NCBI GenBank assembly: GCA_963717515.1
Contig: OY970338.1
Location: 1,236,861-1,300,860 of the forward strand
Source: an uncultured Candidatus Woesearchaeota archaeon
GTDB taxonomy: Archaea > Nanobdellota > Nanobdellia > Woesearchaeales > DSVV01
Reading direction: 5' to 3'
DNA length: 64,000 nucleotides
Below are positions 1-64,000 of this stretch, one piece after another. A model generated the notes under the pieces. It was not told where the DNA came from and searched no databases. It saw only the letters and a list, made by a program, of their open reading frames with translations. The translations under genes were made by a program, and so were the position numbers. How positions within the stretch are numbered: the stretch's first letter is position 1; every line of letters starts with the position of its first letter.

Positions 1-394
1 TTCCTTTGGACTGGCCTATCATCAAGAGCTCGGTCTCGCAGTTCGGAAGGAGTATGTCAACTATCTCCTGTTCCATTATCTGCATGCCTTTATCAAGGAT
101 CCGGTCGATGTCTGTAATCTCACCACTCTTGACCTTCCTGCCTGTCTCGGTCTTCGGCTCCCAGCCGCTCGAGTCGAAGCCTGAATCTTTTTTCTCCTTG
201 ACTATCTCTTCTTCCTCCTTTATCTCGTCCCTCTTTACGACCTCGACCTCTTCAGTGTCGCTAATCTCGACGATCTTAGGGGCTTTCTCGATGAATTCTG
301 AGTCTGCTGACTCATCCCCCTCAACAGGCTTGCCTTCTTCTTCCTCAACAGGCTCTTCCAGGCTCTTCTTGTCCTTCAATTTATCATCTGTCAT
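1..394 (-). CDS. rps5: 30S ribosomal protein S5 (uS5), 5' part only; gene runs off the left edge
   Basis: My translation of the minus strand from the ATG at 394-392 gives [10 protein letters not shown]...(acidic stretch)...[41 protein letters not shown], which resembles the uS5 N-domain. It follows L18 as in archaeal operons, with an ATGA start/stop overlap with L18. It is absent from the ORF track because it has no stop inside the window. Confidence 0.7.
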
Positions 395-966
395 TTTTTA
401 TCGATGCTCTCCTTAACTTTTTCAATATCAGCCGCCATCTCAGAAGCGTCGCTCTTGTTTTTGATATACGCTGAAAACTGCAATGCGCCCTCCTGGCTCT
501 CTTTTGTGATGCTTTGATAATAATTACTGATATGGTTGCCCTTTATGAACTCATCTCCCGGGATCACTTTGTCGTCATGCGGCACTTTCACTCCGGCATC
601 CAGCACACCTTTTAGCACTGCATATATCCTCCTGCTGCCTGCCTGCAGGCCTATGTCGAGGATGGTCTCTTCGATCTTCTTGGCAAGCATCTTCTTGCCT
701 GCAAGATAACCTATCAGGTATGCTGCAGGGATGTTTCCGCTGCCGAATCTCCAGCCGAACTTCTTGAGCTCATTCGTATGCGCGCCAACAATCACAATAT
801 CGCCGCTGGTCTTGTAGGAGACAAGCTGGATCTGCATGTGCTTCAGTGATTTTCTGACTATCAGCCTGGGCATGGATGACATAAGGAGCCTGAGCCTCAT
901 CTTGTAGTCTGTCCTGCCTTCACGCTTTCTCCTGAAATAGACCGTCTTCTTGTTTTTCCTTGTCAT
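391..966 (-). CDS. rpl18: 50S ribosomal protein L18 (uL18)
   Basis: 191-aa ORF with [17 protein letters not shown]...[15 protein letters not shown], typical of the uL18/L5e family. Operon position is between L19e and S5. Confidence 0.85.
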
Positions 967-975
967 TTTGCTAAC

Positions 976-1431
976 CTATTGCTTTTTCTGGATAAGTGAA
1001 TTCTCATTTATATATATCTTGATATGGCGTTTGCTCCTGAAAAATCCGCCTTTTGATTTCAGGTACAGCATCCTGTGGCTCTTTGGGCTTATCAGGCTGC
1101 TGTCCTTAAGCTCTTTCAAAAAGTCCCTCTGGGAACGGATGCTGTTCATCCATCTCTCTTTTTTCGGGGTCCTTGCAGTGGACTTGCCTTTCCTCTTGCC
1201 ATGACCGCTTCTCTGACCCCTTGATTTTTTCTGTCTCCTGATATTTGCCCTTGCCCGGGACACTCCTTTTTTCTTGACAGAGGAGATTATCCCGTCCTTT
1301 ATGAGTCCCCTCAAGTCGTCCTTTGTGATGGCTTCTTTTATCTCTTCCATCTCAGCAGGGTCAAGCCTGACTCTCTTCGGCGAGCATTTCATCAGCCTTG
1401 CTGCAATCCTTTTCCTTGTCTTGTATATCAT
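976..1431 (-). CDS. rpl19e: 50S ribosomal protein L19e
   Basis: 151-aa basic ORF with RIAARLMKCSPKRVRLDP...KKKGVSRARA, the L19e signature region. Canonical position between L32e and L18. Confidence 0.85.
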   Translation of the reverse strand: MIYKTRKRIAARLMKCSPKRVRLDPAEMEEIKEAITKDDLRGLIKDGIISSVKKKGVSRARANIRRQKKSRGQRSGHGKRKGKSTARTPKKERWMNSIRSQRDFLKELKDSSLISPKSHRMLYLKSKGGFFRSKRHIKIYINENSLIQKKQ

Positions 1432-1441
1432 TTTTTACCGG

Positions 1442-2068
1442 TCACTGGCTTTTCTGGGTCAAAATCCTGTCTTTCTCTTTCTTCTCGATGTCTTTGGCCT
1501 CCTCAGCCAGCTCTTCAATCGATTTTTCCCCTTCCTTGTCTTTTTTCTTCTTCTCTTCCTCTTCTTTCTTCTTTGCCTGCTCTTTTTTCTGCTTCTCTTT
1601 CTTTTCCTTCTCTTTCTTGTCTTTTTCCTTCTTCTCTTTCTTCTGCTTGATGGCCTCTTCAAATTCTTTTATATATGCTGCTGCATCTTTTATGTTGAAT
1701 ATGTTAATGCTCCTGCTCAGGGCAAGCCTTGCAATCTCAACCCTCTTCTTCTCCCCTACAGAACTGGAGATGATTATGCCCTGCACTGCTGGATCCAATC
1801 CTTCAAGCTTCGCGATATTGTCCACTCTGACGACCTCAAGCCCGCTCCTGTCAAGACCCCTGACCTTAGTTGGCGATCTCCAGCCAATGGTTACATTTCT
1901 CCTGTAACCCCTCAGGTTCAGCCTCATCTTGTTGTCGATGCCTTTTGGCTTTCTCCATTTACTTCCGAGCCTGACCTTCTTGTGGCCGTCCTGCCTCAGG
2001 AAAGTCGGTTTCTTTCTCTTAAGCTGCCTTCTTATAGCCAGCAGCGTCTCATTTGATTTCTTTTCCAT
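1442..2068 (-). CDS. rpl32e: 50S ribosomal protein L32e with about 70-aa K/E-rich C-terminal tail
   Basis: N-terminal 130 aa are L32e-like (RKKPTFLRQDGHKKVRLGSKWRKPKGIDNKMR). The C-terminus is KQKKEKKEKDKKEKEKKEKQKKEQAKKKEEEEKKKK... Operon position is between L6 and L19e. Confidence 0.8.
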   Translation of the reverse strand: MEKKSNETLLAIRRQLKRKKPTFLRQDGHKKVRLGSKWRKPKGIDNKMRLNLRGYRRNVTIGWRSPTKVRGLDRSGLEVVRVDNIAKLEGLDPAVQGIIISSSVGEKKRVEIARLALSRSINIFNIKDAAAYIKEFEEAIKQKKEKKEKDKKEKEKKEKQKKEQAKKKEEEEKKKKDKEGEKSIEELAEEAKDIEKKEKDRILTQKSQ

Positions 2069-2606
2069 CTTTATTCACGATATATATGCCGTCCTGGAAT
2101 ATCCTCTTGTCAAACCCGGACCTTTTTGTCAGCTGTTCTACAGATGCTGCTGCCTGCGAGACCTTCTGCTTGTCTATCCCGCTTATGACTATCAGGTCGC
2201 CTTCAATCTTCAGCCCGACATCACTCCCAATATCTACAATCCTCGGGACCTTCTCACCGAGATAATTCTTTACCTGGAGCCTGTTGTTGCCAAATGTCAC
2301 ATTCATCGGGAAATGCCCTGAGCAGATCTTCAGCCTGTATTCATGCGACCTGGTGACTCCTTCTATCATGTTGTTTATGAGGCTTATGAAAGTGCCCCGC
2401 ATTGTCTTTTCCCTCTTAGTGAATTTCTTCACTTTAAGCACGACAGCGTTGCCTTCCATGCTTATTGCTATTTTCGGGTTTGTGAAATCCCTCTGGAGCT
2501 CTCCATTAGGCCCATTGACAGTGAGCCTGCCGCCTTCCAGTGAGCCTGCCACCCCTTGAGGGAACTCCACCTTTATCATGACATCTTTCTCATTCATTTT
2601 CATCAA
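2049..2606 (-). CDS. rpl6: 50S ribosomal protein L6 (uL6)
   Basis: 185-aa ORF with two-domain L6-like sequence (LTVNGPNGELQRDF...LKICSGHFPMNV...GIDKQKVSQAAASVEQ). Operon position follows S8. Confidence 0.85.
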   Translation of the reverse strand: MMKMNEKDVMIKVEFPQGVAGSLEGGRLTVNGPNGELQRDFTNPKIAISMEGNAVVLKVKKFTKREKTMRGTFISLINNMIEGVTRSHEYRLKICSGHFPMNVTFGNNRLQVKNYLGEKVPRIVDIGSDVGLKIEGDLIVISGIDKQKVSQAAASVEQLTKRSGFDKRIFQDGIYIVNKDGKEIK

Positions 2607-2995
2607 TAGCAGTATGCGATGAGCTTTCCGCCCAGGTTCTTCTTCTTTGCTTCATCATGGGACATCACTCCCTGGTTCGTCGATACCATGAGCACGCCGA
2701 AGCCCTTTGCAGGCAGGTATCTTTTCTCATACCTTTCGAACTGTCCGCTCTTGATTGCAAACCTCGGCTTAATCACTCCTGCCTTGTTTATCTTCCCAAG
2801 CAGCTGGAGCTCGATTATCTTGCCCTTTCCATCGTCAATCTCCTTGTATTCGCCGATGTAGCCGATACCTTTCATTATATCAAGGACAGTCTTGAGCAGC
2901 CTTGAAGAGGGTTTGAGGTGCGCGATGCCCTTTGCCCTCTGTTCGCTGTTCAGGATGTGTGACAATGCATTTGCCAATGGATCATTCAGACTCAT
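2603..2995 (-). CDS. rps8: 30S ribosomal protein S8 (uS8)
   Basis: The track ORF 2603..3118 overlaps S14. The internal start MSLNDPLANALSHILNSEQRAKG (ATG at 2995-2993, checked in the sequence) gives a 130-aa canonical S8. The C-terminus GGKLIAYCY is typical. Confidence 0.85.
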   Translation of the reverse strand: MSLNDPLANALSHILNSEQRAKGIAHLKPSSRLLKTVLDIMKGIGYIGEYKEIDDGKGKIIELQLLGKINKAGVIKPRFAIKSGQFERYEKRYLPAKGFGVLMVSTNQGVMSHDEAKKKNLGGKLIAYCY

Positions 2996-3006
2996 TCTTT
3001 TGCCTC

Positions 3007-3243
3007 CTAGTAAAACTTGTTGAAACCTATCTTTGTAGCTATCTCCCTGAAGCATTGCCTGCAGTAGTGCAGGCCGTATTTGCTGATATGGCCGCGGATC
3101 CTTCCGCATCTCCTGCATCTCTTCAGCGATGTGCCCGTAGTCCTCTTCTTTGGGGCATTGAATCTCTTGTATTTCTCGAGCTTTGCAGGCTTAGCCTTGA
3201 GCTGTACGAACGCTTTTTTATAGTTGCTGTATGTCATCTTCAA
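3007..3243 (-). CDS. rps14: 30S ribosomal protein S14 (uS14, zinc-binding type)
   Basis: The C-terminal [25 protein letters not shown] carries the CxxC...CxxC zinc-ribbon motif of S14/S29e. Position is between L5 and S8. Confidence 0.8.
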
Positions 3244-3758
3244 TCACCAACAGTTATATTGAATTCTTTCTGCATATATCCTATTGCCTCGTCCCTGCTT
3301 ATCCTGTGCCTCATCGGAATCCTGGCTTTCTTGAGCTTTCTGGTCTTCACCCTGAATCCGGGCCTTTCAAGCGTTATGCAGAGCTCAAAGCCCAGTATGC
3401 CTATCTTCGGCTCGTATTCGATATCCGGGATGTCTATGTACTCATGGATGCCGATTGCGACACTGCCGTTGTTGTCGAACTGCTTTTTAGAGAGCACGTT
3501 CTTCTTGACCATCAGAATCCTCCTGATAAGGTCCTTGACATTGCTGTCCCTTATCGTGATCTTGCATCCGACAGGAAGCCCTGGACGAAGACCCCAGCCG
3601 GGGATCCTCTTGTTTGTAGTCGTCTTTACAGGAGTCTTTCCGGTGACGTGCTTAATGAGGAGCATGCCTTTCTCAAGTTTTCCCTGGTCGACGCCGCTTC
3701 CGAAGTTGAACGTGACCTTGCCTATGTCTATCTTCTGCATGATATTTTCGCCGCTCAT
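3240..3758 (-). CDS. rpl5: 50S ribosomal protein L5 (uL5)
   Basis: 172-aa ORF with [18 protein letters not shown]...[17 protein letters not shown]...[14 protein letters not shown], which is L5-like. Operon position fits. Confidence 0.85.
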
Positions 3759-4453
3759 TTTTCCTTGGCCAGTGTTATCAGCGGCTTGTCTTTGCCGATG
3801 ACCATGGCATAATCCCTCAATGTCTGGACTGAATCTCCTGAGTCAGTCTTGATTATGATGTCGTCACCCATGACATTCTCTATCTTGCCTGAATGGCCTA
3901 CATATTTTCCGCCTGTAAGAAAGACTGTCGCTCCCTTGTCGAAGGCAATCTGCTCGATTATCTTCTTTTTGGCGAAGTCGTATATGACTGCGTCGCCTGT
4001 GCTGAAACTGCCCTTATCCACAAGCATGTTGCTGCCATCTGTGAAATTGAGCTGGATCTTGCCCTTCTTCACGACTGTCTTGCCTGCAATCTTGTAGACC
4101 TTGATGCCTGATTCAGCGTCAGGAATCTCTACACATACGATGCTGCCCTTTTTGTTGAGGAGTATCCTGAATCTCGTCTTGAGTTCGGGAATATCGACGA
4201 CATCCATGAGGCAGACCGGGAGCTTGGGCTCCCTCCTTCTCCTGCTGTTGACCAGGACTTCCTTGTTGTTGAGTATATACCTCACTTCCTTTGCAGTCTT
4301 TGCGAACTTGAGAACATCCCTGAGCAGTATCTGGAGAGGGATAGAATGCTCCAGCTTGCCGCTGCCCGGATGGGGCCTTATTATGAATTTAGTGGTCTTT
4401 CTCTTTATGTCCCATGTATTTGGCATTGCCAGCCTTTTCAGATGCGATTTCAT
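3755..4453 (-). CDS. rps4e: 30S ribosomal protein S4e
   Basis: 232-aa ORF starting MKSHLKRLAMPNTWDIKRKTTKFIIRPHPGSGKLEHSIPL, the canonical S4e N-terminus. The protein is archaea/eukaryote specific. Confidence 0.85.
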   Translation of the reverse strand: MKSHLKRLAMPNTWDIKRKTTKFIIRPHPGSGKLEHSIPLQILLRDVLKFAKTAKEVRYILNNKEVLVNSRRRREPKLPVCLMDVVDIPELKTRFRILLNKKGSIVCVEIPDAESGIKVYKIAGKTVVKKGKIQLNFTDGSNMLVDKGSFSTGDAVIYDFAKKKIIEQIAFDKGATVFLTGGKYVGHSGKIENVMGDDIIIKTDSGDSVQTLRDYAMVIGKDKPLITLAKEK

Positions 4454-4851
4454 TTGGTGTCACCAGCCGTCTTTTCCTTGTTCTGCCGCTTGAGCCTTTT
4501 CTTGTCGTCGACATACAGCTCTGTTATCATGATATTCGATGGGTCGATAGGATAGAATGCCTTTGAGCCGTCTTTCTTGTATATCTCTGCCTTGTCGACG
4601 ATGATTTTCCTGTCCTTTACAATCACCCTGTCAACCTTGCCTTCCTTGCCCTTGAACATCCCTCTCAATATCTTGACCTTGTCTTCTTTCCTTACGCGGA
4701 GCGACCGTTTGCCAAGCCTTTTTCTGAGAGTCTTTGACAGGGTCGATTTCATGGATTTTCCCTGTATGTGCTCAGGGGCGTTGTATAGGTAAAGCCTCTG
4801 CTTTCTCGGCTGCCTGCTTGCTTTCCATGATTTTGAATATGACTTTTTCAT
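4450..4851 (-). CDS. rpl24: 50S ribosomal protein L24 (uL24)
   Basis: A KOW-type motif, LRVRKEDKVKILRGMFKGKEGKVDRV. Position is between L14 and S4e. Confidence 0.8.
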   Translation of the reverse strand: MKKSYSKSWKASRQPRKQRLYLYNAPEHIQGKSMKSTLSKTLRKRLGKRSLRVRKEDKVKILRGMFKGKEGKVDRVIVKDRKIIVDKAEIYKKDGSKAFYPIDPSNIMITELYVDDKKRLKRQNKEKTAGDTK

Positions 4852-4863
4852 CTTGCTTTCTCC

Positions 4864-5292
4864 TTATGCCACAATCTTTGCGAGCTTTGCCACAAGAGGC
4901 CATCTGTCGCAGACTTCCTTTGCAACTGCGCCCTTGATAAGCGAACCCTGCGGATTGCCCTTGTTGTCCTTGACGACTATCGCTGAATTGTCCTCGAACT
5001 TGATCCTTGTGCCGTCAAATCTCCTATATTCTTTTCTCTGCCTTACAATTATTGCAAGCACTGTCTTCTTACGCATGTCCGGCCTTCCTTTCTGGACGCT
5101 CGCCATCACAAGGTCTGCAACTCCGGCAGCCGGCATCCTGCCTTTCCTGCTCTTGTATTTCATAACTGAAAATATCCTGAGCCTCTTTGCGCCGCTATTG
5201 TCGCATGCATCTACGACAGAACCGACGGGCAATGCCCTTGTGATTTTTGCGTTTACAGCCTGCATCTTAATTTTCCCTGCTGACAATGACAA
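4864..5292 (-). CDS. rpl14: 50S ribosomal protein L14 (uL14)
   Basis: 142-aa ORF with ACDNSGAKRLRIFSV...FEDNSAIVVKDNKGNPQGS, which is L14-like. Confidence 0.85.
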   Translation of the reverse strand: MSLSAGKIKMQAVNAKITRALPVGSVVDACDNSGAKRLRIFSVMKYKSRKGRMPAAGVADLVMASVQKGRPDMRKKTVLAIIVRQRKEYRRFDGTRIKFEDNSAIVVKDNKGNPQGSLIKGAVAKEVCDRWPLVAKLAKIVA

Positions 5293-5656
5293 AATTTTTT
5301 GTCTTGCTTATCTTCCTTGTCTCCATAATCTTCACGACATCGCCTTCCTGCGCACCGATGCACGAAGGGTTATGGGCTATGACCTTTGTCCTTCTCTTCT
5401 CGTATCTCTCGTATTTAGGGATCTTTCTCTTCCAGCTCCATTCCACAACTGCGCTTTTCGGGACCTTGGACCTTATGACCTTGCCCTGGAACATCCTGCC
5501 GCGAAGGCTCTGCGAGCCATGGAACGGGCAGTGCTTATCGTTCTCGCACGTGTCTTTAGGAGGGCTTACACCTATCCCTTTATCTCTTGAACTTGTCTGC
5601 GGACCGGCCTTTTCAGGCTCTTTTTTCCGGCTTCTTGATGATTTTTTTTCCGTCAA
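5267..5656 (-). CDS. rps17: 30S ribosomal protein S17 (uS17) with basic N-terminal extension
   Basis: The core CPFHGSQSLRGRMFQGKVIRSKVPKSAVVEW...KVIAHNPSCIGAQEGDVVKIMETRKISKTKNFVIV matches archaeal S17. The first 40 aa or so are low complexity. Confidence 0.8.
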   Translation of the reverse strand: MTEKKSSRSRKKEPEKAGPQTSSRDKGIGVSPPKDTCENDKHCPFHGSQSLRGRMFQGKVIRSKVPKSAVVEWSWKRKIPKYERYEKRRTKVIAHNPSCIGAQEGDVVKIMETRKISKTKNFVIVSREN

Positions 5657-5861
5657 TTTCTATCCTCTTGTTATTGATTTCTGCGATGAATGTGACCTGC
5701 TCCTTGAGCACTCTCTTCCTTTTGCCTTTTTCTTCAAACAGCAATGTGTTCTTTGTCTCGTCAATGACCTTTCCCTTCAGTCCGACAAGGCTCTTGTTTT
5801 CGGCCTGCGTCACTTCTATGGCGCAGCCTATAAGTTCCTTATCGAACTTGTGTTTTGCCAT
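5613..5861 (-). CDS. rnp1: RNase P protein component 1 (Rpp29/Pop4 homolog)
   Basis: 82-aa ORF with LIGCAIEVTQAENKSLVGLKGKVIDETKNTLLFE, a pattern typical of archaeal Rpp29. It sits in the conserved slot between SUI1/L29 and S17. Confidence 0.7.
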   Translation of the reverse strand: MAKHKFDKELIGCAIEVTQAENKSLVGLKGKVIDETKNTLLFEEKGKRKRVLKEQVTFIAEINNKRIEIDGKKIIKKPEKRA

Positions 5862-6172
5862 TATTTTTTTATCTCTATTGTCTCAGGCGCAAATCCCAAT
5901 TTCACCAATGCGTCGCGCATGTTGCCTGTATGGTTTCCCTGAAGCTCAATCTTTCCTTCCTTATAAGTGCCACCGCAAGCAAGCCTGCTCTTGAGCTGCT
6001 TCGTTATGTCCCTGAGATCGATGTCCTTAGTGTCGATCCCTTCGACGACCGTGTACAGCTTGCCGAACTTGCGCTTGATTGTGTGCACTGATATCTTCAG
6101 GCTCTCCTTGGCTATAGTCTCGCAGACGCATAGCTCCTTCGGGAGTCCGCACGTCGAGCAAATTTCACTCAT
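5861..6172 (-). CDS. Translation initiation factor aSUI1 (aIF1)
   Basis: 103-aa ORF with CSTCGLPKELCVCE...IKRKFGKLYTVVEGID...LKSRLACGGTYKEGKIELQGNH. This shows the SUI1 fold signature with an N-terminal zinc knuckle. Confidence 0.8.
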   Translation of the reverse strand: MSEICSTCGLPKELCVCETIAKESLKISVHTIKRKFGKLYTVVEGIDTKDIDLRDITKQLKSRLACGGTYKEGKIELQGNHTGNMRDALVKLGFAPETIEIKK

Positions 6173-6372
6173 ACTTGTGCATCCTCTCCTTTGTTTTTAA
6201 TCTCTGTCATTATCCTTGCGATGTTTCTTCTTATCTGCTTTATCTGGCCGGGACTCTTTAGCTGTGTTCCCATGGCTGACTGGGCATTGAGCTTGATGAG
6301 CTCTTTTCTCAGCTCGACAATCCTCTTTCTCAGGTCGCCTGCTGTTGAGCTCCTTATTTCGTCCTTCTTCAT
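6169..6372 (-). CDS. rpl29: 50S ribosomal protein L29 (uL29)
   Basis: 67-aa helical ORF with LRKRIVELRKELIKLNAQSAMG...IKQIRRNIARI. Position follows S3. Confidence 0.75.
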   Translation of the reverse strand: MKKDEIRSSTAGDLRKRIVELRKELIKLNAQSAMGTQLKSPGQIKQIRRNIARIMTEIKNKGEDAQV

Positions 6373-7181
6373 TTTTTGCTGTCTTCCTTGGCCTGCTTTT
6401 TAACTGCCTTCTTCTTGGCTGGCTTCTTTTTCTTTTCTTCTTTCGGGGCCTTTTCCTTTTTCGTATCCTTGCCAGGCTTTTTTGCTGTGCCATTGTCCTG
6501 CGTTGTTTCGTCTTCTTTCACTGTTTCAGGCTCTTTGGCACCATCATCTGTCTTCGCATCCACCACTTCGACTTCTGTCACTATCTCCTTTGCAAGGGTG
6601 ATATTGTCCGGAAGCTGGATATCAGGAGGCATTATCTTCACGGTTATGCCGATGCTTCCTGTCTTTAGCTGGGCAATCTTATAAGCCTTCTTGACACCGT
6701 CAATCGCAACCTGCCCGCATTTTTTCAGGTAGCCCTGGTAAAATCTCCATCTCTTCGCCCGGGAGCTCGGGACCTTGCCTGAGATGATTATCTCAATACC
6801 GAGTGCGCCTGCAGCCATGACATCCGACATGGTCTTGTGACCAACACCCTTGAATCTCGAGAGGCCGAACCGTTCAAGAGAGTTTGCAATCCTCTCTGCA
6901 ACAATTTCCGGGTCAAGGTTGATGTTTGTTATCTCGTTAATCTCTATCTGCGGGTTCTCAAGCCTGAACTTCTTCTTCAGGAGCGATGTAAGATTCTTTA
7001 TGGACTGGCCTTTCCTGCCTACGATTAGGCCCGGCCTTGATGCATCTATTATGATCTTTTCGCCAAGAGGAGTCGGGACAAGCTTTGTCTTCGACAGGCC
7101 CACTCCCTTGAGTGTCGACCCTACAAATTCCTGGATCTCAAACTCCTTAATCTTCTTTGACAGTATCTTTCTTTGGTCCAT
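6369..7181 (-). CDS. rps3: 30S ribosomal protein S3 (uS3) with K-rich C-terminal tail
   Basis: KH-domain sequence (GEKIIIDASRPGLIVGRKGQSIKNL) and the S3 C-domain. The last 60 aa or so are KKPGKDTKKEKAPKEEKKKKPAKKKAVKKQAKEDSKK. Confidence 0.85.
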   Translation of the reverse strand: MDQRKILSKKIKEFEIQEFVGSTLKGVGLSKTKLVPTPLGEKIIIDASRPGLIVGRKGQSIKNLTSLLKKKFRLENPQIEINEITNINLDPEIVAERIANSLERFGLSRFKGVGHKTMSDVMAAGALGIEIIISGKVPSSRAKRWRFYQGYLKKCGQVAIDGVKKAYKIAQLKTGSIGITVKIMPPDIQLPDNITLAKEIVTEVEVVDAKTDDGAKEPETVKEDETTQDNGTAKKPGKDTKKEKAPKEEKKKKPAKKKAVKKQAKEDSKK

Positions 7182-7992
7182 CTTTCATTGCTCCTTTGTC
7201 CTTGGGTTTATCGCCATCTTTAGTGATATCGCTCTTTTTCTCCTGGCTTTTTCCAGGGGATTTATCTTCCTTTTTTATTTGCTTGCTTTCTTTTGGCCTG
7301 GGCTCAACCTGCTTGCCTTTGGTTACTGCCGGCTTTTCCTGGGGTTTTTTTGCAGGCGTCTCTGCCTTTTCTTCCTTCTTTTCGACAGGCTTGATCGTCT
7401 TTGCAGGAGTTTCAGCGGGCTTTTGCTCTGCAGCCTTCCGCTCTTCGGTCTTCTTTTCAGCCTTCATCGGTTTTTCCTTGGTTTCATCGGCTTTCTTATC
7501 TTCTTTATTGATATCAGCATCCTTCCCTTTCTTATTCCTGGATTTTTCATCTGACCCTGATTCCTTAAGCACGATCTCAATATGGGTCCGCTTGGATTTC
7601 CTTCGCCTGGCCCTGCCGTAATGCCATGGCCTTGACGCCATGTTTGAGCAGATATGGGTTATCACAAGGTCTGATGATGAAAATCCCTTTGCCTGGGCAT
7701 TCGCCTCGCAGCTCTCTATTGCCTTGAGTATCTCTGTGCATGCCTTGACAGGGTATCTTCCTGGACCTGTGGCTCTCTTATGCCCCATGTTGTGGTTGAA
7801 TCTCCTGAAAGGTATCGGCTTTTTGAATTCGATAGCCTCAGTGAGTATCTTCTTTGCAGCCTCAGTCTTCCTGCCCCTGATACGGTTGCATATCTCTATG
7901 CAGTGCTTGGTCGAGACACTGGCTGAAAGGATGGCGCACCTGGCCATCTTCTCCATGTCATAATCCTTGAAAGCATACTTATAGCCTGCCAT
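7147..7992 (-). CDS. rpl22: 50S ribosomal protein L22 (uL22) with about 130-aa K/E/P/A-rich C-terminal extension
   Basis: The N-terminal 150 aa or so are L22-like (ARCAILSASVSTKHCIEICNRIRG...GPGRYPVKA...THIEIVLKE). A low-complexity tail follows, KKGKDADINKEDKKADETKEKPMKAEKK... Confidence 0.8.
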   Translation of the reverse strand: MAGYKYAFKDYDMEKMARCAILSASVSTKHCIEICNRIRGRKTEAAKKILTEAIEFKKPIPFRRFNHNMGHKRATGPGRYPVKACTEILKAIESCEANAQAKGFSSSDLVITHICSNMASRPWHYGRARRRKSKRTHIEIVLKESGSDEKSRNKKGKDADINKEDKKADETKEKPMKAEKKTEERKAAEQKPAETPAKTIKPVEKKEEKAETPAKKPQEKPAVTKGKQVEPRPKESKQIKKEDKSPGKSQEKKSDITKDGDKPKDKGAMKDGPKKDTVKED

Positions 7993-7993
7993 T

Positions 7994-8380
7994 TTACCTT
8001 ACTGAGACGCTTGAGCTCGATCTCGTCGCCCCTACTCCTGGTGAGCTGTGTGCTACCCTCTTACGCGTCAGCACAAATTCGCCGAGATAATGCCCTATCA
8101 TCTCCTCTATTATCCTCAGTGACTGGTATTCCTTGCCATTATGGACCCTGAGTGTCTTCCCCACCATGAGTGGAGTCACTATTATGTCCCTGCAGTGGGT
8201 CTTCACATTATCCTTTTTCTCAAGCTTCTTTATGAGAGCCTTGTGCGCATCGGAAAAGCCTTTATCGAGTGTCCTTCTTTGCCTTGACGGGACATGCTCT
8301 GAAAACTCCTTGATGCTCATCTCCTTCAGCTCTGTCAGCTTGAAGCCCCTGTATCTGAACTCATCATCCATTGGATTCAC
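7994..8380 (-). CDS. rps19: 30S ribosomal protein S19 (uS19)
   Basis: 128-aa ORF with TLRVHNGKEYQSLRIIEEMIGHYLGEFVLTRKRVAHSSPGVGATRSS, the canonical S19 C-terminus. Confidence 0.85.
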   Translation of the reverse strand: MNPMDDEFRYRGFKLTELKEMSIKEFSEHVPSRQRRTLDKGFSDAHKALIKKLEKKDNVKTHCRDIIVTPLMVGKTLRVHNGKEYQSLRIIEEMIGHYLGEFVLTRKRVAHSSPGVGATRSSSSVSVR

Positions 8381-8382
8381 CT

Positions 8383-9093
8383 TTACTTGCTCTTGCCTGT
8401 CCTTCTCGGCCTTACCTTTCCGACCTTTGCACCCGGAGGTGCATGTCTTCTTGCGATAGTAGGCCTTCCTTTCTTGCTGGACCTGCTGGTACCATGCGGA
8501 TGGTCGACAGCGTTCATTGCGATTCCGCTTGTCTTCGGATAGAGCCTGTTCCTTGCCTTCATCCTGTAATAATTCCTTCCTGCCTTGTACAACGGCTTCT
8601 CAGTCCTTCCTGAGCCTGCAATGATGCCTATGTTTGCCCGGCACTCCGGGTTGAACTTCTTTTCCTTTTTCGAAGGGAGCATGACAACGACGCTGTTGCC
8701 GGACTTTGCAATGACTCTAGCTGAAAGCCCGGTGCTCCTAACAAATTTTCCGCCGTCTCCAGGCTGATTCTCGATATTGTAAATCAATGTGCCTTCAGGT
8801 ATATGCCGGAGTGCGACGCAGCTGCCTTTTGTTGGCTCGGCTCCGCCTGTACTTATCTCCTGGTCTACGCGCATCCCTTCAGGAGCGATTATGTAACTGG
8901 TCTCACCGTTTCCATACTTTACTTTTGCGAGCGGGCTTGTATGTCCCGGGCAGCTTACGATGTCCACTATCCTGCCTTTGACTGTGTCATGTTTTTTTGC
9001 GAGGTGCCTGACAGCTGTCCTGAACCTGTGGCTGGGGGACTTGTATGTGGGCGAGCCCTTTCCTCTCCTCTGCTGTATTATCCTTTTTCCCAT
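8383..9093 (-). CDS. rpl2: 50S ribosomal protein L2 (uL2)
   Basis: 236-aa ORF with MGKRIIQQRRGKGSPTYKSPSHRF...MNAVDHPHGTSRSSKKGRPT, the L2 signatures. Confidence 0.9.
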   Translation of the reverse strand: MGKRIIQQRRGKGSPTYKSPSHRFRTAVRHLAKKHDTVKGRIVDIVSCPGHTSPLAKVKYGNGETSYIIAPEGMRVDQEISTGGAEPTKGSCVALRHIPEGTLIYNIENQPGDGGKFVRSTGLSARVIAKSGNSVVVMLPSKKEKKFNPECRANIGIIAGSGRTEKPLYKAGRNYYRMKARNRLYPKTSGIAMNAVDHPHGTSRSSKKGRPTIARRHAPPGAKVGKVRPRRTGKSK

Positions 9094-9100
9094 CTGTCCA

Positions 9101-9361
9101 TCACATCATGCCAAGCTTTGTCGCAAGGTCTATTGCGGGATTGTCAGGTGAAAGCTTGACATATGCCTTCTTCTCCCCTGTATTTGTTATCATGGTGTTG
9201 ATCTTGAGTATCTTGACGTCAAATGCTTCCTCTAAGGCCTTCTTAATCTCGTCCTTCCTTGCCTTCCTCTCGACAAAGAACACAAGCTTGTTCTCGCTGT
9301 CCATTATCCTTATCGACTTCTCTGTCCCTGAAGGATATCTTATGATGCTCAGGCTTGCCAT
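9101..9361 (-). CDS. rpl23: 50S ribosomal protein L23 (uL23)
   Basis: The track ORF 9101..9397 overlaps the L4 tail. The internal ATG at 9361-9359 (MASLSIIRYPSGTEKSIR) lies directly after the L4 stop (9363-9365) and gives an 86-aa L23. Confidence 0.75.
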   Translation of the reverse strand: MASLSIIRYPSGTEKSIRIMDSENKLVFFVERKARKDEIKKALEEAFDVKILKINTMITNTGEKKAYVKLSPDNPAIDLATKLGMM

Positions 9362-9362
9362 C

Positions 9363-17395: not shown

Positions 17396-19012
17396 ATGGG
17401 GCTGAATCATTTTTTCATGCAATGGTATTACTGGGTCCTGCTTGCCATGTTTCTTGCCGTTGTCCTGCTCTTCATCTGGAACATCATCGCAGGCGCATTC
17501 AACAGGAAATGGTTCAATGCTTTTTCAGCAGTGCTCTTCATACTGATACTGTTTCTCGGTGCATACCTCCGCCATGTCAATGTAATGAACAATGACCCTG
17601 TGGAATCACTGTCGACAGAATACAAGCTGGGTGCGAAGACCTTCTACGAGAACCAGCAGTACAGGGTGTGCTACAGCGGGACGATCCATGACTGTGAGAT
17701 CCCCTATCAGCTGCCCAGGCATGTGCAGGGCTATCCCTTCCTCGTATCCCTGATGTATTATTTCACAGGATTCTCAGAGTATCTTGTCCACGTGTTCAAT
17801 GCTGTTGTCAGCATCCTCATAATTGTCCTTGCATATCTCCTGTCATATGCCTATTTCAGGGACAGGAAAACAGCGGTGCTCTCATCCCTGGGAGCAGCAG
17901 TCCTTCCTCTCATCATCGTATGGGGGACCACGGGCGAGGTGGTCATAACCAACATATTTTTCATTAGCCTCTCCCTGTTCTGCATCAAGATTGCCGCTGA
18001 TTCGAACGGCTTCTGGCAGTACATGCTCGCGTTTTTCACCTGCCTCTTCACAACGCACATGAGGGCTGAGAATGTCGTGCTCCTCCTGATCCTCGCATAT
18101 TTTTTTATCAGGGGCAATCATTCAAAGATCAAAAATCAGCTGGAAGGCGTTCCGAAACTTGGGCCAGCGAAGATTTCAATGCTTGGCATCGCCCTGCTCA
18201 TGTTCGTGTTCAACATCCTTTTTGTCAAATTCGCATCAGGTCAGCACGGCGGACTAGTGGGAGCGACGATAATCAGGGACATCAAAGTCCAGACCCTGTA
18301 CATCTTCGAGATATTGGCAGGGAAATACATGCTAGCTCTGAGCATTGGATTTATTTTGCTGCTGCTGGCAAAAAAATACAGGAAAAGCGCTTTGCCGTTA
18401 ATCCTGTTCTTCTTCATCCATCTCCTTATGGTGGTCTCGTTCCACCAGAATTTCCCGTCGGGTACAGACATCCATGCAGGCGCAGGAAACACAGAGAGAT
18501 ATTTCATGTCTGTGGCCCTTGTGCTGATAGTATGCGGAGTGCAGGGGCTGTGGTCTGCAGTTGAGAAAGCGGAAAAGGCAATCCGGCCATTCGCGGAGTT
18601 CAAGCAGGCAAGAACGATATGGAAGGTCTCTGCATTTATCCTTATTGGGCTGTATTTCCTCTCATTTGCAGGATTCTCTGTACACAGGATATCAGGTCCT
18701 TCTGGTACCTATTCGAATGTATCCTTCCGGAAAGTGATAGATGAGCTCAGGCCCGAAAAGCTCTATGTCAGCTCCTACGAGGTCGCGCAGTATGCCCAGG
18801 TCGTGACTGACGATGTCCCGGTGACAGTAGACAGGGATAAGGGCTCGTTGAGATTCTCAGGCAACAGGACAGGGGTGTATTACATCGAGCTGGTATCGGA
18901 ATATTTCCCTGAGAAATCCAGCGACTACCTGTCGAGCAGGGGGATTACGCCTGCTGAGAAGCACGGGGTATTCTGGTTCTACGACATCGATGGAAACTTT
19001 CATCAGCAATAA
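17396..19012 (+). CDS. GT-C fold membrane glycosyltransferase (ArnT/PMT family 39/83-like)
   Basis: 538 aa, about 11 TM segments followed by a soluble C-terminal domain. The architecture and GYPFLVSLMYYFTG resemble PMT_2/ArnT-type enzymes. It is a paralog of 48763..50280. Confidence 0.5.
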   Translation: MGLNHFFMQWYYWVLLAMFLAVVLLFIWNIIAGAFNRKWFNAFSAVLFILILFLGAYLRHVNVMNNDPVESLSTEYKLGAKTFYENQQYRVCYSGTIHDCEIPYQLPRHVQGYPFLVSLMYYFTGFSEYLVHVFNAVVSILIIVLAYLLSYAYFRDRKTAVLSSLGAAVLPLIIVWGTTGEVVITNIFFISLSLFCIKIAADSNGFWQYMLAFFTCLFTTHMRAENVVLLLILAYFFIRGNHSKIKNQLEGVPKLGPAKISMLGIALLMFVFNILFVKFASGQHGGLVGATIIRDIKVQTLYIFEILAGKYMLALSIGFILLLLAKKYRKSALPLILFFFIHLLMVVSFHQNFPSGTDIHAGAGNTERYFMSVALVLIVCGVQGLWSAVEKAEKAIRPFAEFKQARTIWKVSAFILIGLYFLSFAGFSVHRISGPSGTYSNVSFRKVIDELRPEKLYVSSYEVAQYAQVVTDDVPVTVDRDKGSLRFSGNRTGVYYIELVSEYFPEKSSDYLSSRGITPAEKHGVFWFYDIDGNFHQQ

Positions 19013-19033
19013 GGGCATGGCTGTGTCTATTTG

Positions 19034-21031
19034 CTAGATATCATGGATGTTTTCCAGCCTTATCATGAAATCGACAAATCCGCTCATATCGTCCCTGTTC
19101 TGCTCAAGCGGTTCGGTCCTTATATCGACATGGCCGCCGAGCCTCTTCCAGTTCTCGATGCCTTTTATAGTCTGCTCAAAGCTCCCTCTTACCTGAGTAA
19201 TCTCATCATGAAAATCCGGCAGATGGCTGAACAGCTGGACTGAAATCCTATGCAAGCCAGTCCTTCTTAATTCTTTGCAGTATCTTTCAATTGACAGCAT
19301 TCTGGCGTTGGTATATAATATCACGTCAAGTCCAGCATCTTTCAGCCCCCTAATTATCAAAAACAGTGAATTAACCAGTGTCGGTTCCCCTCCACTTAAT
19401 ATGATTGTGCTGTATCTTCTCTTCAGATTTTTCATTTCTCCCACTATCTTGTCATAATTCCATATCTCATCAGCACAATCGTCAAAATATGACTTATTGT
19501 TGGATGATCTGATGAGATTGATCGTCTTTTGGGTCTTTTTCTTCATGTCACTATATCCTTTTAGAACGTATTGATATGCCTTCTGCTTGTCCCTGAACCT
19601 TTCAAATGCATAAAACAGCTCATAGGTGTTTGACCTGTAGTAGTCCTCTCCTATCTTCTTAAAAATGTTGAATAATTTTTTTAACTTGATGTTCCTGTAT
19701 GACTTCACAGTTTTCAGCTCTTCCCATGAATGGCCGCCGATCTCGTCATACGCGAATTCTCCGCTTGTCAGATGCCTGTGAGAGCCTACCCTGGAACGGA
19801 TCTTTATCCCGAACCTTTCCGGGTGCAGGAAAATCTCGGATTTTACAAGATAAAAATCACACACGTTCATCTGGTCGATGAAATCTATATTCTGAAGTAT
19901 GAAATCAAACGTGTCTTCAAAATCTTCCTCTGTTTCCTGCGGCAGGCCCACGATGATGTTCAATGAGACCCACATTCCGCATTCATGGGCCTTCTGGACA
20001 GCTTTCTTTGCAATATCGGATGTGTATCCCTTCCTTATCTTCTTGAGCATCCTGTTGCTTGCTGTTTCCAGCCCGAATGTGATATAGAACAGCCCGGACT
20101 TTCGCAACGGCGGCAGCAATCCTGTGTCAATATTGCATCTTGCGCTTCCGCACCACAAGAAATCCAGACCCTGCCTCACCATCTCCTGCGAAAGCTCCAG
20201 GGTTTTTTTTGTGTCAATCTCAATATAAGAGTTCAGGACAAAGAAGTATCTTGAATCGAATTTTTCAGACAACGCCTTCATCTCTTTTACAGTATTATCG
20301 ACGCTCTTGATGACCGGGGGCGGGCTGTCGCCTATGGAAGCACCGCAGAATGAGCACCTGTACGGGCAGTTCATCGACCAGAGGTAAGGTATTATGAATA
20401 TCCTGCCGGGGTTTCTGTAATAATAATATTCCGGTACATTCCTGTAACAATCAAAAGGGAGTCCTGTAAAATCAGGCATGGGTTTCGGAAAATCGCCGTC
20501 ACATCCCGTATCGTCATGGTCCTCACCCTTGATAAGCCTGAGTAATTGCCTTTCTCCCTGGCCTATAATCACTTCATCTATGAAATCGAATCTCTCTTTA
20601 AGGTCGCTGGTTGCGCTTTCTCCGCCAAATATTATCTTTGTCTTCTCGTCTCTGTCTTTGATACTCTTTGAGATCAACAATGCGTAATCCTTGGAAGAGC
20701 CTTCAATGATGGAGAATCCGATGGCGTCAAACCCTTCATAGTCAAGCTTGCTCAGCATAATTCCGGTCAGCTCATCCAGGATGGGGCTGGTCTTCCTGTC
20801 AAGAAGATAGTCTTCAAGCTCTTGTTGTGAATAGCTTTGCTGCAGCGACAACAACCTGATATAGCTTCTCTTATCACATATGAATCTTATCTCAAGATCG
20901 TCAAGGACTGATTTGTGGCCATGCATATTAAGATATGATGAGATATGGGCAATGCCTAACGGCGGTATCGAAATCAGACCCACTCCTTCATTGACAAAGT
21001 TCCTGGGCGGCATGACTAATTTTATTCTCAT
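19034..21031 (-). CDS. B12-binding radical SAM enzyme fused to a C-terminal rSAM-like domain lacking the cluster cysteines
   Basis: N-terminal cobalamin-binding-type domain (MRIKLVMPP...PPLGIAHISSYL), then rSAM CPYRCSFC. The C-terminal 190 aa or so align to the short rSAM paralogs (GGEPTL, YTNARML) but have SNNKSYFD where the paralogs have CNNRCIFC. Confidence 0.85.
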   Translation of the reverse strand: MRIKLVMPPRNFVNEGVGLISIPPLGIAHISSYLNMHGHKSVLDDLEIRFICDKRSYIRLLSLQQSYSQQELEDYLLDRKTSPILDELTGIMLSKLDYEGFDAIGFSIIEGSSKDYALLISKSIKDRDEKTKIIFGGESATSDLKERFDFIDEVIIGQGERQLLRLIKGEDHDDTGCDGDFPKPMPDFTGLPFDCYRNVPEYYYYRNPGRIFIIPYLWSMNCPYRCSFCGASIGDSPPPVIKSVDNTVKEMKALSEKFDSRYFFVLNSYIEIDTKKTLELSQEMVRQGLDFLWCGSARCNIDTGLLPPLRKSGLFYITFGLETASNRMLKKIRKGYTSDIAKKAVQKAHECGMWVSLNIIVGLPQETEEDFEDTFDFILQNIDFIDQMNVCDFYLVKSEIFLHPERFGIKIRSRVGSHRHLTSGEFAYDEIGGHSWEELKTVKSYRNIKLKKLFNIFKKIGEDYYRSNTYELFYAFERFRDKQKAYQYVLKGYSDMKKKTQKTINLIRSSNNKSYFDDCADEIWNYDKIVGEMKNLKRRYSTIILSGGEPTLVNSLFLIIRGLKDAGLDVILYTNARMLSIERYCKELRRTGLHRISVQLFSHLPDFHDEITQVRGSFEQTIKGIENWKRLGGHVDIRTEPLEQNRDDMSGFVDFMIRLENIHDI

Positions 21032-23341
21032 CTATATCTTCTCCGCAACCCGCTCTTTTCCCACAAAGAACAGCAAGTACGCGAACATCTCGATCTCATC
21101 CATCTTATTGATCCAGAATCCATCTTCATCCTCAGACAGGACTCCGAGCGCCTTGAGCGCCATAACTGCATGACTGAAATCCCTGCCAGGATTTCTGCCG
21201 AACCGAGACAAATAATCCACTTTATATAATCTGAACCCATGGACGAGATTGTTGACTATGTATTTAACTTTTTCGAAGTCCTTTGAATAGCTTGTAGCAT
21301 AATTAACCATTGCAGCTTCATTTGTCGGGAATTTTTTCAGGAAAATATGCTTATTGGAACCTTTGTTCATTATCTTGTAATCCAGGGAATAGGGTATAAT
21401 TGGGTTGGCATAGTAACCCAGCCCGAATACAGCATGCTGGTCGGAGCTGTGATGAAAATATTTGTACCGGCAAGGAGGCCTATAATTCTTGTTGAAGAAC
21501 TGTGTCGGATGGATGAATCCTAGCGTTTCATGGGCTTGCGCCCTGAAGCCTGCTTCATCAGCAATCCTGAATATGTCCCTTGAGACTGATTCATGGAGCT
21601 TGAAATAGAATTCATTGAACTTTTCAAGCGATTTGTAATTCTTGGTTATGTATTCCATATCAGTCATGATGGGATAGATGAATATTGAGTCAGGCCCGAA
21701 AGCTGCCAATTTCCTGAATGAACGGATGAATGCATCTTTATTATCACCCTTTAAGCCCAGAACAAGATCTGCATTCTTGGTCTGGATGCCTGCAACTCCC
21801 ATATCGTGCAAGGCATTCTTGACTGAGTCTATGTCCTGCACTGACCTGTTGTTCAGCCTTAGGACTTCTTCTGAGAGCGACTGAACGCCGATTGAAACTT
21901 TGTTGAATCCGATCTCTTTTGCTGTGCTGAGCTTTTCCAACGATGAAGTGCCGGGGTTGAATTCAATCACTTTCTGTGAGCTCTTATGGAATGCGAACCT
22001 GGAGAACAATCTGCCGAACAACACCTTCATCTGCAGGACAGAGAGAAGCGAGGGTGTCCCTCCCCCTGCATAGAACGACCTGAATTCCACGCCTGAAAAT
22101 ACTTCCGAGTACTCGTCTATTTTCCTCATCAGGTACTTAACATATCTATCCATGCTCCTGCTGTCATAGCCTGTGGAGGGGTAAATACAATATGAGCACA
22201 TGCTTGTGCAGAAGGGTATGCTCAGATAGAAATCATACTGGATCTTGCCGTCATTGTTTTCCTGTATGAACTTTTTCCATGCATCCCTGACTTGCCCTTC
22301 GCTCAGCTCCCCTATGTCCTCTCTCAGGAACATATCATGGATTGTTTCGAAGCTGTTCCTGAAATCCACCTTTTCCTGGACATTTTTGTAAAATTCAAGC
22401 TCAGCCTGATACTGTTCCCTGTTTCTGTTCTCACCATATTTTGTTGATTTCGATACCGGCTTGAGCTCATCGAACCCGTACAGCTTCACGTATCCTTCAA
22501 ACAGCCCGCCGCAGACAGGGTCATATATGCAGTCCTTGCATGCTTCTCCCTTTATCTTGCCGTCCTCGACGTGCCTTACCCTGCTCCCGCTCTCGCGCTC
22601 AAGCTCCCATCGGCTGTCCTTGAGCAAAAGCTCACCGCAGCAGTCTTCATAACCTCTCAAAAAACACGGTGGGATAGAGCAGCCTGTGAATGAGAAGCCC
22701 ATGCCATTCTTCCTACAGTAGTCAAGTGCATTCCTGAGATAAGGGACTGCTTCTGATATCTTAGGGACTATCCATCTGTTCTTCCAGGCATTGCCCGCAG
22801 GCATGACAAATGAGAATGTGATATGCAGCTTTCCGAACTTGTTGTAGATGAACTTCACAAACTCAAGGATTTCCTTGTAGTTCTCCTTGTTTATCACAAA
22901 GCTTATGTCAGTCCGGATGCCCGTATCGACGAAACTGCTTATGGCTCTTGTGCTCTTATCAAACCCACCAGGCACCCTGGTCAGCCTGTCTGATACCTCT
23001 TTTTTATGGGAATGAAGAGATACAAGGACATTATCGATACCTGATTCTTTTACTTTTTCTGCAAAACCAGGGATGGATGCCACAAGCCCGTTTGTGCAGA
23101 GAGTTATCTTCGACGGTTTTCTTTGCCTGACCAACCTGGCAATCCGGAAAAGGTTTCTGCTGATGGTCGGTTCTCCGCCATCAATCACTACTTCTGTCCC
23201 TTTTTCAATAGAGCTGATGGTCTTTATCAGCATGCCAATAGAAGGGTCTGTCCTGTTGACATCCTCTCTGTCATAGGAACAGAACAGGCAGTTCTGGTTG
23301 CAGAGTTCAGTCAGGAACAATTGCTTTATTGATCTTTTCAA
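21032..23341 (-). CDS. Tandem double radical SAM protein: short 'CNQNCLFC' rSAM with C-terminal Cys module, fused to a HemN/HemZ-like rSAM
   Basis: Domain 1 has ELCNQNCLFCS, DGGEPT, IPPCFLRGYEDCC and CKDCIYDPVCGG. Domain 2 has IPFCTSMCSYCIYP and FYAGGGTPSLL, typical of oxygen-independent coproporphyrinogen-oxidase-like enzymes. Confidence 0.85.
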   Translation of the reverse strand: MKRSIKQLFLTELCNQNCLFCSYDREDVNRTDPSIGMLIKTISSIEKGTEVVIDGGEPTISRNLFRIARLVRQRKPSKITLCTNGLVASIPGFAEKVKESGIDNVLVSLHSHKKEVSDRLTRVPGGFDKSTRAISSFVDTGIRTDISFVINKENYKEILEFVKFIYNKFGKLHITFSFVMPAGNAWKNRWIVPKISEAVPYLRNALDYCRKNGMGFSFTGCSIPPCFLRGYEDCCGELLLKDSRWELERESGSRVRHVEDGKIKGEACKDCIYDPVCGGLFEGYVKLYGFDELKPVSKSTKYGENRNREQYQAELEFYKNVQEKVDFRNSFETIHDMFLREDIGELSEGQVRDAWKKFIQENNDGKIQYDFYLSIPFCTSMCSYCIYPSTGYDSRSMDRYVKYLMRKIDEYSEVFSGVEFRSFYAGGGTPSLLSVLQMKVLFGRLFSRFAFHKSSQKVIEFNPGTSSLEKLSTAKEIGFNKVSIGVQSLSEEVLRLNNRSVQDIDSVKNALHDMGVAGIQTKNADLVLGLKGDNKDAFIRSFRKLAAFGPDSIFIYPIMTDMEYITKNYKSLEKFNEFYFKLHESVSRDIFRIADEAGFRAQAHETLGFIHPTQFFNKNYRPPCRYKYFHHSSDQHAVFGLGYYANPIIPYSLDYKIMNKGSNKHIFLKKFPTNEAAMVNYATSYSKDFEKVKYIVNNLVHGFRLYKVDYLSRFGRNPGRDFSHAVMALKALGVLSEDEDGFWINKMDEIEMFAYLLFFVGKERVAEKI

Positions 23342-25150
23342 TTACATCACCGAGCTTGTCGAATACAGGATATATCTCTTTATGGCTGAACACTTCTGCA
23401 TAATTTTCCGGCACCCCGAAACATATCTTCTTGAGCGTGCAGACCGAACACGGCTCATAGAAATTGTTCTGGCGCACCCCGTCATGGCTCATGTTGTCGT
23501 CGAAATGGAGATATGAACTTTTTGTGTTCCTTACTATCTCCATGGATGGCGCGGAATATTCCTCGTATCCCCTGAGATAGCAGAGCGGCATCCTGTCGAC
23601 GACAGCCTTCAGCCTGTTGTTTTTAATGTATTCCAGTGCCCTGTAGACCCCTAGCTCTGAATCGCTCATCTTCACGAGTGGCTCCATGTTCTTTTTCGCC
23701 TGGTTCACAGGGTCTATGAAAATGAAGTTGAACATGCCCATGTCAGGATATCTCTTGTGCAGGAACCTTACATGCTCAAGAAGGTGCTTATGGTTGTATG
23801 AACATATGACTATGCCGAAACTGAGCTTCTCTCTTTTCCATGAATGTATGCTGTCCATCGCCTTCAATGCAAGGCCGTAATCCTTTGCAGAGCCTGTTAT
23901 GGTCTCATAGAGCTTCCTGTCTGATGCATGGAACGAGACGAGAAAGTCGATATCAAAGGCGTCAATGAGGCGCTTGAAAAAGCTCCTGCTCGACAGCAGG
24001 GTGCCGTTTGTCTGTAGGATAATCTTATGGATGCCTTTTTGTTTGCAGTAATTCAGAAATTTCGGCAGGTCTTTGTTGAGAGTAGGCTCTCCGCCTGTCA
24101 GGGTCAGATTCGTAGCACCTCTCATGATTGCGTAATCAAGCTTTTTTTTAGCTCGGAAAAAGGCATTGTCGTATTGTCGCAAGTAACAGAGCAAAATGCA
24201 CATTTCTGATTGCACCTGTTGTCTATCTGGAGGATGATATGGTCCTGCTTCTTGAGCCTGGGCACAAGCTCCTTGTCGCCGTGAATATTGATATAGTTCT
24301 GGTTCAGCCCGGGGCACCTGGGCTCAAGCTCGCATTCAGAGCACACGTCCGGCTTTGAATAATAGTTGGCCCTCCTGTTTATGCTCCCTTCCTCGAGCAG
24401 ACCTGTGAATGACGGCTCGTCGAATGCCTCTCTCCTGACCTCGCTGCAGTATTCCTCGAAGCCAGGCAGGAAACAGAGCGGGACAAACTCGATCCTGAAT
24501 CCCATGCCCCTGTCCAGGATGTACTGGAATGCCTCGAGCATATGGGGCTTTGCATCAGTGAGCCTTGGCACTATCCACTTGTTCTTCATGGCGTTATTCG
24601 TGGGGTCGACAAAATTATAGCTGAAATGCCTGATATGCGGAAAATTCTTTTCTGAAAATATCACCATGTCCTGAAGATCCCTGTAGTTCAGCGCATTGAT
24701 GACAGTCGTGAAATACGCATGGATCCTGTATTTCTCCACATTCTTCACACCTCTGCAGAACTGGTCAAAATCTCCGTCCCCCCGGGAAAGCTTTGGAAAT
24801 ATATCTTTTTTATTGGTATGATAGGAGATGTCGAACTTGTCAAGCCCTGACTTGATATATGCCTTAAGCAGTTTTTCATCATGGAGCCTGGAGGCATTTG
24901 TCTGCACAGAGACCTCTTCAAATCCCTGGGCCTTTGCATACCTGATGAGTTCTGGCAGGTCATCCCTGAGAGTGGGCTCTCCGCCTGTGAACATCACTTC
25001 TGTCACATCCTCTTTTTTGAGGTCGTCGATTGTCTTTTTTGCCTCTTCAAATGACAGCTCTGCATCCGAGTTCGGTGCTGAGCAGAACACGCAGTCCTGG
25101 TTGCACTTCCTGCTGACCTGCACAGTCCCAAGCACATGCCTTTTTTTCAT
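23307..25150 (-). CDS. Tandem double radical SAM protein interrupted by a -1 frameshift at an A8 run (track ORFs 24122..25150 and 23307..24317)
   Basis: Domain 1 has RKCNQDCVFCS, FTGGEPTL, VPLCFLPGFEEYC and CSECELEPRCPG. Domain 2 starts in the same frame (DNRCNQKCAFCS...MPFSELKK) and continues only in the -1 frame (KLDYAIMRGATNLTLTGGEPTL...MPLCYLRGYEEY...CSVCTLKKICFG). The Cys-motif to GGEPT spacing across the shift is 30 aa, against 32 aa in domain 1. Confidence 0.75.
24142..24149 (-). other. A8 homopolymer (T8 on the plus strand) at the frameshift point; A-AAA-AAA-type slippery run
   Basis: The minus strand reads gag cta aaa aaa agc ttg. Shifting -1 after the lysine codons gives aag ctt gat tac, which restores the second rSAM domain. 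Confidence 0.8.
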
Positions 25151-25659
25151 TTTATAACCTTGATCAGCTCCAGGAACTTATCCTGGGAAAATCGTTTCTC
25201 TCTGCTGTCCCGCCATCCTGTCACCAGCTTCTCAAGATTGAAGATCCCTTTCTCGAAAAGCTCAAACTCCCCGACAGCCCTCAGTGAGAATAATAGCTCT
25301 ACCCAAGGGGTTATGTCATCCTTTTCATACGAGAGGCTTTCGACAAAAAACCCCGCACTGAGTATGAAATCGTCGAAGATGTAATACATGTTCCCTATCA
25401 ATGAATAGAACAGGCCGATGGTCCTGTCAAGACCCGAATCTCCTGTCCTCTTCCTCTCGGTCAGGAGCATCCTGAGTATCTCCCGCGCCTCACCGATGGC
25501 CTTTTCAAGCTCATCGTTTTTCTGGAACCTGAGGCAGAGGTTGTAAGAGAATATCTCATCATGAGGCTCTCCAAGGCCATACGGGATGGGCCTTCTGTCT
25601 ATCGGAAACCCCAAAGTCCTTTCGAGTTCAGCAATCCTATCCGATATCATGTAGTCCAT
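25147..25659 (-). CDS. Hypothetical protein, predicted helical, embedded in the rSAM operon
   Basis: 170-aa ORF with 4-nt overlap to the downstream rSAM gene and a 1-nt gap to the upstream gene. No motif recognised. Confidence 0.5.
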   Translation of the reverse strand: MDYMISDRIAELERTLGFPIDRRPIPYGLGEPHDEIFSYNLCLRFQKNDELEKAIGEAREILRMLLTERKRTGDSGLDRTIGLFYSLIGNMYYIFDDFILSAGFFVESLSYEKDDITPWVELLFSLRAVGEFELFEKGIFNLEKLVTGWRDSREKRFSQDKFLELIKVIK

Positions 25660-25660
25660 C

Positions 25661-26626
25661 TTAATCGAAATCGAGCATGAACCAGCCTTCTTTTCTATCG
25701 ACCGTTTTTATGGTCCTGTTCCCCTTGCAGATCTTGAGCTTGCCGTCTTTTTCCAGTATCCTGTCGCCTTTCCTGACTAAGTCATAGAAACCGACAGTGT
25801 CTTCCGGCCTGGCAGGGTTGTCGATGTAGACGCTGTCCCTGTATCTTATCTCATCGCCTTTCATGTTCCCGTCGAACATCATGAAATTCCTCTCCCCGAA
25901 CACAAGAAGAGGCCTTTTTAGGAGCTCCCGGGTCTTTTTCACGAATCCCGGCTCGGCATCCATAATCCTGTTTTCGACATCAGCCGCATAGGCGATCGTA
26001 TTCTCGCACCTGTATGAACACGGTATGTGATGTATGTAGAAGAATGTCTTGTCCATCAGGAAATTGTTGCAGAGATATGAGCCTTTTGCCCCTTTTCCGT
26101 CATATTCTGTATTCTTGTACGTCTCATGCGGGTGGCTGTAGAGTCTCCAGTTGTTGTATCTCCTGAAGAAATCCACGCAGCAGTCCGGGAACCCGAGAAG
26201 CCTGCCGAACCTCAGATGGTCGACAAAGGGCTTGTTTATGCTCCGGTTGCCTATGACGACGGAATACCAGCCGAATTTTTTTGCCTTCAGCGCATCTTCC
26301 CTGGAATCTGATACGAACACATGGACCTCTCCTTCTTTCATCTTTTCATGGAACCGCTCCCCTACCTGGAAAGTGGTCGTGATATTCTCAGCACCGACAA
26401 TGCCTGCCTTGCCGGTCTTCGGTGTCCTGAATACAACATCTGTCTCGATAAAGAGCCCATAATCTTTGCAGATATTCCTGAACTCGTCAAAGACATTCAC
26501 GTCGATCCAGTCATCATAGCTTCTTTTCACTCCGAGCGCAGCAGCCACAAACATAGGGTACTGGTCTGAGTTCTTCAGCCTGACGTACTCTTTTGCGAAT
26601 TTTTTCGGTACATACTGCCCAATCAT
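25661..26626 (-). CDS. Conserved-looking hypothetical protein with GFPDCC and HHIPCSYRC motifs
   Basis: 321-aa ORF overlapping the upstream rSAM gene by 4 nt. The Cys pattern LLGFPDCCVDFF ... YIHHIPCSYRCENT recalls an archaeal DUF family, but I cannot name it with certainty. Confidence 0.55.
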   Translation of the reverse strand: MIGQYVPKKFAKEYVRLKNSDQYPMFVAAALGVKRSYDDWIDVNVFDEFRNICKDYGLFIETDVVFRTPKTGKAGIVGAENITTTFQVGERFHEKMKEGEVHVFVSDSREDALKAKKFGWYSVVIGNRSINKPFVDHLRFGRLLGFPDCCVDFFRRYNNWRLYSHPHETYKNTEYDGKGAKGSYLCNNFLMDKTFFYIHHIPCSYRCENTIAYAADVENRIMDAEPGFVKKTRELLKRPLLVFGERNFMMFDGNMKGDEIRYRDSVYIDNPARPEDTVGFYDLVRKGDRILEKDGKLKICKGNRTIKTVDRKEGWFMLDFD

Positions 26627-27516
26627 CTTTTCACAGCGACAAACTCGTCGCTTCCCCTCCTCTCCGGATACTCTTTCCAGGGCCCCTCGCAGACATTGTC
26701 ATATTTGCACTCTTTGCACTGGGGGAATTTCATCTTTCCCTCTGTCCTGCGGGTATTCTCAAAAGACGGGTCATAGGAGTTCACATCCCTTATCTCTGTC
26801 TCAGGCATGTAGAATTCAGAGCAGTATCTCTCATAGCCTTCCATCATGCAGAAAGGCATTGCCTCTGCCATCACCTTGACACCCGCATCTATGCCTATCT
26901 GCAGACCCTTTTTTATGTAGGGTGATGCAAGGCTCACCCATGGCATCATCTGGTCATAATTATCCATAGCATTGCCCACAGCATGCATGAAGGCGAACTG
27001 GTACTGGTCGACGCCGAGGTCCACGAGGAGCTTTGCGATTTCAGGGAGGTACCTGTAATTCGGCTTCACGACGACAGTGTTGGTTATTATGTACTGGTCC
27101 AGCTCCCTCAGGTTCCTTATCGCCCTGGTTGTCTGCAGGAATGAGCCTTGCCCGCGGGTCAGGTAATCATGAAGCTCTGGGATGTGGCCATGGAGCGCCG
27201 GGCCGAATTCATTGACGCCTGCCTTTATCAGTTCCCTGCAGTAGTCCCTGTACTGGAGCATGCGGACATTGCTCTGGAGCTGGATTCTATCGAATCCCAG
27301 GCATTTTGCATGCCTCACAAGGTCGAGGAGGTCGTCTCTTATGGTTACTTCCCCACCTGTGAATACCACTCCTGTGCAGCCGGTCTTTTTTGCATCTTCA
27401 AGATCTTTCTTTATGTCTCCTGTCTTCCTGTTGCCGAACCTCTTCTTGTGCGCCTGGACGCAGAACAGACAGTTGTTGTTGCATAGAAACCCAGTCTTAA
27501 TATCGACCCTTTTCAT
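26623..27516 (-). CDS. Radical SAM enzyme, short family with C-terminal Cys module (candidate HxsC-like partner)
   Basis: Contains GFLCNNNCLFCVQ, FTGGEVT, MPFCMMEGYERYC and CKECKYDNVCEGPW. It is the first gene of the minus-strand operon, divergent from the Hxs-like genes. Confidence 0.85.
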   Translation of the reverse strand: MKRVDIKTGFLCNNNCLFCVQAHKKRFGNRKTGDIKKDLEDAKKTGCTGVVFTGGEVTIRDDLLDLVRHAKCLGFDRIQLQSNVRMLQYRDYCRELIKAGVNEFGPALHGHIPELHDYLTRGQGSFLQTTRAIRNLRELDQYIITNTVVVKPNYRYLPEIAKLLVDLGVDQYQFAFMHAVGNAMDNYDQMMPWVSLASPYIKKGLQIGIDAGVKVMAEAMPFCMMEGYERYCSEFYMPETEIRDVNSYDPSFENTRRTEGKMKFPQCKECKYDNVCEGPWKEYPERRGSDEFVAVKR

Positions 27517-27667
27517 TGACTGGTGAATATCAGCATATCTTATAAAACTTTGGGATTAGATGTTTGTATTTCAAAAAGATTTAAATATTTCCCGTGATTT
27601 TACCATTTTCATGCCAGACGTGTCTATGCAGGGAAACCTGGAGATAAACAAGAAAGAGGGGTTTGTG
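27517..27667. promoter_or_regulatory. Divergent promoter region between the rSAM operon and the Hxs-like genes
   Basis: TTTAAATA at 27590-27597 faces the plus strand. TTTTATAAGATA on the minus strand (about 27537-27548) lies roughly 20-32 nt upstream of the minus-strand ATG at 27516. A GAGGGG SD-like motif precedes the ATG at 27668. Confidence 0.3.
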
Positions 27668-28129
27668 ATGGTCTCTGTGAATCCGAAGATATATCCGCTT
27701 GACGTCGTCCTCTCATCCTCATACATGTTCACTGACAAGAACTATGTCCTTGTTGACGGAGACCCGGAGGAGGAGCTGATTGTCGAGCTCAGGCCGAAAG
27801 ACAAAAATGCCGACATAGAGAAGCTCGGCAGGGACTTCAACAACGAGCTCATCAATTATGCTAATTATGCAGTACGGGCGATACAGAACCAGGGGATGCG
27901 GGAAGCCATAATCCACAGGGTGCTCATGACAAATTCAGCAGGCAGACCGGATTACAGGCAGCCTGTTGAAGAATATCCTGCTGCTGATGAAGAGCTCCTT
28001 GAAGTCGATGCAAAGCCTTGGATAAAATCAGACGAGAAATCAGAGGCCGACTCGCCATGGTTTGACGACCCTGAGGGGATCGCTGTTCCCTGGGAGGAGA
28101 AATATGGGGATAAAGGTAAGAAAAAATAA
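27668..28129 (+). CDS. HxsD-like small protein with acidic C-terminal tail (start uncertain; track ORF begins at 27560)
   Basis: MVSVNPKIYPLDVVLSSSYMFTDKNYVLVDG...GRDFNNELINYANYAVRA resembles the layout and the LLNDYxLRE-type motif I recall for HxsD. Alternative ATGs lie at 27560, 27611 and 27626. Confidence 0.45.
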   Translation: MVSVNPKIYPLDVVLSSSYMFTDKNYVLVDGDPEEELIVELRPKDKNADIEKLGRDFNNELINYANYAVRAIQNQGMREAIIHRVLMTNSAGRPDYRQPVEEYPAADEELLEVDAKPWIKSDEKSEADSPWFDDPEGIAVPWEEKYGDKGKKK

Positions 28130-28319
28130 TGTTCTTGTAAGGCTCAACGAGGAAATCTACTGCAGGGAATGCATTGAGCAGGCTATCAAGGATTTCAAGG
28201 ACGTATGCACAGTGACTGAGAATGAAGACGGCCTCCTGCTCAAGCCAAAGGCGAAGATCGAGCCTGTGAGGCTGGGTTATGAATTTTCCAATTATGTTCT
28301 AGGGCTCATGAAGAATTAG
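28104..28319 (+). CDS. Second HxsD-like small protein
   Basis: 71 aa from the ATG at 28104, preceded by GGAGGAG. It reads VLVRLNEEIYCRECIEQAIKDFKDVC...GYEFSNYVLGLMKN, with the same architecture as the upstream gene. Confidence 0.45.
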   Translation: MGIKVRKNNVLVRLNEEIYCRECIEQAIKDFKDVCTVTENEDGLLLKPKAKIEPVRLGYEFSNYVLGLMKN

Positions 28320-28324
28320 TGAAG

Positions 28325-29704
28325 ATGGCGATAAGTTATTTCGGGGACAAGGAGCAGTATGTACTGAACCATTACAGGTCGAGAGAGATCAAGGCAGGCC
28401 ATCTGGTGACCAATGACTACGGCTCTTGGGCGTTGCTTTCTCCTGATGAATACGCACAGCTCAGGACAGGGGACATCCAGGAGCCTCTTCTGACTCTTCT
28501 GAAGGATAAGGGGATTGTACTTGACAGGGGAAATTTTGCAAATGTCATCGATGATTACAGGAGGAAATGCGACTATCTCTTCATCGGCACTTCGCTCCAT
28601 ATTGTTGTCCCGACCCTGAGATGCAACTTGAAGTGCATTTACTGCCATGCAAGGGCCAAGAGCAGCAGGGCCAAGGGCTATGACATGGATGAAAAAACTG
28701 CGAAAAAAACCATTGATTTCATCTTCCAGAGCCCGACAGGATACATCACCATAGAATTCCAGGGGGGCGAGCCCCTGCTCAGGTTTGACCTCATCAAATA
28801 CATTATTGAATATGCAAAAGAGAAGAACAAGTCCCATAAGAAGGAGCTCCATTGGAGTGTGGTCACTAACCTTACCCATATGACTGATGAGATGTTTGAA
28901 TATTTCAAGAAGAACGGTGTCGGCATATGCACATCCCTTGACGGCCCTAAGGTTGTGCATGATGCAAACAGGCAGATGCATAGCAAGACCAGGAAATGGA
29001 TAAAGAAGATTGTTGATTCTTATACTATCAATGCAATGCTCCTTGCGACAAGGAACACACTGCCATACCCAAAGGAGATAGTTGATGAGTACATCAGCCT
29101 GGGCCTTCCGAGGATATGGATCAAGCCTGTGAACAACCTCGGCGATGCTGAGGGGAACTGGAAGAAGATCGGCATGACTGCAGCAGAATACCTTGATTTC
29201 TGGACAGAGGCGATGGATTATATCGTTACCAAGAACATCGAAGGGGTCCGGATTGAGGAAAATTATACCAAGATAATCCTGAGGAAGATACTGACAAAGG
29301 AATGCGTGAATTTCACAGACCTTGAAAGCCCATGCGGGGCTGCAATCGGCCAGCTCGCGTACAGCTACAACGGAAACATCCATACGTGCGATGAGGCAAG
29401 GCTGTTTGAGATGTTCAAGCTCGGGACAGTGGATGACAGATACAGCGATATAGTCACATCTCCAGGCGCATGTGCAATCACGAGGGCATCGATCAATGAC
29501 AATCCTGTGTGCGAGATGTGCGCCTACAAGCCTATATGCGGACTCTGCCCTGTGTGCAGTTATGCAGAGACAGGAAATATCATATCGAAGCTGCCGAACA
29601 GGCGCTGTGAGATACTTATCGGCATGTTCGACTACATATTTGAAAAGCTTGCTTCTGAAGAAAAATACAGGAAAGTTTTCTTCAGCTGGATAGGGAAAGA
29701 ATAA
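28325..29704 (+). CDS. Radical SAM/SPASM maturase (HxsB-like; anaerobic sulfatase maturase superfamily)
   Basis: About 90-aa N-terminal extension, then RCNLKCIYCHA and FQGGEPLL. The SPASM region is CGAAIGQLAYSYNGNIHTCDE ... CEMCAYKPICGLCPVCSY. The track ORF starts at GTG 28319, and the ATG is at 28325. Confidence 0.85.
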   Translation: MAISYFGDKEQYVLNHYRSREIKAGHLVTNDYGSWALLSPDEYAQLRTGDIQEPLLTLLKDKGIVLDRGNFANVIDDYRRKCDYLFIGTSLHIVVPTLRCNLKCIYCHARAKSSRAKGYDMDEKTAKKTIDFIFQSPTGYITIEFQGGEPLLRFDLIKYIIEYAKEKNKSHKKELHWSVVTNLTHMTDEMFEYFKKNGVGICTSLDGPKVVHDANRQMHSKTRKWIKKIVDSYTINAMLLATRNTLPYPKEIVDEYISLGLPRIWIKPVNNLGDAEGNWKKIGMTAAEYLDFWTEAMDYIVTKNIEGVRIEENYTKIILRKILTKECVNFTDLESPCGAAIGQLAYSYNGNIHTCDEARLFEMFKLGTVDDRYSDIVTSPGACAITRASINDNPVCEMCAYKPICGLCPVCSYAETGNIISKLPNRRCEILIGMFDYIFEKLASEEKYRKVFFSWIGKE

Positions 29705-29719
29705 TCCAATTCCAAAAAG

Positions 29720-29727
29720 TATAAATA
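29720..29727 (+). promoter_or_regulatory. TATA-box-like element upstream of the His-Xaa-Ser repeat gene
   Basis: TATAAATA lies 35-42 nt upstream of the ATG at 29762. This suggests the repeat gene has its own promoter and a very short 5' UTR. Confidence 0.3.
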
Positions 29728-29761
29728 TGGCTATGATTATAATATTGAAAAAAAGAGTAAA

Positions 29762-30661
29762 ATGCTGCCGATATTAAAAAAAAAGATAACAGGTTTCATA
29801 CTTAGTGAAGAGGGCAGGATGCCCAAGCAGTCTCTTCTTGCCATGGGCTCATTCCTTTCTGCAGCAGTCATCGGAGGTATTCTTGCGACAAGGGACAATG
29901 CTGCAAGCCATGTGAACAGCCTTGACATCAGGTATGGCACTTCCGAGGGATTAGGGGCTGAGGAGTCCAGGGGATATCATGACCATCATGCAAGCCACAG
30001 TTCACACGGTTCACATAGCAGTCATGGCTCGCATAGTTCACACGGTTCACACAGTTCCCATGGCAGCCATGGGAGTCATACAAGCCATAGCAGTCATGGT
30101 TCGCATAGTTCACACGGTTCACACAGTTCCCATGGCAGCCATGGGAGTCATACAAGCCATAGCAGTCATGGTTCGCATAGTTCACACGGTTCACACAGTT
30201 CCCATGGCAGCCATGGGAGTCATACAAGCCATAGCAGCCATGGTTCGCATAGCTCCCACTCAAGCCATGGTTCCCACAGCAGCCATAGTTCTCACAGCTC
30301 CCACTCAAGCCATGGTTCCCACAGCAGCCATAGTTCTCACAGCTCCCACTCAAGCCATGGTTCCCACAGCAGCCATAGTTCGCATAGCTCCCACTCAAGC
30401 CATGGTTCCCACAGCAGCCATGGTTCTCACAGTTCTCATGGAAGCCACAGCAGTCATGGTTCTCATAGTAGTCACGGGAGTCATACAAGCCATGGTTCTC
30501 ATAGTTCTCATGGCAGTCACTCAAGCCATGGAAGTCATAGCTCGCATGGGAGTCATGCGAGCGGTGGTGGTGGTGGTAGCGACGGCAGTTGTGGTACATC
30601 AGATGGCGATGCTGGCGGTGGCGGTGGCGATGGCGGTGCTAGTTGTGGTTGTGGATATTAG
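29762..30661 (+). CDS. His-Xaa-Ser repeat protein (HxsA-like): N-terminal hydrophobic segment, 64 HxS triplets, Gly/Asp/Cys tail
   Basis: - aa 1-75 contain SLLAMGSFLSAAVIGGILA.
- aa 76-267 are 64 consecutive H-[SGTA]-S triplets (29987-30562).
- The tail is GGGGGSDGSCGTSDGDAGGGGGDGGASCGCGY. Confidence 0.8.
   Translation: MLPILKKKITGFILSEEGRMPKQSLLAMGSFLSAAVIGGILATRDNAASHVNSLDIRYGTSEGLGAEESRGYHDHHASHSSHGSHSSHGSHSSHGSHSSHGSHGSHTSHSSHGSHSSHGSHSSHGSHGSHTSHSSHGSHSSHGSHSSHGSHGSHTSHSSHGSHSSHSSHGSHSSHSSHSSHSSHGSHSSHSSHSSHSSHGSHSSHSSHSSHSSHGSHSSHGSHSSHGSHSSHGSHSSHGSHTSHGSHSSHGSHSSHGSHSSHGSHASGGGGGSDGSCGTSDGDAGGGGGDGGASCGCGY
30041..30256 (+). repeat. 72-bp tandem repeat x3 inside the HxS gene
   Basis: The units 30041-30112 and 30113-30184 are identical. 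The third unit (30185-30256) differs only near its end. Each unit encodes 24 aa. Confidence 0.9.
30251..30430 (+). repeat. 45-bp tandem repeat x4 inside the HxS gene
   Basis: agctcccactcaagccatggttcccacagcagccatagttctcac occurs at 30251-30295 and again, identical, at 30296-30340. The units at 30341-30385 and 30386-30430 carry 1-3 substitutions. Each unit encodes 15 aa. Confidence 0.9.
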
Positions 30662-30761
30662 ATAATGAATTATAATTTTTTCAAAATTATTAGATTTACC
30701 ACTTTGTAGGGGTATTAATTTCGAAACATTTATAAATTATTAAATATTATTAGTAAAAATA

Positions 30762-31838
30762 ATGATGATGGAAATACATTCAAAAAAATTATATACGCAA
30801 TTAATATTAAACATTATGTCCTTTTTCTATATTGGTTGTACTACAACTGGACCAACCAAACCAAATGTTAATATCTTTTCTAATCCGAATGAAACAGGAA
30901 AATCAGTTGCAAGAATGCAAGAAACTTTTTCAGTTGCTAATGAAGTCTTATTTGAGTTAACACAACAAAATCCGTTAATCACAAGCGAGTTAGGTAAATT
31001 ACCTGAACTTCAGGATGGAATTTCTAAATCTGAATTAATATCACTTGAGAAAATTGTAAATATATATAAAAATAACAAAAAAAAATTTGAAGAAGCATTT
31101 AGCCAGATGTATCAAGTGGGAAAACCTAATTTCAGGAAATATTGTTCACCATTACAGGCGTTTTTTTGGCTTATTGAAGACGGTAAAGTAAATATCGCTC
31201 AAGATACAATAAAAAATTATTCTCTTGATAATTTGCTGGAGAATTCATGGGATTTCCGGTTAAAGACAATTACTTTTTCAGATGACCAAATCTCATCAAT
31301 CATTGAAAATACCAGTGATAACAAATGGCAAAAATTATACAAAGAGAATGTTTCCGACAAGAATTTTTTACAAAGATTGATATTGATGAAATATGAAAAA
31401 AATCCGGGAATATATAATGGTAAAGCTAAAAATATAATTAAAGATGAATTATCAAATCAGCAAGATGATAAATGGTCTAATTTTGATAAAGTTTCAATAA
31501 GATTAAATTCACCTGAATTGATTGATTTTTGGACTCAAAAAAATTTAACCTATTCTTTTTATTTAGGTACTATGAAATCAAACCAATCAATTTTTAAATC
31601 AAAAAATGGAAATTGTGAAGATACATCAAGTTTCATAGTTAATTTATTGAGAAAAGCTGGATATGAAGCAAACACTTTGGATGTAGTGTCAAAGGACCCT
31701 AATGTACCATTCCACGTGATTGTTAAATACCAGATAAATGATAGTTTTTATCTTATGGATAACGGGACTTTTATTCCGGCAGGAATTATGGGCCCTTTCA
31801 AATCAATGAAAGAAAGCAGCTATAAACTTCATTATTAG
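30762..31838 (+). CDS. Lipoprotein-like protein with C-terminal transglutaminase-like Cys-protease core
   Basis: N-terminal hydrophobic segment ending in FFYIGC. The C-terminal NGNCEDTSSFIVNLLRKAGYEAN ... FHVIVKY ... LMDNG fits the Cys-His-Asp transglutaminase-like pattern. Confidence 0.55.
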   Translation: MMMEIHSKKLYTQLILNIMSFFYIGCTTTGPTKPNVNIFSNPNETGKSVARMQETFSVANEVLFELTQQNPLITSELGKLPELQDGISKSELISLEKIVNIYKNNKKKFEEAFSQMYQVGKPNFRKYCSPLQAFFWLIEDGKVNIAQDTIKNYSLDNLLENSWDFRLKTITFSDDQISSIIENTSDNKWQKLYKENVSDKNFLQRLILMKYEKNPGIYNGKAKNIIKDELSNQQDDKWSNFDKVSIRLNSPELIDFWTQKNLTYSFYLGTMKSNQSIFKSKNGNCEDTSSFIVNLLRKAGYEANTLDVVSKDPNVPFHVIVKYQINDSFYLMDNGTFIPAGIMGPFKSMKESSYKLHY

Positions 31839-31883
31839 CTTTCTCATTTTCTATTTTATCATAAAGTTTATTTTTTTAATAAA

Positions 31884-33077
31884 TCATCTTTCATACTGAA
31901 CAAACTGCTTCTCAATAAAATCAACATATTCTTTAAATCTCTCATATTTTTGAGAAAAATGATATGCGTTCTTACCTAATTTTTTGACTATTTCAGGATT
32001 GTCGATGACATATTCCATCTTTTTACTGAAACCATCTATGTCTCTCGGGTCTATAATAAGGATATCTTCATTATCTCTTAAAGTTGAATAAATGCCTTTT
32101 TTCAAGACACCTTTTCCGATTATCGTGCATACACCGCAGGCCATTGATTCCCTAGCTATTTTTGGGTAATGGGTTCCTATTGGCAGATATGGGGATTCTT
32201 CTGATTCAGGGCACAGAACGCATGTTGATGCCCGAATCAAAGAGGGTATCTTCCATGGCGGTTGAAAAGGCAAAAAAATACATTCCTCACTTAGACCTAT
32301 CATTTCAGCTTTCTTTTTCAGTTCATCAACTTTCTGACCTTCACCAACGACAAAGAGCAGCCTGAAATCCTTCTTGATTTTTTCAGAAGCCTTAAGGATT
32401 GAATAAGTCTGTTTCAACCTCGATATCTTACCAAAATATGTGAATATCGGGATGGATGGGTCGTCAATATAAGTTGATAGGTCGTATGGCTTCACATCTG
32501 GATTAAAGAATTCAGGATTAATCAGCTGTTCAACACCATGTAGTTTATTTGTTTCAATTTTATTCTCTTTCAATATCTTCGAGACATTGCCACCTCCAAA
32601 TACTTTATCTGCTTCCCTAAATGCCTCAACGAAGATTGTCTTTAGATTTTTCGAATAGTACAGTTTCCCAACATCTGAACCAGCACATTTGAGGACATGC
32701 GGTACTTTTGTGATTTTTTTCAAGAGGTAACCTACTATACCATAAGGAAGTGTATAATGCGAATATATGAGATCAATTTCCTGTTTTCTGATAAGGTTTA
32801 TTGACAAATTCAATAATTTTTCACAGAAATATTTTGATCTGAGAATCGGCGAATTAAAATCAGGTGCTGTACTGAAAACTTTTACATTTGTCGGTTCAAT
32901 AAATCTATTCTCATCCTCTGAAATCAGTTCACGAAATTCAGATTCGACTTCCCATGCATTGGTAATAATGCTGATTTCATGCCCTCTCTGTCCGAGTTCC
33001 CGAGCAAGCCAGTACGTATCTGAGGATACGCCTCCCTGGATGGGCGGGTATTTACTGAGAATGCATATTTTCATCAA
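31884..33077 (-). CDS. GT4-family (GT-B) glycosyltransferase
   Basis: MKICILSKYPPIQGGVSSDTYWLARELGQRGHEISIITN is the N-terminus typical of GT4 enzymes. The C-terminal region has the acidic E...E motif (PESEESPYLPIGTHYPKIARESMACG). Confidence 0.75.
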   Translation of the reverse strand: MMKICILSKYPPIQGGVSSDTYWLARELGQRGHEISIITNAWEVESEFRELISEDENRFIEPTNVKVFSTAPDFNSPILRSKYFCEKLLNLSINLIRKQEIDLIYSHYTLPYGIVGYLLKKITKVPHVLKCAGSDVGKLYYSKNLKTIFVEAFREADKVFGGGNVSKILKENKIETNKLHGVEQLINPEFFNPDVKPYDLSTYIDDPSIPIFTYFGKISRLKQTYSILKASEKIKKDFRLLFVVGEGQKVDELKKKAEMIGLSEECIFLPFQPPWKIPSLIRASTCVLCPESEESPYLPIGTHYPKIARESMACGVCTIIGKGVLKKGIYSTLRDNEDILIIDPRDIDGFSKKMEYVIDNPEIVKKLGKNAYHFSQKYERFKEYVDFIEKQFVQYER

Positions 33078-33127
33078 AATATAAAATACAATAATGTTTA
33101 TATAATTTGCTTAATTCTGATATCATA

Positions 33128-34249
33128 ATGATCCAAAACTTGCCAAAACCAAAGAGTTTCACAATGCAGTGGCATATCACTAACAGGTGTAATTGGGCCT
33201 GCAGCCATTGCTATCAGGATGGAAATGCTATTGAAGAGCTGGAAATGGATAAGATTTATGACATCATGGACCAGTTTATCGGGCTTTTGAAGAGATGGGA
33301 TATACCAGAGAATCGGGCCAGGATAAACCTGACTGGCGGAGAGCCGTTGCTTCACAAAGGATTCTTTGATATAGCAGACCGACTTAAAAATAATTCGAAT
33401 TTTCTGAGATGGGGGGTGCTTTCGAATGGTTCCTTGTTGACTAAAAATATTGTCAAAAAATTGAAGGATGCAGATATATTCAGATATCAGATCAGTCTCG
33501 AAGGACTTGAAGAAACCAACGACCAGATCAGGGGCAAAGGGACATATAAAAGAGTGATAAAATCTATCAGATTACTGAAAGATGGCGGGGTCAATACTGT
33601 CGTCTCCCTTACACTTACAAAAAACAATGTTCATGAGATTCCTGAACTAGTCAAAGTCCTTGATAAACTGGGAGTCACGTATCTCGGAACAAGGAGACTT
33701 ATACCCATTGGAAGAGGTTCAAGCCTCGGACTGCTGGAGCCAAATGAATTAAAGAAATATTACCAGGAAACCATAAAAATTAATAAGGAATTGAGAGACA
33801 GACAAAGCAGGCTTAGGGTTGGGATTGGCTGTGAAAGCGGGATTTTCAATGAGAATACCAGACTGAATAATTATTGTGCAATTCTGGATGGTAGAATAAT
33901 CATAGTAATGCCGAATGGGGATGTGCTTCCCTGCAGGAGACTGCCTGTAGTCCTTGGCAATTTGAAAAATAAAAGCCTTTTTGAGATATATTATTCGTCT
34001 GAAGAGTTATGGAAAATGAGAAACCTGAACAACGCTCATGTATTCTGCAAATCATGCACTAATTTCAATCAATGTTTTGGAGGAGCAAAATGCGTGAATT
34101 ACTGTTATGCTAATAAATTGTCAGTTCCGGATGTGCAGTGCTGGAAGTATTTTGACAGGATAAAAAGTCTGGAACAATTCAACAAATATGTCGATAATAA
34201 TGAGAAAGAGGTTAAGCTTCATAAAATATTGGAAAATGCAAAACCATAA
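33128..34249 (+). CDS. Radical SAM/SPASM enzyme
   Basis: Contains HITNRCNWACSHCYQ and LTGGEPLL. The SPASM region is CAILDGRIIIVMPNGDVLPCRRL ... CKSCTNFNQCFGGAKCVNYC. The track start 33107 is TTG, and the ATG is at 33128. Confidence 0.85.
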   Translation: MIQNLPKPKSFTMQWHITNRCNWACSHCYQDGNAIEELEMDKIYDIMDQFIGLLKRWDIPENRARINLTGGEPLLHKGFFDIADRLKNNSNFLRWGVLSNGSLLTKNIVKKLKDADIFRYQISLEGLEETNDQIRGKGTYKRVIKSIRLLKDGGVNTVVSLTLTKNNVHEIPELVKVLDKLGVTYLGTRRLIPIGRGSSLGLLEPNELKKYYQETIKINKELRDRQSRLRVGIGCESGIFNENTRLNNYCAILDGRIIIVMPNGDVLPCRRLPVVLGNLKNKSLFEIYYSSEELWKMRNLNNAHVFCKSCTNFNQCFGGAKCVNYCYANKLSVPDVQCWKYFDRIKSLEQFNKYVDNNEKEVKLHKILENAKP

Positions 34250-35126
34250 ATTTCCAGGCAGGATAATCAATGCAAGCAAAAGACCCCGGGGTCAGGGGAT
34301 TGATTTATGCTTCCGATGCAATAACAGATGCATTTTCTGTTATGACAATCATAAGAGAAATGATATCTCTGACAAACCCTTGGAGCAAGCAAAAAAAGAT
34401 GTATTGGCCTTAAAGAAGAAAGGAATAAATATCATTTCTCTAAGAGGCAGTGAACCTACTATCTATCCTCATATCTATCAGCTTGTCAGCTTTATCAATA
34501 ATCATGGCCTGAAATTCAGGATGACGACGAATGCCCGGATATTTTCATATGTCGAGACAGCTAAAAAATTTGCATCATTAGGTCTTGATAATGTCTATGT
34601 TTCCCTGCATTCTCATAAGGCAGATATACATGACAAACTGACTCAGACAAAAGGCAGTTTCGATCAGACCTTAAAAGGAATTAAAAATTTGCTCGCTTCT
34701 GGTGTCAGAGTTGAGACCAATACAACGATTTTAAAGCAGAATGTGGAAGATCTACCAAAGATTACACAACTGTTGTCACGATATGGCTTGTTTAGGGCGA
34801 GGTTTTCTTTCCTTTTCTGTGAGGGTGTTGGCTTGGATATAGGGTGGTGGAAAAAACTAATGCCTTCCATTGCCGAGACCCGGGAAAGCCTGTCTGAAGC
34901 AATGAACATCTTTCAGGTGAGAGGCATATACTCTTTTATTGAGAAACTGCCAATATGCGGTGCACCACAATATTATCGTGATTTCAAGCCTGAGGATTAT
35001 GTAATTGCCGCAAACATCAAGCCGGAAATATGCCAAAAATGTGCTTATCACAAAGATAACTATTGTGTCGGAGTCAGTCCCATGTATCTGAAAATGTATG
35101 GGGAAAAAGACCTGATACCTCAATGA
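34236..35126 (+). CDS. Radical SAM enzyme, short family with C-terminal Cys module
   Basis: Contains CFRCNNRCIFCYD, LRGSEPT, TTNARIF, LPICGAPQYY and CQKCAYHKDNYCVG. The internal ATG at 34236 overlaps the upstream gene by 14 nt; the track start is 34188. Confidence 0.8.
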   Translation: MQNHKFPGRIINASKRPRGQGIDLCFRCNNRCIFCYDNHKRNDISDKPLEQAKKDVLALKKKGINIISLRGSEPTIYPHIYQLVSFINNHGLKFRMTTNARIFSYVETAKKFASLGLDNVYVSLHSHKADIHDKLTQTKGSFDQTLKGIKNLLASGVRVETNTTILKQNVEDLPKITQLLSRYGLFRARFSFLFCEGVGLDIGWWKKLMPSIAETRESLSEAMNIFQVRGIYSFIEKLPICGAPQYYRDFKPEDYVIAANIKPEICQKCAYHKDNYCVGVSPMYLKMYGEKDLIPQ

Positions 35127-45225: not shown

Positions 45226-46791
45226 ATGGAAGGAGAAGAATTAAAACGAATTCTAATTGACTCAGCAATAAAATTTAACCAGGGAGTTCAACCGAACGGC
45301 AAACCCTGTTCATGGATTGCAGACTGCAGGGAAGTCCTGCTTATTCCGAGAGGAGCATATCTAATATCAAAACTTATTTATGAAAAGCTCAGGAAATTCA
45401 AAAGCAGGCAGGTAGGAGGCCTGACTCTTGCTGCAAACCCTATTGTGTCGTATCTTGTTTTGCTCGCTTATCAGGATAAGAGACCTGTCAGCGGATTTAT
45501 CATAAGAAAAGAGCCAAAGTATAACGGGCTTCAGAAACTGATTGAAGGTGATTTCAAGCCAGGTGAACCAGTTGTTCTTGTTGATGACCTGATAAACTCA
45601 GGCGGTTCTATATTCAGGGCAATTGAAGCAGTTGAGGAACAGGGATGTAAAGTGGAAGGAGTGTTATCAATACTAAATTTCGGGAACCAAGGAGAGAAGA
45701 AGCTCAAAGAAAAAGGATATCGATTTGAATACTTGTTCACTCTTGAGGATTTGGGGGTAAGGAATAAACCCGAAAACATAATCATGCCGAAAATTCTCTG
45801 GGAAATTAAAGACATTAATATGTGGGAGGGTACAATTCCAAGATCATCTCCTGTCCAGTTCAAAAAATCGATTTTATTTGGTACAAATGAAGGAAAATTT
45901 TTTTCGCTTCAAATGAATTCAGGGAAGATTAACTGGGAAAGACAATTTGATATAAGTGTTCCGAAAGGCATATTATCCTCACCAGCTATAAAAGAAAATA
46001 ATGTCTATTTCGGTGCATATGACGGATTCCTGTATTGCCTGGATGCAAAGACAGGAAAGACAGTCTGGAAAAAACAGCGTGGTGACTGGATAGGTTCCTC
46101 ACCCTATATCTCAGGTGGTGAATTATTCATCGGAGTTGAGTATGGAAAAAAAGGAGGGGTGCTGATTGCCTGTTCTGTAAAAGATGGGAAACTGTTATGG
46201 TACCTTGAGACAGGGCATTATATCCATTCTACTCCTGCAGTGGACTCAAAAAGAAATGTAGTTATTGTCGGTTGCAATGACGGATTTGTATATGCTGCTG
46301 ATTCAAAGACAGGGAAACTAATATGGAAATATGAAACAGGAAAGGAGACGCGGGCTGGGTTTGCAATCGATGAAAAAACTGGGAAAGTTTATTTTGGGAG
46401 CGAAGACGGGAACATGTACTGCTTTGAAATCAGTAACGGGAATCTTATATGGAAGAGGAGAGTGGGTTTCGCAGTCTATAATACACCTGAGATTGTGGAC
46501 GATAATCTCGTGTTCAGCACAGTATCAAGGAGGATTTTCTGCCTTGACAAGGAAACAGGTTCAATCAGATGGTATTACAACACAGAAGGAAGGATATTCT
46601 CTTATACATATACTGTTGACAATAGAGTCTATTGCGGTTCAAATAACGGGTATCTGTATGTGATTGAACTCTCTACAGGCAAACTTCTTGGAATATATAA
46701 AGTCGGGAAGGAAATACTGACTAAACCTCTGATGGATGGAAATAAGGTTTATATAGGGTGCAAAGGACAATTTATTTCTATTATTATTTAA
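45226..46791 (+). CDS. Phosphoribosyltransferase (OPRT-like) domain fused to a PQQ/BamB-like beta-propeller
   Basis: N-terminal type I PRTase motif PVVLVDDLINSGGS. The C-terminal 330 aa or so carry repeated xVYFGxxDGxxYxxDxxTGKxxW blades (at least 6). Confidence 0.7.
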   Translation: MEGEELKRILIDSAIKFNQGVQPNGKPCSWIADCREVLLIPRGAYLISKLIYEKLRKFKSRQVGGLTLAANPIVSYLVLLAYQDKRPVSGFIIRKEPKYNGLQKLIEGDFKPGEPVVLVDDLINSGGSIFRAIEAVEEQGCKVEGVLSILNFGNQGEKKLKEKGYRFEYLFTLEDLGVRNKPENIIMPKILWEIKDINMWEGTIPRSSPVQFKKSILFGTNEGKFFSLQMNSGKINWERQFDISVPKGILSSPAIKENNVYFGAYDGFLYCLDAKTGKTVWKKQRGDWIGSSPYISGGELFIGVEYGKKGGVLIACSVKDGKLLWYLETGHYIHSTPAVDSKRNVVIVGCNDGFVYAADSKTGKLIWKYETGKETRAGFAIDEKTGKVYFGSEDGNMYCFEISNGNLIWKRRVGFAVYNTPEIVDDNLVFSTVSRRIFCLDKETGSIRWYYNTEGRIFSYTYTVDNRVYCGSNNGYLYVIELSTGKLLGIYKVGKEILTKPLMDGNKVYIGCKGQFISIII

Positions 46792-46843
46792 AGTATGTAA
46801 ATTTTAAGTAATATTTTTAAGCATTAGTTCATTCTCGTCTATA

Positions 46844-47410
46844 ATGAATAAAATATTGTTTGACAAAATGACAGATGATTGCAGCTGTTGCGGAAACCAA
46901 ACACTTTCTGAGGAAAGTGATTATGATTTAACTAAGAAACAACATTTTCTAATTAAAATAAAAGATATTTGGGATGTATACAAGAATATAAAAAATACAA
47001 AGCAAGATATATTGATTTCATTTTTCCTGAAAGAGAATGACCTTAATCTTTCAACTGGGAAAAAAATATTGAAATTATTTGCTAGATTAAGGAAAGATAA
47101 TATCAGTTTCAAGGTATTGAATCCTCTACCAAGATGCATCCTTGGTTTTGGATATGGTGAAGCAGTAAATGAATTCAGCCTGCCGAAGGGCTGCTATGAA
47201 TGCAGGGAACTTTTCACTATAAAGAATGAAGAAATCATCAGCTGCAGGTATATAAATAAAAAAGGTCCAAAGATATATTACATGAAAGATAGGAATCAGA
47301 TTTGGGAGTTTTTCAACACCTTGAGATTGGAGAAGGACTTGACCAAGACATGCATCAACTGCTTATATCTGAAAAGGAAACTGTGTGATGGGGTTTGTTT
47401 TAGATCATGA
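46844..47410 (+). CDS. Stand-alone Cys-module protein related to the C-terminal domain of the short rSAM family
   Basis: CSCCGN near the N-terminus, then GKKILKLFARLRKDNISFKVLNPLPRCILG ... CYEC ... CINCLYLKRKLCDGVCF. No rSAM core. ATGA overlap with the downstream B12-rSAM gene. Confidence 0.55.
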   Translation: MNKILFDKMTDDCSCCGNQTLSEESDYDLTKKQHFLIKIKDIWDVYKNIKNTKQDILISFFLKENDLNLSTGKKILKLFARLRKDNISFKVLNPLPRCILGFGYGEAVNEFSLPKGCYECRELFTIKNEEIISCRYINKKGPKIYYMKDRNQIWEFFNTLRLEKDLTKTCINCLYLKRKLCDGVCFRS

Positions 47411-48693
47411 GGGTATTGCTTCTGACATACAGGAACAGAAAAGAATATGTTCCACTGGATTTAGGATACGTGAAAGCATATTGTGATAAATCCAATAATC
47501 AGGATGAGATTATTGTCAGGACTTATTCAAAAAGAGATAATATATATCTATTCAAAAAAAAAATTGAAAAGCTTGAACCTGAGATGATAATTTTTTTTAC
47601 TGAGAATCTCCAAAGCACCCAGCTATTCACGTTGAGGTTTGCTTTGAAACTGTTTTCAATTCTCAGAACTAATGACAAAAAAATCAAATTATATTTACAA
47701 AGCTATAAAATTGACAAGGAATATTCAAAAGAAATACTGGAAGAACACTCATATGTTGATATGATAATTCGAGGAGAACCTGAAATAACTATAAAAGAAA
47801 TTCTTCTGGGAAAAAAATTGAATACAGTCAAAGGTATATCATATCGGCTGAATGATATGATTCAGGTTAATGCTGAGAGACATTTATTGGATACTCTTGA
47901 TAATCTCCCTTCACCCTATCTGACAAACTCCATGAAAAGTGAATATGTTAGCAAGATGAAGCAGGCTTATGTCTCAACATCAAGAGGCTGTATATTCAAT
48001 TGTTTCTATTGTTTCAGGAATGTCAGGTTTTCCAGGGTCCGGACTATTTCAATAAAGAGGGTCCTCGATGAGATAAAATTCCTGATGTGGAGCAGGGTCG
48101 AAAGCATTTATATCATCGACGATTGTTTTTTCCTGAATCAGAAAAGGTTCAATGAGCTGGTAACTGAAATTTCAAAAATAAATAAAAATAATAAGCTCAG
48201 TTTCGCTCTGATGTGCAGGTATGAGTTCTTATCAGAGAAAAATATGGATCTAATGAAAAAAATGAATGTCAGACGGATACAGGTAGGTTTGCAGACAACC
48301 AATCTTAAATTACTCAAACGACTTAATAGAAACTTTGATGAAAAAAAGTTTTATAAGACCGTCGAATATCTGAATAAATTGGAAATATTTACTACTGTTG
48401 ATCTGATACTGGGTCTGCCTGGTGACAATCTTAGGAGTTTTAAAGAATCTCTGGATTATCTTGGCAAGGTCAATCCTGACCAAGTCAGAGTTCATAGATT
48501 GTTTATACATCCCGGCACTTACTTGGACAGGAACCTTGAAAAATATAAGATAAGATTATCATATAAAAACAGGGATTTTTCACTGCCTGTCGTCAAGAGC
48601 AATTATAGCTTTCCCAGTGATGAGATACAGATGGCATTGAGGTATATCAAGAAGGTAAAGAAGAGAGGTAAAAACATAGTCCTGACAAATTGA
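47407..48693 (+). CDS. B12-binding radical SAM enzyme
   Basis: N-terminus MRVLLLTYRN...PLDLGYVKAYC, rSAM SRGCIFNCFYCFRN and ILGLPGDN. Confidence 0.85.
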   Translation: MRVLLLTYRNRKEYVPLDLGYVKAYCDKSNNQDEIIVRTYSKRDNIYLFKKKIEKLEPEMIIFFTENLQSTQLFTLRFALKLFSILRTNDKKIKLYLQSYKIDKEYSKEILEEHSYVDMIIRGEPEITIKEILLGKKLNTVKGISYRLNDMIQVNAERHLLDTLDNLPSPYLTNSMKSEYVSKMKQAYVSTSRGCIFNCFYCFRNVRFSRVRTISIKRVLDEIKFLMWSRVESIYIIDDCFFLNQKRFNELVTEISKINKNNKLSFALMCRYEFLSEKNMDLMKKMNVRRIQVGLQTTNLKLLKRLNRNFDEKKFYKTVEYLNKLEIFTTVDLILGLPGDNLRSFKESLDYLGKVNPDQVRVHRLFIHPGTYLDRNLEKYKIRLSYKNRDFSLPVVKSNYSFPSDEIQMALRYIKKVKKRGKNIVLTN

Positions 48694-48762
48694 ATCTGGG
48701 TCTAAGCGCTCCAATATATCCTTTCCGACAGGTTTAAATAATTCCAATATCTTAAAATTCCC

Positions 48763-50280
48763 ATGTCACTCTATCAATCCTCAATTCTCTACATCCTCCA
48801 TATCCTATTCTTCTCGATCATCATCCTCGTCATCCTGAACCGCAGGACCCTCATAAAACCATTCAAAAAGATCAGGAAAAAGACCCTTATTTACCTGCTC
48901 ATAATCTTCATTGCAGCATGCGCCCTTAGGCTGTTCATCTTCCCCCATTTCCACATGATGTACATCGACGAGCCATGGTACCTGGAGATGGCAAAGAACA
49001 TGAACCAAGGGCATGGGCCGGTCGTTTGTGAATACCAGGGCATCGAAGAACAGGTCTGCCTTGCCCCTTTAAAGCCCCCAGGATGGCCCTATCTTCTGTC
49101 ATGGGTGCAGATGCTCTTTGGGCTCAACAATCAATTTTCGCTGTATTTCGGCAGTATTTTGGGCTGCCTCTCCATAATCCTAATTTTTTCAGTGACATGC
49201 CTGTTGTTTGATGAGAAAGCAGCTCTCTGGGCCTCATTCATCCTTGCCTTTTCACCCATGCATGTTATCTGGTCAAATACAATAGAGTCCAACAGCCCGT
49301 CAGTATTCTTCATCCTGCTCTCGATGCTCTTATTCCTCCACTATATAAGGAACAGAAGGTTATCATCATTTGGTCTTTTTTTCCTGGCAACAGCATTCTC
49401 CACCATGATAAGGTTTGAGAATATCATCCTGTTTCCGATCCTTGCACTTGCCTATCTGATATATTCAAAAAAGTTCCAAAAGTCAATTTATGGGAAATTC
49501 TTCGATGCATCCTACCCCCTGGTCGTTATATGTATGTTTGGTGTCATGATATTCTTTGAATCCATATATTTCCATATGTTCAGGGACACTGCACTCACCT
49601 TGGATCATTTTATCCTGAACCTGCCTGGATACCTCTATTCAATGGGCATCGTTACAGTCATCGCCCTGGCAGCGTTGTTCTTGTATGATAAGGGGGATTC
49701 AAAGGATATTAAGATCATTATGACATGTTTCCTGTTTTTCTTTATAACTTACCTTCCGCTGTTCAAGGAGATTGAGCAGAGGATGGTCCTGACACCCCTT
49801 GTGTTCGCAGTCATCCTTTCAGGATACACCATGGGGAAGATAAGCAGCCACCTGCCTCATACCAGGATACTGTTTTTCCTGCTCCTCTCAATCATATTTA
49901 GCCTCGGACTGGTACATGTCTACAATCAGCCAAGGTTCGCCTCGCACAAGCTCGAGACTGACATTGTCATGGACATTGCAGATAAGTATCAGGAAAGTTA
50001 CATCATCTCAGAAGCGCCGACAGTGCTCAGCTCTGTCTCTGATATAAGTGGGATAAGCACTGCATTTGCCCTGGAAAATCCGGAAGTGATTGAGATTATC
50101 CAGAAGAATCATAAGGTATATTATTTTTTCGATGGTTTCTGTACGAATCAAGGGATTGCTGATGCAGGGAGATCAGAAGAGCGATGCAGGGAGATGTTCA
50201 GGAGTTATGTTATGAAATCCATTGAAACGTTTCATCAAGGAAATTACAATTTTATCCTGTATTCCACTGAAAGCCGATGA
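48763..50280 (+). CDS. GT-C fold membrane glycosyltransferase (family 39/83-like)
   Basis: 505 aa and polytopic. It has an acidic first-loop motif (YIDEPWYLEMAKN), PPGWPYLLSW and a soluble C-terminal domain. It is a paralog of 17396..19012. Confidence 0.6.
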   Translation: MSLYQSSILYILHILFFSIIILVILNRRTLIKPFKKIRKKTLIYLLIIFIAACALRLFIFPHFHMMYIDEPWYLEMAKNMNQGHGPVVCEYQGIEEQVCLAPLKPPGWPYLLSWVQMLFGLNNQFSLYFGSILGCLSIILIFSVTCLLFDEKAALWASFILAFSPMHVIWSNTIESNSPSVFFILLSMLLFLHYIRNRRLSSFGLFFLATAFSTMIRFENIILFPILALAYLIYSKKFQKSIYGKFFDASYPLVVICMFGVMIFFESIYFHMFRDTALTLDHFILNLPGYLYSMGIVTVIALAALFLYDKGDSKDIKIIMTCFLFFFITYLPLFKEIEQRMVLTPLVFAVILSGYTMGKISSHLPHTRILFFLLLSIIFSLGLVHVYNQPRFASHKLETDIVMDIADKYQESYIISEAPTVLSSVSDISGISTAFALENPEVIEIIQKNHKVYYFFDGFCTNQGIADAGRSEERCREMFRSYVMKSIETFHQGNYNFILYSTESR

Positions 50281-50326
50281 GGAGCCAGCATAATGTTTTT
50301 ATATTCTGACGGATTCAGGAAGCCAG

Positions 50327-51760
50327 ATGGCAAAACCGAGGATTCAGCTGGTCCATAAATACATGTATTCAAACGAAGTTTCTTTGGGAGTCAGTGTGTT
50401 GGACTCATTTCTTCGTGAGAAAGGTTATGAAGTAAGACAGCATTCGATCGAGGCAGAACCGGCTTATGTGAATCCTCTTCTGGTCAGCAGGTTCCCTTAC
50501 AGCAAACTCGTCTGCAGACTATCCAACTCTTTAAACAAGATCATGCTGGATTCAGATCTGAATTTCCCACTGACCCTCCACATTGACAATGAAATAAGTA
50601 AGATGTCAATCAAAAAGAACGATATCATCGGTTTCTCTGTCCATTCCAAATTCCAGCTGATATATTATCTGCTCCTGGCAAAAAGGATTAAAAAAAAATA
50701 TAGTGTGACAATAGTCTTTGGAGGACCGTATATCGGCCTCTTTCCAGAGCTGATTGACATGAAAAAATATTGTTTTATAGACTATCTTGTAAAAGGCAGA
50801 GGGGAACTGCCTTTCCTTAGATTGATTGGTTGTATCGAAAAAAATGAGAAGAGAATTAGCACTCCAAAAGTCAATTACAATCCTGAAAAAAGGATGCTCT
50901 TTTCTGTGAAAGAGCCGGGACTGGGGATGCAGGCTGTTCCAAATTATGAGAAGAAGCGTATTGCAAGAATCAGGAAAAAAAGATTATTCCAGGGTCATTC
51001 AGGGCTTTCTTACCAGATATCAACAGGGTGCCCGAACAGGTGTGGTTTCTGCATGTATCATATGATTGAGAAAATTGAATTTAAACCCGTAAAGCAAGTA
51101 ATTGAAGAGCTCCAAGAGATCAGTAAAAATACACTGATCAGAAAATACAGGTTCACTGATTCTGCAATAAATTCAAAAAGAAGCTATCTTGTGGAATTAT
51201 GTAATGAGATGATTAAAGAGAGATTGAATTTTAATTTTTCTGCTTATGCAACATTTGGTATTATGCCTGAAATTCTACGACTCATGAGAAGAGCGGGTTT
51301 TTTCAACTTGTTATATGGGATTGAGACTGGCAGCAGAAGGATCCATAAGCTTATGGATAAGTCGCATACTTTTGATATCATTCAAAATAGCCTTGAAGAG
51401 ACAGCCTCTGCAGGGATCAATAATGTCATATGCATAATGATTGGATATCCTCATGAGACTGATGATGACGTTGATTTGACAATAAGATTCATAAGAAAGA
51501 ATAAAAAGTTGATAACGAGAGTACTTTTGACAAAATTTCAATTGCTTTACAACTCAAATATGTATACAAATCCTGAGAGATATGGCTTAAAGATTATCGG
51601 GATGTATTCGAGGCATGATCCTGAAACAATGAAGTTTGATGAGGTAGATGGATTGAAATGGGAAAAATATATCAGACAGACAAACAAGAATATCAAGAAG
51701 ATGATGAAATTTCTGGATAGATACAAAATTTCTTTCGGTTATGATCCAAGGTTCCTTTAG
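50327..51760 (+). CDS. B12-binding radical SAM enzyme
   Basis: N-terminal B12-type domain, rSAM STGCPNRCGFCMYH and IMIGYPHETDDD. Confidence 0.85.
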   Translation: MAKPRIQLVHKYMYSNEVSLGVSVLDSFLREKGYEVRQHSIEAEPAYVNPLLVSRFPYSKLVCRLSNSLNKIMLDSDLNFPLTLHIDNEISKMSIKKNDIIGFSVHSKFQLIYYLLLAKRIKKKYSVTIVFGGPYIGLFPELIDMKKYCFIDYLVKGRGELPFLRLIGCIEKNEKRISTPKVNYNPEKRMLFSVKEPGLGMQAVPNYEKKRIARIRKKRLFQGHSGLSYQISTGCPNRCGFCMYHMIEKIEFKPVKQVIEELQEISKNTLIRKYRFTDSAINSKRSYLVELCNEMIKERLNFNFSAYATFGIMPEILRLMRRAGFFNLLYGIETGSRRIHKLMDKSHTFDIIQNSLEETASAGINNVICIMIGYPHETDDDVDLTIRFIRKNKKLITRVLLTKFQLLYNSNMYTNPERYGLKIIGMYSRHDPETMKFDEVDGLKWEKYIRQTNKNIKKMMKFLDRYKISFGYDPRFL

Positions 51761-53139
51761 ATCTTTTTAATAAACTCGAATTTGCCAGATTTCGTCCTGG
51801 GAATCGATTTTACATATTCAATCCTTAAATCCGGATGTTTTCCAAAAAAACTGCGGAGAGTACTAATAATCTGGTCATGATGCTTCGGGATATATTTTTT
51901 TCTTTTGACTATTTTCAAAATCAACTTATCTTTAGAGTGTAGGAACTGGCATTCCTTTATCTCATCAATTTCATCCAGCATCTTTGAGAGCGTATTTGCA
52001 TTGGTGTATCTTTCCCCTAGCTTGATGATATCGCTTTCCCTTGCCTGAAGATTTGTAAGGGCCGGCAGACCATCTAATATCTTCCTAGAACCTAAGTCGC
52101 TGGTCTCAAACCTGATCAAAGGCATTGAATAATTCACAAGGCCCGTGGCTATTATTCTCCCAGCATCTCTTATCTGCTTCCCTTTATCATCCACAATCTC
52201 GAATATCCCCATATAATGGTCGCAGTCAAAATAATCTTTTCCTGGCGATTTTAATGCCCTGAAAACACATTCCATCTGGCCGTACTGGTTGAATATCCTG
52301 CAGCCAAAGACTTCCTGGATCTTCTTTTCCTGGAATGGGAATAAGCTTTCCCTATCGCTGATCATGACATCAAAACCTATGTCGATATCTTTTTTTTCAG
52401 CATACTGTGCAGCCAAATACATCAGGCTTGGCATGCAATTGATGTATTTTGGCTTGAATTTTTTCATAAGATCCAGAAATAGCCTGATATCCTTCTCATT
52501 GTTTGCAAGGGCTGAGAAAAGGACCTTTCTATAGATTGGATGTCTTACAATTTTCTTCTTCTTGAGATTCTTGTTTTCAAGAAAATAATTTGAAAAGACA
52601 CTGATATGCCTGTCAGTCAACCTGAGCCCGATGTCCTTGACCAATCTCTGATGGACAATATGCCTGATTGCATCTACCTGTATATCCAGCAGGAACCTTG
52701 TCGGAGTCCCTGTTGTTCCGCTTGTCCTTTGAATTATTGGTCTTCCATGATACATCCTTCTTGATTTTAATCCATCAAAGTTCTTGACCAGCAATTCCTT
52801 TGTCAAAACAGGGATCCTCTCAAGGTCTTTGAACTTTTTGATATTTTTCCAGTCAATCCCTTCCCTGTCGAACAGTTCCCTGTAATAAGGGACATTCTCA
52901 TGACAATGCTTCAGGAGCTTTCTCAACCTTCTCATCTGATGCTTCTCATAATCAATCCTGAACATGGTGTTGTTGTAGAACACGATAAATTTCAATAGGA
53001 TATAATCCAATCCGAAGTTGTACCAGGGAACCCAGAGCCTGATGAGCATGAAACTTATAAGGTCCTGGATAAATCCAGGCGATGCGAGATAAATCCTGTC
53101 AGAGAGTTTCATCGATAGCCTGTATCTTTTCTCCATCAA
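51757..53139 (-). CDS. Adenylate-forming enzyme, phenylacetate-CoA ligase/F390 synthetase/CapK-like
   Basis: Contains TSGTTGTPTRFLL (the AMP-binding P-loop-like motif of the PaaK family) and the N-terminal helical region typical of this family. The C-terminus is RTKSGKFEFI. Confidence 0.7.
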   Translation of the reverse strand: MMEKRYRLSMKLSDRIYLASPGFIQDLISFMLIRLWVPWYNFGLDYILLKFIVFYNNTMFRIDYEKHQMRRLRKLLKHCHENVPYYRELFDREGIDWKNIKKFKDLERIPVLTKELLVKNFDGLKSRRMYHGRPIIQRTSGTTGTPTRFLLDIQVDAIRHIVHQRLVKDIGLRLTDRHISVFSNYFLENKNLKKKKIVRHPIYRKVLFSALANNEKDIRLFLDLMKKFKPKYINCMPSLMYLAAQYAEKKDIDIGFDVMISDRESLFPFQEKKIQEVFGCRIFNQYGQMECVFRALKSPGKDYFDCDHYMGIFEIVDDKGKQIRDAGRIIATGLVNYSMPLIRFETSDLGSRKILDGLPALTNLQARESDIIKLGERYTNANTLSKMLDEIDEIKECQFLHSKDKLILKIVKRKKYIPKHHDQIISTLRSFFGKHPDLRIEYVKSIPRTKSGKFEFIKKI

Positions 53140-53205
53140 TCAGGGGAGCCATAAATCATTTATAAATCTGTCAGCTATTGGATGGAAAAAACATTGATTT
53201 TTGAA

Positions 53206-54717
53206 TTATAGCCAGTATATATGGGTCGATCTTCTCTCAAACAGGTCATTCGGCAGGTATGGGATCCTGTCCTGAATTTTCCTTTTTTCAAAATCATATA
53301 AATAGAGGTGCTTGTTATCGAGGAAAAAGAGCATCTTCCCGTCATCTGATACTTCAATCTCCTTCAGGGCGTAAGGCTCAGTGTCTGTATTGTTTAGGAA
53401 CTCACCTATGTTTTCTTTTCCAGACAGGAAATCTTCTCCGATATCTTCAGAATGGATAAGTTCCATCTTCTCTGCGTCAACCAGATACAACCTGTTCGGC
53501 TGGGCAAATGTGCATAGATATGGTTTCCCTTCAAAGTCAAATATCCTATGGGAGGTGAACCTGTATCCTTTCTCATGTGTGAATGTATCCAGAAGTTTCA
53601 GTTCTCCATCTTTAAGCTCAAATTTGTCGATTGCCGCCGGTCCAAGATATCTGATCCTGTCGATTGTCGCAAAATTATGGCTCGAGACATATACATGACC
53701 TCTTTTCTCGTCAACCTCGAAATGCGCAGGCCTTGAATAGGTCGTCTCATAGAATGTCTCTGTTTTCCTATCGAGGTCAAGCATCGCAAATCTGCCTTTC
53801 TCGACATTGAACCTTGTCTCTGGAAATGAATTGCACTGGTCAATGAAGTCAAGGTTTGAAAAACTGTCGTCAAGAAACTGCCTGAAATTCCTGTCCAGCC
53901 TGGTCTCGAGCTGAGTCTCGGCAATATCCCACCATATGGTCCCTGTCCTTCGCTGCCCTGCTTTTTTTAATTTGTCTCCAACATCTGCTTTGGACCTGTA
54001 CTTTTCAGATAAAACATCAAGGACATGCCTGAACAGGTCGGCCGTGCTATCCATTGTCTTTCCAGACCAGAGCATGGTATATTCAAAAAAATCAAAATAT
54101 GAGCTGAATACATGGTTTTTGAATTTTCTGACGACATGGGGCACGACTGGAGCTCCTGATGAGCAGAGCCTTTCAATCCCGGTCATGCCAAGGTTTGCCC
54201 TGTAATAATTTATACCGCCTGACCAGGTGCTTGCAGCAAAATGGAACTTGTGCGGGTCATCCGGGTCAGGATAGACTGTCGAAGGGAATTTTTTCAGCTG
54301 TGCCATATTATTTTCAAGGTCTTTTCCCATCACGATATTCAGTCTGCCCCTGCCGTAATCAACATCGTAGAAATACTGGTCATCAAAATAAACGAATGAA
54401 TTGAATCTTTTTTCTCCTGTCCTGAGACTGCAGTGTGGATTGAACCGCCTCTCGCTCTGGAACAGCCCCTCATCCTTCTGAATCTCGATGATCCGGGCAT
54501 TCTCCCTGCTGAATGAGTGTATGTGAGATATGCTCAGTTTCTGGAAATCCACTAGGGCGAATGTCGGGAAGAAAAATCGCTTGTCTTCTTTATGGATGAG
54601 GTAAAGGCAGAGCGGCTTGTTGATCATCTTCTGGTCAAGATATTCCTTGGTCTCATCAGATACCGTAAATTTCATATCTTGGACAGCAAGTTTCAACTCA
54701 ATCATTCCTTTCACCAA
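53206..54717 (-). CDS. Hypothetical 503-aa protein
   Basis: A long ORF with normal composition and no antisense competitor of comparable quality. No motif recognised. Confidence 0.5.
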   Translation of the reverse strand: MVKGMIELKLAVQDMKFTVSDETKEYLDQKMINKPLCLYLIHKEDKRFFFPTFALVDFQKLSISHIHSFSRENARIIEIQKDEGLFQSERRFNPHCSLRTGEKRFNSFVYFDDQYFYDVDYGRGRLNIVMGKDLENNMAQLKKFPSTVYPDPDDPHKFHFAASTWSGGINYYRANLGMTGIERLCSSGAPVVPHVVRKFKNHVFSSYFDFFEYTMLWSGKTMDSTADLFRHVLDVLSEKYRSKADVGDKLKKAGQRRTGTIWWDIAETQLETRLDRNFRQFLDDSFSNLDFIDQCNSFPETRFNVEKGRFAMLDLDRKTETFYETTYSRPAHFEVDEKRGHVYVSSHNFATIDRIRYLGPAAIDKFELKDGELKLLDTFTHEKGYRFTSHRIFDFEGKPYLCTFAQPNRLYLVDAEKMELIHSEDIGEDFLSGKENIGEFLNNTDTEPYALKEIEVSDDGKMLFFLDNKHLYLYDFEKRKIQDRIPYLPNDLFERRSTHIYWL

Positions 54718-54792
54718 TCGGATTTAAAGTCTGGTTATATAGAAGAATATTTATAGGTTTGGGAATATGCATCCCTGAGTCAGACATTGAAA

Positions 54793-55971
54793 ATGGCACA
54801 ACCAAAAGGTGAGTCAGGGAAAGTTGAAGAATTATACAGGTCATATTCATTGTTCCGGGAAGGTTCGATCAAGAGAAAAGAGTTAGCCAGGAAAATAAGG
54901 ATATTTATCGAGCGAAATCCCATACATCCTGATTCAAGCACTTTCAAGGAGTTGAAGGGGATATATGATGAAACTCTCGGCAATGGTCATCTTTTTATCA
55001 TCAAGCTCGATGTCACAAACAGGTGCAACCTGAACTGCATTTACTGCTATTCGAAAAAGGACTCAGCTGAAATGGACCGAAAACATATCTTCAGGCTCGC
55101 TGACAGCTTCAGGCATGGCAGGATAGAGCTCATGGGCGGAGAGCCAATGATAAGAAAGGATATATTTGAGATAATCAGCCATATCAAATCTAGAGGCCTC
55201 ACCTGCACTCTGTTTACAAACGGCACGCTTATATCGGCAGATGCAGCAAAAAAACTGAAAGGTTCTGAGCTTGACCATGCGATTGTCTCCCTTATCTCTG
55301 ACAAGAAGGAAGTCCATGATGAGATCACAGAAAAAAAAGGCTCCTTTGAAAAGACAGTGGACGGGATCAAGAACCTGGTTGCAGCAGGCATTAGGACTTA
55401 CGCGATAACTGTTGTGAATTCTGCAAATGTCAGGAGATTGAAAGAGATAAATGAATTTTCGAAGGGCCTCGGAGCCCGGAACCTGCATTTCAAGTACGTC
55501 CCTCGACAGAAAGATGATCCATTGATGCTGGAGAATACCGGTGAATGGGGTAGAGCCAAGAAATGGGCATTGTATGAAAAGAGCCCTGCACATGGGGATA
55601 AGATAAGGAATGTCCTTGCACTCACAGGCAGGAGCTGCCAGGGAGGATACAGTATGGTTTCAGTAAAAACAAACGGAGACGTCACTCCATGTCCATTCAT
55701 CCACCATGACCTTGTTCTGGGGAACATTAAGGATAGGGATATCAATAAGATATTCGGGGGCAGACATAAAAATCTGAAATTCAATGGGTTTTTCTCTCCT
55801 GCTAAAGAGTGCGGCAAATGCTCGATAGTGGATATCTGTGGTGGCGGATGCAAGACAGCAAATAAAGTATTGCATGGCGATTACATGAAAAAAGATGCTC
55901 TTTGCCAGGGGCCTTGGAGCACAGAGCCTGACCTTTCCAGAATATGCGAGCTTGTGCCGAGTTTCTGGTAG
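54793..55971 (+). CDS. Radical SAM/SPASM enzyme
   Basis: Contains DVTNRCNLNCIYCYS and LMGGEPM. The SPASM region is CQGGYSMVSVKTNGDVTPCPF ... CGKCSIVDICGGGCKTA. The track start 54787 is TTG, and the ATG is at 54793. Confidence 0.85.
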   Translation: MAQPKGESGKVEELYRSYSLFREGSIKRKELARKIRIFIERNPIHPDSSTFKELKGIYDETLGNGHLFIIKLDVTNRCNLNCIYCYSKKDSAEMDRKHIFRLADSFRHGRIELMGGEPMIRKDIFEIISHIKSRGLTCTLFTNGTLISADAAKKLKGSELDHAIVSLISDKKEVHDEITEKKGSFEKTVDGIKNLVAAGIRTYAITVVNSANVRRLKEINEFSKGLGARNLHFKYVPRQKDDPLMLENTGEWGRAKKWALYEKSPAHGDKIRNVLALTGRSCQGGYSMVSVKTNGDVTPCPFIHHDLVLGNIKDRDINKIFGGRHKNLKFNGFFSPAKECGKCSIVDICGGGCKTANKVLHGDYMKKDALCQGPWSTEPDLSRICELVPSFW

Positions 55972-56006
55972 AAAGGTATATAAATTTTGATTCAATCACC
56001 CTATAC

Positions 56007-57152
56007 ATGGAGTCTGCCATGATTCTTCTGGGTGAGAACAGGGGAGCGCTAAGCACTATCAGGAGTCTCGGTAAAAAAGGGATACCTGTCTATGTCGGAG
56101 GAAGCAGATTCCTTGCAAGAGCCTGTTTTTCAAGATACTGCAGGGGCAGGTTCACATATCCGTCGTTTTACTTTGGCATTGATAAGATGCATAAGGCCAT
56201 ACTAAAAAATGTAAAAAAATTCCAACCTGATGTCATCCTTCCATCCTCATATGATACAATCTACACAGTCCTTTCTCATCTGGAGGAGTATGAAAAATAT
56301 TCCAAAATCGTGCCGAATATCGGCATTGACAACCTGATGAAATTCTATAACAAGGAAACAATGATAAAGGAGGCCATGAGGGTCGGCTGCCCTGTTCCAA
56401 AGACATATTTTCCCGCGGACCTGAATGAATTAAGGAAAATTGCCGGGGAACTTCCCTACCCTGTCCTTATCAAACCCAGGTTATCGGGCGGGGGCAAAGG
56501 CATTGCAAAAGCAACTAAGAGGGAAGAATTGATGAAGGGATACCAGAAGATTACAATACAGGAGAAGACGTTCAATTTTGATCCTGAAAGACCTGTAATC
56601 CAGGAATTCATCTATGGTCAAAGGTATTCTGTGACAGGCATCTTCGACAGAGGCAGGCATAAAGGAAGCGTGGTATTCGAGAATTACAGGCATTATCCGA
56701 CATATGGCTCACCTTTGTTGAACATGACTGTGAAGAATGAAGAGGTCAGGCGGACAATTGTAACTATGTTTGAAAAACTCAAATGGCACGGCCCGTTCAA
56801 TGTGCAGTGCGCAGTTGATCCCAGGGATGGAATGACCAAGCTGTTCGAGATAAATCCCAGGCTTTGGGCATGCATTGGAAGCACGATTGCTGCAGGCCTC
56901 GATGTACCTCAGTTGGCGTACAAGATGGCGTTAGGTGAAAAAATAGAAGAGAAGAATGATTATCAGCTAAATCAGAAACACAGGTGGGTCATGTTCGGCG
57001 AGCTGTTCTATCTGTTAAGATCAAGGGACAGGCTGAAGCTTCTTAAAAATTACCACGATTTCAATAATACAGTGACAGATGTTGAATTCACTGACCCACT
57101 ACCACATCTTATCCAGCTGCTTGACCTGATAGTCAACAGGCAGGTAATTTGA
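56007..57152 (+). CDS. ATP-grasp enzyme
   Basis: Contains ILLGENRGALSTIRSLGKKGIPVYV, YPVLIKPRLSGGGKGI and FEINPRLW, the ATP-grasp signatures. The track ORF starts at 55944, overlapping the upstream gene; the ATG at 56007 is preferred. Confidence 0.75.
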   Translation: MESAMILLGENRGALSTIRSLGKKGIPVYVGGSRFLARACFSRYCRGRFTYPSFYFGIDKMHKAILKNVKKFQPDVILPSSYDTIYTVLSHLEEYEKYSKIVPNIGIDNLMKFYNKETMIKEAMRVGCPVPKTYFPADLNELRKIAGELPYPVLIKPRLSGGGKGIAKATKREELMKGYQKITIQEKTFNFDPERPVIQEFIYGQRYSVTGIFDRGRHKGSVVFENYRHYPTYGSPLLNMTVKNEEVRRTIVTMFEKLKWHGPFNVQCAVDPRDGMTKLFEINPRLWACIGSTIAAGLDVPQLAYKMALGEKIEEKNDYQLNQKHRWVMFGELFYLLRSRDRLKLLKNYHDFNNTVTDVEFTDPLPHLIQLLDLIVNRQVI

Positions 57153-57155
57153 AAA

Positions 57156-58067
57156 ATGGTGTCAAAAAAATATCCAGGACATATCATTTTTGAACTGACC
57201 AACAGGTGCAACATGCAGTGTGATATGTGTGATATCTGGAAAGAGAGCCCAAAAAGAGATTTTGACCTTAAGCTCTTTGAGGACGTCCTTAAAGATTCTG
57301 CAATGAAAAAGATCAGGAACGTCTCATTCACCGGCGGCGAGCCTTTCATGATTGCTGATCTGACCAAGTATTACCAACTCACAAGAAAACATCTGCCGAA
57401 GTCATATGTGAACATCAGTACGAACGGGTATTATACAAATAGGATTATGGAATTTTTGTCGACTACAGATAAGATGACAACACTCACTATAAGTTATGAT
57501 GGAGCCAAGTCCCATGATTCGATAAGAAAGACAAAGGGGTCAAGAAACGCTCTTCTTGAGACTACAACCCAGCTGAAAAACAGCTTTCCGGATATTGATA
57601 TCGCGCTGAAATTTACCCTCAATAAGAAAAACTATAAAGATCTTTTTGAGACTGCAAAACAGGCAGAGGAATCAGGGGTAGAATTCTATTTCAAGCAACA
57701 GGAATCATTGAATTGTCACCAGACCAGATCCGAAAATAAAGTTGATTTTGCCTTGAAGGATATGGATACAGAATCAGTCAATCTGCAATTGAGGCAGATC
57801 CTGAAAAGCAGGATGCCAGGCAATAAGAGATACATGAAAAAGTTCATCAGCAAAAGCAGGAAGAACAGGAAAACCTGCAATTGGCCGAAAAACAAGGCGT
57901 TCGTAGGCCTTGATGGGAAAGTCTGGCTATGCAGGAAAAAAGAATGCATCGGGAACATATCAGAAAATCACATGGCGGAGATATGGCGGTCAGAAAAAAA
58001 GGATTCAGTCATCAGACAGATGACAGAATGTAAAAATACTGGCTGTCTCAGCTTTTCGATAAGATAA
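57156..58067 (+). CDS. Radical SAM enzyme with partial SPASM/twitch-like C-terminus
   Basis: Contains ELTNRCNMQCDMCDIW and FTGGEPF. The C-terminal Cys pattern is CNWPKNKAFVGLDGKVWLCRKKEC...CKNTGC. Confidence 0.8.
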   Translation: MVSKKYPGHIIFELTNRCNMQCDMCDIWKESPKRDFDLKLFEDVLKDSAMKKIRNVSFTGGEPFMIADLTKYYQLTRKHLPKSYVNISTNGYYTNRIMEFLSTTDKMTTLTISYDGAKSHDSIRKTKGSRNALLETTTQLKNSFPDIDIALKFTLNKKNYKDLFETAKQAEESGVEFYFKQQESLNCHQTRSENKVDFALKDMDTESVNLQLRQILKSRMPGNKRYMKKFISKSRKNRKTCNWPKNKAFVGLDGKVWLCRKKECIGNISENHMAEIWRSEKKDSVIRQMTECKNTGCLSFSIR

Positions 58068-58069
58068 AA

Positions 58070-59464
58070 ATGGCAGAAGTATTGCTTATCCAGCCTTCGG
58101 TGTCTTACGATGAGAAGGCCAACCGGTCGAATATAAGGCCCCCTCTCGGAATACTTAACCTGGCTGCGCCGCTTGTTGAAATGGGTTATAAAGTTAGGAT
58201 TCTTGACCAGAGAGTCGTGGATGACTGGAAGAGAGAACTGCTGCAGGAATTAAGAAAAGGGCCGATTTGTGCGGGAATCAGCTGCATGAGCGGGAACCAG
58301 ATAAGATTCGCGCTGGAACTGAGCAGGTTCATTAAGAAACATTCAGAAATCCCTGTTGTTTGGGGCGGGGTGCATCCCACACTCGAACCTGTTTCGACAA
58401 TATCCTGCGAGGATATTGATATTGCGGTTATCGGCGAGGGGGATTATGTTTTTCCTGATATAGTCAGGGCATTGGATGACAGGGAAGATCTGAGTAAAAT
58501 CAGAGGAATTGCCTACAAGACACACGGAAAAATCAGGAAGACAGGACCCTCTCCAAAAATCGTTCTTGACAACCTTCCGAGGCTACCTTTCGAACTGATT
58601 GATTTTCAGGATTACAGGCAAAAGAACACTTTCTTCGGATTTGAGAGCGACATGATCGCTCCTCTTGAGACAAGCAGGGGCTGTTCGCACAGGTGCAGCT
58701 TCTGCTTCCAGTCAAAGCAGCCGACAGGATGGAGAGGGCAGAGCGTTGGCAGGATGATTGAGGATATAAGAAATGTGGTCGATAGATACAAGATAAATTC
58801 ATTCACGTTCAATGATGACAATTTCTTTGTCGATATGAAGAGGATTGAAGATTTTTCAAGCAAATTGAAATTAGAGAGGCTTGATATCGAATGGTACACA
58901 AGCATCAGGCCTGAAGTTGTAAGCAGAATAAATTTTTTTAATGACCTGAAAAATATCGGATTGAAATCATTGACAATAGGAATTGAATCCGGCTCTGAGA
59001 AGATATTGAAGATGATAAGAAAAGGCGCAGGAGTCCCTGATTTTCTGCAGGCAAACAGGATTCTGAAAAAGGAAGGGATATTGCCCCTGTACTGTGCAAT
59101 ACAGGGATTTCCATATGAAAATCTTGAAGATATAAAAAAAACATATGGGTTAGTGGTGAAATTGATCAGAGAAAACAGGAAATGCAGGGTGAGCCTGTTG
59201 AAACTTATTCCTACTCCGTCAACAGAGATCCTTAATATGTGCGTCAGTAAAGGCTTCAACAAACCGGAGACGCTTGAAGAATGGTCAAAGGTCATTGATA
59301 CTCATTATAAAAAATCAGCCCCTTGGGTCGATGATGAGGTTGAGGAGTGGATTAACCGGAGCAGGTTTTTCAATAAGTTCCTTGCGATGAGGAATGAGGG
59401 GACCTTACTGTCCGGAATTGCATATAGTATCTCTGCGGCACTCCTGAAACAGGGTATTGGGTGA
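58070..59464 (+). CDS. B12-binding radical SAM enzyme
   Basis: N-terminus EVLLIQPS...PPLGILNLAAPL, rSAM SRGCSHRCSFCFQS and AIQGFPYENLED. Confidence 0.85.
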   Translation: MAEVLLIQPSVSYDEKANRSNIRPPLGILNLAAPLVEMGYKVRILDQRVVDDWKRELLQELRKGPICAGISCMSGNQIRFALELSRFIKKHSEIPVVWGGVHPTLEPVSTISCEDIDIAVIGEGDYVFPDIVRALDDREDLSKIRGIAYKTHGKIRKTGPSPKIVLDNLPRLPFELIDFQDYRQKNTFFGFESDMIAPLETSRGCSHRCSFCFQSKQPTGWRGQSVGRMIEDIRNVVDRYKINSFTFNDDNFFVDMKRIEDFSSKLKLERLDIEWYTSIRPEVVSRINFFNDLKNIGLKSLTIGIESGSEKILKMIRKGAGVPDFLQANRILKKEGILPLYCAIQGFPYENLEDIKKTYGLVVKLIRENRKCRVSLLKLIPTPSTEILNMCVSKGFNKPETLEEWSKVIDTHYKKSAPWVDDEVEEWINRSRFFNKFLAMRNEGTLLSGIAYSISAALLKQGIG

Positions 59465-59470
59465 AATATT

Positions 59471-60574
59471 TCATCTGAAGAATTTTTTTATGCTGGAGAT
59501 TACATGCTGAACTTCGTCTTCTGAGAGGAACGGGTTGACAGGGATTGAAAGGACGCTTTCTGATGCCTTTTCGCTGACAGGAAAATCTCCGTTCCTGTAT
59601 CCGAGGTCCTTATAGGTATTTGTCAGGTGGACAGGGGTTGGGTAATGTACACCTGTTTCAATATTCTTTTTGCCGAGGAACTTCCTGAGCTTGTCCCTCC
59701 TGTCAGTCCTTATCACAAAATTCCTGAAGACATGATAGGTTTTTTTGTCGATGCCTGGCAACATCAATGGCAATCCTTCAAGCTCTTCCGAAAATATCTT
59801 TGCAATCTCTCTCCTTCTTTCAGTCCAGTCACTCAGGTATCTCATCCTGCATTTGATGAAAGCTATCTGGACCCAATCAAGATATGCGGGAGTCCTGAGG
59901 CTTTTGAGGAGCAAAGGGTCATTAGATGTAGGATTTCTCAAGGTTTCGATCTTTTTGCTTAGTCCCCTGTTTTTTAGAATGGCCATTCCCCCGTTGCTTA
60001 TTCCGCCGAGTCCTTTGTTCGGGAAGAAGCTATAGCATGCTGAATCAGAGTATGTTCCCGGAAGTTTCCCGTTATATCTTGCTATATGCGCCTGGCAGGC
60101 GTCCTCGACAGTAAAGAGATTATGTTTTTCTGCGATTTTATTGATCTTTTTCATGTCTGCCATCTGGCCGTAGAGATGCACAGGCATGATTGCTCTTGTC
60201 TTATCCGTGATGCTGTCCTCAATTTTCTCATTATCGATAAGCATCGTATTATCATTGACGTCGACAAGAACAGGTTTTGCGCCTGTATTCGAAATGGAGA
60301 GGAGTGTGGCAATGTATGTATTTGGGACTGTAATCACCTCATCACCTTTACCTATACCAAGGCATGCAAGAGAGAACTGGAGTGCAGCAGTGCCGCTTGA
60401 AAGACCTATTGCATGGCCTCTTCCAAGGATTCTGCCTATCTTTTTCTCGTTTTTATACTGGTAGCTGAAAAGATCGGGGTCTGAATCAAGAGAAAGGACC
60501 TTGCCTAGTTCATTCCTGATATCTGTTTCCAGAAACTTATTCTGTCTTTTGTAATTGTTGAATGATACAATCAT
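59471..60574 (-). CDS. DegT/DnrJ/EryC1/StrS-family PLP-dependent aminotransferase
   Basis: 367 aa with GDEVITVPNTYIAT, TVEDACQAH and YSFFPNKGLGGISNGGMA (PLP lysine context). Confidence 0.8.
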   Translation of the reverse strand: MIVSFNNYKRQNKFLETDIRNELGKVLSLDSDPDLFSYQYKNEKKIGRILGRGHAIGLSSGTAALQFSLACLGIGKGDEVITVPNTYIATLLSISNTGAKPVLVDVNDNTMLIDNEKIEDSITDKTRAIMPVHLYGQMADMKKINKIAEKHNLFTVEDACQAHIARYNGKLPGTYSDSACYSFFPNKGLGGISNGGMAILKNRGLSKKIETLRNPTSNDPLLLKSLRTPAYLDWVQIAFIKCRMRYLSDWTERRREIAKIFSEELEGLPLMLPGIDKKTYHVFRNFVIRTDRRDKLRKFLGKKNIETGVHYPTPVHLTNTYKDLGYRNGDFPVSEKASESVLSIPVNPFLSEDEVQHVISSIKKFFR

Positions 60575-60683
60575 CTTTCCATCCTGATTTTTAATTATAA
60601 AAGTTTAAATAGGCCAATGGCATTGCATACAATGAAATCATATCAAATATATAATTATTCCTGCCAGGATTGGGTGCTATGGC

Positions 60684-61727
60684 ATGAACAGAATCCAAAA
60701 AACACAATACAGGCTGAACTATATCAAAAAGCAGACATTGGGACGCCTGGTTGATACTCCAAAGCCGCATGCAATAATCCTATCAGTAACATCGAAATGC
60801 AATCTAAGATGCAGACACTGCAGCATTTGGAAAAATAAGGAGCGCAGCCTGCCTGAAAAAGATGCTGAGAAAATAATACTGGGTCTCAGGGAATGGACAG
60901 GACCTTATCACCTGACGATAAGCGGCGGCGAACCATTGCTTAAGAAAGACCTGGCTGCACTCGTTAAGCTTGCCTCTGATAATGGAATCCAGACAGCTTT
61001 ATCTACAAATGGAGTGCTATTGACCAGGGAAATCCAGGATGAAATCTTCGATGCAGGCCTTGACCTGGTTCTTGTCTCGCTTGACAGCACTAGGCAGGAA
61101 GTCCATGACAAAATCAGGGGAGCTCCGGGAACTTTCGAATCTCTCATACGTAATATTGAAAATTCAGATTATAGCTCCAGGATTGTTATCCAGACGGTGA
61201 TATTCAAAGATAATCCTGAAAATATCCCTGAGTTGGTCGAATGGGTCAGGAAGATGGGATTTTTGGGCATTGAATTCCAGGCATTGGTCCCAACATTCGG
61301 TGAGAATGTTGACATGGAAAAATGGTACAGGCAAAGCGACCTGTGGCCTGATGATGCAAATAAAATCAACAATCTCATTGACAAGCTGGTCAAGATGAAA
61401 AACTCGGGCTATCCTGTTTTGAATTCCCGGGCCCAGTTGGAAATGTTTAGGCAGTATTTTATGGATCCGCTAAGCAAAGTCGCTGGCAGGACATGCGCAA
61501 TAGGGACAGGCACATGCCAGATTACAGCTGACGGGAAAATTGTCCTGTGCAACTATAAATATGCTGTCAATGACTGGTCCGAGGAAGGACTGAATTATTT
61601 ATGGGGGACAGGAAAGTTCAGCTCAGCAATTGAAGATATAAGGAAATGTAATAAGCCCTGCCTATTGCTGAACTGTTATTATAATGAAGGTGTCCTGTCA
61701 GGATTGCTCAACCGATTTAGGGGGTAA
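60684..61727 (+). CDS. Radical SAM/SPASM enzyme
   Basis: Contains VTSKCNLRCRHCSIW and ISGGEPLL. The C-terminal Cys pattern is CAIGTGTCQITADGKIVLCNY ... CNKPCLLLNC. Confidence 0.85.
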   Translation: MNRIQKTQYRLNYIKKQTLGRLVDTPKPHAIILSVTSKCNLRCRHCSIWKNKERSLPEKDAEKIILGLREWTGPYHLTISGGEPLLKKDLAALVKLASDNGIQTALSTNGVLLTREIQDEIFDAGLDLVLVSLDSTRQEVHDKIRGAPGTFESLIRNIENSDYSSRIVIQTVIFKDNPENIPELVEWVRKMGFLGIEFQALVPTFGENVDMEKWYRQSDLWPDDANKINNLIDKLVKMKNSGYPVLNSRAQLEMFRQYFMDPLSKVAGRTCAIGTGTCQITADGKIVLCNYKYAVNDWSEEGLNYLWGTGKFSSAIEDIRKCNKPCLLLNCYYNEGVLSGLLNRFRG

Positions 61728-61729
61728 CA

Positions 61730-63001
61730 TCAATAATACATTATCCTTGAGTCCCCATTATTCTTCTGGATATCCTGCAGGATATTGACGCGCCTTGTCT
61801 TTTCTGTCCTGCTGATCTTGTCTTTAAACTTTGATGCTTTGGTATCCTTCCTGTCGCTGTACGTGTTGATGAACACCCCTGAGAATATTGTCTCTTCAAG
61901 CAACCTGGCACTTTTCAGGAAGTCTTCCTCGGTCTCGCCTGGAAATCCTGCGATTATAGCAGTCCAGAACTTTATTTTTGGAGCTGCATCCTTAATTTTT
62001 TCCAGGCATTCTTTTACATCTTCAATCCTGTATCCACGGTTCATCTTCTTCAGGATCCTGTTGCTACCTGACTGGATAGGAACATGCATCTTCCTGATCC
62101 TGTCTGGGTATTTTCTCAACAATTCAAGTATTGCCTGGAAATGCTTGATAAGGCCTTCAGGATTAAGGGAGCCGATGGAGATATTATAGCTGCCTTCCTG
62201 CTCGAGCAGTCTTTTTAGAAGTTCAGCAATATTTGTGTCGATGTCTGAGCCATAGTAGGCTGTGTCGTCGCCACAAACTACAAAATCACGATATCCGGCT
62301 TTATAGGCTGAGTTGAAATCCTTGATAATGTCATCGATCTGTCTGCTTTTGACATCTCCTATGGCCGTGTGTTCGATGCAGTAGCTGCACATCCCTGGAC
62401 AGCCGACAGAAACTTTGAGATAATGCACGTTTTCCTGTCCAGTTTCAGGTGTTGAATAATAACTGCCTATGAACCTCAGGATTTTAGGTATACTCAGTTT
62501 TTGAAGAAATTTCCTAATGCTCAGTATGTCTGCCCTTGCATTGAAGTAAAAAACATGGATCTCTCTATTAAGGGCATTCCTGAAAGCAATATCCCCTTCC
62601 AACGGAAAATTCACAAAACCGGCCGGTTCTGGAAATGAAGCTATATGTTTATCAGCGGATATAAGTTCATCAAACTTTTCCAGCTCTCTTGGCGATATTG
62701 GACTGACATCATCCCATCCTTTATTGAATTCCGGTTTTATTTTCGGCAGGCATCCGATAACGATTATCCTTGTTTTCTTGCCTTTCCTTGAATGATAATA
62801 TTTTATGGTGCGTTCGGCAATGTCCTGCGGCTCTTCTCCGTTTGCACAGGTATTGATGATTAACATATCTGCCTTTTTGAAATCTTCAGTCTTTTCAAGG
62901 CCATTTGCCTGGAGATAATCATTGATCTTCATGGCCTCGACATTTCTTGGGACACAGCCGATTGCAGAACAGATATAATATGATTTCATTTTGGAAGACA
63001 T
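61730..63001 (-). CDS. MiaB/RimO-like methylthiotransferase-family rSAM without a recognisable TRAM domain
   Basis: UPF0004-type N-domain (YYICSAIGCVPRNVEAMKINDYL...ADMLIINTCA) and rSAM SVGCPGMCSYCIEH. The track ORF extends to 63139, but the ATG at 63001 leaves a TATA-containing divergent gap. Confidence 0.7.
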   Translation of the reverse strand: MSSKMKSYYICSAIGCVPRNVEAMKINDYLQANGLEKTEDFKKADMLIINTCANGEEPQDIAERTIKYYHSRKGKKTRIIVIGCLPKIKPEFNKGWDDVSPISPRELEKFDELISADKHIASFPEPAGFVNFPLEGDIAFRNALNREIHVFYFNARADILSIRKFLQKLSIPKILRFIGSYYSTPETGQENVHYLKVSVGCPGMCSYCIEHTAIGDVKSRQIDDIIKDFNSAYKAGYRDFVVCGDDTAYYGSDIDTNIAELLKRLLEQEGSYNISIGSLNPEGLIKHFQAILELLRKYPDRIRKMHVPIQSGSNRILKKMNRGYRIEDVKECLEKIKDAAPKIKFWTAIIAGFPGETEEDFLKSARLLEETIFSGVFINTYSDRKDTKASKFKDKISRTEKTRRVNILQDIQKNNGDSRIMYY

Positions 63002-63071
63002 GTTGTTTATCCAATCAAGTATCCAAGGGGATATAAATAAGTTTTTATATACCAGATGGTTAAGATGATGC
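63002..63071. promoter_or_regulatory. Bidirectional TATA-containing intergenic region
   Basis: ATATAAATAA (63031-63040) and TTTTTATATA (63042-63051) each lie 21-39 nt from the divergent ATGs at 63001 and 63072. This suggests near-leaderless transcripts. Confidence 0.3.
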
Positions 63072-63905
63072 ATGAGAAAACCTAGTGTCAGTGTTATAAT
63101 ACCTGCACTCAATGCTGAAAAGACAATATCATCCTGCATTGCTTCGGTTCTTGATCAGGATTATCCGCATGATAAATATGAGATAATCGCGGTTGATAAC
63201 GGCTCGACAGACAGGACAATGGAATTGTTGAAAGGTTTTGATGACAGAATCAGTATCTTCTGCGAACCAATCATCGGCTCTTATAATGCAAGGAACAGGG
63301 GCATCAGGGATGCAGATGGTGATTTTCTGCTGTTCATTGATTCAGACTGCCATGCTGAGAAAGACTGGATCAGCCATATGGTAAGGCCGTTTGAAAACAG
63401 GGATATCAGGATAGTCAGCGGAAAAATTAGGGCAGCGTCAAGAAAAAAAATTGTCCAGAAATACTGCGACCTCTTCTGCCATGACCAGGCAGCCTATTTT
63501 AGGATTAACATGGCAGCGACTTCCAATATGGCTGTGAGAAGAAATGATATGCTGTCTGCAGGCATGTTCAACGGGAAACTCTTATCAGGGGGGGATTTTG
63601 AGCTGTGCAGGAGGGTCATAAGAAAATCGGGAGAACTGCATTATGAAAAGGAAGCTGTTGTCCATCATCATTATCCTGGTTCAATATTAAATCTGTTAAA
63701 AAAATGTTTCACATACGGGAAGTGGAATGTAATCATCAACAGCAAGCAGGGATTCAGGGCAGACGCAATCAGTTACAGAAGAATTTCCAGGCACGGACTT
63801 GATTTTTTATTGATCCGGTTCTGCCAGGACATGTCGTTTAAGGCAGGCCTTATTGCAGGCAGGGTCAGCCTGAAATGGAATAAATTCAATCAATCACGAA
63901 CCTGA
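63072..63905 (+). CDS. GT2-family (GT-A) glycosyltransferase
   Basis: Contains VSVIIPALNAEKTI, AVDNGSTDRT and FIDSDC (DxD-type). Confidence 0.8.
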   Translation: MRKPSVSVIIPALNAEKTISSCIASVLDQDYPHDKYEIIAVDNGSTDRTMELLKGFDDRISIFCEPIIGSYNARNRGIRDADGDFLLFIDSDCHAEKDWISHMVRPFENRDIRIVSGKIRAASRKKIVQKYCDLFCHDQAAYFRINMAATSNMAVRRNDMLSAGMFNGKLLSGGDFELCRRVIRKSGELHYEKEAVVHHHYPGSILNLLKKCFTYGKWNVIINSKQGFRADAISYRRISRHGLDFLLIRFCQDMSFKAGLIAGRVSLKWNKFNQSRT

Positions 63906-64000
63906 ATCCGTATTCCGGGCAGGGGCATATGGCATTATTGCATACTACAGGTTTTGATGATAATTTGATATCTCTGTCCATCAGGTTGCCCAAAGGTTCT

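What the first reader, a model, noticed from the sequence alone, without database searches (positions are those of the whole stretch)
19034..63139. Radical SAM supercluster: 21 CxxxCxxC motifs in 19 loci within about 44 kb
**Motifs read directly from the translations**
- CPYRCSFC
- CNQNCLFC
- CTSMCSYC
- CNQDCVFC
- CNQKCAFC
- CNNNCLFC
- CNLKCIYC
- CNWACSHC
- CNNRCIFC
- CNNRCLMC
- CDNRCSFC
- CCYNCFYC
- CNNNCPDC
- CNINCIFC (pseudogene)
- CIFNCFYC
- CPNRCGFC
- CNLNCIYC
- CNMQCDMC
- CSHRCSFC
- CNLRCRHC
- CPGMCSYC

**Classes**
- 6 B12-binding.
- 4 SPASM.
- About 9 short paralogs with a PxC...CxxCxxxxxC C-terminal module.
- 1 HemN-like.
- 1 MiaB-like.

**Why it matters**
- Roughly half of all coding capacity in this stretch is rSAM.
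- That density is far beyond ordinary RiPP or cofactor clusters.
- In what looks like a small archaeal genome it implies a major, unknown anaerobic radical chemistry programme.
Basis: partly seen in the sequence, partly recalled or inferred. Interest (0 to 1): 0.85.

Follow-up and report, generated by a model that had tools for sequence, protein, structure and literature searches.

The report
Archaeal His-Xaa-Ser radical SAM supercluster
A 45-kb stretch of a DPANN (Woesearchaeota-like) archaeal genome packs 19 radical-SAM genes around an archaeal version of the His-Xaa-Ser (HXS) system, which in E. coli matures a secreted repeat protein that blocks phage DNA entry, so it is a greatly expanded variant of a known but barely understood system.

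Summary
All 21 CxxxCxxC motifs are present in 19 loci. Nineteen lie in PF04055 domains above threshold and two lie in sub-threshold radical-SAM-like domains. Radical-SAM ORFs fill about 55% of 19034-63139, against none in the first 19 kb.

The centre is a His-Xaa-Ser system: HxsD, an HxsD-like mini-protein, HxsB (TIGR03978, above cutoff) and a 299-aa secreted HxsA with 64 HxS triplets. The "short paralogs" are HxsC-type enzymes: six full and two truncated domains, all below curated HxsC cutoffs. Some are fused to HemN-type or B12-type radical-SAM domains.

Relatives in Woesearchaeota, Nanoarchaeota and Iainarchaeum MAGs carry the same core with similar density (3-6 radical-SAM ORFs per 10 kb). 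The supercluster is therefore a clade trait.

Chimerism is unlikely. Two independent short-read contigs match at 99.99%, and relatives join genes from all GC compartments. However, 30.7-48.7 kb is a low-GC island.

One "two-gene" pair is a single 614-aa protein split by a homopolymer error.

Best reading: multi-enzyme radical maturation of HxsA, probably with glycan decoration, for the cell surface. The function is inferred, not shown. This is a new variant of a known kind.

The parts
16126..17241 (+). Archaeal A24-type (prepilin-peptidase-like) membrane protease; candidate leader peptidase
   Evidence: Pfam Arc_PepC 23.7 bits (cutoff 23.4) and Peptidase_A24 23.0 bits (below 26.5). Homologues lie directly beside HxsD/HxsB in L002, L004, L006, L007 and L012.
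17396..19012 (+). PMT_2 (GT-C family) membrane glycosyltransferase
   Evidence: PF13231 30.5 bits. PMT_2 proteins flank the HxsC-type operon in L017, L019 and L020.
19034..21031 (-). 665-aa fusion of a B12-type radical SAM (CPYRCSFC) with a C-terminal HxsC-type domain that has lost its cluster cysteines
   Evidence: PF04055 128.5 bits in 2 stretches, PF02310 27.4 bits. TIGR03977 HxsC matches residues 521-658. Alignment A1. Orthologous 675-aa fusion in L019.
21032..23341 (-). 769-aa fusion of an HxsC-type domain (CNQNCLFC) with a HemN-type (class C-like) radical SAM (CTSMCSYC)
   Evidence: PF04055 in 2 stretches. NF006067 152.9 bits over residues 366-739 and TIGR03977 102.4 bits over residues 6-282. 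The same fusion occurs in L019 (809 aa) and in reversed domain order in L017 (813 aa).
23307..25150 (-). One 614-aa tandem double HxsC-type radical SAM (CNQDCVFC + CNQKCAFC), split in the window by a 1-nt homopolymer difference at about 24142-24149
   Evidence: Logan contig L001 is 99.993% identical with A9 versus A8 and encodes an intact 614-aa protein. TIGR03977 169.7 bits in 2 stretches.
25147..25659 (-). 170-aa conserved protein of unknown function
   Evidence: No Pfam or NCBIfam hit. 52% identical orthologue in the same position in L017 and L018.
25661..26626 (-). 321-aa conserved Cys-rich protein (weakly DUF483-like) with no solved structural relative
   Evidence: PF04467 24.3 bits (cutoff 25). 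About 80 clusters, all 'hypothetical' and Woesearchaeota-labelled. AF2 pLDDT 93.8, best PDB Foldseek E = 0.16. Syntenic in L017, L018 and L021.
26623..27516 (-). 297-aa HxsC-type radical SAM (CNNNCLFC), divergently paired with HxsD; the most conserved member
   Evidence: PF04055 74.5 bits. NF038332 HxsC4 166.9 bits (cutoff 500) and TIGR03977 87.4 bits (cutoff 267.9). 2221 homologues, best 60-86% identical in Woesearchaeota/Nanoarchaeota MAGs. AF2 pLDDT 96.2, radical-SAM fold.
27560..28129 (+). HxsD
   Evidence: TIGR03976 45.1 bits (cutoff 50) covering 3-86 of 90 profile positions. The precomputed Pfam hit PF27806:HxsD is on the identical Logan gene.
28104..28319 (+). 71-aa HxsD-like mini-protein
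   Evidence: NF038315 HxsD_rel 56.4 bits (cutoff 41). Conserved as a 75-aa gene in L017 and L018.
28319..29704 (+). HxsB, SPASM-type radical SAM maturase (CNLKCIYC)
   Evidence: TIGR03978 433.7 bits (cutoff 370), full length.
29762..30661 (+). HxsA: 299-aa secreted His-Xaa-Ser repeat protein. It has a conserved leader, a hydrophobic segment at residues 24-43, a putative AxA site, 64 HxS triplets and a Gly/Asp/Cys tail
   Evidence: NF038313 HxsA4 96 bits (cutoff 55) and NF038309 HxsA3 N-domain 40.4 bits (cutoff 65). Leader alignment with six DPANN HxsA proteins. Tandem DNA repeats of 72 bp x3.4 at 97%. The mature part is 87% Ser/His/Gly.
30762..31838 (+). 358-aa protein with a weak transglutaminase-like core; first gene of the low-GC island
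   Evidence: PF01841 22.3 bits (cutoff 23). GC3 0.23.
31884..33077 (-). GT4-family glycosyltransferase
   Evidence: PF00534 70.7 bits.
33107..34249 (+). SPASM radical SAM (CNWACSHC)
   Evidence: PF04055 88.4 bits, PF13186 31.8 bits.
34188..35126 (+). HxsC-type radical SAM (CNNRCIFC)
   Evidence: PF04055 92.5 bits. TIGR03977 122.9 bits, below cutoff.
35120..36175 (-). 351-aa unknown protein sharing the CxxCxYLxRKxC motif with 46844-47410
   Evidence: No family hit. The motif was read from the translations.
36226..37116 (+). HxsC-type radical SAM (CNNRCLMC); highest HxsC score but an orphan-like sequence
   Evidence: TIGR03977 155.1 bits (cutoff 267.9). Only 8 homologues, at most 32% identical.
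37158..37781 (+). Class I SAM-dependent methyltransferase
   Evidence: PF13847 73.7 bits.
37782..39317 (-). B12-binding radical SAM (CDNRCSFC)
   Evidence: PF02310 39.3 bits, PF04055 57.4 bits.
39310..40743 (-). B12-binding protein with a divergent radical SAM domain (CCYNCFYC)
   Evidence: PF02310 42.7 bits, PF04055 only 17 bits. TIGR04190 134 bits, E = 6e-39.
40893..41858 (+). Nitroreductase fused to a truncated HxsC-type radical SAM N-half (CNNNCPDC)
   Evidence: PF00881 71.5 bits, PF04055 24.2 bits (below 29.5). Alignment A1.
41869..43314 (-). TPR-repeat protein with an N-terminal membrane anchor
   Evidence: TPR families. Homologues next to HxsA in L002 and near HxsD in L021.
43359..44849 (-). 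Radical SAM pseudogene (CNINCIFC) with five in-frame stops of all three kinds and no frameshift
   Evidence: With stops masked, PF04055 scores 52.3 bits. Identical in the independent Logan contig.
45226..46791 (+). Phosphoribosyltransferase fused to a PQQ-like beta-propeller
   Evidence: 61% identical orthologue beside the Hxs core in L002.
46844..47410 (+). 188-aa Cys-rich unknown protein
   Evidence: No family hit. 51% identical orthologue next to PepA24-HxsD in L002, and a fused form in an L006 radical SAM.
47407..48693 (+). B12-rSAM-family radical SAM (CIFNCFYC) without a detectable B12 domain
   Evidence: PF04055 79.1 bits. Best NCBIfam hits are HpnJ, KedN5 and PhpK.
48763..50280 (+). Second PMT_2 (GT-C) membrane glycosyltransferase
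   Evidence: PF13231 54.8 bits.
50327..51760 (+). B12-type radical SAM (CPNRCGFC)
   Evidence: PF04055 78.6 bits, PF02310 28.3 bits.
51757..53139 (-). CapK/PaaK-like adenylate-forming ligase
   Evidence: NCBIfam FlxY, DVU1553 and PaaK hits. PF27533 CapK_C on the Logan gene. Homologue near HxsD in L021.
53206..54717 (-). 503-aa unknown protein
   Evidence: No family hit.
54787..55971 (+). SPASM radical SAM (CNLNCIYC)
   Evidence: PF04055 87.4 bits, PF13186 33.9 bits. 38% identical homologue near HxsD in L021.
55944..57152 (+). ATP-grasp ligase
   Evidence: Homologue in L021.
57156..58067 (+). SPASM radical SAM (CNMQCDMC)
   Evidence: PF04055 56.2 bits, PF13186 33.5 bits.
58070..59464 (+). B12-binding radical SAM (CSHRCSFC)
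   Evidence: PF02310 55.0 bits, PF04055 70.7 bits.
59471..60574 (-). DegT/PseC-type sugar aminotransferase
   Evidence: PF01041 301.6 bits. TIGR03588 179 bits.
60684..61727 (+). SPASM-like radical SAM (CNLRCRHC)
   Evidence: PF04055 89.4 bits, PF13186 18.4 bits (below cutoff).
61730..63139 (-). MiaB/RimO-family methylthiotransferase (CPGMCSYC). It has an N-terminal hydrophobic extension and no match to the TRAM end of the profiles. It may not belong to the system
   Evidence: TIGR00089 271.2 bits (cutoff 251), matching profile positions up to 364 of 429.
63072..63905 (+). GT2 glycosyltransferase
   Evidence: PF00535 105.2 bits.

Best explanation
The stretch is the gene neighbourhood of an archaeal (DPANN, Woesearchaeota-like) His-Xaa-Ser system whose radical-SAM complement has been greatly expanded.

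**Core layout (shown).** Two back-to-back operons are separated by 43 bp.
- Plus strand: HxsD, HxsD-like, HxsB, HxsA.
- Minus strand: the HxsC-type 297-aa enzyme, two conserved unknowns (321 and 170 aa), a double HxsC-type enzyme, an HxsC-type+HemN-type fusion and a B12-type+HxsC-type fusion. This operon ends at a PMT_2 glycosyltransferase and an A24-type peptidase.

**Proposed mechanism (inferred, by analogy with E. coli HXS, PMC13128918).**
1. HxsA is made with a conserved about 48-residue leader.
2. HxsD and the HxsD-like protein dock it to HxsC-type enzymes.
3. HxsB and the several HxsC-type, HemN-type and B12-type radical-SAM enzymes install covalent modifications on the 64 His-Xaa-Ser repeats. 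These are probably one-carbon or cross-link modifications.
4. The leader is removed and the Ser/His/Gly-rich product is exported.
5. It is probably O-glycosylated by the PMT_2 enzymes, using sugars tailored by the flanking DegT, ATP-grasp, CapK-like, GT and radical-SAM genes.
6. The result would be a surface or pseudo-periplasmic polymer.

Its role (virus exclusion as in E. coli, metal binding or host attachment) is not determined.

The low-GC block (30.7-48.7 kb) and the 48.7-62 kb block add further HxsC-type, B12 and SPASM enzymes. Members of the 48.7-62 kb block's families also sit next to the HxsD/HxsC-type pair in the closest relative found.
For: **Component identity**
- HxsB, HxsA4 and HxsD_rel are above curated cutoffs, and HxsD is just below.
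- All short paralogs best-hit HxsC or HxsC4.
- They share CNxxCxFC, GGEPT, PxC..GYE and CxxCxxxxxC. The last motif parallels the second-cluster CxxC that is needed in E. coli HxsC.

**Operon structure**
- Gene gaps run from -35 to +57 nt, and a 43-nt divergent spacer separates the two core operons.

**Fusions linking the enzyme classes (Rosetta-stone logic)**
- HxsC-type domains are fused to HemN-type and B12-type domains here.
- L019 has the same fusions, and L017 has the HemN fusion in the opposite domain order.

**Conserved synteny**
- L017 and L018 carry HxsA-HxsB-75aa-HxsD | HxsC-type-321-170-HxsC-type-HemN fusion-PMT_2.
- L019 has 12 motifs in 21 kb.
- L006 has four HxsC-type genes plus an 18-HxS HxsA.
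- L021 has ATP-grasp, two B12-rSAM genes, a CapK-like gene, a TPR gene and a SPASM gene beside HxsD.

**Substrate**
- Only one leader-bearing substrate exists in the window, and there is almost no intergenic room for other precursor genes.
- The E. coli modification is +8 Da, described as +C/-4H on an HxS motif. That is compatible with the methylase-type (class B and class C) domains recruited here.
Against: - No HxsC-type domain reaches the curated HxsC (267.9) or HxsC4 (500) cutoffs.
- The 297-aa enzyme is unusually conserved (up to 86% identity). Its closest solved folds act on a nucleoside (BlsE), lipids (GDGT-MAS) and nucleotides (viperin) as well as peptides (SkfB, SuiB), so a non-peptide substrate is not excluded.
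- In L021 the HxsD/HxsC-type pair lacks HxsB and HxsA within the stretch seen.
- GC3 shows three compositional compartments, so the parts were not assembled together.
- Many strand switches in 30-64 kb argue against co-transcription.
- HxsA lacks the peptidoglycan-binding domain of the E. coli effector and has 64 rather than 5 repeats.
- No expression or chemistry data exist.
Confidence: 0.6

Rival explanations
1. The stretch is a mosaic of independent systems. Only HxsD, HxsD-like, HxsB, HxsA and one HxsC-type gene form the His-Xaa-Ser system. The remaining radical-SAM genes belong to one or more cell-envelope glycan or lipid tailoring pathways (with GT4, GT2, PMT_2, DegT, ATP-grasp, CapK-like and a methyltransferase). 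These happen to accumulate in the same variable 'surface' region.
For: - There are three GC3 compartments, with a sharp drop right after HxsA.
- Strand switches are frequent in 30-64 kb.
- Sugar-pathway genes are abundant.
- The low-GC HxsC-type gene 36226-37116 is orphan-like, with homologues at most 32% identical.
- The structural neighbours of the 297-aa enzyme include the nucleoside- and sugar-modifying BlsE and DesII.
- L002, a Woesearchaeota relative, has the Hxs core with only one radical-SAM gene.
Against: - HxsC-type domains occur in all three compartments and are physically fused to B12-, HemN- and nitroreductase-type domains.
- The closest relative, L021, places the ATP-grasp, CapK-like, B12 and SPASM families directly beside HxsD.
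- High radical-SAM density recurs around the Hxs core in several lineages.
Confidence: 0.3
2. The contig is a chimeric assembly. Sequences of two or more related DPANN organisms were joined at the HxsA repeat, inflating the apparent cluster.
For: - GC3 falls from about 0.6 to about 0.25 exactly at the end of HxsA.
- Both independent short-read contigs break inside the HxsA repeat, at 30058 and 30392. The join itself is therefore not independently confirmed.
- Low-GC relatives such as L002 (GC 0.34) carry the same core.
Against: - Both Logan contigs come from the same run (ERR11571143) and match the window at 99.99%.
- One contig ends with the N-terminal part of HxsA and the other begins with its C-terminal 90 residues.
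- The second compositional boundary (48.7 kb) lies inside a single independent 36-kb contig.
- Proteins from the high-GC part and from the low-GC island are recorded on contig(s) of 1,838,930 bp.
- L002 and L021 place homologues of genes from different compartments side by side.
- Even if split at HxsA, each half would still be exceptionally rich in radical-SAM genes.
Confidence: 0.05
3. The stretch holds several classical RiPP natural-product clusters, whose small precursor peptides were not recognised.
For: SPASM and B12 radical-SAM enzymes best-hit RiPP maturase families such as SbtM, ACGX, PapB, ApyD and the TIGR03975 C-methyltransferases, all below cutoff.
Against: - Intergenic gaps are nearly all under 110 nt. 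The only larger ones are 149 and 376 nt.
- No second leader-like or repeat-rich ORF is detected.
- No RiPP recognition-element, protease-transporter or cyclodehydratase genes were found by Pfam or NCBIfam.
Confidence: 0.1

Closest known systems
HXS antiphage system of E. coli/Klebsiella (HxsD-HxsB-HxsC-HxsA; TIGR03976-03979; Li et al., Nat Commun 2026, PMC13128918)
   Same: - It has an HxsB-type SPASM radical SAM (above the equivalog cutoff), an HxsD-family small protein and an HxsC-type radical SAM with a second CxxC cysteine module.
- Its substrate carries an N-terminal export or leader region followed by His-Xaa-Ser repeats.
- All of these genes are adjacent.
   Different: - The host is archaeal (DPANN), whereas the paper reports 99.7% of systems in Pseudomonadota.
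- Gene order is C | D-D'-B-A instead of D-B-C-A.
- There are 64 repeats instead of 5, and they are Ser/Gly-rich rather than basic.
- HxsA has no peptidoglycan-binding domain.
- There are 8 HxsC-type domains, some fused to HemN-type, B12-type or nitroreductase domains.
- There is an extra HxsD-like protein.
- PMT_2, an A24-type peptidase and two unknown proteins are conserved neighbours.
- No HxsC-type domain passes the HxsC cutoff.
- The function is untested.
NCBIfam 'rare' His-Xaa-Ser variants (HxsA3 NF038309, HxsA4 NF038313, HxsD_rel NF038315, HxsC4 NF038332)
   Same: - HxsA passes the HxsA4 cutoff and matches the HxsA3 N-terminal domain.
- The 71-aa ORF passes the HxsD_rel cutoff.
- The 297-aa enzyme's best hit is HxsC4.
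   Different: - The HxsC4 score is 166.9 against a cutoff of 500, so the 297-aa enzyme is not a member.
- The HxsA4 match rests mostly on the repeats.
- These models name single proteins. They do not describe the multi-radical-SAM expansion or its fusions.
Multi-radical-SAM RiPP or protein-maturation clusters (for example polytheonamide, or SCIFF/anSME-type SPASM maturases)
   Same: A leader-bearing ribosomal substrate is processed by SPASM/twitch-type and B12-type radical-SAM enzymes.
   Different: Such clusters carry 1-3 radical-SAM genes. This one has 19 loci (22 domains) in 44 kb, and its substrate is a 299-aa repeat protein rather than a short peptide.
Archaeal and bacterial surface-glycan gene clusters with radical-SAM tailoring enzymes
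   Same: GT2, GT4, PMT_2 (GT-C), a DegT aminotransferase, an ATP-grasp ligase and a CapK-like ligase are interleaved with SPASM and B12 radical-SAM genes at 31-64 kb.
   Different: These genes are centred on, and in relatives contiguous with, HxsD and an HxsC-type gene. The HxsC-type paralogs are interspersed among them.

Membership tests
Radical SAM superfamily (PF04055) | CxxxCxxC motif lying inside a domain that matches the PF04055 profile above the gathering score | tested here: met
   Met for 19 of 21 motifs. The other 2 (39310-40743 and 40893-41858) are sub-threshold but radical-SAM-like by NCBIfam. The AF2 model of the 297-aa member has the radical-SAM fold.
His-Xaa-Ser (HXS) system | HxsB: TIGR03978 equivalog score at or above 370 | tested here: met
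   433.7 bits, full length, for 28319-29704.
His-Xaa-Ser (HXS) system | HxsC: TIGR03977 at or above 267.9 bits (or HxsC4 NF038332 at or above 500) | tested here: not met
   The best single-domain TIGR03977 score is 155.1 (36226-37116). The 614-aa double protein scores 169.7. The best HxsC4 scores are 176.7 (the 614-aa double protein, two stretches) and 166.9 (the 297-aa enzyme). HxsC or HxsC4 is nevertheless the top hit for every short paralog.
His-Xaa-Ser (HXS) system | HxsD: TIGR03976 at or above 50 bits, or HxsD_rel NF038315 at or above 41 bits | tested here: met
   27560-28129 scores 45.1 bits, just below 50, but carries a precomputed PF27806 HxsD hit. 28104-28319 scores 56.4 bits, above 41.
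His-Xaa-Ser (HXS) system | HxsA: an exported protein with tandem His-Xaa-Ser repeats, encoded next to the maturases | tested here: met
   64 HxS triplets. NF038313 scores 96 bits against a cutoff of 55. It has a hydrophobic segment at residues 24-43 and lies 57 nt downstream of HxsB.
His-Xaa-Ser (HXS) system | Canonical architecture D-B-C-A with a peptidoglycan-binding domain in HxsA (PMC13128918) | tested here: not met
   The order is C(-) | D, D-like, B, A(+). There is no Pfam domain in HxsA. Archaea lack peptidoglycan.
His-Xaa-Ser (HXS) system | Antiviral function by blocking DNA entry, and a +8 Da modification on an HxS motif | not testable with these tools
   This needs genetics and mass spectrometry. 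PADLOC 2023 has no model for it and gives only weak pVip cross-hits.
Class B (B12-binding) radical SAM | N-terminal PF02310 domain plus a PF04055 domain | tested here: inconclusive
   PF02310 is above cutoff in 37782-39317, 39310-40743 and 58070-59464. It is sub-threshold in 19034-21031 and 50327-51760, and absent in 47407-48693. No specific NCBIfam family cutoff is reached.
SPASM/twitch radical SAM | PF13186 at or above 21.5 bits (C-terminal auxiliary-cluster domain) | tested here: met
   Met for 33107-34249, 54787-55971 and 57156-58067. 60684-61727 scores 18.4 bits. The HxsC-type domains have a 4-Cys PxC..CxxCxxxxxC module not matched by PF13186, and the model aligns with SkfB and SuiB.
MiaB/RimO methylthiotransferases | TIGR00089 at or above 251 bits; UPF0004 + radical SAM + TRAM domains | tested here: inconclusive
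   TIGR00089 scores 271.2 bits and UPF0004 48.1 bits, but the match stops at profile position 364 of 429, so the TRAM end is not matched. There is a 57-aa hydrophobic N-terminal extension.

The most novel reading that the evidence does not exclude
The whole neighbourhood of about 45 kb (16-62 kb) is one pathway, conserved in Woesearchaeota-type DPANN archaea. It would convert a ribosomally made His/Ser/Gly repeat protein into a heavily radical-modified and O-glycosylated extracellular polymer, with one-carbon bridges, methylation and cross-links. This would be a new class of archaeal envelope material, serving as an antiviral DNA-entry barrier or a host-attachment matrix. The HxsC-type/HemN-type/B12-type fusions would encode the still-unknown chemistry behind the +8 Da HXS modification.
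Probability: 0.2. Interest if true: 0.85.

Novelty: new variant of a known kind. Interest (0 to 1): 0.62.

Why it matters
**Reach of the system.** The His-Xaa-Ser system was a bioinformatic orphan until 2026. It was then shown in E. coli to block phage DNA entry, and it was reported as almost exclusive to Pseudomonadota. Its radical chemistry (+8 Da on an HxS motif) is unsolved. This locus shows that DPANN archaea carry a recognisable version.

**What is different here.** The substrate is amplified to 64 repeats. The HxsC-type enzyme is multiplied and fused to methylase-type (HemN-like and B12) radical-SAM domains. The locus is conserved with a GT-C glycosyltransferase, an A24-type peptidase and two proteins of unknown fold.

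**What this offers.**
- Natural 'Rosetta-stone' clues to the chemistry.
- A substrate with many identical sites, which is convenient for mass spectrometry.
- A candidate surface or antiviral system in episymbiotic archaea, whose envelope biology and virus defence are poorly known.

**Scale.** About 55% of 44 kb devoted to radical-SAM enzymes is also among the densest such neighbourhoods one is likely to meet.

Tried and rejected
- **Stop-codon recoding in the pseudogene.** All five interruptions are in frame, but they are TAA, TAG and TGA mixed. This is decay, not recoding.
- **Recent in-situ duplication.** Rejected: paralogs are 20-37% identical.
- **Additional HxsA-like substrates.** An HMM of the DPANN leader and an HxS density scan find only 29762-30661.
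- **Mobile-element borders for the low-GC island.** There is no tRNA at the borders, no convincing direct repeats and no integrase.
- **Defence-system models.** PADLOC gave only weak viperin cross-hits to radical-SAM cores.
- **Exact look-up of several window proteins.** It failed for 28319-29704, 37158-37781, 37782-39317 and 58070-59464, even though identical DNA is present in the Logan contigs. I treat this as an index limitation, not as evidence.
- **Sequence and fold searches for the 321-aa protein.** They found nothing in the PDB.
- **Literature searches.** Searches for archaeal or DPANN Hxs systems and for radical-SAM superclusters found nothing beyond the E. coli paper.
- **A class III (pilin-type) signal in HxsA cut by the A24 peptidase.** I considered this, but the leader lacks the usual [KR][GAS] cleavage site before the hydrophobic stretch. 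It is kept only as a possibility suggested by gene adjacency.

Full report

A six-frame scan of the window finds 27 CxxxCxxC motifs. The remaining six lie in frames of 10-83 codons and give the chance background, about one per 10 kb over six frames.

Pfam places 18 of the 20 intact ORFs in PF04055 above the gathering score. The pseudogene also scores 52.3 bits once its stops are masked. Two ORFs are sub-threshold:
- 39310-40743 scores 17 bits, but TIGR04190 B12/rSAM gives E = 6e-39.
- 40893-41858 scores 24.2 bits and is a truncated domain fused to a nitroreductase.

Radical-SAM ORFs cover 24.2 of 44.1 kb, or 55%. Density is 4.1 motif-bearing ORFs per 10 kb, against zero in window 1-19033.

The class breakdown is essentially right: six B12-type, four to five SPASM-type, one HemN-type and one MiaB/RimO-type. 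B12 and SPASM domain calls are above Pfam cutoffs for only part of each class.

**2. Corrections to the gene models**

The ORFs 24122-25150 and 23307-24317 are one gene. An independent Logan assembly of run ERR11571143 is 99.993% identical over 13.4 kb. It differs only by A9 versus A8 at about 24142-24149, and it encodes an intact 614-aa protein with two radical-SAM domains. The frameshift is most simply a homopolymer error in the window.

The locus at 43359-44849 is a true pseudogene. It has five in-frame stops (TAA, TAG, TGA, TGA, TAG) and no frameshift, and it is identical in the independent contig.

**3. What organises the cluster**

NCBIfam identifies the following:
- 28319-29704 is HxsB (TIGR03978, 433.7 bits, cutoff 370).
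- 29762-30661 is a His-Xaa-Ser repeat protein (HxsA4, 96 bits, cutoff 55), with an N-terminal match to the HxsA3 domain.
- 27560-28129 is HxsD (45.1 bits against a cutoff of 50), and the identical Logan gene carries a precomputed PF27806:HxsD hit.
- A 71-aa ORF at 28104-28319 is an HxsD-like protein (NF038315, 56.4 bits, cutoff 41).

None reaches either cutoff; the best single-domain scores are 155 and 167 bits.

Alignment shows six full-length HxsC-type domains: 769N, 614N, 614C, 297, 312 and 296. They share CNxxCxFC, GGEPT, PxC..GYE and CxxCxxxxxC. There are also two truncated domains:
- the C-terminus of the 665-aa protein, which has lost the cluster cysteines;
- the C-terminus of the nitroreductase fusion.

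The domains are only 20-37% identical to one another, so they are old paralogs and not a recent burst.

HxsA has a conserved leader (PKIKKKxxxFLLSEEGKISKQ) and a hydrophobic segment at residues 24-43. An AxA-like site precedes a conserved HSNSxSxSY motif. These are followed by 64 HxS triplets and a Gly/Asp/Cys tail. The mature part is 87% Ser/His/Gly. Its DNA contains near-perfect 72-bp and 45-bp tandem repeats.

No second leader-bearing or HxS-rich ORF exists in the window. Intergenic space is almost nil.

**4. Organism and relatives**

The window starts with an archaeal ribosomal-protein operon (L32e, S4e, L5e/L18, L3, L4). Window proteins from both the high-GC part (26623-27516, 25661-26626) and the low-GC island (36226-37116) are recorded in NCBI/ENA sources, each with a longest contig of 1,838,930 bp.

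A species-level genome scan with HxsB found 12 loci. Ten carry DPANN labels: Woesearchaeota at 59% identity, Nanoarchaeota, Nanobdellota, Iainarchaeum, Aenigmatarchaeota and Nanohalarchaeota. The other two are MAGs labelled Methanosarcinales.

Comparison of those loci and of four more contexts gives the following:
- L002 has unk188-PepA24-HxsD-HxsB-HxsA-TPR-PRT/propeller contiguous. It carries only one radical-SAM gene.
- L017 and L018 (the HxsC-type 297 is 77% identical) have HxsA (29 HxS)-HxsB-75aa-HxsD | HxsC-type-321-170-HxsC-type-HemN+HxsC-type (813 aa)-PMT_2.
- L019 (Woesearchaeota) has HxsB-HxsA (18 HxS), two multi-motif radical-SAM fusions, PMT_2, four HxsC-type genes, an HxsC-type+HemN fusion (809 aa) and two B12+HxsC-type fusions. 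That is 12 motifs in 21 kb.
- L006 (Iainarchaeum) has four HxsC-type genes and an 18-HxS HxsA.
- L021 is the closest relative found (297-type 86% identical, GC 0.47). It has ATP-grasp, two B12 radical-SAM genes, a CapK-like ligase, a TPR protein, a SPASM gene (38% identical to 54787-55971) and a flippase directly beside HxsD | HxsC-type-321.

Radical-SAM density in these loci is 3.2-5.7 ORFs per 10 kb, comparable to the window. The supercluster is thus an extreme instance of a clade-wide trait. Genes from all parts of the window are neighbours of the Hxs core elsewhere.

**5. Chimerism**

GC3 is 0.54-0.66 up to HxsA, 0.23-0.44 from 30.7 to 48.7 kb, and 0.41-0.57 thereafter.

Two independent Logan contigs from the same run cover 6986-30058 and about 30392-66500 at 99.99% identity. 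Both break inside the HxsA tandem repeat. One contig carries the N-terminal part of HxsA and the other its last 90 residues. The second compositional boundary lies within a single contig.

Together with the synteny above, this makes a chimera unlikely; I put it at about 5%. The junction across the repeat itself is not independently confirmed.

The low-GC block is best read as an island acquired from a lower-GC DPANN relative. One of its genes, 36226-37116, has only 8 homologues, at most 32% identical. No tRNA, att-like repeat or integrase marks its borders.

**6. How it most likely works**

[quoted passage not shown] The mature protein carries a +8 Da (+C/-4H) modification on an SHRSS motif. 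HxsC binds HxsD, and the second-cluster CxxC of HxsB and HxsC matters. Mature HxsA acts in the periplasm to stop phage DNA entry (PMC13128918).

By analogy, and using the anatomy here, I infer the following steps:
1. The leader of HxsA is recognised through HxsD and the HxsD-like protein.
2. HxsB and the set of HxsC-type enzymes modify the repeats.
3. The HemN-type (class C-like) and B12-type (class B) domains take part in the same chemistry. They are covalently fused to HxsC-type domains, in two different domain orders in different lineages. This is plausibly one-carbon transfer.
4. The product is exported and the leader is removed.
5. The conserved PMT_2 glycosyltransferases may O-glycosylate its many serines, using sugars tailored by the flanking DegT, ATP-grasp, CapK-like, GT and radical-SAM genes.

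What is shown:
- the family assignments of the components;
- the operon geometry;
- the domain fusions;
- the conserved synteny.

What is inferred:
- the substrates of the extra enzymes;
- the chemistry;
- export;
- the biological role.

The AF2 model of the 297-aa enzyme (pLDDT 96) is a standard SPASM/twitch-type radical-SAM fold. Its neighbours act on a nucleoside (BlsE), lipids (GDGT-MAS), peptides (SkfB, SuiB) and nucleotides (viperin). Structure therefore does not settle the substrate.

The main rival is that only the five core genes are 'Hxs' and the rest are envelope-glycan or lipid tailoring pathways that gather in a variable surface region. I give it about 30%. It is partly compatible with the main reading.

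**7. Comparison with the known, and novelty**

The core is a member of the His-Xaa-Ser system for HxsB, HxsA and the HxsD-like protein. It is a near miss for HxsD and a non-member by curated score for HxsC.

It differs from the characterised system in these respects:
- domain of life;
- gene order;
- repeat number (64 versus 5) and repeat composition;
- absence of a peptidoglycan-binding domain;
- eight HxsC-type domains;
- fusions with methylase-type radical-SAM domains;
- conserved partners: PMT_2, an A24-type peptidase, and 321-aa and 170-aa proteins.

The 321-aa protein has a confident model (pLDDT 93.8) with no PDB neighbour.

The literature held here contains no description of archaeal Hxs loci or of such radical-SAM neighbourhoods in DPANN. 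The E. coli paper reports 99.7% of systems in Pseudomonadota.

I class this as a new variant of a known kind, of moderate to high interest (0.62). It is a striking, conserved and unexplored elaboration that could help crack the chemistry of HXS maturation.

Noticed in passing
window 24142-24149: An A8 homopolymer (T8 on the + strand) is one base shorter than in an independent short-read assembly (A9). This splits a 614-aa double radical-SAM gene into two overlapping ORFs. It suggests the window comes from a long-read assembly with residual homopolymer errors.
   Followed up: yes
window 43359-44849 (-): This radical-SAM pseudogene is interrupted by five in-frame stops of all three kinds and by no frameshift. 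It is identical in the independent assembly. The downstream pieces (84 aa, 52 aa) may be separate small genes that happen to share the frame.
   Followed up: partly
window 25661-26626 (-): This 321-aa protein is conserved in Woesearchaeota-type MAGs (about 80 clusters). It has invariant cysteines (C149, C150, C203, C207) and a confident AF2 model (pLDDT 93.8) with no significant PDB structural match. It is always next to the HxsC-type 297-aa gene.
   Followed up: partly
window 30700-48700: This 18-kb low-GC island (GC3 0.23-0.44, against 0.54-0.66 upstream) starts immediately after HxsA. No tRNA, integrase or flanking repeats were found. It contains orphan-like genes as well as genes that neighbour the Hxs core in L002 (TPR, PRT-propeller, the 188-aa protein).
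   Followed up: partly
window 61730-63139 (-): This MiaB/RimO-family methylthiotransferase has a 57-residue hydrophobic N-terminal extension and no match to the C-terminal (TRAM) end of the family profiles. It may not be a tRNA-modifying enzyme.
   Followed up: no
window 46844-47410 (+) and 35120-36175 (-): Two unknown proteins share a C-terminal CxxCxYLxRKxCxG motif. The 188-aa one has a 51% identical orthologue beside PepA24-HxsD in L002, and a fused counterpart inside a 651-aa radical SAM in L006.
   Followed up: partly
window 45226-46791 (+): This is an unusual fusion of a phosphoribosyltransferase (PyrE-like) domain with a PQQ/BamB-like beta-propeller. It is 61% identical to a gene beside the Hxs core in Woesearchaeota MAG L002.
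   Followed up: no
window 11718-11815 (+): A 98-nt tRNA (Rfam 57 bits) for which ARAGORN reports a four-base anticodon loop call 'ctat'. It is probably an intron-containing archaeal tRNA.
   Followed up: no
window 6369-10370 (-): Several ribosomal proteins are much longer than their Pfam domains: L22 is 281 aa with the domain at 24-143, L4 is 335 aa and S3 is 270 aa. This implies lineage-specific extensions.
   Followed up: no
window 29928-30665, both strands: Long ORFs antisense to, or out of frame with, the HxsA repeat (223 aa and 228 aa) are artefacts of the codon-periodic repeat. They are not genes.
   Followed up: yes
L017 4191-5486 (GCA_964590935.1): In a close relative, an AAA_14/DUF4143 ATPase gene is inserted between HxsB and HxsA. 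This shows that the core locus tolerates insertions.
   Followed up: no

What the first reader, a model, noticed from the sequence alone, without database searches (positions are those of the whole stretch)
19034..27516. 8.5-kb minus-strand operon packing six rSAM domains, one dead rSAM domain and two unknown proteins into six tightly coupled genes
- The genes at 26623, 25661, 25147, 23307-25150, 21032 and 19034 are co-oriented.
- Their junctions run from +1 nt to 35-nt overlaps (26626/26623, 25661/25659, 25150/25147, 23341/23307, 21032/21031), consistent with one transcript and translational coupling.
- The order is: short rSAM, GFPDCC protein, helical protein, double rSAM, double rSAM+HemN-like, then B12-rSAM+dead domain.
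- Because the operon diverges from the HxS genes, it is the obvious candidate for multi-step tailoring of that substrate. That link is inference from position only.
Basis: partly seen in the sequence, partly recalled or inferred. Interest (0 to 1): 0.7.

Follow-up and report, generated by a model that had tools for sequence, protein, structure and literature searches.

The report
Expanded archaeal His-Xaa-Ser maturation operon
An archaeal chromosome carries a six-gene operon packed with radical-SAM enzyme domains related to HxsC, plus two conserved partner proteins. It most likely modifies the neighbouring 64-repeat His-Xaa-Ser protein, making it a much enlarged and undescribed version of the HXS system recently shown to block phage DNA entry in bacteria.

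Summary
Window 19034-27516 (minus strand) carries six co-oriented genes with junctions from a 35-nt overlap to a 1-nt gap. They hold six CxxxCxxC radical-SAM (rSAM) motifs and one cluster-less domain.

One caveat: gene D (23307-25150) is split in this window by a frameshift at an 8-base homopolymer (24142-24149). An otherwise identical short-read assembly has 9 bases there and an intact 614-aa gene.

The positional guess is now backed by homology and synteny:
- All five small rSAM domains score best against HxsC4/HxsC, though far below the family cut-offs.
- The divergent plus strand encodes an HxsD-like protein, HxsD_rel, HxsB and an HxsA4-type protein with about 64 HxS repeats, but no HxsC.
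- In about ten other lineages the same genes sit next to HxsD, HxsB or HxsA.

The conserved core is A (HxsC4-like rSAM), B (DUF483-like, six invariant Cys, no solved structural relative) and C (TPR). These three are found fused pairwise in other genomes. D, E and F are accessory and only partly conserved in order.

An A24 prepilin-peptidase-like gene (16126-17241) probably belongs to the system.

Verdict: a new variant of a known kind. The chemistry and the physiological role are untested.

The parts
26623..27516 (-). Gene A: single-domain HxsC4-like radical-SAM enzyme (297 aa; CNNNCLFC at C12; C-terminal Cx9C...CxxCx5C)
   Evidence: NCBIfam best hits are HxsC4 at 166.9 bits (cut-off 500) and HxsC at 87.4 (cut-off 267.9). 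Orthologues in 10 other loci all score best on HxsC4, at 100-247 bits. Closest solved structures by sequence are BlsE (7VOB) and GDGT-MAS (7TOL).
25661..26626 (-). Gene B: DUF483-like Cys-rich protein (321 aa; invariant C53, H102, C149, C150, C186, C203, C207; 'GFPDCC' motif)
   Evidence: Pfam DUF483 scores 24.3 against a cut-off of 25. The 27-sequence alignment is A1. The AF2 model has pLDDT 93.9, with no PDB fold match at E<0.1 and no PDB sequence match. The family has 1492/430/91 50%-identity clusters at E<=1e-3/1e-10/1e-30. It is found fused to A-type rSAM, to C/TPR, and to DUF362+ferredoxin.
25147..25659 (-). Gene C: small TPR-like helical protein (170 aa), the obligate neighbour of B
   Evidence: Homologues are annotated as TPR or hit Pfam TPR_1/TPR_2. 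The AF2 model has pLDDT 92.3 and is all-helical. Top fold hits are TPR peptide binders (Rap, NprR, Sec72, IpgC), with probability 0.94-1.0 but E 0.07-0.5. C lies downstream of B, or is fused to it, in about 30 of 33 loci.
23307..25150 (-). Gene D: double HxsC-like radical-SAM protein (614 aa when intact; CNQDCVFC at C16 and CNQKCAFC at C313). It is frameshifted in this window.
   Evidence: L001 encodes an intact 614-aa protein. The L111 ortholog is intact at 637 aa.
24142..24149 (-). Homopolymer (A8 in the mRNA sense) where the reading frame of D breaks. The short-read assembly has A9 here.
21032..23341 (-). Gene E: HxsC-like rSAM domain (residues 1-300, C14) fused to a HemN-like (class C) rSAM domain (residues about 345-740, C378)
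   Evidence: NCBIfam hits: STM4012 family 152.9, HemN 118.4, HxsC 102.4. PDB matches: HemN 1OLT (E 7.6e-21) and the methyltransferase NocN 9P2U. Similar fusions occur in L003, L008 and L111.
19034..21031 (-). Gene F: B12-binding-type (class B-like) rSAM (C222) fused to a short HxsC-like domain that has lost its CxxxCxxC
   Evidence: Pfam Radical_SAM 128.5; B12-binding 27.4 (below the cut-off of 32.1). NCBIfam hits are B12-rSAM families plus HxsC 71.1 for residues 521-658. Six full-length orthologues exist at 43-47% identity. Five keep CNNxCxxC (C-N-N-x-C-x-[FY]-C) in the C-terminal domain; the window protein and P0105 have lost it.
27517..27610 (.). 94-nt divergent promoter region with two archaeal TATA-like boxes
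   Evidence: TTTAAATA at 27580-27587 lies 24-31 nt upstream of the HxsD ATG at 27611. GTTTTATAAG (reverse complement of 27539-27548) lies 23-32 nt upstream of the A ATG at 27516. This is inference only; transcription start sites were not measured.
27611..28129 (+). HxsD-like protein (172 aa from the likely start)
   Evidence: TIGR03976 HxsD 45.1 bits against a cut-off of 50. The precomputed Pfam PF27806 (HxsD) hit is listed on the identical L001 gene.
28104..28319 (+). HxsD_rel small protein (71 aa from the ATG, preceded by GGAGG)
   Evidence: NF038315 HxsD_rel 55.6 bits against a cut-off of 41. Start and Shine-Dalgarno motif. The gene call in L001 is also 71 aa.
28319..29704 (+). HxsB, a SPASM-type rSAM maturase
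   Evidence: TIGR03978 433.7 bits against a cut-off of 370.
29762..30661 (+). HxsA4-type precursor: conserved leader, one hydrophobic segment, about 64 His-Xaa-Ser repeats, and a Gly/Cys-rich tail
   Evidence: NF038313 HxsA4 96 bits against a cut-off of 55; HxsA3 N-terminal domain 40.4 against 65. Sequence. Tandem repeats in the DNA. The leader is conserved in 10 other precursors.
16126..17241 (+). A24 (prepilin/preflagellin) peptidase-like polytopic membrane protein; probable accessory of the system
   Evidence: Arc_PepC 23.7 against a cut-off of 23.4; Peptidase_A24 23.0 against 26.5. Conserved motifs are YQDIKTGKIRN and WTAGDAKLF. Homologues sit next to HxsD in L107 (238 bits) and L109 (193 bits).
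17396..19012 (+). PMT_2-type membrane glycosyltransferase, convergent with F; membership in the system is uncertain
   Evidence: Pfam PMT_2 30.5 against a cut-off of 26.1. A homologue (110 bits) lies near F in L111, but none is present in L107 or L109.

Best explanation
The minus-strand operon is the HxsC side of an expanded archaeal His-Xaa-Ser (Hxs) protein-maturation system.

**Gene roles**
- The plus strand supplies the substrate: an HxsA4-type protein with a conserved leader, a membrane or signal segment and about 64 HxS repeats.
- The plus strand also supplies the adaptors (an HxsD-like protein and HxsD_rel) and the SPASM enzyme HxsB.
- The single HxsC of canonical systems is replaced by four active HxsC-like rSAM domains (A, D-N, D-C, E-N) and one cluster-less HxsC-like domain (F C-terminus).
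- Two further rSAM modules belong to the classes that normally transfer C1 units: HemN-like (class C) in E and B12-type (class B) in F.

**Proposed mechanism (inferred)**
- Gene A works together with B (a Cys/His-rich protein, probably metal- or Fe-S-binding, with no solved structural relative) and C (a TPR peptide-binding scaffold).
- The enzymes act in the cytoplasm on the HxS repeats.
- The modified protein is then exported and trimmed, possibly by the nearby A24-like peptidase or by signal peptidase at an AxA site.

**Shown here:** gene content, homology, synteny and gene fusions.

**Inferred:** that HxsA is the substrate, the division of labour among the domains, the chemistry, and the physiological role. 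By analogy with E. coli HXS the role may be a barrier against virus DNA entry, but this is untested.
For: 1. **The HxsC-like domains match the gap on the other strand.**
   - A, D-N, D-C, E-N and F-C all score best against HxsC4 or HxsC.
   - They are 21-33% identical to one another and share a Cx9C...CxxCx5C tail.
   - HxsD_rel, HxsB and HxsA4 pass their NCBIfam cut-offs; the HxsD-like gene scores 45.1 against 50. No HxsC lies between HxsB and HxsA, unlike the canonical D-B-C-A order (PMC13128918).
2. **Synteny recurs in other genomes.**
   - L003 has the same divergent layout.
   - L009 and L025 have HxsD-HxsB-HxsA(x1-3)-rSAM-A-B-C on one strand.
   - L109 has B-C-A24 peptidase-HxsD-HxsD_rel-HxsB-HxsA on one strand, with F divergent.
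   - L107 has double rSAM-F-B-C facing A24 peptidase-HxsD-HxsD_rel-HxsB-HxsA.
   - L029, L047 and L075 mix B with HxsB and HxsD or HxsC-like genes.
3. **The A-B-C trio is linked by adjacency and fusion.**
   - B-C adjacency holds in about 30 of 33 loci.
   - Natural fusions exist for A+B (P0216, P0226, P0245), B+C (P0137, L019) and C+rSAM (L006, L020, L025, L029).
4. **D, E and F recur elsewhere.**
   - L111 repeats the order A-D-x-E-F.
   - F orthologues keep the two-domain architecture.
5. **Published biology.** In E. coli, HxsC pulls down HxsD, and HxsB and HxsC are required for HxsA processing. The processed HxsA carries a +8 Da (+C, -4H) change on an HxS motif.
6. **The locus looks native.** The operon's GC content (0.44-0.51) matches the adjacent ribosomal-protein operon (0.48), so it appears native and chromosomal.
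Against: - There are no expression or biochemical data.
- All HxsC-like domains score far below the curated HxsC and HxsC4 cut-offs, so their chemistry may differ.
- Only 8 of the 33 loci with a full-length B (L002-L034) have HxsB or HxsD within 10 kb, and most of the bacterial ones have none of HxsB, HxsD or HxsA. No alternative repeat substrate was found there.
- The window holds at least 12 more rSAM genes, including two HxsC-like genes on the plus strand at 34188 and 36226. These could be the real HxsC partners of HxsB.
- D is frameshifted in the window as given.
Confidence: 0.65

Rival explanations
1. The operon is an independent radical-SAM pathway built around the A-B-C core. It acts on some other substrate (another peptide, a lipid, a glycan or a cofactor) and merely lies next to the Hxs genes within a large rSAM and glycosylation region.
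For: - 25 of the 33 loci with a full-length B show no HxsB or HxsD within 10 kb, and most of the bacterial ones show no HxS repeats either.
- The window from 30 to 63 kb holds about 12 further rSAM genes, glycosyltransferases, a DegT aminotransferase and an ATP-grasp enzyme.
- Two HxsC-like genes on the plus strand (34188-35126 at 122.9 bits and 36226-37116 at 155.1 bits on TIGR03977) score higher on HxsC than any operon domain does. They could serve HxsB and HxsA instead.
Against: - A/B/C/F orthologues sit directly beside or among HxsD, HxsB and HxsA in about ten independent lineages, in several cases on the same strand.
- The operon shares a 94-nt divergent promoter region with the HxsD-like gene.
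- The 30-50 kb region has a very different GC content (0.34 against 0.44-0.51) and looks like a separate island.
Confidence: 0.22
2. The operon is decaying. The frameshift in D and the lost Fe-S motif in F mark a pseudogenising remnant with no current function.
For: - D is split at an A8 run in the window.
- The C-terminal domain of F has lost the CxxxCxxC motif that five of six orthologues retain.
Against: - A short-read assembly of the same organism has A9 and an intact D. It shows no other difference over 14.4 kb.
- All other ORFs are intact, with tight junctions.
- The cluster-less F domain keeps GGEPT and the other conserved blocks, and the same loss occurs in P0105. That fits a stable non-catalytic domain.
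Confidence: 0.05
3. The frameshift in D is functional. Transcriptional or ribosomal -1 slippage on A AAA AAA, or phase variation, would produce either a single-domain or a double-domain enzyme.
For: - The break lies exactly on an A8 run that forms an X XXY YYZ-type heptamer in the upstream frame.
- A -1 shift restores the 614-aa protein.
Against: - The ortholog in L111 has no A-run at the site and is in frame.
- The only other assembly of the same organism simply has A9.
- The window contains 17 A/T runs of 8 or more bases, so such runs are common here.
Confidence: 0.05

Closest known systems
Canonical HXS (HxsDBCA) antiphage system of Pseudomonadota (TIGR03976-03979; Li et al., Nat Commun 2026, PMC13128918)
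   Same: - It has an HxS-repeat protein plus the SPASM rSAM HxsB (which passes the family cut-off here), small HxsD-type proteins and HxsC-type rSAM chemistry.
- The substrate has an N-terminal segment that is processed before export.
   Different: - This locus is archaeal.
- It has about 64 repeats against 5.
- No peptidoglycan-binding domain was detected on HxsA by the family scans.
- It has no single HxsC. Instead there are four active and one inactive HxsC-like domains spread over four genes, plus HemN-like and B12-type rSAM modules, a DUF483-like protein, a TPR protein and an A24-like peptidase.
- The gene order is divergent rather than D-B-C-A.
- A defence function has not been shown.
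NCBIfam 'type 4' Hxs variant families (HxsA4 NF038313, HxsC4 NF038332, HxsD_rel NF038315)
   Same: - HxsA4 and HxsD_rel pass their cut-offs here.
- Gene A and its orthologues in 10 loci always score best against HxsC4.
   Different: - A scores 100-247 bits against a cut-off of 500, so it is a sister family and not HxsC4 itself.
- Nothing found in the literature searches made here ties these curated families to a B/C partner pair or to multi-domain rSAM fusions.
Multi-rSAM RiPP clusters that include class B (B12) and class C (HemN-like) rSAM methyltransferases, for example the families TIGR03975 and ApyD, and NocN (9P2U)
   Same: - F hits ApyD and the TIGR03975 RiPP C-methyltransferase family.
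- The HemN-like part of E hits HemN and NocN.
- Several rSAM enzymes appear to converge on one ribosomal precursor.
   Different: - The scores are far below the family cut-offs.
- The substrate is a 299-aa repeat protein rather than a short peptide.
- The rSAM domains are fused in pairs.
DUF483 (PF04467)
   Same: The central region of B (residues 135-212, including GFPDCC and CNN) matches the DUF483 profile. Several homologues pass the threshold.
   Different: - B itself scores 24.3 against a cut-off of 25.
- DUF483 has no known function or structure, so the match does not explain B.

Membership tests
HxsC (TIGR03977, His-Xaa-Ser system radical SAM maturase) | Whole-protein score at or above the curated cut-off of 267.9 bits | tested here: not met
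   A 87.4; D-N ORF 105.7; D-C ORF 62.0; E 102.4; F 71.1. HxsC is nonetheless the best or second-best family for every domain.
HxsC (TIGR03977) | CxxxCxxC radical-SAM cluster motif and a SAM-binding GGE motif | tested here: met
   Present in A, D-N, D-C and E-N. F-C keeps GGEPT but lacks the Cys triad.
HxsC (TIGR03977) | Encoded next to HxsB, HxsD and an HxS-repeat HxsA (canonical order D-B-C-A) | tested here: inconclusive
   The genes are adjacent to the HxsD-like gene, HxsB and HxsA but on the opposite strand, not between HxsB and HxsA.
HxsC (TIGR03977) | Physical complex with HxsD and requirement for HxsA maturation | not testable with these tools
   Shown only for E. coli. This needs pull-downs and genetics.
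HxsC4 (NF038332) | Score at or above the curated cut-off of 500 bits | tested here: not met
   A scores 166.9. Ten orthologues of A score 100-247.
HxsB (TIGR03978) | Score at or above the cut-off of 370 bits | tested here: met
   Window 28319-29704 scores 433.7 bits over the full length of the profile.
HxsA4 (NF038313) / His-Xaa-Ser repeat protein | Score at or above the cut-off of 55 bits, with tandem His-Xaa-Ser repeats | tested here: met
   96 bits. About 64 contiguous HxS units. The match is low-complexity, so the score alone is weak evidence. The conserved leader shared with 10 other precursors supports homology.
HxsD (TIGR03976) / HxsD_rel (NF038315) | Score at or above the cut-off (50 and 41 bits respectively) | tested here: inconclusive
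   27560-28129 scores 45.1 against 50 (not met, but a precomputed PF27806 HxsD hit is listed on the identical gene). 28062-28319 scores 55.6 against 41 (met).
Class B (B12-dependent) radical-SAM enzymes | N-terminal B12-binding domain plus an rSAM core | tested here: inconclusive
   F: Radical_SAM 128.5 (met); B12-binding 27.4 against a cut-off of 32.1 (E 3.3e-6, not met). The best NCBIfam hits are all B12-rSAM families but fall far below their cut-offs.
HemN-like (class C) radical-SAM enzymes | HemN-type rSAM core with CxxxCxxC; family cut-offs are HemN 324.95 and STM4012 380 | tested here: not met
   E residues 345-740: STM4012 152.9; HemN 118.4. PDB HemN 1OLT E 7.6e-21. It is related but is not a member of any curated equivalog.
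DUF483 (PF04467) | Score at or above the gathering threshold of 25 bits | tested here: not met
   B scores 24.3 bits. Several close homologues do carry PF04467 hits.
Peptidase A24 (prepilin/preflagellin peptidase), archaeal type | Pfam Peptidase_A24 and Arc_PepC domains, with two catalytic Asp residues in polytopic membrane segments (the second in a GxGD-like motif) | tested here: inconclusive
   Window 16126-17241: Arc_PepC 23.7 against 23.4 (met); Peptidase_A24 23.0 against 26.5 (not met). Conserved D23 (YQDIK) and AGDAK motifs are shared with the L107, L109 and L084 homologues.

The most novel reading that the evidence does not exclude
A-B-C is a previously unrecognised three-component maturase core, made of an HxsC4-like rSAM enzyme, a Cys/His-rich protein with no solved structural relative, and a TPR scaffold. 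It is spread across DPANN-type archaea, Omnitrophota and other little-studied lineages. In archaea it has recruited arrays of fused rSAM domains to hyper-modify a long poly(His-Xaa-Ser) protein. That protein is exported, and possibly cut by a dedicated prepilin-type A24 peptidase, to form a cell-surface polymer. This would be an archaeal counterpart of the HXS barrier against virus DNA entry, or a new class of rSAM-modified surface or pilin-like protein.
Probability: 0.3. Interest if true: 0.8.

Novelty: new variant of a known kind. Interest (0 to 1): 0.62.

Why it matters
HXS was shown only in 2026 to be an antiphage system that blocks phage DNA entry. Its rSAM chemistry (a +8 Da change on an HxS motif) is still undefined, and that study found 99.7% of systems in Pseudomonadota.

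This locus matters for four reasons:
- The Hxs toolkit also exists in archaea, in a much enlarged form with 64 repeats and about seven HxsC-type domains.
- It identifies two conserved partner proteins (B and C) that gene fusions tie physically to the HxsC-type enzyme.
- It points to a candidate leader peptidase.
- It offers natural 'dissected' versions of the chemistry, in the form of separate HxsC-like, HemN-like and B12-type modules. These could help work out what HxsB and HxsC do to His-Xaa-Ser.

Protein B is also a sizeable family with a confident predicted fold and no solved relative.

Tried and rejected
- **Bacterial promoter and terminator scan of 18.5-28.4 kb.**
  - Promoter-like sites: 20, against 14.5±3.7 expected.
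  - Terminator-like sites: 5, against 8.2±3.1 expected.
  - Neither is informative, because the organism is an archaeon. I used the archaeal TATA consensus and T-runs instead.
- **PADLOC scan of all operon and Hxs proteins.** It returned only generic rSAM cross-hits to pVip and one weak PDC-M51A hit. PADLOC-DB 2.0 has no Hxs models.
- **Fold search of B against the PDB and a profile search of PDB sequences.**
  - Neither gave a significant match.
  - The best was 2GUK, an unknown-function protein (E 0.5, TM-score 0.69 normalised to the target). I treated this as not established.
- **Literature search for DUF483/PF04467.** It returned only unrelated DUF48xx families.
- **Search for rSAM RiPPs in DPANN or Woesearchaeota.** Nothing specific turned up.
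- **Looking for other repeat or low-complexity precursors near B-C in loci without Hxs genes.** None was convincing.
- **Naming the organism through cluster look-up.**
  - The sources give no names.
  - Only 'archaeon' is secure, from the ribosomal proteins S4e and L32e.
  - The closest loci are MAGs labelled Methanosarcinales (TPA) or Woesearchaeota. I could not verify those labels.
- **Programmed frameshifting in D.** I considered and rejected this as the main reading.
- **One script call returned no answer.** I repeated it.

Full report
**1. What is in the sequence**

The minus strand between 19034 and 27516 carries these ORFs:
- A: 26623-27516, 297 aa
- B: 25661-26626, 321 aa
- C: 25147-25659, 170 aa
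- D: 23307-25150
- E: 21032-23341, 769 aa, TTG start
- F: 19034-21031, 665 aa

A/B and C/D overlap by 4 nt (ATGA). B/C have a 1-nt spacer. D/E overlap by 35 nt. E/F abut.

F ends 21 nt from the stop of a convergent gene (17396-19012). A starts 94 nt from the likely start of the divergent HxsD-like gene (27611). The unit therefore has fixed ends.

CxxxCxxC motifs lie at A C12, D C16 and C313, E C14 and C378, and F C222, which makes six. The last 165 residues of F align with the other small rSAM domains and keep GGEPT, but they read SNNKSYFDDC where the others read CNNxCxFC.

**2. The frameshift in D**

D is not one ORF in the window. 23307-25150 is 1844 nt long, and the frame changes at an A8 run in the mRNA sense (T8 at 24142-24149 on the plus strand).
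- A Logan short-read assembly of run ERR11571143 (L001) matches the window over 14,398 bp with a single difference, one extra base at that run. It encodes an intact 614-aa protein with both rSAM domains.
- The ortholog in L111 is intact and has no A-run there.

**3. What the proteins are**

*HxsC-like rSAM domains.* Against NCBIfam, every small rSAM domain scores best on the two HxsC families:
- A: HxsC4 166.9, HxsC 87.4
- D-N: HxsC 105.7
- D-C: HxsC4 73.5
- E-N: HxsC 102.4
- F-C: HxsC 71.1

All are far below the cut-offs (500 for HxsC4, 267.9 for HxsC). The domains are 21-33% identical to one another and share a C-terminal Cx9C...CxxCx5C pattern, so they are old paralogues. Orthologues of A from ten other loci also always score best on HxsC4, at 100-247 bits. 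A is therefore a sister family of HxsC4 and not a member.

*Other rSAM modules.*
- The C-terminal half of E is HemN-like: STM4012 family 152.9, HemN 118.4, PDB 1OLT E 7.6e-21, and the class C methyltransferase NocN 9P2U.
- The N-terminal part of F resembles B12-binding rSAM enzymes. The B12 domain itself is below the Pfam threshold (27.4 against 32.1).

*Protein B.*
- It has only a sub-threshold DUF483 match.
- A 27-sequence alignment shows invariant C53, H102, C149, C150, C186, C203 and C207.
- The AF2 model is confident (pLDDT 93.9).
- It has no significant structural match and no sequence match in the PDB.

*Protein C.* It is a small TPR-like protein.

**4. The neighbours**

The plus strand encodes:
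- an HxsD-like protein (45.1 bits against a cut-off of 50)
- HxsD_rel (55.6 against 41)
- HxsB (433.7 against 370)
- an HxsA4-type protein (96 against 55) with about 64 HxS repeats

There is no HxsC between HxsB and HxsA, which is where 99.6% of canonical systems have it.

The window's first 11 kb hold the archaeal ribosomal-protein operon, including S4e and L32e. The host is therefore an archaeon, and the locus is chromosomal and close to core genes. The GC content of the operon (0.44-0.51) matches that of the ribosomal-protein operon (0.48). The region from 30.7 to 50 kb is at 0.34.

TTTAWATA, the archaeal TATA consensus, occurs 30 times against 7.65 expected, often 20-35 nt before start codons.
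- One copy lies 24-31 nt before the HxsD ATG.
- A near-consensus copy (GTTTTATAAG) lies 23-32 nt before the A ATG.
- None lies on the coding strand inside the operon.
- Only two T6 runs occur in the mRNA sense, and neither is at a junction.

This fits one divergent promoter region and a single transcript, but nothing was measured.

**5. Comparative evidence**

*Distribution of B.* B has 80 close homologues, with source names such as Woesearchaeota and Thorarchaeota. It has 1492 cluster representatives at E<=1e-3 among 1.84 billion. A scan of species-representative genomes returned 80 loci, which I annotated with my own ORF and HMMER pipeline.

*B-C pairing.* A C-type TPR protein lies next to B, or is fused to it, in about 30 of the 33 loci that hold a full-length B. 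The exceptions are contigs that end at B.

*Hxs neighbours.*
- An HxsB-like (above 200 bits) or HxsD-like gene lies within 10 kb in L003, L009, L014, L022, L023, L025, L029, L047 and L075.
- HxS-repeat precursors with the same leader occur in L003, L006, L009, L025 (three tandem copies), L083, L107 and L109.
- L025 and L009 carry HxsD-HxsB-HxsA-rSAM-A-B-C on one strand.

*F orthologues.* F has six full-length orthologues. Their contexts are:
- L107: double rSAM-F-B-C, convergent with A24 peptidase-HxsD-HxsD_rel-HxsB-HxsA-rSAM
- L109: B-C-A24 peptidase-HxsD-HxsD_rel-HxsB-HxsA-rSAMs on one strand, with F divergent
- L111: A-D-x-E-F, the same order as here, on a contig that begins at A

*Fusions.* Natural fusions link all three core proteins:
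- A-type rSAM + B: P0216, P0226, P0245
- B + C: P0137, L019
- C + rSAM: L006, L020, L025, L029
- a long TPR region + B
- DUF362 + ferredoxin + B: P0134

*Domain arrays.* Double and triple HxsC-like domain proteins recur in L005, L082, L083 and L084. HxsC-like + HemN-like fusions, as in gene E, recur in L003, L008 and L111.

*The 'dead' domain.* Five of six F orthologues keep CNNxCxxC (C-N-N-x-C-x-[FY]-C) in the short C-terminal domain. The window protein and P0105 have lost it. The dead state is therefore derived, while the truncated domain itself is conserved.

**6.

Window 16126-17241 (plus strand, 371 aa) is a polytopic membrane protein.
- It has marginal Arc_PepC and Peptidase_A24 hits.
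- It has conserved YQDIK...N and AGDAKLF motifs.
- Its homologues sit immediately beside HxsD in L107 (238 bits) and L109 (193 bits).

The HxsA leaders share this pattern: LPx[IL]KKKxxx[FY]LxxEEGKISKxS, then about 20 hydrophobic residues, then an AxA-like site. Cleavage could be by this A24-like peptidase before the hydrophobic stretch, or by signal peptidase after AxA. I cannot tell which.

**7. How it most likely works**

In E. coli, HxsC binds HxsD. HxsB and HxsC are needed for N-terminal processing of HxsA and for defence. The processed protein carries a +8 Da (+C, -4H) change on an SHRSS motif, which the authors attribute to the HxsC-HxsD core. The matured protein acts in the periplasm against phage DNA entry (PMC13128918).

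I propose that in this archaeon:
- the operon supplies the HxsC function in multiplied form;
- A, together with B and C, is the conserved core;
- D, E and F add further HxsC-like domains and two C1-transfer-type rSAM modules;
- they act on the 64 HxS repeats before export.

Gene content, homology, synteny and fusions are shown. Substrate identity, chemistry and role are inferred. I put this at 0.65.

Rivals:
- The main rival (0.22) is that the A-B-C pathway serves another substrate and is only a neighbour. Support comes from the 25 of 33 full-length-B loci with no HxsB or HxsD within 10 kb. It also comes from two plus-strand HxsC-like genes at 34188 and 36226, which score higher on HxsC than any operon domain.
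- Decay (0.05) and functional frameshifting (0.05) are unlikely.

**8. Novelty**

The Hxs system is known, and NCBIfam already curates the variants HxsA3, HxsA4, HxsC4 and HxsD_rel. I found no description of this architecture, of the B-C partner pair, or of archaeal Hxs systems. I class it as a new variant of a known kind. The B family and the A-B-C core are its most original elements.

Noticed in passing
window 391-11359 (minus strand): This is the archaeal ribosomal-protein operon (L3, L4, L2, L22, S3, S4e, S8, L32e, L18/L5e). It has strong AT skew (-0.2 to -0.4). Several ORFs look long for their families (L22 ORF 281 aa, L4 335 aa, S3 270 aa). It shows that the window is archaeal chromosome.
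   Followed up: partly
window 11717-11817 (+): ARAGORN reports a 101-nt 'tRNA-???' with a four-base anticodon, ctat. It may be an intron-containing archaeal tRNA or a false call.
   Followed up: no
window 30700-63200: - This region is very dense in rSAM genes. They start at 33107 (SPASM), 34188 and 36226 (HxsC-like, 123 and 155 bits), 37782 (minus strand, B12), 40893 (nitroreductase + rSAM), 47407, 50327 (B12), 54787 and 57156 (SPASM), 58070 (B12), 60684, and 61730 (minus strand, MiaB-like).
- Mixed in are glycosyltransferases, a second PMT_2 gene, a DegT aminotransferase, an ATP-grasp enzyme and a methyltransferase.
- GC content drops to 0.34 between 30.7 and 50 kb, which suggests a separately acquired island.
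   Followed up: partly
window 39310-40743 (-): A 477-aa protein with a B12-binding domain but no Radical_SAM hit lies directly upstream of the B12-rSAM gene at 37782-39317.
   Followed up: no
window 30762-31838 (+): A lipoprotein-like 358-aa protein lies right after HxsA. It has a weak transglutaminase-core match (22.3 bits against a cut-off of 23). It might act on the exported HxsA, but no homologue was seen in the other Hxs loci.
   Followed up: partly
window 28316-29383 (-), 29928-30599 (-), 29979-30665 (+): These long ORFs run antisense to HxsB or in alternative frames of the HxsA repeat array. They have no family hits and are almost certainly artefacts of composition and repeats.
   Followed up: yes
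window-wide: The archaeal TATA consensus TTTAWATA occurs 30 times against 7.65±2.74 expected. Many copies lie 20-35 nt upstream of start codons (for example 27580, 45191 and 48733), which suggests mostly leaderless transcripts.
   Followed up: partly
L025 4957-7865: Three tandem precursor genes carry the Hxs-type leader but degenerate H-x-S/N repeats separated by spacers. They lie between HxsB and the rSAM-A-B-C genes, and represent a different substrate design in the same system.
   Followed up: partly
P0134 (676 aa, metagenomic): The B domain is fused behind a DUF362 domain and a 2x[4Fe-4S] ferredoxin domain. This hints that B takes part in electron transfer or Fe-S chemistry.
   Followed up: partly
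L082, L083, L084: Single polypeptides of 940-1060 aa hold three HxsC-like rSAM domains in a row. L083 also has a 47-unit HxS-rich protein on the same contig.
   Followed up: partly
L003 3263-4150: The HxsA gene of the second-closest genome locus (61% identity for protein B) is interrupted by a run of N, an assembly gap inside the repeat array. Repeat numbers in such MAGs, and possibly in this window, may be unreliable.
   Followed up: no

Follow-up and report, generated by a model that had tools for sequence, protein, structure and literature searches.

The only His-Xaa-Ser (HXS) system studied so far is an antiphage system found in E. coli and in other Pseudomonadota, encoded as HxsD-HxsB-HxsC-HxsA (TIGR03976-03979; Li et al., Nat Commun 2026, PMC13128918). 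As published, it comprises four single-domain proteins and no fusions; the maturation of HxsA requires HxsB, HxsC and HxsD, and the modification, an undefined +8 Da, has not been reconstituted in vitro (PMC13128918). Literature searches for tandem or dual radical SAM (rSAM) domains, and for woesearchaeal rSAM fusions, returned a mention of FbiC and otherwise unrelated work. FbiC is the fused CofG-CofH FO synthase of F420 biosynthesis, whose two rSAM domains act on one pathway. It has been named as an enzyme with 'two radical SAM domains' (PMC11917521).

We analyzed a window of 64,000 nucleotides (the whole stretch of woesearchaeal DNA considered here) containing two adjacent genes that encode multi-domain rSAM proteins. 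They belong to a minus-strand operon of six genes (19034-27516), from which an Hxs core (27560..30661, plus strand) runs divergently and on whose end a peptidase gene and a PMT_2 gene (16126..19012) converge:

16126-17241, plus strand: prepilin-type peptidase (A24/Arc_PepC)
17396-19012, plus strand: PMT_2 glycosyltransferase
19034..21031, minus strand: third fusion (665 aa), a B12-binding rSAM with a C-terminal, truncated HxsC-like domain 'd'
about 19034-19483, minus strand: domain 'd', with all three cluster cysteines lost (SSNNKSYFD)
21032..23341, minus strand: 769-aa fusion protein gene, one uninterrupted ORF
23307..25150, minus strand: tandem HxsC-like gene (domains 'a' and 'b')
25147-25659, minus strand: x170, between e297 and the tandem gene
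25661-26626, minus strand: x321, DUF483-like, also between e297 and the tandem gene
26623..27516, minus strand: e297, a single HxsC4-like rSAM (NF038332, 167 bits)
27560-28129, plus strand: HxsD-like protein (HxsD, 45 bits; cut-off 50)
28062-28319, plus strand: HxsD-related small protein, 85 aa (HxsD_rel, 55.6 bits; cut-off 41)
28319-29704, plus strand: HxsB (TIGR03978, 434 bits; cut-off 370)
29762-30661, plus strand: HxsA4-type repeat protein with 64 repeats (HxsA4, 96 bits; cut-off 55)

A His-Xaa-Ser system is defined by HxsB, HxsD and an HxS-repeat HxsA encoded with an HxsC-type rSAM protein; these occur together here, the HxsC-type partner being represented only by relatives that score below threshold. 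Like the E. coli system, the locus combines an HxsB above cut-off, HxsD-type small proteins, an exported His-Xaa-Ser repeat protein, and rSAM domains of the HxsC-like kind that carry a second Cys cluster. It differs in its archaeal host, in its HxsA (A4-type, 64 repeats, no peptidoglycan-binding domain) and in the addition of the prepilin peptidase, PMT_2, x321 and x170. In place of the one HxsC of E. coli it encodes six intact HxsC-like, HemN-like or B12 rSAM domains and one Cys-less domain, mostly fused in pairs. When compared with the HxsA4/HxsC4/HxsD-like variant models (NF038313, NF038332, NF038315), HxsA and the 85-aa protein pass their cut-offs; e297 matches HxsC4 best, yet it and the fused domains score far below the 500-bit cut-off of NF038332 (domains c and a, 97–101 bits; ORF2 of the tandem gene, 74). 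We regard e297, the best-conserved rSAM protein of the cluster (62–77% identity in four other loci), as the probable counterpart of the core HxsC. The x170/x321 pair is kept beside 'a'-type fusions in loci L010, L040 and L043, and the ortholog of the 665-aa fusion at locus L009 (670 aa, 47% identity) reads KCNNKCEFC where domain d is Cys-less. PADLOC reported nothing at the locus beyond generic viperin-type rSAM similarity.

The 769-aa gene starts at a TTG codon (position 23341) with GGTGAT 4 nt upstream, and its start overlaps the upstream tandem gene by 35 nt. The encoded protein is divided as follows:

22448..23341, minus strand: domain 'c' (aa 1–298), an HxsC-like rSAM core with a 4-Cys auxiliary-cluster tail
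22424-22447, minus strand: linker (aa 299–306), predicted to be disordered, directly upstream of the HemN-like domain
21035..22423, minus strand: HemN-like rSAM domain (aa 307–769)

Domain c carries CNQNCLFC (C14/C18/C21), GGEPT (residues 55–59) and a Cys tail (PPC226 ... C268xxC271x5C277), and the HemN-like domain carries C378xxxC382xxC385 and GGGTPS, with the fourth HemN cysteine missing (CSYCIY). The database gene call, P0001, begins at Met37 and so cuts off the first CxxxCxxC, the first cluster motif. Pfam Radical_SAM (PF04055) matched the protein in two stretches (130.8 bits), TIGR03977 HxsC matched residues 6–282 (102 bits, NCBIfam), our own HxsC-like HMM matched residues 1–298, and HemN and STM4012-family models cover residues 345–740. 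The initial annotation had described this ORF as a short-family rSAM fused to a HemN-like rSAM, and that description is borne out by the single reading frame, by the HMMs and an AlphaFold model, and by homologs that are fused in collinear fashion.

That the ORF might instead be artefactual (through an overlooked stop, a chimeric join or the running together of two genes) is scarcely credible, although a 100%-identical protein was found in this genome only. The reading frame is uninterrupted, composition is smooth along the gene, and a 799-aa homolog, P0002, is collinear at 47% identity, retains the N-terminal Cys motif and conserves the linker as well as the HemN-like domain's N-terminal extension. 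Cluster representatives from many samples include 12 in which an HxsC-like domain precedes a HemN-like one, 14 in which it follows and 3 that have three domains. A peptide-pattern scan based on the 769-aa alignment, run on the species genomes with the genome itself left out, gave only three distant single-domain matches. Collinear fused homologs on independent NCBI, JGI, ENA and Logan contigs indicate that the fusions at both loci stem from neither missed stops nor assembly joins.

All four domains of the two loci belong to the radical SAM superfamily PF04055, each having a CxxxCxxC motif, a GGE-type SAM motif and a score above the gathering threshold. Against the whole-protein cut-off of the HxsC equivalog TIGR03977 (267.9 bits), domains c, a and b scored 102, 106 and 62 bits and the best protein of the genome 155; they are HxsC-like and not members of HxsC. 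Assignment to HemN takes in the CxxxCxxCxC motif and the HemN fold as well as score; the HemN-like domain reached 118 of 325 bits for TIGR00538 (HemN) and 153 of 380 for NF006067 (STM4012 family), and it is HemN-like in its fold, short of family membership. Every HxsC-like domain in both fusions has its own CxxxCxxC, GGE motif and 4-Cys tail, and the sequence motifs of both SAM cores are intact in each fusion.

AlphaFold2 models were consistent with this parsing into two rSAM domains. The model of the 769-aa protein (pLDDT 86.7) fell below 50 at linker 299–306, and that of P0025, an intact tandem homolog (pLDDT 87.8), has its linker at 308–316; pTM values of 0.54–0.62 indicated no defined inter-domain interface. 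In the models the domains fold as separate units and are joined by a disordered linker of 8–9 residues. Foldseek neighbors of domain c (for which pLDDT is high) were SkfB, GDGT-MAS, BlsE, SuiB, anSME and MoaA. Like SPASM/twitch maturases (anSME, SkfB, SuiB), BlsE, MoaA and viperin-type enzymes, the HxsC-like domains have a partial TIM barrel and a C-terminal Cys-cluster module, but they are only 15–20% identical to these proteins, have a shorter 4-Cys tail and lack an RRE domain. The HemN-like domain aligned with HemN (PDB 1OLT, class C) at E 1e-22 and a TM-score of 0.74 on the target over 439 columns, and shares its fold, CxxxCxxC and GGGTPS; unlike HemN, it scores below the family cut-offs, lacks the fourth Cys and is fused to an HxsC-like domain. 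FbiC resembles the fusions in placing two complete rSAM domains, separate proteins in other organisms, on one polypeptide; it differs in that its rSAM subfamilies are unrelated, its product is a small-molecule cofactor and auxiliary-cluster tails are absent.

The neighboring tandem gene had been annotated as a single gene fusing two short-family rSAM domains. Two CxxxCxxC, two GGEPT and two PxC...CxxCx5C motifs are indeed all present, but they are spread over two frames and not one ORF:

24122..25150, minus strand: ORF1 (342 aa), domain 'a' and the start of 'b'
24142..24149, read on the minus strand: A8 homopolymer (cta-aaa-aaa-agc), the site of the frame break
23307..24317, minus strand: ORF2 (336 aa), in another frame than ORF1
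23307..24143, minus strand: remainder of domain 'b' in the -1 frame, with GGEPT, core and PLC...CSVCTLKKIC tail

ORF1 consists of a complete HxsC-like domain a (aa 1–300), 36 residues of b including CNQKCAFC, 6 out-of-frame residues and a stop, so that the break falls 3' of the second CxxxCxxC and 5' of the second GGEPT. PF04055 matched ORF1 at 99.7 bits and ORF2 at 48.1 bits, the latter only from profile position 34 because the Cys motif sits in the other frame. One extra A (A9) or a -1 shift yields a 614-aa tandem protein and restores ...SELKKKLDYAIMRGATNLTLTGGEPT...; the read-through peptide across the A8 site would span ...SELKKKLDYAIM....

Of 47 positions conserved at 90% or more among 20 tandem homologs, read-through retains 45, including 14 of the 16 that follow the break. 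All 20 homologs are in frame, with both Cys triads, GGE motifs and Cys tails invariant. The L009 ortholog is an uninterrupted, collinear protein of 629 aa, 52% identical over 621 aa spanning the break site, where it lacks the A-run and remains in frame. We therefore conclude that the tandem gene was, to judge from its homologs, ancestrally a single a-b fusion ORF that is broken at the A8 run in this assembly. A former four-domain gene combining the tandem and 769-aa genes was ruled out, as another gene separates the two in L009. Among three genus-mates no close ortholog of the tandem gene was found, the best match being a HemN-a fusion at 39% identity.

We judge a miscalled homopolymer length in the assembly to be the likeliest cause of the break, with a probability slightly better than even, because the only ABCE1/RLI gene of the genome is also split at a homopolymer, of 9 nt (profile positions 1–304 and 303–590 in two frames). 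This second break was found by inspecting by eye ten sites flagged in a genome-wide homopolymer test. The test itself found no enrichment of frame-break signatures at long homopolymers (3.5% at 8-mers against a background of 2.5–4%), which indicates that assembly errors are rare and counts against a miscall. It speaks instead for a real and recent mutation, after which the 342-aa protein with its intact domain a would be made while the operon loses modules; domain b would be non-functional, with its Cys triad in one frame and its barrel in another. Decay nearby makes such a frameshift plausible: the adjoining fusion has the Cys-less domain d where its ortholog retains CxxxCxxC, and positions 43848-44849 contain an rSAM pseudogene interrupted by in-frame stops. 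The genus-mate G003, moreover, has no a-b gene. However, domain b is otherwise undecayed, with 278 open codons after the break and its conserved residues largely retained as above, which supports an error, and the ABCE1 break affects a single essential gene; a real mutation is thus possible but on balance unlikely.

The A-AAA-AAA sequence could also be a working -1 recoding site, at which ribosomal or transcriptional slippage would produce 'a-only' and full a-b proteins in a set ratio. Read in the zero frame, the site fits the X-XXY-YYZ heptamer pattern, and a shift to -1 gives precisely the conserved fusion; in an archaeon (Saccharolobus), the fucA1 gene is a documented case of -1 frameshifting at A-AAA-AAT. 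Programmed -1 sites combine a slippery heptamer with a downstream stimulator, conserved in orthologs, and of these features only the heptamer is present here, which moreover arises automatically when CTA-AAA-AAA-AAG loses one A. The RNA downstream of the run showed no stable structure (z -0.77), the L009 ortholog lacks the run, and all 20 homologs are in frame, making slippage improbable.

Fusion is a recurrent feature of these domains. Among the 150 best representatives of 50%-identity clusters, 60 were tandem, 26 were HxsC/HemN two-domain and 12 had three or more domains. Double and triple rSAM fusions are frequent in the HxsC-like family, so that the statement in the initial annotation that double-rSAM proteins are uncommon stands for characterized enzymes but not within this family. 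A domain tree recovered subfamily 'a' as a clade (support 0.97), with 17 of its 19 members in a-b, x-a, a-HemN or HemN-a fusions; 'a' nearly always occurs in a fusion, its partner being 'b', another HxsC-like domain or, on either side, HemN. Relatives contain both fused (L009, P0002) and split forms: in G013 and G006, of the same family, the same domain types lie unfused side by side, G003 (same genus) has a single 294-aa rSAM and a HemN-a fusion instead of a-b and c-HemN, and metagenomic contigs carry the same domains split or fused in other orders. This Rosetta-stone pattern, of domains fused in other orders or encoded as separate neighbors, argues that the domains work together. The initial annotation had suggested obligate sequential or processive radical steps on one substrate; the split versions show that these domains need not be fused.

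The explanation that we favor overall, and consider probable, is that both loci encode genuine multi-domain rSAM enzymes in an operon that tailors an archaeal HxsA4-type system. In this reading the operon forms the tailoring half of a His-Xaa-Ser system that is archaeal (Woesearchaeota-like DPANN). Each rSAM domain would bind its own [4Fe-4S] cluster or clusters (three in the 769-aa protein and four in the tandem protein) and cleave SAM independently. The fusions would fix the stoichiometry and proximity of enzymes acting in succession on one substrate, for which the exported HxS protein with its 64 repeats is the most probable candidate. Its maturation would also involve HxsB, the HxsD proteins, e297, x321 and x170, and the HemN-like and B12 domains would probably supply class-C-type and class-B-type (methyl or related) chemistry, respectively.

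The putative link to HxsA rests on co-location here and in L010, L036 and L042, and 'a'-type tandem genes also occur elsewhere: L040 and L043 have such a gene with x321/x170 in glycan-type neighborhoods, with no Hxs genes within 10 kb, so the substrate might not be HxsA. The fused enzymes could then act on a sugar-nucleotide, or on a lipid-linked or protein-attached glycan, in a cell-surface glycoconjugate pathway. PMT_2 adjoins the genes here and in L010, L036, L038 and L040 (its family is present in L042 as well); in L009, L036 and L043 there are genes of the CDP-alcohol transferase, epimerase, GT2 and DegT types; domains fused to relatives of the a/b clade include Gfo/Idh/MocA oxidoreductases and glycosyltransferases; and the Foldseek neighbors include BlsE, DesII and viperin-like enzymes. 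We nevertheless consider a glycan substrate unlikely, given that the homologous clusters L036 and L042 combine the a-HemN fusion with HxsB, HxsD, an HxS-repeat gene and a prepilin-type peptidase, the same set of partners as in the window, that HxsB and HxsD are present in L010 (HemN-a order), that HxsC and HxsC4 are the HMMs matched best, and that HxsC acts on HxsA in E. coli (PMC13128918).

Subfamily 'a' might be the hub of an undescribed multi-rSAM assembly line, which evolution would have joined, whatever the order, to further HxsC-like, HemN-like and x321-type modules. The fused proteins would form a physical complex acting along the 64 His-x-Ser units of one exported protein, and in this genome A-AAA-AAA would in addition set the ratio of a-only to a-b protein through -1 slippage, a scheme that we regard as quite improbable.

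The locus also carries a practical warning, in that a closed assembly contains homopolymer frame breaks and a public gene call removes the first cluster motif of the 769-aa protein. Placement on one polypeptide at a fixed 1:1 stoichiometry may ease expression and reconstitution relative to separate, low-abundance subunits. Archaeal, CPR and Omnitrophota versions of Hxs have many more rSAM domains, often fused, and the fusion patterns point to cooperating modules: 'a' with 'b', 'a' or 'c' with HemN-like domains, and B12 with 'd'.

The two neighbouring fusion genes were delineated from the ORF listing and its translation as follows:

21032–23341, minus strand: gene for a 769-aa protein, in a single open frame
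24122–25150, minus strand: first ORF of the tandem gene, 342 aa
23307–24317, minus strand: second ORF of the tandem gene, 336 aa

The initial annotation had described the 769-aa ORF as an HxsC-like radical SAM (rSAM) domain with a cysteine tail, fused to a HemN-like rSAM domain, and that description was confirmed by the single frame, HMM matches, a structural model and a collinear homolog. In translation the first half contains CNQNCLFC, GGEPT and a Cys tail (PPC...CKDCIYDPVC), and the second half contains CTSMCSYC and GGGTPS; Pfam recognizes two Radical_SAM stretches. Among NCBIfam models, HxsC (TIGR03977) covers residues 6–282 and the HemN, HemZ and STM4012-family models fall on residues 345–740, all with scores under the family cut-offs. 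The AlphaFold2 model (mean pLDDT 86.7, pTM 0.62) has a single low-confidence inter-domain segment, at residues 299–306. Foldseek hits were E. coli HemN (1OLT; E 1e-22, TM 0.74 on target) for the C-terminal half and SkfB, GDGT-MAS, BlsE, SuiB, anSME and MoaA for the N-terminal half. P0002, a homolog of 799 aa from Logan contig L009, shares 47% identity with the protein and aligns collinearly across 790 columns. The N-terminal Cys motif lies within this alignment, which supports the TTG start at 23341 (with GGTGAT 4 nt upstream). In the public annotation the gene (P0001, 733 aa) is called from Met37, so that the first CxxxCxxC is missing (window positions 23233–23341, minus strand).

The adjacent gene had also been predicted to be a tandem fusion of two rSAM domains encoded by one ORF. 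The two domains, their motifs and the fusion were upheld, but the single ORF was not, as the 342-aa and 336-aa ORFs lie in different frames of this assembly and overlap by 196 nt. Read on the minus strand, the first frame encodes a complete rSAM domain and then a second CxxxCxxC (NRCNQKCAFC), after which it encounters cta-aaa-aaa-agc (a run of eight A, or A8, at 24142–24149) and reaches a stop 8 codons on; the second GGEPT and the remainder of the second domain are in the −1 frame. With one A added, or with a −1 shift, the product is 614 aa long and contains ...SELKKKLDYAIMRGATNLTLTGGEPT...; both of its halves have HxsC and HxsC4 as their best NCBIfam matches. A 629-aa gene on L009 is 52% identical to this read-through product and collinear across the break site, and an alignment of 20 tandem homologs shows little or no variation in the two Cys triads, the two GGE motifs and the two Cys tails. 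Since the copy in the window is interrupted, the structure was modelled for an intact homolog, P0025 (AlphaFold2; pLDDT 87.8, pTM 0.54), and shows the same module twice, with a disordered linker at residues 308–316. Judged by sequence, each domain has the motif set expected of an independent SAM-cleaving core; in the models, each domain folds as a unit of its own on a flexible tether.

We lean towards an assembly error as the cause of the A8 break, because the second domain (domain b) is undecayed and because another gene, the genome's only copy of ABCE1/RLI (C1:1536353–1538102, outside the window), is split at a homopolymer. Domain b is open for 278 codons; of the 47 conserved residues overall, the read-through product keeps 45, and of the 16 that lie downstream of the break it keeps 14. 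ABCE1/RLI is essential in archaea; its profile positions 1–304 and 303–590 fall in separate frames that switch exactly at a 9-nt G/C homopolymer (C1:1537193), and at this break the assembly almost certainly has the wrong homopolymer length. Assembly errors nevertheless appear to be few, since long homopolymers are not enriched in frame-break signatures across the genome. This point favours a real frameshift mutation in the tandem gene, as do the rSAM pseudogene with in-frame stops at 43848–44849 and the state of the adjacent domain d (the C-terminal HxsC-like domain of a 665-aa B12-rSAM protein; 19034–19483, minus strand), which reads SSNNKSYFD and has lost all three cluster cysteines; we regard such a mutation as possible but doubtful. 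The corresponding domain of the 670-aa B12-rSAM ortholog on L009 retains KCNNKCEFC. Programmed slippage seems improbable: the site does form a zero-frame A-AAA-AAA heptamer, but loss of one A from A9 produces that heptamer automatically, the RNA fold downstream of the run is without structure, and no A-run is present at this position in the ortholog on L009.

The decayed rSAM gene at 43848–44849 (minus strand) is in three pieces, with an in-frame TAG and TAA and with CNINCIFC and TDGEPF still legible. It sits within an AT-rich island (window ∼30700–48700) where G+C falls abruptly from ∼47% to 30–38%, and which also encodes glycosyltransferases and further HxsC-like and SPASM rSAM genes (33107–34249, 34188–35126 and 36226–37116), the last giving the genome's top HxsC score (155 bits).

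In all, 1.84 billion cluster representatives were searched exhaustively, and the best 150 matches, parsed with custom HMMs for HxsC-like (C) and HemN-like (H) domains, show that multi-rSAM fusion architectures are recurrent among them: C-C (60), H only (26), C only (21), H-C (14), C-H (12), C-C-C (8), H-H (2), and C-C-H, C-H-C, H-C-C and C-C-C-C (1 each), these counts not being frequencies, as the ranking is biased to multi-domain proteins. In the domain tree, the first domain of the tandem gene belongs to a clade ('a', support 0.97), 17 of whose 19 members are in fusions (a-b, x-a, a-HemN or HemN-a). A genome of the same genus (G003; contig L010/L049) encodes the single HxsC4-like rSAM e297, the DUF483-like protein x321, the protein x170, a single rSAM of 294 aa and, in addition, a HemN-a fusion; at the equivalent place the window has a-b and then c-HemN, the 769-aa fusion. 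Homologs are therefore not always split, as fused forms occur on L009, in G003 and among the best 150 matches. Nor is fusion obligatory, since in two genomes of the same family (G013 and G006) free-standing HemN-like genes adjoin free-standing HxsC-like and B12 rSAM genes. Larger proteins are encoded on two homologous contigs: a 951-aa protein with an x321-like domain behind two rSAM domains (L042, 4413–7268), and 1155–1200-aa proteins combining an HxsC-like, a partial second HxsC-like and a B12-rSAM domain (L036, 16017–19619; L042, 16145–19612), which come directly after a short HxS peptide gene.

Four His-Xaa-Ser system (Hxs) genes are divergent from the rSAM operon:

Divergent gene: HxsD-like protein, 45 bits (cut-off 50)
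Divergent gene: HxsD-related 85-aa protein, 55.6 bits (cut-off 41)
Divergent gene: HxsB, 434 bits (cut-off 370)
Divergent gene: HxsA4-type protein, 299 aa, 96 bits (cut-off 55)

The N-terminus of the HxsA4-type protein is hydrophobic, and the protein contains about 64 H-x-S units. Genes for a prepilin-type peptidase and a PMT_2 glycosyltransferase lie directly at the end of the operon. Contigs L036 and L042 repeat the set (e297, an a-HemN fusion, peptidase, HxsD, a small protein, HxsB and a short HxS peptide). A second HxsD-like/HxsB-like pair, with another HxsC-like rSAM, lies at C1:1321357–1326100, ∼21–25 kb past the window end.

The host is identified as an archaeon by its archaeal-type L3 and L4, Arc_PepC peptidase and intron-bearing tRNA; its genome is one contig of 1.84 Mb, and the named homologs come from Woesearchaeota and Nanoarchaeia MAGs. 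Most of its tRNAs probably carry introns, since Aragorn finds only 10 in 1.84 Mb and the window tRNA (11718–11815, plus strand; Rfam match) is 98 nt long.

The four-gene HXS system of E. coli blocks entry of phage DNA; in that system HxsC binds HxsD, and the processing and +8 Da modification of HxsA require HxsB, HxsC and HxsD (PMC13128918). Neither fusions nor archaeal forms are described there, whereas the system in the window is archaeal and contains fusions. Three clusters would be expected in the 769-aa protein and four in the tandem protein, and fusion may keep enzymes that act successively on a single substrate close together and in fixed stoichiometry. The substrate would most likely be the HxS repeat protein; the alternative would be a glycan, attached or lipid-linked, and a caveat on the protein as substrate comes from L040 and L043, where x-a tandem genes occur with x321 and x170 in glycan-type neighbourhoods and where no Hxs genes were found within 10 kb of them (x321/x170 pairs beside 'a'-type fusion genes: window 25147–26626, minus strand; L040 13481–14986; L043 13377–14844). 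The two fusion genes are part of an archaeal system that is a larger variant of the known Hxs system, and multi-rSAM fusions are common in this family, yet uncharacterised.

Follow-up and report, generated by a model that had tools for sequence, protein, structure and literature searches.

The gene that occupies positions 23307 to 25150 of the window (the whole 64,000-nucleotide stretch of contig OY970338.1 analysed here, from an uncultured Candidatus Woesearchaeota archaeon) encodes two radical-SAM domains, and its reading frame changes within the second of them at a run of eight adenines. The question is whether this change of frame is a decoding signal, a genuine mutation, or an error in the assembled sequence. 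The original prediction left programmed slippage, phase variation or other recent mutation, and homopolymer miscalling side by side; the miscall and recent-mutation options both survive the analysis described below, and the programmed option is disfavored. The features concerned are as follows.

23307..25150, minus strand: the whole radical-SAM gene, a tandem fusion of two HxsC-like radical-SAM domains, with 614 codons if the run is A9
24122..25150, minus strand: the frame-0 open reading frame as deposited, 342 aa, annotated as protein P0002 and ending SELKKSLITQS*
24191..24214, minus strand: the domain 2 CxxxCxxC cluster motif, CNQKCAFC, in frame 0 and 5′ of the break, as read from the sequence
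24142..24149, minus strand: the A8 run and frame-change point (T8 on the plus strand), with 0-frame codons CTA AAA AAA AGC
24122..24124, minus strand: the frame-0 stop codon TGA, six sense codons (SLITQS) past the A8 run
23307..24143, minus strand: the −1-frame continuation, 278 stop-free codons encoding the remainder of domain 2

Organization of the interrupted gene

The frame break is confirmed in the deposited sequence. The A8 run lies at 24142–24149 as predicted, appearing as T8 on the plus strand with the gene on the minus strand, and the coding potential switches there to the −1 frame. The gene starts at an ATG at position 25150 that overlaps the stop codon of a 170-aa gene 5′ of it (ATGA). 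Domain 1 is complete, with the radical-SAM features CNQDCVFC, GGEPTL and a C-terminal CxxCxxxxxC, and frame 0 then runs directly into domain 2, in agreement with the claim that the second domain begins in frame with the first; the frame-0 product includes approximately the first 36 residues of domain 2, which opens with DNRCNQKCAFCSVTCDNTTMPFSELKK and contains CNQKCAFC. Across the A8 run frame 0 reads ...DNRCNQKCAFCSVTCDNTTMPFSELKKSLITQS, followed by TGA. The −1 frame reads KLDYAIMRGATNLTLTGGEPTL... from the run and is open to position 23307, and its 278 codons carry the remaining domain 2 motifs, as had been proposed: GGEPTL (24095..24081), QTNG, SFHAS, IDPV, PLCY and CSVCTLKKIC. A full-length product would have the junction-spanning peptide LKKKLDYAIMRGATNLTLTGGE.

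That the two parts belong to one domain is apparent from the Pfam matches. The Radical_SAM family (PF04055, gathering threshold 29.5 bits) is matched twice in the fused protein (E = 6.3e-46), with domain 1 scoring 99.7 bits. Fused domain 2 is aligned to positions 5–166 of the model and scores 69 bits, whereas the downstream piece by itself covers positions 35–166 only and scores 48 bits, and this difference in coverage indicates that the break interrupts the core of domain 2. The increase in score, together with the alignment of orthologues to 99% of the fused protein, bears out the claim that homology bridges the shift.

Only two run lengths restore the frame, A9 (614 aa) and A6 (613 aa). The suggestion that an A7 run would produce an in-frame gene is incorrect, as A7 reads SELKKA*, and the spacing of 30 aa given between the domain 2 Cys motif and GGEPT needs revision: under the A9 reading it is 32 aa, identical to that in domain 1. 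The gene calls of the genome itself divide the locus into the 342-aa P0002 and a 272-aa product beginning at an internal ATG (P0122).

Comparison with orthologues

The nearest proteins are two of 629 aa (52% identity over 99% of the query) and one of 790 aa (47% identity), and the names of the homologues are those of DPANN archaea (Woesearchaeota, Nanoarchaeia). In these three orthologues and in 19 further double-domain homologues one frame spans the whole gene and the site lacks an A-run (22 of 22), and the A9 reading aligns without a gap over the junction to all 22. The junction codons in the orthologues are GTA AAG CAA AAG ATA, TTA AAA CAA AAA ATT, and ATA AAA CAA AAA ATA, corresponding to [V/L/I]-K-Q-K-I (summarized as AAA CAA AAR for loci L031, L032 and L033), and those of the window are CTA AAA AAA A(A)G CTT. 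At the protein level, the A9 junction SELKKKLDY is matched by NEVKQKIDF, DQLKQKIDF and KEIKQKILF. Given the K-Q-K of the orthologues at this site, a single C-to-A change (Gln to Lys) evidently created an A9 tract on this branch, and the deposited run is one A short of it.

No closer relative was found, the best match among 40 GTDB relatives being only 33–34% identical. An exact-pattern scan of metagenome and genome contig collections, allowing for A6 to A10, returned no second copy of the locus. Protein searches with the fused protein and with fused domain 2 gave 100% identity only to the genome's own 342- and 272-aa products, and neither search returned a junction-spanning fragment from another assembly. 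The contig carrying L031 has a row of genes broadly similar to that of the window, made up in order of a short radical-SAM gene, a double radical-SAM gene, a 417-aa radical-SAM-like gene, a second double radical-SAM gene, and a B12-radical-SAM gene. A stand-alone single-domain protein, P0123 (325 aa, from an ENA contig), has 49% identity over 98% of the fused domain 2 query, so that domain 2 also occurs elsewhere as an independent gene.

Test for slippage signals at the A8 run

The A8 run was originally described as a slippery sequence, and the heptamer A_AAA_AAA is indeed present in the appropriate phase. It is not rare, however; there are 256 in-phase copies in the approximately 1,100 long open reading frames of the genome, and the slippery phase is the commonest one for A7 runs. 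With so many copies, the motif alone is evidently not an efficient shifter in this organism, and its presence at the break is not evidence of shifting. The downstream stimulatory hairpin that was to be looked for is not predicted by folding: a 131-nt stretch spanning and following the site has a minimum free energy of −25.4 kcal/mol compared with a shuffle mean of −23.2 kcal/mol (z = −0.62), the A-run forms the loop of the only local hairpin, and about 17 nt lie between the run and the next helix downstream. No Shine-Dalgarno-like element (GGAGG or GGTGA) is present in the approximately 100 nt upstream of the run. A −1 frameshift site is expected to have a slippery heptamer, a stimulator (5–9 nt downstream, or a Shine-Dalgarno sequence upstream) and conservation, and the heptamer is the one component that we find; transcriptional slippage is expected at runs of at least 9 A or T, and this run is 8 nt.

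Several systems provide points of comparison. In archaea, −1 frameshifting at A-AAA-AAT has been proven for fucA1 of Sulfolobus solfataricus (PMC1616953), and A_AAA_AAR has been proposed as a conserved shift site in Mg-chelatase genes, including those of methanococci (PMC5009743). The site resembles these and the A_AAA_AAG of Escherichia coli dnaX in having an in-phase, A-rich X_XXY_YYZ sequence with the downstream part in the −1 frame; it differs from them in that the shift is not conserved, there is no flanking stimulator, the heptamer is abundant, and the shift occurs inside a catalytic domain. Poly-A transcriptional slippage generates two functional length variants of TssM (PMC4256274), as at the A11 tract of Citrobacter rodentium tssM1, and the runs at which efficient RNA polymerase slippage has been documented have a length of 9 or more (PMC5009743). 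With those cases (Thermus dnaX T9, tssM1 A11) the locus shares a break at an A tract that is mendable by one added A, but the tract is of 8 nt rather than the 9–11 nt documented (PMC5009743, PMC4256274).

ARAGORN reports 39 tRNA genes in the whole genome, among them a single tRNA-Lys with anticodon UUU that contains an intron; no tRNA-Lys(CUU) was detected by ARAGORN in the genome, and it is either truly absent or missed owing to introns. The fucA1 precedent and the single tRNA-Lys (UUU) make a slippage mechanism possible, and nothing in the sequence indicates selection for it.

State of the downstream half

The 278 codons beyond the break contain neither a stop codon nor an indel and retain the motifs of the family, so that the break is either artefactual or very recent. 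Of the columns with at least 90% conservation across the family, 23 of 24 are kept downstream of the break, as compared with 35 of 36 upstream.

The downstream half has nonetheless diverged faster. The three-point branch on this lineage is approximately 0.60 downstream and 0.40 upstream (about 1.5 times), and clade-invariant positions are retained at 65% downstream and 82% upstream (Fisher p = 0.002); the orthologues do not have such an upstream/downstream asymmetry in rate. These substitution patterns hint that domain 2 is less strongly constrained. As a cause of the excess divergence, neutral decay following the frameshift was considered and rejected, since stops and indels are absent and the columns invariant across the family are preserved. 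By a rough estimate, neutral decay amounting to the excess of about 0.2 substitutions per site would have brought about three stop codons and several indels, and the excess more likely dates from a time when domain 2 was still translated but under looser or different constraint.

Homopolymer runs across the genome and the ABCE1 gene

To place the A8 run in context, every mononucleotide run of at least 6 nt was screened for cases in which a long upstream frame ends just past the run and a second long frame, in a different phase, continues downstream. The proportion of runs yielding a candidate is flat with run length (six-mers, 66 of 1791; seven-mers, 23 of 673; runs of at least 8 nt, 10 of 266), which argues that most candidates are ordinary gene junctions. 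All 78 candidate junctions at 6- and 7-nt runs were read, and they all have the look of ordinary gene boundaries or spurious antisense open reading frames. Some 119 runs of at least 8 nt lie intact in open frames, and among all the runs screened only two break a gene: the A8 run described here and a G9 run in the gene for ABCE1. Among long A/T runs the A8 is the only such case out of approximately 120 in coding sequence. Intact open frames hold at least 23 A or T runs of at least 9 nt, so that an A9 tract inside the radical-SAM gene would be unremarkable.

The ABCE1 gene (C1:1536353-1538126, minus strand) lies outside the window, and its G9 run, at C1:1537193-1537201, is the genome's only G9 run and its single longest G/C run. 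It splits the protein into parts of 311 aa and 281 aa, and a G8 run would restore ARGGIN. The domains of the split protein (Fer4_RLI, Fer4, and two ABC_tran) are those of ABCE1 (RLI), which is present in a single copy in the genome. The gene is unbroken in 12 of 12 relatives, with a length of 585–603 aa in eleven and a contig-truncated frame of 527 aa in the other (G002); the closest ABCE1 (85% identity) has GCG CGG GGC GGC ATA where the sequence here is GCA AGG GGG GGG G ATA. ABCE1 is essential in archaea and eukaryotes, and a real knock-out is implausible. The disruption of an essential gene that is unbroken in relatives suggests that the assembly miscounts some long homopolymers, and the G9 break is probably an assembly homopolymer error. 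The implied rate of homopolymer error is low, at approximately 1%, and comparable to that at which real slip mutations might plausibly occur. The ABCE1 control therefore raises the probability that the A8 run is artefactual, and does not settle it.

Interpretation of the frame break

The break is most likely not a designed feature, and the case is an ordinary one. In the explanation that we favor, the locus would be a single gene, encoding an enzyme of 614 residues that carries two HxsC-like radical-SAM domains in tandem, and would form part of an accessory operon beside an archaeal His-Xaa-Ser (HxsA/B/D) system. A C-to-A change would have converted an ancestral Lys-Gln-Lys (AAA CAA AAG) to a nine-A tract in this lineage, and the deposited A8 would be a miscount of its length in the assembly consensus, with the gene intact and no special decoding required. 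We infer a consensus error over a real deletion with evenly balanced confidence. As in homopolymer errors in genome and metagenome-assembled consensus sequences, and in slip-strand pseudogenes, there is a one-base change in a run of at least 8 nt, the coding sequence is intact on both sides, and the break is absent from relatives, while an essential gene elsewhere in this assembly provides a second example; no feature found so far sets the A8 run apart from these. Several observations weigh against a miscount: the assembly is otherwise clean, with no convincing splits among runs of 6 or 7 nt; its error rate per site does not exceed that plausible for real slip mutations; the downstream half evolves faster on this lineage; and at ABCE1 the error is one G too many, whereas at A8 it would be one A too few. 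Some of the same observations fit a real and very recent loss of one base from the A9 tract by replication slippage, fixed or polymorphic in the population, which we consider possible if somewhat doubtful. The organism would then produce a 342-aa protein in which domain 1 works and domain 2 is reduced to a useless stub; domain 2 would be lost or switched by phase variation, and leaky polymerase or ribosome slippage might yield a trace of full-length protein that is not selected for. Long A tracts are mutational hot spots, domain 2 has been evolving faster, and homopolymer frame breaks are otherwise almost absent from the assembly. The cluster has many single-domain paralogues of about 300 aa, making a domain-1-only product plausible, and the next gene has its own Shine-Dalgarno-like GGTGAT, 4 nt ahead of its TTG start, so expression of the operon need not collapse. 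Conversely, with 278 codons free of stops and indels and the key motifs intact, any inactivation must be extremely young; the additional substitutions in domain 2 cannot be neutral decay following the frameshift; and the G9 run in ABCE1 illustrates that the same symptom can be an artefact in this assembly.

Under programmed or regulatory recoding the A8 run would be real. Slippage of tandem tRNA-Lys by −1 on A_AAA_AAA, or addition of an A by RNA polymerase, could set the ratio of one- to two-domain products, and the correct phase of the heptamer with its perfect re-pairing in the −1 frame, the one tRNA-Lys (UUU) detected, the intact downstream half, and the precedents in Sulfolobus fucA1, the Mg-chelatase genes and TssM are all compatible with this. 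It seems unlikely, though, that such regulation has been selected: the shift is found in none of the 3 nearest orthologues and 19 homologues, the predicted fold lacks a stimulator, the heptamer is commonplace, and the run is shorter than the 9 nt of documented RNA polymerase slippage. Moreover, the break falls between the Cys motif and the GGE motif and not at a domain boundary, and the short product would thus carry a pointless stub. Somewhat more improbable still is that the A8 and ABCE1 G9 runs are both real and are tolerated through RNA polymerase or ribosome slippage on long tracts. Were this the case, the implication would be that broken genes are rescued by slippage in a DPANN archaeon, which would extend to a reduced-genome archaeon the 'rescue by polymerase infidelity' of insect endosymbionts, and slippage would also set the ratio of one- to two-domain maturase in a defence-linked operon; rescue of frameshifted genes by transcriptional slippage in Buchnera and Blochmannia is among the work cited in PMC5009743. 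The annotation of separate 342- and 272-aa proteins raises the further idea of two genuine genes, a radical-SAM protein and a cluster-less radical-SAM-like protein translated from the internal ATG (AIM-RGATN), and this we regard as very improbable. Such a boundary would cut the radical-SAM core, parting CxxxCxxC from GGEPT; every homologue joins both parts in one frame; the stand-alone P0123 aligns to the domain 2 query with the Cys-motif stretch included; and there is no Shine-Dalgarno-like site in the sequence ahead of the internal ATG. The two-gene reading is effectively refuted by the alignment across the junction.

The operon and its His-Xaa-Ser neighbors

At present the consequence is mainly one of annotation: the 342-aa and 272-aa calls should probably be replaced by one 614-aa tandem HxsC-like enzyme. 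The merged gene matters for reconstruction of the neighboring archaeal His-Xaa-Ser system. The implausible break in ABCE1, in a genome assembled as a single contig, also counsels caution over the other split genes in this genome.

Considering the top two NCBIfam matches for each domain, HxsC (TIGR03977) leads for domain 1 and HxsC4 (NF038332) for domain 2. Against the TIGR03977 profile domain 1 scores 105.7 bits and domain 2 scores 80.2 bits, well below the cut-off of 267.9, and by these profile scores both domains are HxsC-like only, below the threshold for membership. Four neighboring genes are assigned by NCBIfam to the His-Xaa-Ser system.

26623-27516: HxsC4-like protein, 167 bits, below cut-off
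27560-28129: HxsD-like protein, 45 bits, just under the cut-off of 50
28319-29704: HxsB, 434 bits compared with a cut-off of 370
29762-30661: HxsA4-type His-x-Ser repeat protein, 96 bits compared with a cut-off of 55

The bacterial HXS system is a defence against phage entry (PMC13128918, Nat Commun 2026). The interrupted gene resembles the HxsC maturase of that antiphage system in its top NCBIfam families and in adjoining genes for HxsB, HxsA4-type and HxsD-like proteins; it differs in scoring far under the cut-off, in having two domains fused in tandem, and in its archaeal host.

The next gene (21032-23341, minus strand) has its TTG start 35 nt ahead of where the split gene ends, with GGTGAT 4 nt upstream, and its product has an HxsC-like domain fused to a HemN/STM4012-like radical-SAM domain (NF006067, 153 bits, below cut-off). 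The gene directly upstream of the double radical-SAM gene, which it overlaps at ATGA (25147-25659, minus strand), encodes a helical protein of 170 aa. This protein is present as an N-terminal fusion in the 790-aa double radical-SAM orthologue P0005 of a metagenome contig (L033:2748-5120; 43% identity, E = 2e-38), a fusion that ties the uncharacterized 170-aa protein functionally to the double radical-SAM enzyme.

What the first reader, a model, noticed from the sequence alone, without database searches (positions are those of the whole stretch)
26623..30661. Archaeal His-Xaa-Ser (Hxs-like) maturation core arranged divergently from a large rSAM operon
**What the sequence shows**
- Four co-oriented plus-strand genes follow one promoter gap.
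- The first two are small proteins with the same layout and F-N-N-E-L-I-N-Y / E-F-S-N-Y-V-L motifs, reminiscent of the LLNDYxLRE signature I recall for HxsD.
- The third is a 461-aa rSAM/SPASM enzyme with a roughly 90-aa N-terminal extension (HxsB-like).
- The fourth is a 299-aa protein made of 64 HxS triplets (HxsA-like).
- A short rSAM gene (candidate HxsC) is transcribed divergently from the same roughly 150-bp gap.

**Why it matters**
- To my knowledge the Hxs system exists only as a computational definition (TIGRFAMs TIGR03976-TIGR03979).
- It is drawn mainly from bacteria, and neither its chemistry nor its function is known.
- I do not know of a described archaeal version with this repeat length, with duplicated HxsD-like genes, and wired to six further rSAM domains.

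This is my best candidate for the novel system in the window.
Basis: partly seen in the sequence, partly recalled or inferred. Interest (0 to 1): 0.9.

Follow-up and report, generated by a model that had tools for sequence, protein, structure and literature searches.

The report
Archaeal His-Xaa-Ser protein maturation system
A tiny (DPANN) archaeon carries a divergent version of the His-Xaa-Ser radical-SAM system, recently shown in E. coli to block phage DNA entry; here it has a record 64-unit His-x-Ser target protein, two HxsD-like helpers, a dedicated prepilin-type peptidase and a battery of extra radical-SAM enzymes, and nobody has studied this version.

Summary
**Observation:** it holds. 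The plus strand carries HxsD-like (27611-28129), HxsD-related (28104-28319), HxsB (28325-29704) and a 299-aa protein with exactly 64 uninterrupted HxS triplets (29762-30661). A short HxsC-like radical-SAM (rSAM) gene (26623-27516) runs divergently.

**Family calls:**
- HxsB, HxsD_rel and HxsA4 pass NCBIfam cut-offs. The HxsA4 pass comes from the repeats only.
- HxsD (45 vs 50 bits) and HxsC (87 vs 268; HxsC4 167 vs 500) do not.

**Host:** a Woesearchaeota-like DPANN archaeon.

- Hxs is no longer only computational. E. coli HXS is an antiphage system (Nat Commun 2026).
- The archaeal form is not unique. The D1-D2-B-A cassette recurs across DPANN archaea and CPR bacteria, and NCBI already names many HxsB there.

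**New here:**
- A divergent A24 prepilin-type peptidase (16126-17241) is a conserved partner, found in 48/83 loci.
- The HxsA leader looks prepilin-like.
- Six full-length HxsC-like domains lie in the window.
- 23307-25150 is one frameshifted double-rSAM gene.
- 64 repeats is the longest run seen in these samples.

**Verdict:** an uncharacterised variant of a known kind. Its chemistry and role are inferred, not shown.

The parts
16126..17241 (+). Divergent A24-family (type IV prepilin-like) membrane aspartyl peptidase, 371 aa. It is the proposed leader peptidase of HxsA.
   Evidence: - Pfam Arc_PepC scores 23.7 bits (cut-off 23.4). Peptidase_A24 scores 23.0 (cut-off 26.5).
- Homologues occur in 48/83 Hxs loci. 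In most archaeal loci they sit directly upstream of HxsD1 on the same strand.
- Both catalytic Asp residues are essentially invariant: D23 in 36/37 (the exception is truncated) and D91 in an AGD[AG]KL motif in 37/37.
19034..21031 (-). 665-aa B12-binding radical-SAM protein with a second, partial rSAM-like C-terminal domain. It is the last gene of the minus-strand operon.
   Evidence: Pfam B12-binding plus Radical_SAM in two stretches. The HxsC-like HMM gives a partial match at aa 523-659.
21032..23341 (-). 769-aa fusion of an N-terminal HxsC-like rSAM and a C-terminal HemN-like (class C methyltransferase-type) rSAM.
   Evidence: - NCBIfam HxsC 102 bits at aa 6-282; STM4012/HemN-like 153/118 bits at aa 345-739.
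- HxsC-like HMM 252 bits at aa 7-299.
23307..25150 (-). One gene for a 614-aa protein with two HxsC-like rSAM domains. In the window it is split into two overlapping ORFs by a 1-nt homopolymer deletion at 24150.
   Evidence: - L001, a short-read assembly of the same organism, has a single 614-aa gene.
- The only difference across the 11.7 kb shared with L001 is T9 versus T8.
- The two HxsC-like domains score 265 and 190 bits.
25147..25659 (-). 170-aa protein of unknown function inside the rSAM operon.
   Evidence: No hit in Pfam, NCBIfam, PADLOC or PHROGs. No homologue in the other Hxs loci beyond L001, a second assembly of the same organism.
25661..26626 (-). 321-aa DUF483-like protein of unknown function, with invariant CC...C...C. 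It overlaps the HxsC-like gene by 4 nt, which suggests translational coupling.
   Evidence: - Pfam DUF483 24.3 bits, just under the cut-off of 25.
- 80 homologues; all named ones are 'hypothetical', and nearly all of those are from Woesearchaeota.
- AF2 pLDDT 93.9, but no PDB fold match (best E 0.12).
- Homologues in 9 Hxs loci.
26623..27516 (-). 297-aa HxsC-like radical-SAM enzyme. It has CxxxCxxC plus a C-terminal 4-Cys motif and is transcribed divergently from HxsD1.
   Evidence: - Best NCBIfam hits are HxsC4 (166.9 bits) and HxsC (87.4 bits), both below cut-off.
- 23% identity to canonical Aeromonas HxsC, including the CxxCx5C motif.
- Invariant C12/C16/C19/C267/C270 in 60 homologues.
- 86% identical to the closest relative.
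27517..27610 (.). 94-bp divergent intergenic region with two AT-rich TATA-like boxes: TTATAAAA at 27540-27547 and TTTAAATATT at 27580-27589. Each lies about 25-30 nt from one of the two start codons.
   Evidence: Read directly from the sequence. Promoter function is inferred, not tested.
27611..28129 (+). HxsD1: an HxsD-like domain followed by an acidic tail that ends in a conserved DPEGIAVPWEEKYG motif.
   Evidence: - TIGR03976 scores 45.1 bits (cut-off 50).
- Precomputed Pfam PF27806:HxsD on the identical gene in L001.
- The tail motif is conserved in many DPANN homologues.
28104..28319 (+). HxsD2: a 71-aa HxsD-related protein that overlaps HxsD1 by 26 nt.
   Evidence: - NF038315 HxsD_rel scores 55.6 bits (cut-off 41).
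- The tandem D1-D2 pair is present in 23/42 archaeal and 7/31 bacterial loci.
28325..29704 (+). HxsB: an RRE-like N-terminal domain, an rSAM core and a SPASM-type C-terminal domain with 7 auxiliary Cys.
   Evidence: - TIGR03978 scores 433.7 bits (cut-off 370).
- Invariant Cys pattern.
- AF2 pLDDT 90.7, with a three-strand/three-helix N-terminal domain at aa 13-86.
- Best structural matches are CteB (5wgg) and anSME.
- 35% identity to canonical HxsB.
29762..30661 (+). HxsA, the precursor/target protein.
- Conserved leader plus hydrophobic segment: aa 1-48, window 29762-29905.
- Linker with HxNSL and HDHH motifs.
- 64 HxS triplets: window 29987-30562.
- Gly/Asp/Cys-rich tail ending CGCGY.
- TATA-like box at 29717-29728 upstream and an oligo-T run at 30674-30679 downstream.
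   Evidence: -.
- The leader is homologous to that of HxS proteins next to HxsB in 37 loci and to 72 representative clusters.
- NCBIfam HxsA4 scores 96 bits, on the repeats only. The HxsA3 N-terminal domain scores 40.4 bits (cut-off 65).
- Flanking signals were read.
34188..35126 (+). Additional full-length HxsC-like rSAM paralogue (312 aa). Possibly part of an extended locus.
   Evidence: HxsC-like HMM 240 bits over the full length. Pfam Radical_SAM. The link to Hxs is inferred only.
36226..37116 (+). Additional full-length HxsC-like rSAM paralogue (296 aa). Possibly part of an extended locus.
   Evidence: HxsC-like HMM 209 bits over the full length. Pfam Radical_SAM. The link to Hxs is inferred only.

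Best explanation
This is a DPANN-archaeal variant of the His-Xaa-Ser (Hxs) radical-SAM protein-maturation system.

**Proposed mechanism**
1. HxsA is made as a 299-aa pre-protein. Its first ~25 residues (MLPILKKKITG|FILSEEGRMPKQS|) form a conserved, basic, prepilin-like leader. A hydrophobic helix follows.
2. In the cytoplasm the leader is bound by the RRE-like N-terminal domain of HxsB and/or by HxsD1/HxsD2 (inferred).
3. HxsB, an rSAM/SPASM enzyme, then acts iteratively on the HxS triplets. HxsC-like rSAM paralogues and methyltransferase-type rSAM domains from the divergent operon add further steps. I expect an intramolecular covalent change on His/Ser, either a His-to-Ser-C-beta type crosslink or the +C/-4H change seen in E. 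coli (inferred).
4. The modified protein is inserted into or exported across the membrane through its hydrophobic segment. The leader is removed by the dedicated A24 peptidase encoded at 16126-17241 (inferred from synteny and leader shape).
5. The product is an extracellular or membrane-tethered chain of 64 modified HxS units with a Gly/Asp/Cys-rich tail.

**What is shown and what is inferred**
- Shown: gene content, homology, conserved synteny, conserved catalytic residues.
- Inferred: the chemistry, the order of steps, the cleavage site and the role.

**Role, my estimates**
- Envelope barrier against viruses, by analogy with E. coli HXS: about 0.35.
- Metal binding: about 0.25.
- Adhesion or another surface function: the rest.
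For: **Family calls**
- HxsB, HxsD_rel and HxsA4 pass NCBIfam cut-offs. HxsD and HxsC-like are the best but sub-threshold hits.

**Synteny**
- The cassette HxsD1-(HxsD2)-HxsB-HxsA recurs in 80 species-level genomes. HxsD1 lies upstream in 38/42 archaeal and 26/31 bacterial loci.
- HxS proteins sit directly downstream of HxsB.
- At least one HxsC-like rSAM lies within 9 kb in 22/31 archaeal and 21/23 bacterial loci. Fusions into double/triple rSAMs and to glycosyl- or methyltransferases are common.
- The A24 peptidase is found in 48/83 loci, usually immediately upstream of HxsD1, with both catalytic Asp conserved.

**Leader and enzymes**
- The leader consensus has Glu at +5 in 58/60, Gly at +7 in 60/60, and is followed by a hydrophobic stretch.
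- The HxsB model has an RRE-like three-strand/three-helix N-domain and matches the RRE-containing peptide maturase CteB over its full length.
- The HxsC-like enzyme is 86% identical to that of the nearest relative. L3 is 87%, HxsB 70% and HxsD1 58%. This indicates strong constraint.
- The divergent HxsC-like/HxsD1 pair is kept in the closest relative.

**Experimental precedent**
- In E. coli, HxsB/C/D are needed for N-terminal processing, a +8 Da modification in an HxS motif, and export of HxsA. HxsC binds HxsD (PMC13128918).
Against: - No experiment bears on this variant.
- HxsC membership fails the curated cut-offs (87 vs 268 bits; 167 vs 500). HxsD1 is just under its cut-off (45.1 vs 50).
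- The repeats contain no Arg or Lys, and there is no peptidoglycan-binding domain. The E. coli effector needs both. The E. coli mechanism therefore cannot be transferred directly.
- The A24 gene lies 10 kb from HxsA in this window and could be the cell's general prepilin peptidase.
- The hydrophobic segment is separated from the putative G|F site by a polar stretch, unlike true type IV pilins.
- PADLOC finds no defence genes nearby.
- The link between the minus-strand operon and HxsA rests on co-location alone.
Confidence: 0.72

Rival explanations
1. Same machinery, but the product works exactly like E. coli HXS. In this reading it is a surface or pseudo-periplasmic barrier that binds incoming viral DNA and blocks genome entry, making this an archaeal antiviral defence system.
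For: - It is the only experimentally shown function of the family (PMC13128918).
- HxsB is a bona fide family member.
- Repeat number is hypervariable, with about 3-4 units in the nearest relative against 64 here. That fits an arms race.
- Distant HxsB homologues occur on viral or prophage-like contigs and on conjugative plasmids next to restriction genes.
Against: - The E. coli effect needs basic residues in the repeats and a peptidoglycan-binding domain. Here the middle residue of each triplet is Ser, Gly, Thr or Ala only, and no such domain exists.
- DPANN archaea have no peptidoglycan or classical periplasm (my own knowledge).
- There is no defence-island context.
- The locus lies between a ribosomal operon and glycosylation/rSAM genes.
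Confidence: 0.3
2. The mature product is a metal-binding polymer (Ni, Zn or Cu) for capture, storage or buffering at the cell surface. The rSAM modifications would pre-organise the imidazoles.
For: - 67 His in 299 residues, spaced every third residue with small neighbours, plus a Cys-containing tail.
- Related precursors carry Cys-rich tails.
- His-derived crosslinks giving copper-binding peptides are known from RiPPs (PMC10206099 title/abstract).
Against: - No metal transporter or metalloenzyme was identified in the neighbourhood scans.
- Most family members have only 1-6 HxS units. That is few for a storage role.
- E. coli HxsA has a different demonstrated role.
Confidence: 0.2
3. Only HxsD1-HxsD2-HxsB-HxsA form the system. 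The divergent rSAM operon (19034-27516) and the other rSAM genes act on unrelated substrates (lipids, cofactors, glycans) and are neighbours because this genome region is simply rSAM-rich.
For: - The window holds at least 15 rSAM genes over 45 kb.
- The HxsC-like proteins fail the HxsC cut-offs.
- p321 and p170 are not general partners, appearing in 9 loci and in only L001 (the same organism).
- 9 of 31 archaeal loci with long flanks show no HxsC-like gene within 9 kb.
Against: - All 60 HxsC-like proteins sampled from Hxs loci have HxsC/HxsC4 among their matches.
- The window's own 297-aa enzyme has HxsC4 and HxsC as its two best NCBIfam hits.
- HxsC-like genes occur in 43 of 54 loci with long flanks. 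They are often immediately after HxsA and in the same orientation.
- The divergent HxsC-like/HxsD1 pair is conserved in the closest relative.
- E. coli HxsC binds HxsD.
Confidence: 0.2
4. The HxS ORF is not a real gene. On this view it is a coding-looking tandem DNA repeat or a long-read assembly artefact.
For: - All three frames and the antisense strand are open across the repeat.
- The exact product is absent from the 15-billion-protein collection, although its neighbours are present.
- The short-read contig breaks inside the repeat.
Against: - Only the HxS frame continues from a conserved leader that is shared with 37 loci and 72 representative clusters.
- The position directly after HxsB is conserved.
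- 29 different 9-nt units all encode HxS, which shows selection on the protein.
- The frame is kept through 192 codons into a family-typical tail ending in Tyr.
Confidence: 0.03

Closest known systems
HXS antiphage system of E. coli and other Pseudomonadota (HxsD-HxsB-HxsC-HxsA; Li et al., Nat Commun 2026, PMC13128918)
   Same: - It has HxsB (35% identity, passes TIGR03978), an HxsD-type small protein and an HxsC-related rSAM with the same C-terminal Cys motif.
- Its target protein has an N-terminal export signal and tandem HxS triplets.
- N-terminal processing plus export is expected in both.
   Different: - The host is archaeal.
- Gene order is D1-D2-B-A with the HxsC-like gene divergent, instead of D-B-C-A.
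- There are two HxsD-type genes.
- The HxsC-like enzyme lacks the ~100-aa N-terminus and fails the HMM cut-off.
- There are 64 non-basic repeats instead of 5-6 Arg-rich ones.
- There is no peptidoglycan-binding domain.
- The leader is long and prepilin-like, with a linked A24 peptidase.
- Five more full-length HxsC-like domains are present, plus B12- and HemN-type rSAM domains.
NCBIfam/TIGRFAMs computational definitions (TIGR03976-03979; later HxsA3 NF038309, HxsA4 NF038313, HxsC4 NF038332, HxsD_rel NF038315)
   Same: HxsB, HxsD_rel and HxsA4 models are passed. The leader aligns end-to-end with the HxsA3 N-terminal domain model (positions 2-79 of 81).
   Different: - The HxsA4 score comes from the repeat part only (profile positions 51-92).
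- HxsA3 (40 vs 65), HxsD (45 vs 50), HxsC (87 vs 268) and HxsC4 (167 vs 500) are below cut-off.
- The locus therefore sits between the existing models.
Triceptide (three-residue cyclophane) synthases such as HaaB, HtkB and YhhB (rSAM/SPASM; PMC11499958)
   Same: - Both involve an rSAM/SPASM enzyme acting on an aromatic-X-X three-residue motif, often repeated.
- His-C2 to X3-C-beta crosslinks on HAA, HNR and HTK motifs are a direct chemical precedent for H-x-S.
   Different: - HxsB is not a member: YhhB scores 68 vs 445 bits and GrrM 64 vs 310.
- The only measured Hxs modification is +8 Da, not -2 Da.
- The substrate here is a 299-aa exported protein rather than a short peptide.
SCIFF/sactipeptide-type maturase CteB and anaerobic sulfatase maturase anSME (solved SPASM enzymes)
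   Same: They are the best sequence and fold matches. CteB shares the N-terminal RRE, rSAM and SPASM layout over its full length.
   Different: Identity is about 20%. The substrates and chemistry differ (thioether, formylglycine).
Type IV pilin/archaellin class III signal peptides and their A24 peptidases (PilD, PibD, FlaK, EppA)
   Same: - The N-terminus is basic, with a small residue before F/Y, Glu at +5 and a following hydrophobic helix.
- The linked membrane peptidase has the two A24 catalytic Asp residues and the archaeal A24 C-terminal domain.
   Different: - The peptidase is only at or near the Pfam thresholds and gets no NCBIfam name.
- A polar 8-10-aa insert separates the putative cleavage site from the hydrophobic segment.
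- No pilus assembly genes were identified nearby.
- Cleavage has not been shown.

Membership tests
His-Xaa-Ser (Hxs/HXS) system | HxsB: rSAM/SPASM maturase scoring at or above the TIGR03978 cut-off (370 bits) | tested here: met
   433.7 bits, covering aa 18-458. The CxxxCxxC motif and 7 further invariant Cys are present.
His-Xaa-Ser (Hxs/HXS) system | HxsC: second rSAM enzyme scoring at or above TIGR03977 (267.9 bits) or HxsC4 NF038332 (500 bits) | tested here: not met
   - The 297-aa enzyme scores 87.4 and 166.9 bits.
- The 342-aa ORF scores 105.7 bits and the 769-aa N-domain 102.4 bits.
- For the 297-aa enzyme these are the two best NCBIfam hits. It has 23% identity to canonical HxsC.
His-Xaa-Ser (Hxs/HXS) system | HxsD: small protein matching TIGR03976 (50 bits) or HxsD_rel NF038315 (41 bits) | tested here: met
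   - HxsD2 scores 55.6 bits on NF038315.
- HxsD1 scores 45.1 bits on TIGR03976, just under the cut-off, but has a precomputed Pfam PF27806:HxsD hit.
His-Xaa-Ser (Hxs/HXS) system | HxsA: protein with an N-terminal signal and tandem His-Xaa-Ser repeats, encoded next to HxsB | tested here: met
   - 64 HxS triplets, 57 nt downstream of HxsB.
- HxsA4 scores 96 bits against a cut-off of 55, from the repeats only.
- TIGR03979 gave no hit.
His-Xaa-Ser (Hxs/HXS) system | Canonical effector features used in E. coli: a peptidoglycan-binding domain and basic residues within the repeats | tested here: not met
   - No Pfam domain was found in HxsA.
- The middle residue of the triplets is Ser in 32, Gly in 26, Thr in 4 and Ala in 2, with no Arg or Lys.
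- For comparison, Aeromonas HxsA reads HRSHRSHSSHRS... and carries a C-terminal domain.
His-Xaa-Ser (Hxs/HXS) system | Gene order HxsD-HxsB-HxsC-HxsA (99.6% of canonical systems) | tested here: not met
   The order here is HxsC-like(-) | HxsD1-HxsD2-HxsB-HxsA(+). The canonical order is seen in L084.
His-Xaa-Ser (Hxs/HXS) system | Protection against phage or virus by blocking DNA entry; rSAM-dependent +8 Da modification of an HxS motif | not testable with these tools
   Known only for E. coli (PMC13128918).
Triceptide / three-residue cyclophane RiPPs | Substrate with aromatic-X-X motifs | tested here: met
   H-x-S repeated 64 times. HAA, HNR and HTK precedents are in PMC11499958.
Triceptide / three-residue cyclophane RiPPs | Maturase belonging to a 3-CyFE family (for example the YhhB or GrrM/OscB models) | tested here: not met
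   YhhB scores 68.5 vs 445 bits. GrrM/OscB scores 63.6 vs 310 bits.
Triceptide / three-residue cyclophane RiPPs | Aromatic-to-C-beta crosslink (-2 Da per motif) | not testable with these tools
   Needs mass spectrometry or NMR on the matured protein.
Peptidase A24 (prepilin/preflagellin peptidases) | Polytopic membrane protein with two catalytic Asp, the second in a GxGD-type motif; Pfam PF01478 at or above 26.5 bits | tested here: inconclusive
   - PF01478 scores 23.0 bits, below the cut-off.
- PF06819 (Arc_PepC) scores 23.7 bits, above its 23.4 cut-off.
- D23 and D91 (AGDAKL) are invariant in 37 homologues.
- A homologue aligns weakly but over its full length to EppA.

The most novel reading that the evidence does not exclude
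DPANN archaea and CPR bacteria, the ultra-small episymbionts, share a distinct pilin-like branch of the Hxs system. In it an A24 peptidase, two HxsD-type chaperones, HxsB and arrays of HxsC-like rSAMs would turn an exported protein into a long rod of consecutive three-residue His-Ser macrocycles, 64 in a row here.

That would be a protein-sized, ribosomally made, covalently laddered polymer displayed on the cell surface. Its use would be host attachment, metal capture or envelope armour, rather than the DNA-binding mechanism proposed for E. coli.
Probability: 0.2. Interest if true: 0.8.

Novelty: new variant of a known kind. Interest (0 to 1): 0.55.

Why it matters
**Chemistry.** The chemistry of the Hxs modification (+8 Da in E. 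coli) is still unsolved, and the E. coli system has resisted reconstitution.
- A natural substrate with 64 identical target motifs would multiply any mass change 64-fold: about -129 Da for crosslinks, about +510 Da for the E. coli-type change.
- The 85-aa orthologue from the sister genome offers a minimal substrate.

**Distribution.** The locus shows that Hxs is not essentially proteobacterial, as the 2026 study concluded from HxsA homology.
- A large, differently built branch exists in DPANN archaea and CPR bacteria.
- That branch has its own leader type, a dedicated prepilin-type peptidase and multiplied HxsC-like enzymes.

**Function.** If the antiviral role holds, this would be an envelope-level defence in archaea that lack peptidoglycan. 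If it does not, the family has a second, unknown function.

Tried and rejected
- **PADLOC** on the ten locus proteins gave only weak viperin-like rSAM hits. HXS is not in that 2023 library.
- **PHROGs** found nothing.
- **p321:** the PDB sequence search found nothing. The fold search with a confident model also found nothing significant, so I could not assign it a function.
- **Naming the organism:** exact look-ups returned no names or accessions. The genome-contig scan did not contain the window's own genome. Taxonomy therefore rests on ribosomal-protein homologues.
- **Haft & Basu 2011** (PMC3133131) is not held, so the original definition is cited only through NCBIfam and PMC13128918.
- **Viral contigs:** only distant (38% or less) HxsB relatives, not this branch.
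- **Transglutaminase-like gene at 30762** as leader protease: considered and dropped. It has no homologue in any other Hxs locus, and GC content changes there.
- **Signal-peptidase-I-type cleavage (AxA)** after the hydrophobic segment: considered first, and it remains possible. The conserved A24 partner makes prepilin-type processing the better-supported reading.
- **Second precursor:** no second HxsA or HxsD gene is present in the window.

Full report

Yes. ORF listing shows the following genes:
- a 297-aa rSAM gene on the minus strand (26623-27516);
- a 189-aa ORF on the plus strand (the gene caller's start gives 172 aa, 27611-28129);
- an overlapping 85-aa ORF (71 aa from ATG 28104, ending 28319);
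- a 461-aa ORF (459 aa from ATG 28325, ending 29704);
- a 299-aa ORF (29762-30661).

The last protein contains exactly 64 uninterrupted, in-register H-x-S triplets at residues 76-267.
- The middle residue is Ser in 32, Gly in 26, Thr in 4 and Ala in 2. There is no Arg or Lys.
- At the DNA level there are 29 different 9-nt units, all encoding HxS. They are organised into recent 72-nt and 45-nt super-repeats of 94-97% identity.
- This means old selection on the peptide motif plus recent expansion.

Two corrections apply.
- The divergent gap is 94 bp with the called start (148 bp with a later ATG).
- ORFs 23307-24317 and 24122-25150 are one gene. A short-read assembly of the same organism (L001) is identical over the 11.7 kb it shares with the window except for one extra T in a T-run at 24150, and it encodes a single 614-aa protein with two rSAM domains.

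**2. Host and setting**

- The window begins with an archaeal ribosomal-protein operon that includes L32e and S4e.
- Ribosomal protein L3 is closest (about 60%) to proteins named Candidatus Woesearchaeota/Nanoarchaeota.
- The source is a 1.84-Mb contig. So the host is a DPANN archaeon.
- From 19 kb onward the window is unusually rich in radical-SAM genes, with at least 15.
- GC content drops after 30.7 kb.
- No known defence genes were found around the locus.

**3. Family assignment**

| Protein | Model | Score (bits) | Cut-off | Result |
|---|---|---|---|---|
| HxsB | TIGR03978 | 433.7 | 370 | pass |
| second small protein | HxsD_rel NF038315 | 55.6 | 41 | pass |
| first small protein | HxsD TIGR03976 | 45.1 | 50 | just below |
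| repeat protein | HxsA4 | 96 | 55 | pass, repeats only |
| repeat protein N-terminus | HxsA3 N-terminal model | 40.4 | 65 | below |
| divergent 297-aa rSAM | HxsC4 | 166.9 | 500 | far below |
| divergent 297-aa rSAM | HxsC | 87.4 | 267.9 | far below |

- The first small protein has a precomputed Pfam HxsD hit in L001.
- The repeat protein's N-terminus aligns end-to-end with the HxsA3 N-terminal model.
- HxsC4 and HxsC are the best hits of the 297-aa rSAM despite the low scores.

Comparison with a canonical system (Aeromonas plasmid, hxsD-B-C-A):
- HxsB is 35% identical over 99% of its length.
- The 297-aa enzyme is 23% identical to HxsC, including the C-terminal CxxCx5C motif, but it lacks HxsC's ~100-aa N-terminus.

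HxsB structure:
- Its model (pLDDT 90.7) has a three-strand/three-helix N-terminal domain, which is the RRE topology.
- It then has an rSAM core and a SPASM-type end.
- It matches CteB and anSME best.

**4. What related genomes show**

HxsB relatives are abundant: 4866 at E <= 1e-20. Many are already named HxsB in Woesearchaeota and Nanoarchaeota by NCBI.

A scan of species-representative genomes returned 80 loci from DPANN archaea, CPR/Patescibacteria, Omnitrophota, Elusimicrobiota and others. Mapping the window's proteins onto them gave these figures:

| Feature | Archaeal loci | Bacterial loci |
|---|---|---|
| HxsD1 upstream of HxsB | 38/42 | 26/31 |
| Second HxsD-like gene | 23/42 | 7/31 |
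| At least one HxsC-like rSAM within 9 kb | 22/31 | 21/23 |
| At least three HxsC-like rSAMs within 9 kb | 7/31 | 12/23 |

- A protein with the same leader and/or an HxS run usually follows HxsB directly.
- HxsC-like genes are often fused into double or triple rSAM proteins, or to glycosyl- and methyltransferases.
- All 60 sampled HxsC-like proteins hit the HxsC model, and none approaches the HxsC4 cut-off. They share CxxxCxxC plus four further Cys. They form an unmodelled HxsC-like subfamily.
- The window itself has six full-length HxsC-like domains: 26623, 24122, 23307, the N-terminus of 21032, 34188 and 36226.

**5.

The 371-aa membrane protein at 16126-17241 has homologues in 48 of 83 loci.
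- In most archaeal loci it is the gene immediately upstream of HxsD1 on the same strand.
- It is a divergent A24 (prepilin/preflagellin-type) peptidase. Arc_PepC scores 23.7 bits (pass) and Peptidase_A24 23.0 bits (just below).
- A homologue aligns over its full length, though weakly, to EppA.
- Both catalytic aspartates are essentially invariant in 37 sequences: SYxDIKxGKIRN (D23, 36/37) and WxAGD[AG]KLF (D91, 37/37).
- In the window and in its relatives L002/L003 the gene is displaced by the inverted rSAM operon but keeps its relative position.

**6. Anatomy of HxsA**

The leader family comprises 72 representative clusters at E <= 1e-3. Its consensus is KIKKKIS[SA]|FLLSEEGKISKQS|LLxLGAFLGAAAIGSVLA...AAA.
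- Glu is at +5 in 58/60, Gly at +7 in 60/60 and Lys at +11 in 58/60.
- From my own knowledge of type IV pilin and class III signal peptides, it reads like a prepilin-type signal with an extra polar insert: basic N-terminus, a small residue, then F, Glu at +5, then a hydrophobic helix.

After the hydrophobic segment come three further elements:
- a conserved HxNS[LM]x[LIV]x[YF] motif;
- a [TS]HxHHxSH motif that starts the HxS run;
- a short end, usually closing with an aromatic residue.

Most members are about 60-190 aa.
- The 74 representative leader-bearing proteins retrieved have 0-6 HxS units.
- Archaeal species representatives have 4-18 units and bacterial ones up to 38-51.
- The closest relative genome (HxsB 70%) has an 85-aa HxsA ending ...HDHHASHSSHGNHASY.

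So 64 units is an extreme, recent expansion. Short-read assemblies under-report long arrays, and the short-read contig of this very organism breaks inside the repeat.

**7. How it most likely works**

Shown:
- gene content, homology, synteny and conserved catalytic residues;
- strong constraint on the HxsC-like enzyme, which is 86% identical to the nearest relative, against L3 at 87%, HxsB at 70% and HxsD1 at 58%;
- conservation of the divergent HxsC-like/HxsD1 pair.

Inferred:
- The leader is bound by the RRE-like domain of HxsB and/or by HxsD1/D2. HxsD1 carries a conserved acidic tail ending DPEGIAVPWEEKYG, a likely docking motif.
- HxsB and the HxsC-like enzymes modify the HxS triplets in the cytoplasm.
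- The protein is exported through its hydrophobic segment.
- The A24 peptidase removes the leader.

The E. coli work supports the outline. HxsB, HxsC and HxsD are all needed for N-terminal processing, for a +8 Da (+C/-4H) change in an SHRSS motif and for export, and HxsC binds HxsD.

For the chemistry there are two leads.
- The first is the triceptide precedent of His-C2 to X3-C-beta crosslinks on H-x-x motifs.
- The second is the presence here of methyltransferase-type rSAM domains (B12-type, HemN-type). These could supply the extra carbon implied by +C/-4H.

TATA-like boxes lie about 25-30 nt before both divergent start codons and upstream of hxsA. An oligo-T run follows hxsA. These are read from sequence, not tested.

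**8. Function**

- The only demonstrated role of the family is blocking phage DNA entry.
- That mechanism was tied to Arg-rich repeats and a peptidoglycan-binding domain, and both are absent here.
- I therefore give the antiviral reading about 0.3-0.35, metal binding about 0.2-0.25, and other surface roles the remainder.

**9. Novelty**

- The kind is known. It was defined computationally in 2011 and shown experimentally in 2026.
- NCBI's models already touch this branch.
- The branch itself is not described in any paper I could find. It is archaeal/CPR, with a D1-D2-B-A order, a prepilin-like leader, an A24 peptidase and HxsC-like arrays. It has no PG domain and its repeats are non-basic.
- The 2026 paper reports Hxs as 99.7% proteobacterial.
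- I rate it a new variant of a known kind, of moderate interest.

**10. Dead ends**

- PADLOC and PHROGs gave nothing useful.
- p321 has a confident model but no PDB analogue.
- The organism could not be named.
- Viral contigs hold only distant HxsB relatives.

Noticed in passing
window 24150 (within 23307-25150, minus strand): A T8 run in the window versus T9 in the short-read assembly of the same organism splits a 614-aa double-rSAM gene into two overlapping ORFs. This is probably a homopolymer error of the long-read assembly, or else a real frameshift polymorphism.
   Followed up: yes
window 25661-26626 (-): A 321-aa DUF483-like protein family with 80 homologues (all named ones 'hypothetical', nearly all of those Woesearchaeota). 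It has an invariant CC...C...C pattern and a very confident AF2 model (pLDDT 93.9). No PDB fold match was found (best E 0.12), so it may be a new fold, and its function is unknown.
   Followed up: partly
window 19034-63139: Extreme density of radical-SAM genes, at least 15. They include several B12-binding ones (19034, 37782, 47407, 50327, 58070), SPASM types (33107, 54787), a nitroreductase-rSAM fusion (40893-41858) and a MiaB-like gene (61730).
   Followed up: partly
window 30762-31838 (+) and onward: Directly after hxsA lies a 358-aa protein with an N-terminal hydrophobic segment followed by Cys, and a weak transglutaminase-core match (22.3 bits, cut-off 23). GC content falls from about 0.47 to about 0.36 here. 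The protein is not found in any other Hxs locus.
   Followed up: partly
window 11717-11817 (+): A tRNA gene of about 100 nt (Rfam 57 bits) for which ARAGORN could not call the anticodon. It probably contains an intron.
   Followed up: no
window 1-11359 (-): The ribosomal-protein operon has very strong strand composition skew (AT skew down to -0.40). The ORFs also look long for their families: the L22 ORF is 281 aa, L4 335 aa and S3 270 aa.
   Followed up: no
window 29762-30661 (+): The exact HxsA product, and three alternative ORFs over the repeat, are absent from the 15-billion-protein collection, although neighbouring genes of the same contig are present. The gene was apparently not called in public annotation.
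   Followed up: partly
L002/L003 13581-16307; L010 12094-14790 and 15020-18529; L013 12426-14120: In related Hxs loci the HxsC-like rSAM domain is fused to other domains: glycosyltransferases (GT28-rSAM-GT2), DUF362 plus ferredoxin, or a SAM methyltransferase. This hints at glycosylation or methylation steps in this branch.
   Followed up: partly
P0364, P0357, P0370 (representative-library hits): Some proteins carry the same leader but have large inserted regions before a conserved ...FHFNG[IV]xFSY...HHHHxSHNSY end instead of an HxS array. By eye, one 328-aa member looks Hint/intein-like. This was not tested.
   Followed up: no
L087-L109 (IMG/VR contigs): About 23 viral or prophage-like contigs encode full-length HxsB relatives (30-38% identity to the window's HxsB). 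Given that identity level I assume they are closer to canonical bacterial HxsB, but this was not compared.
   Followed up: no
window 27980-28129 (C-terminus of HxsD1): An acidic tail with Trp-containing motifs ends in DPEGIAVPWEEKYG. It is conserved across many DPANN HxsD1 proteins but absent from the 96-aa canonical HxsD. It is likely a docking motif.
   Followed up: partly
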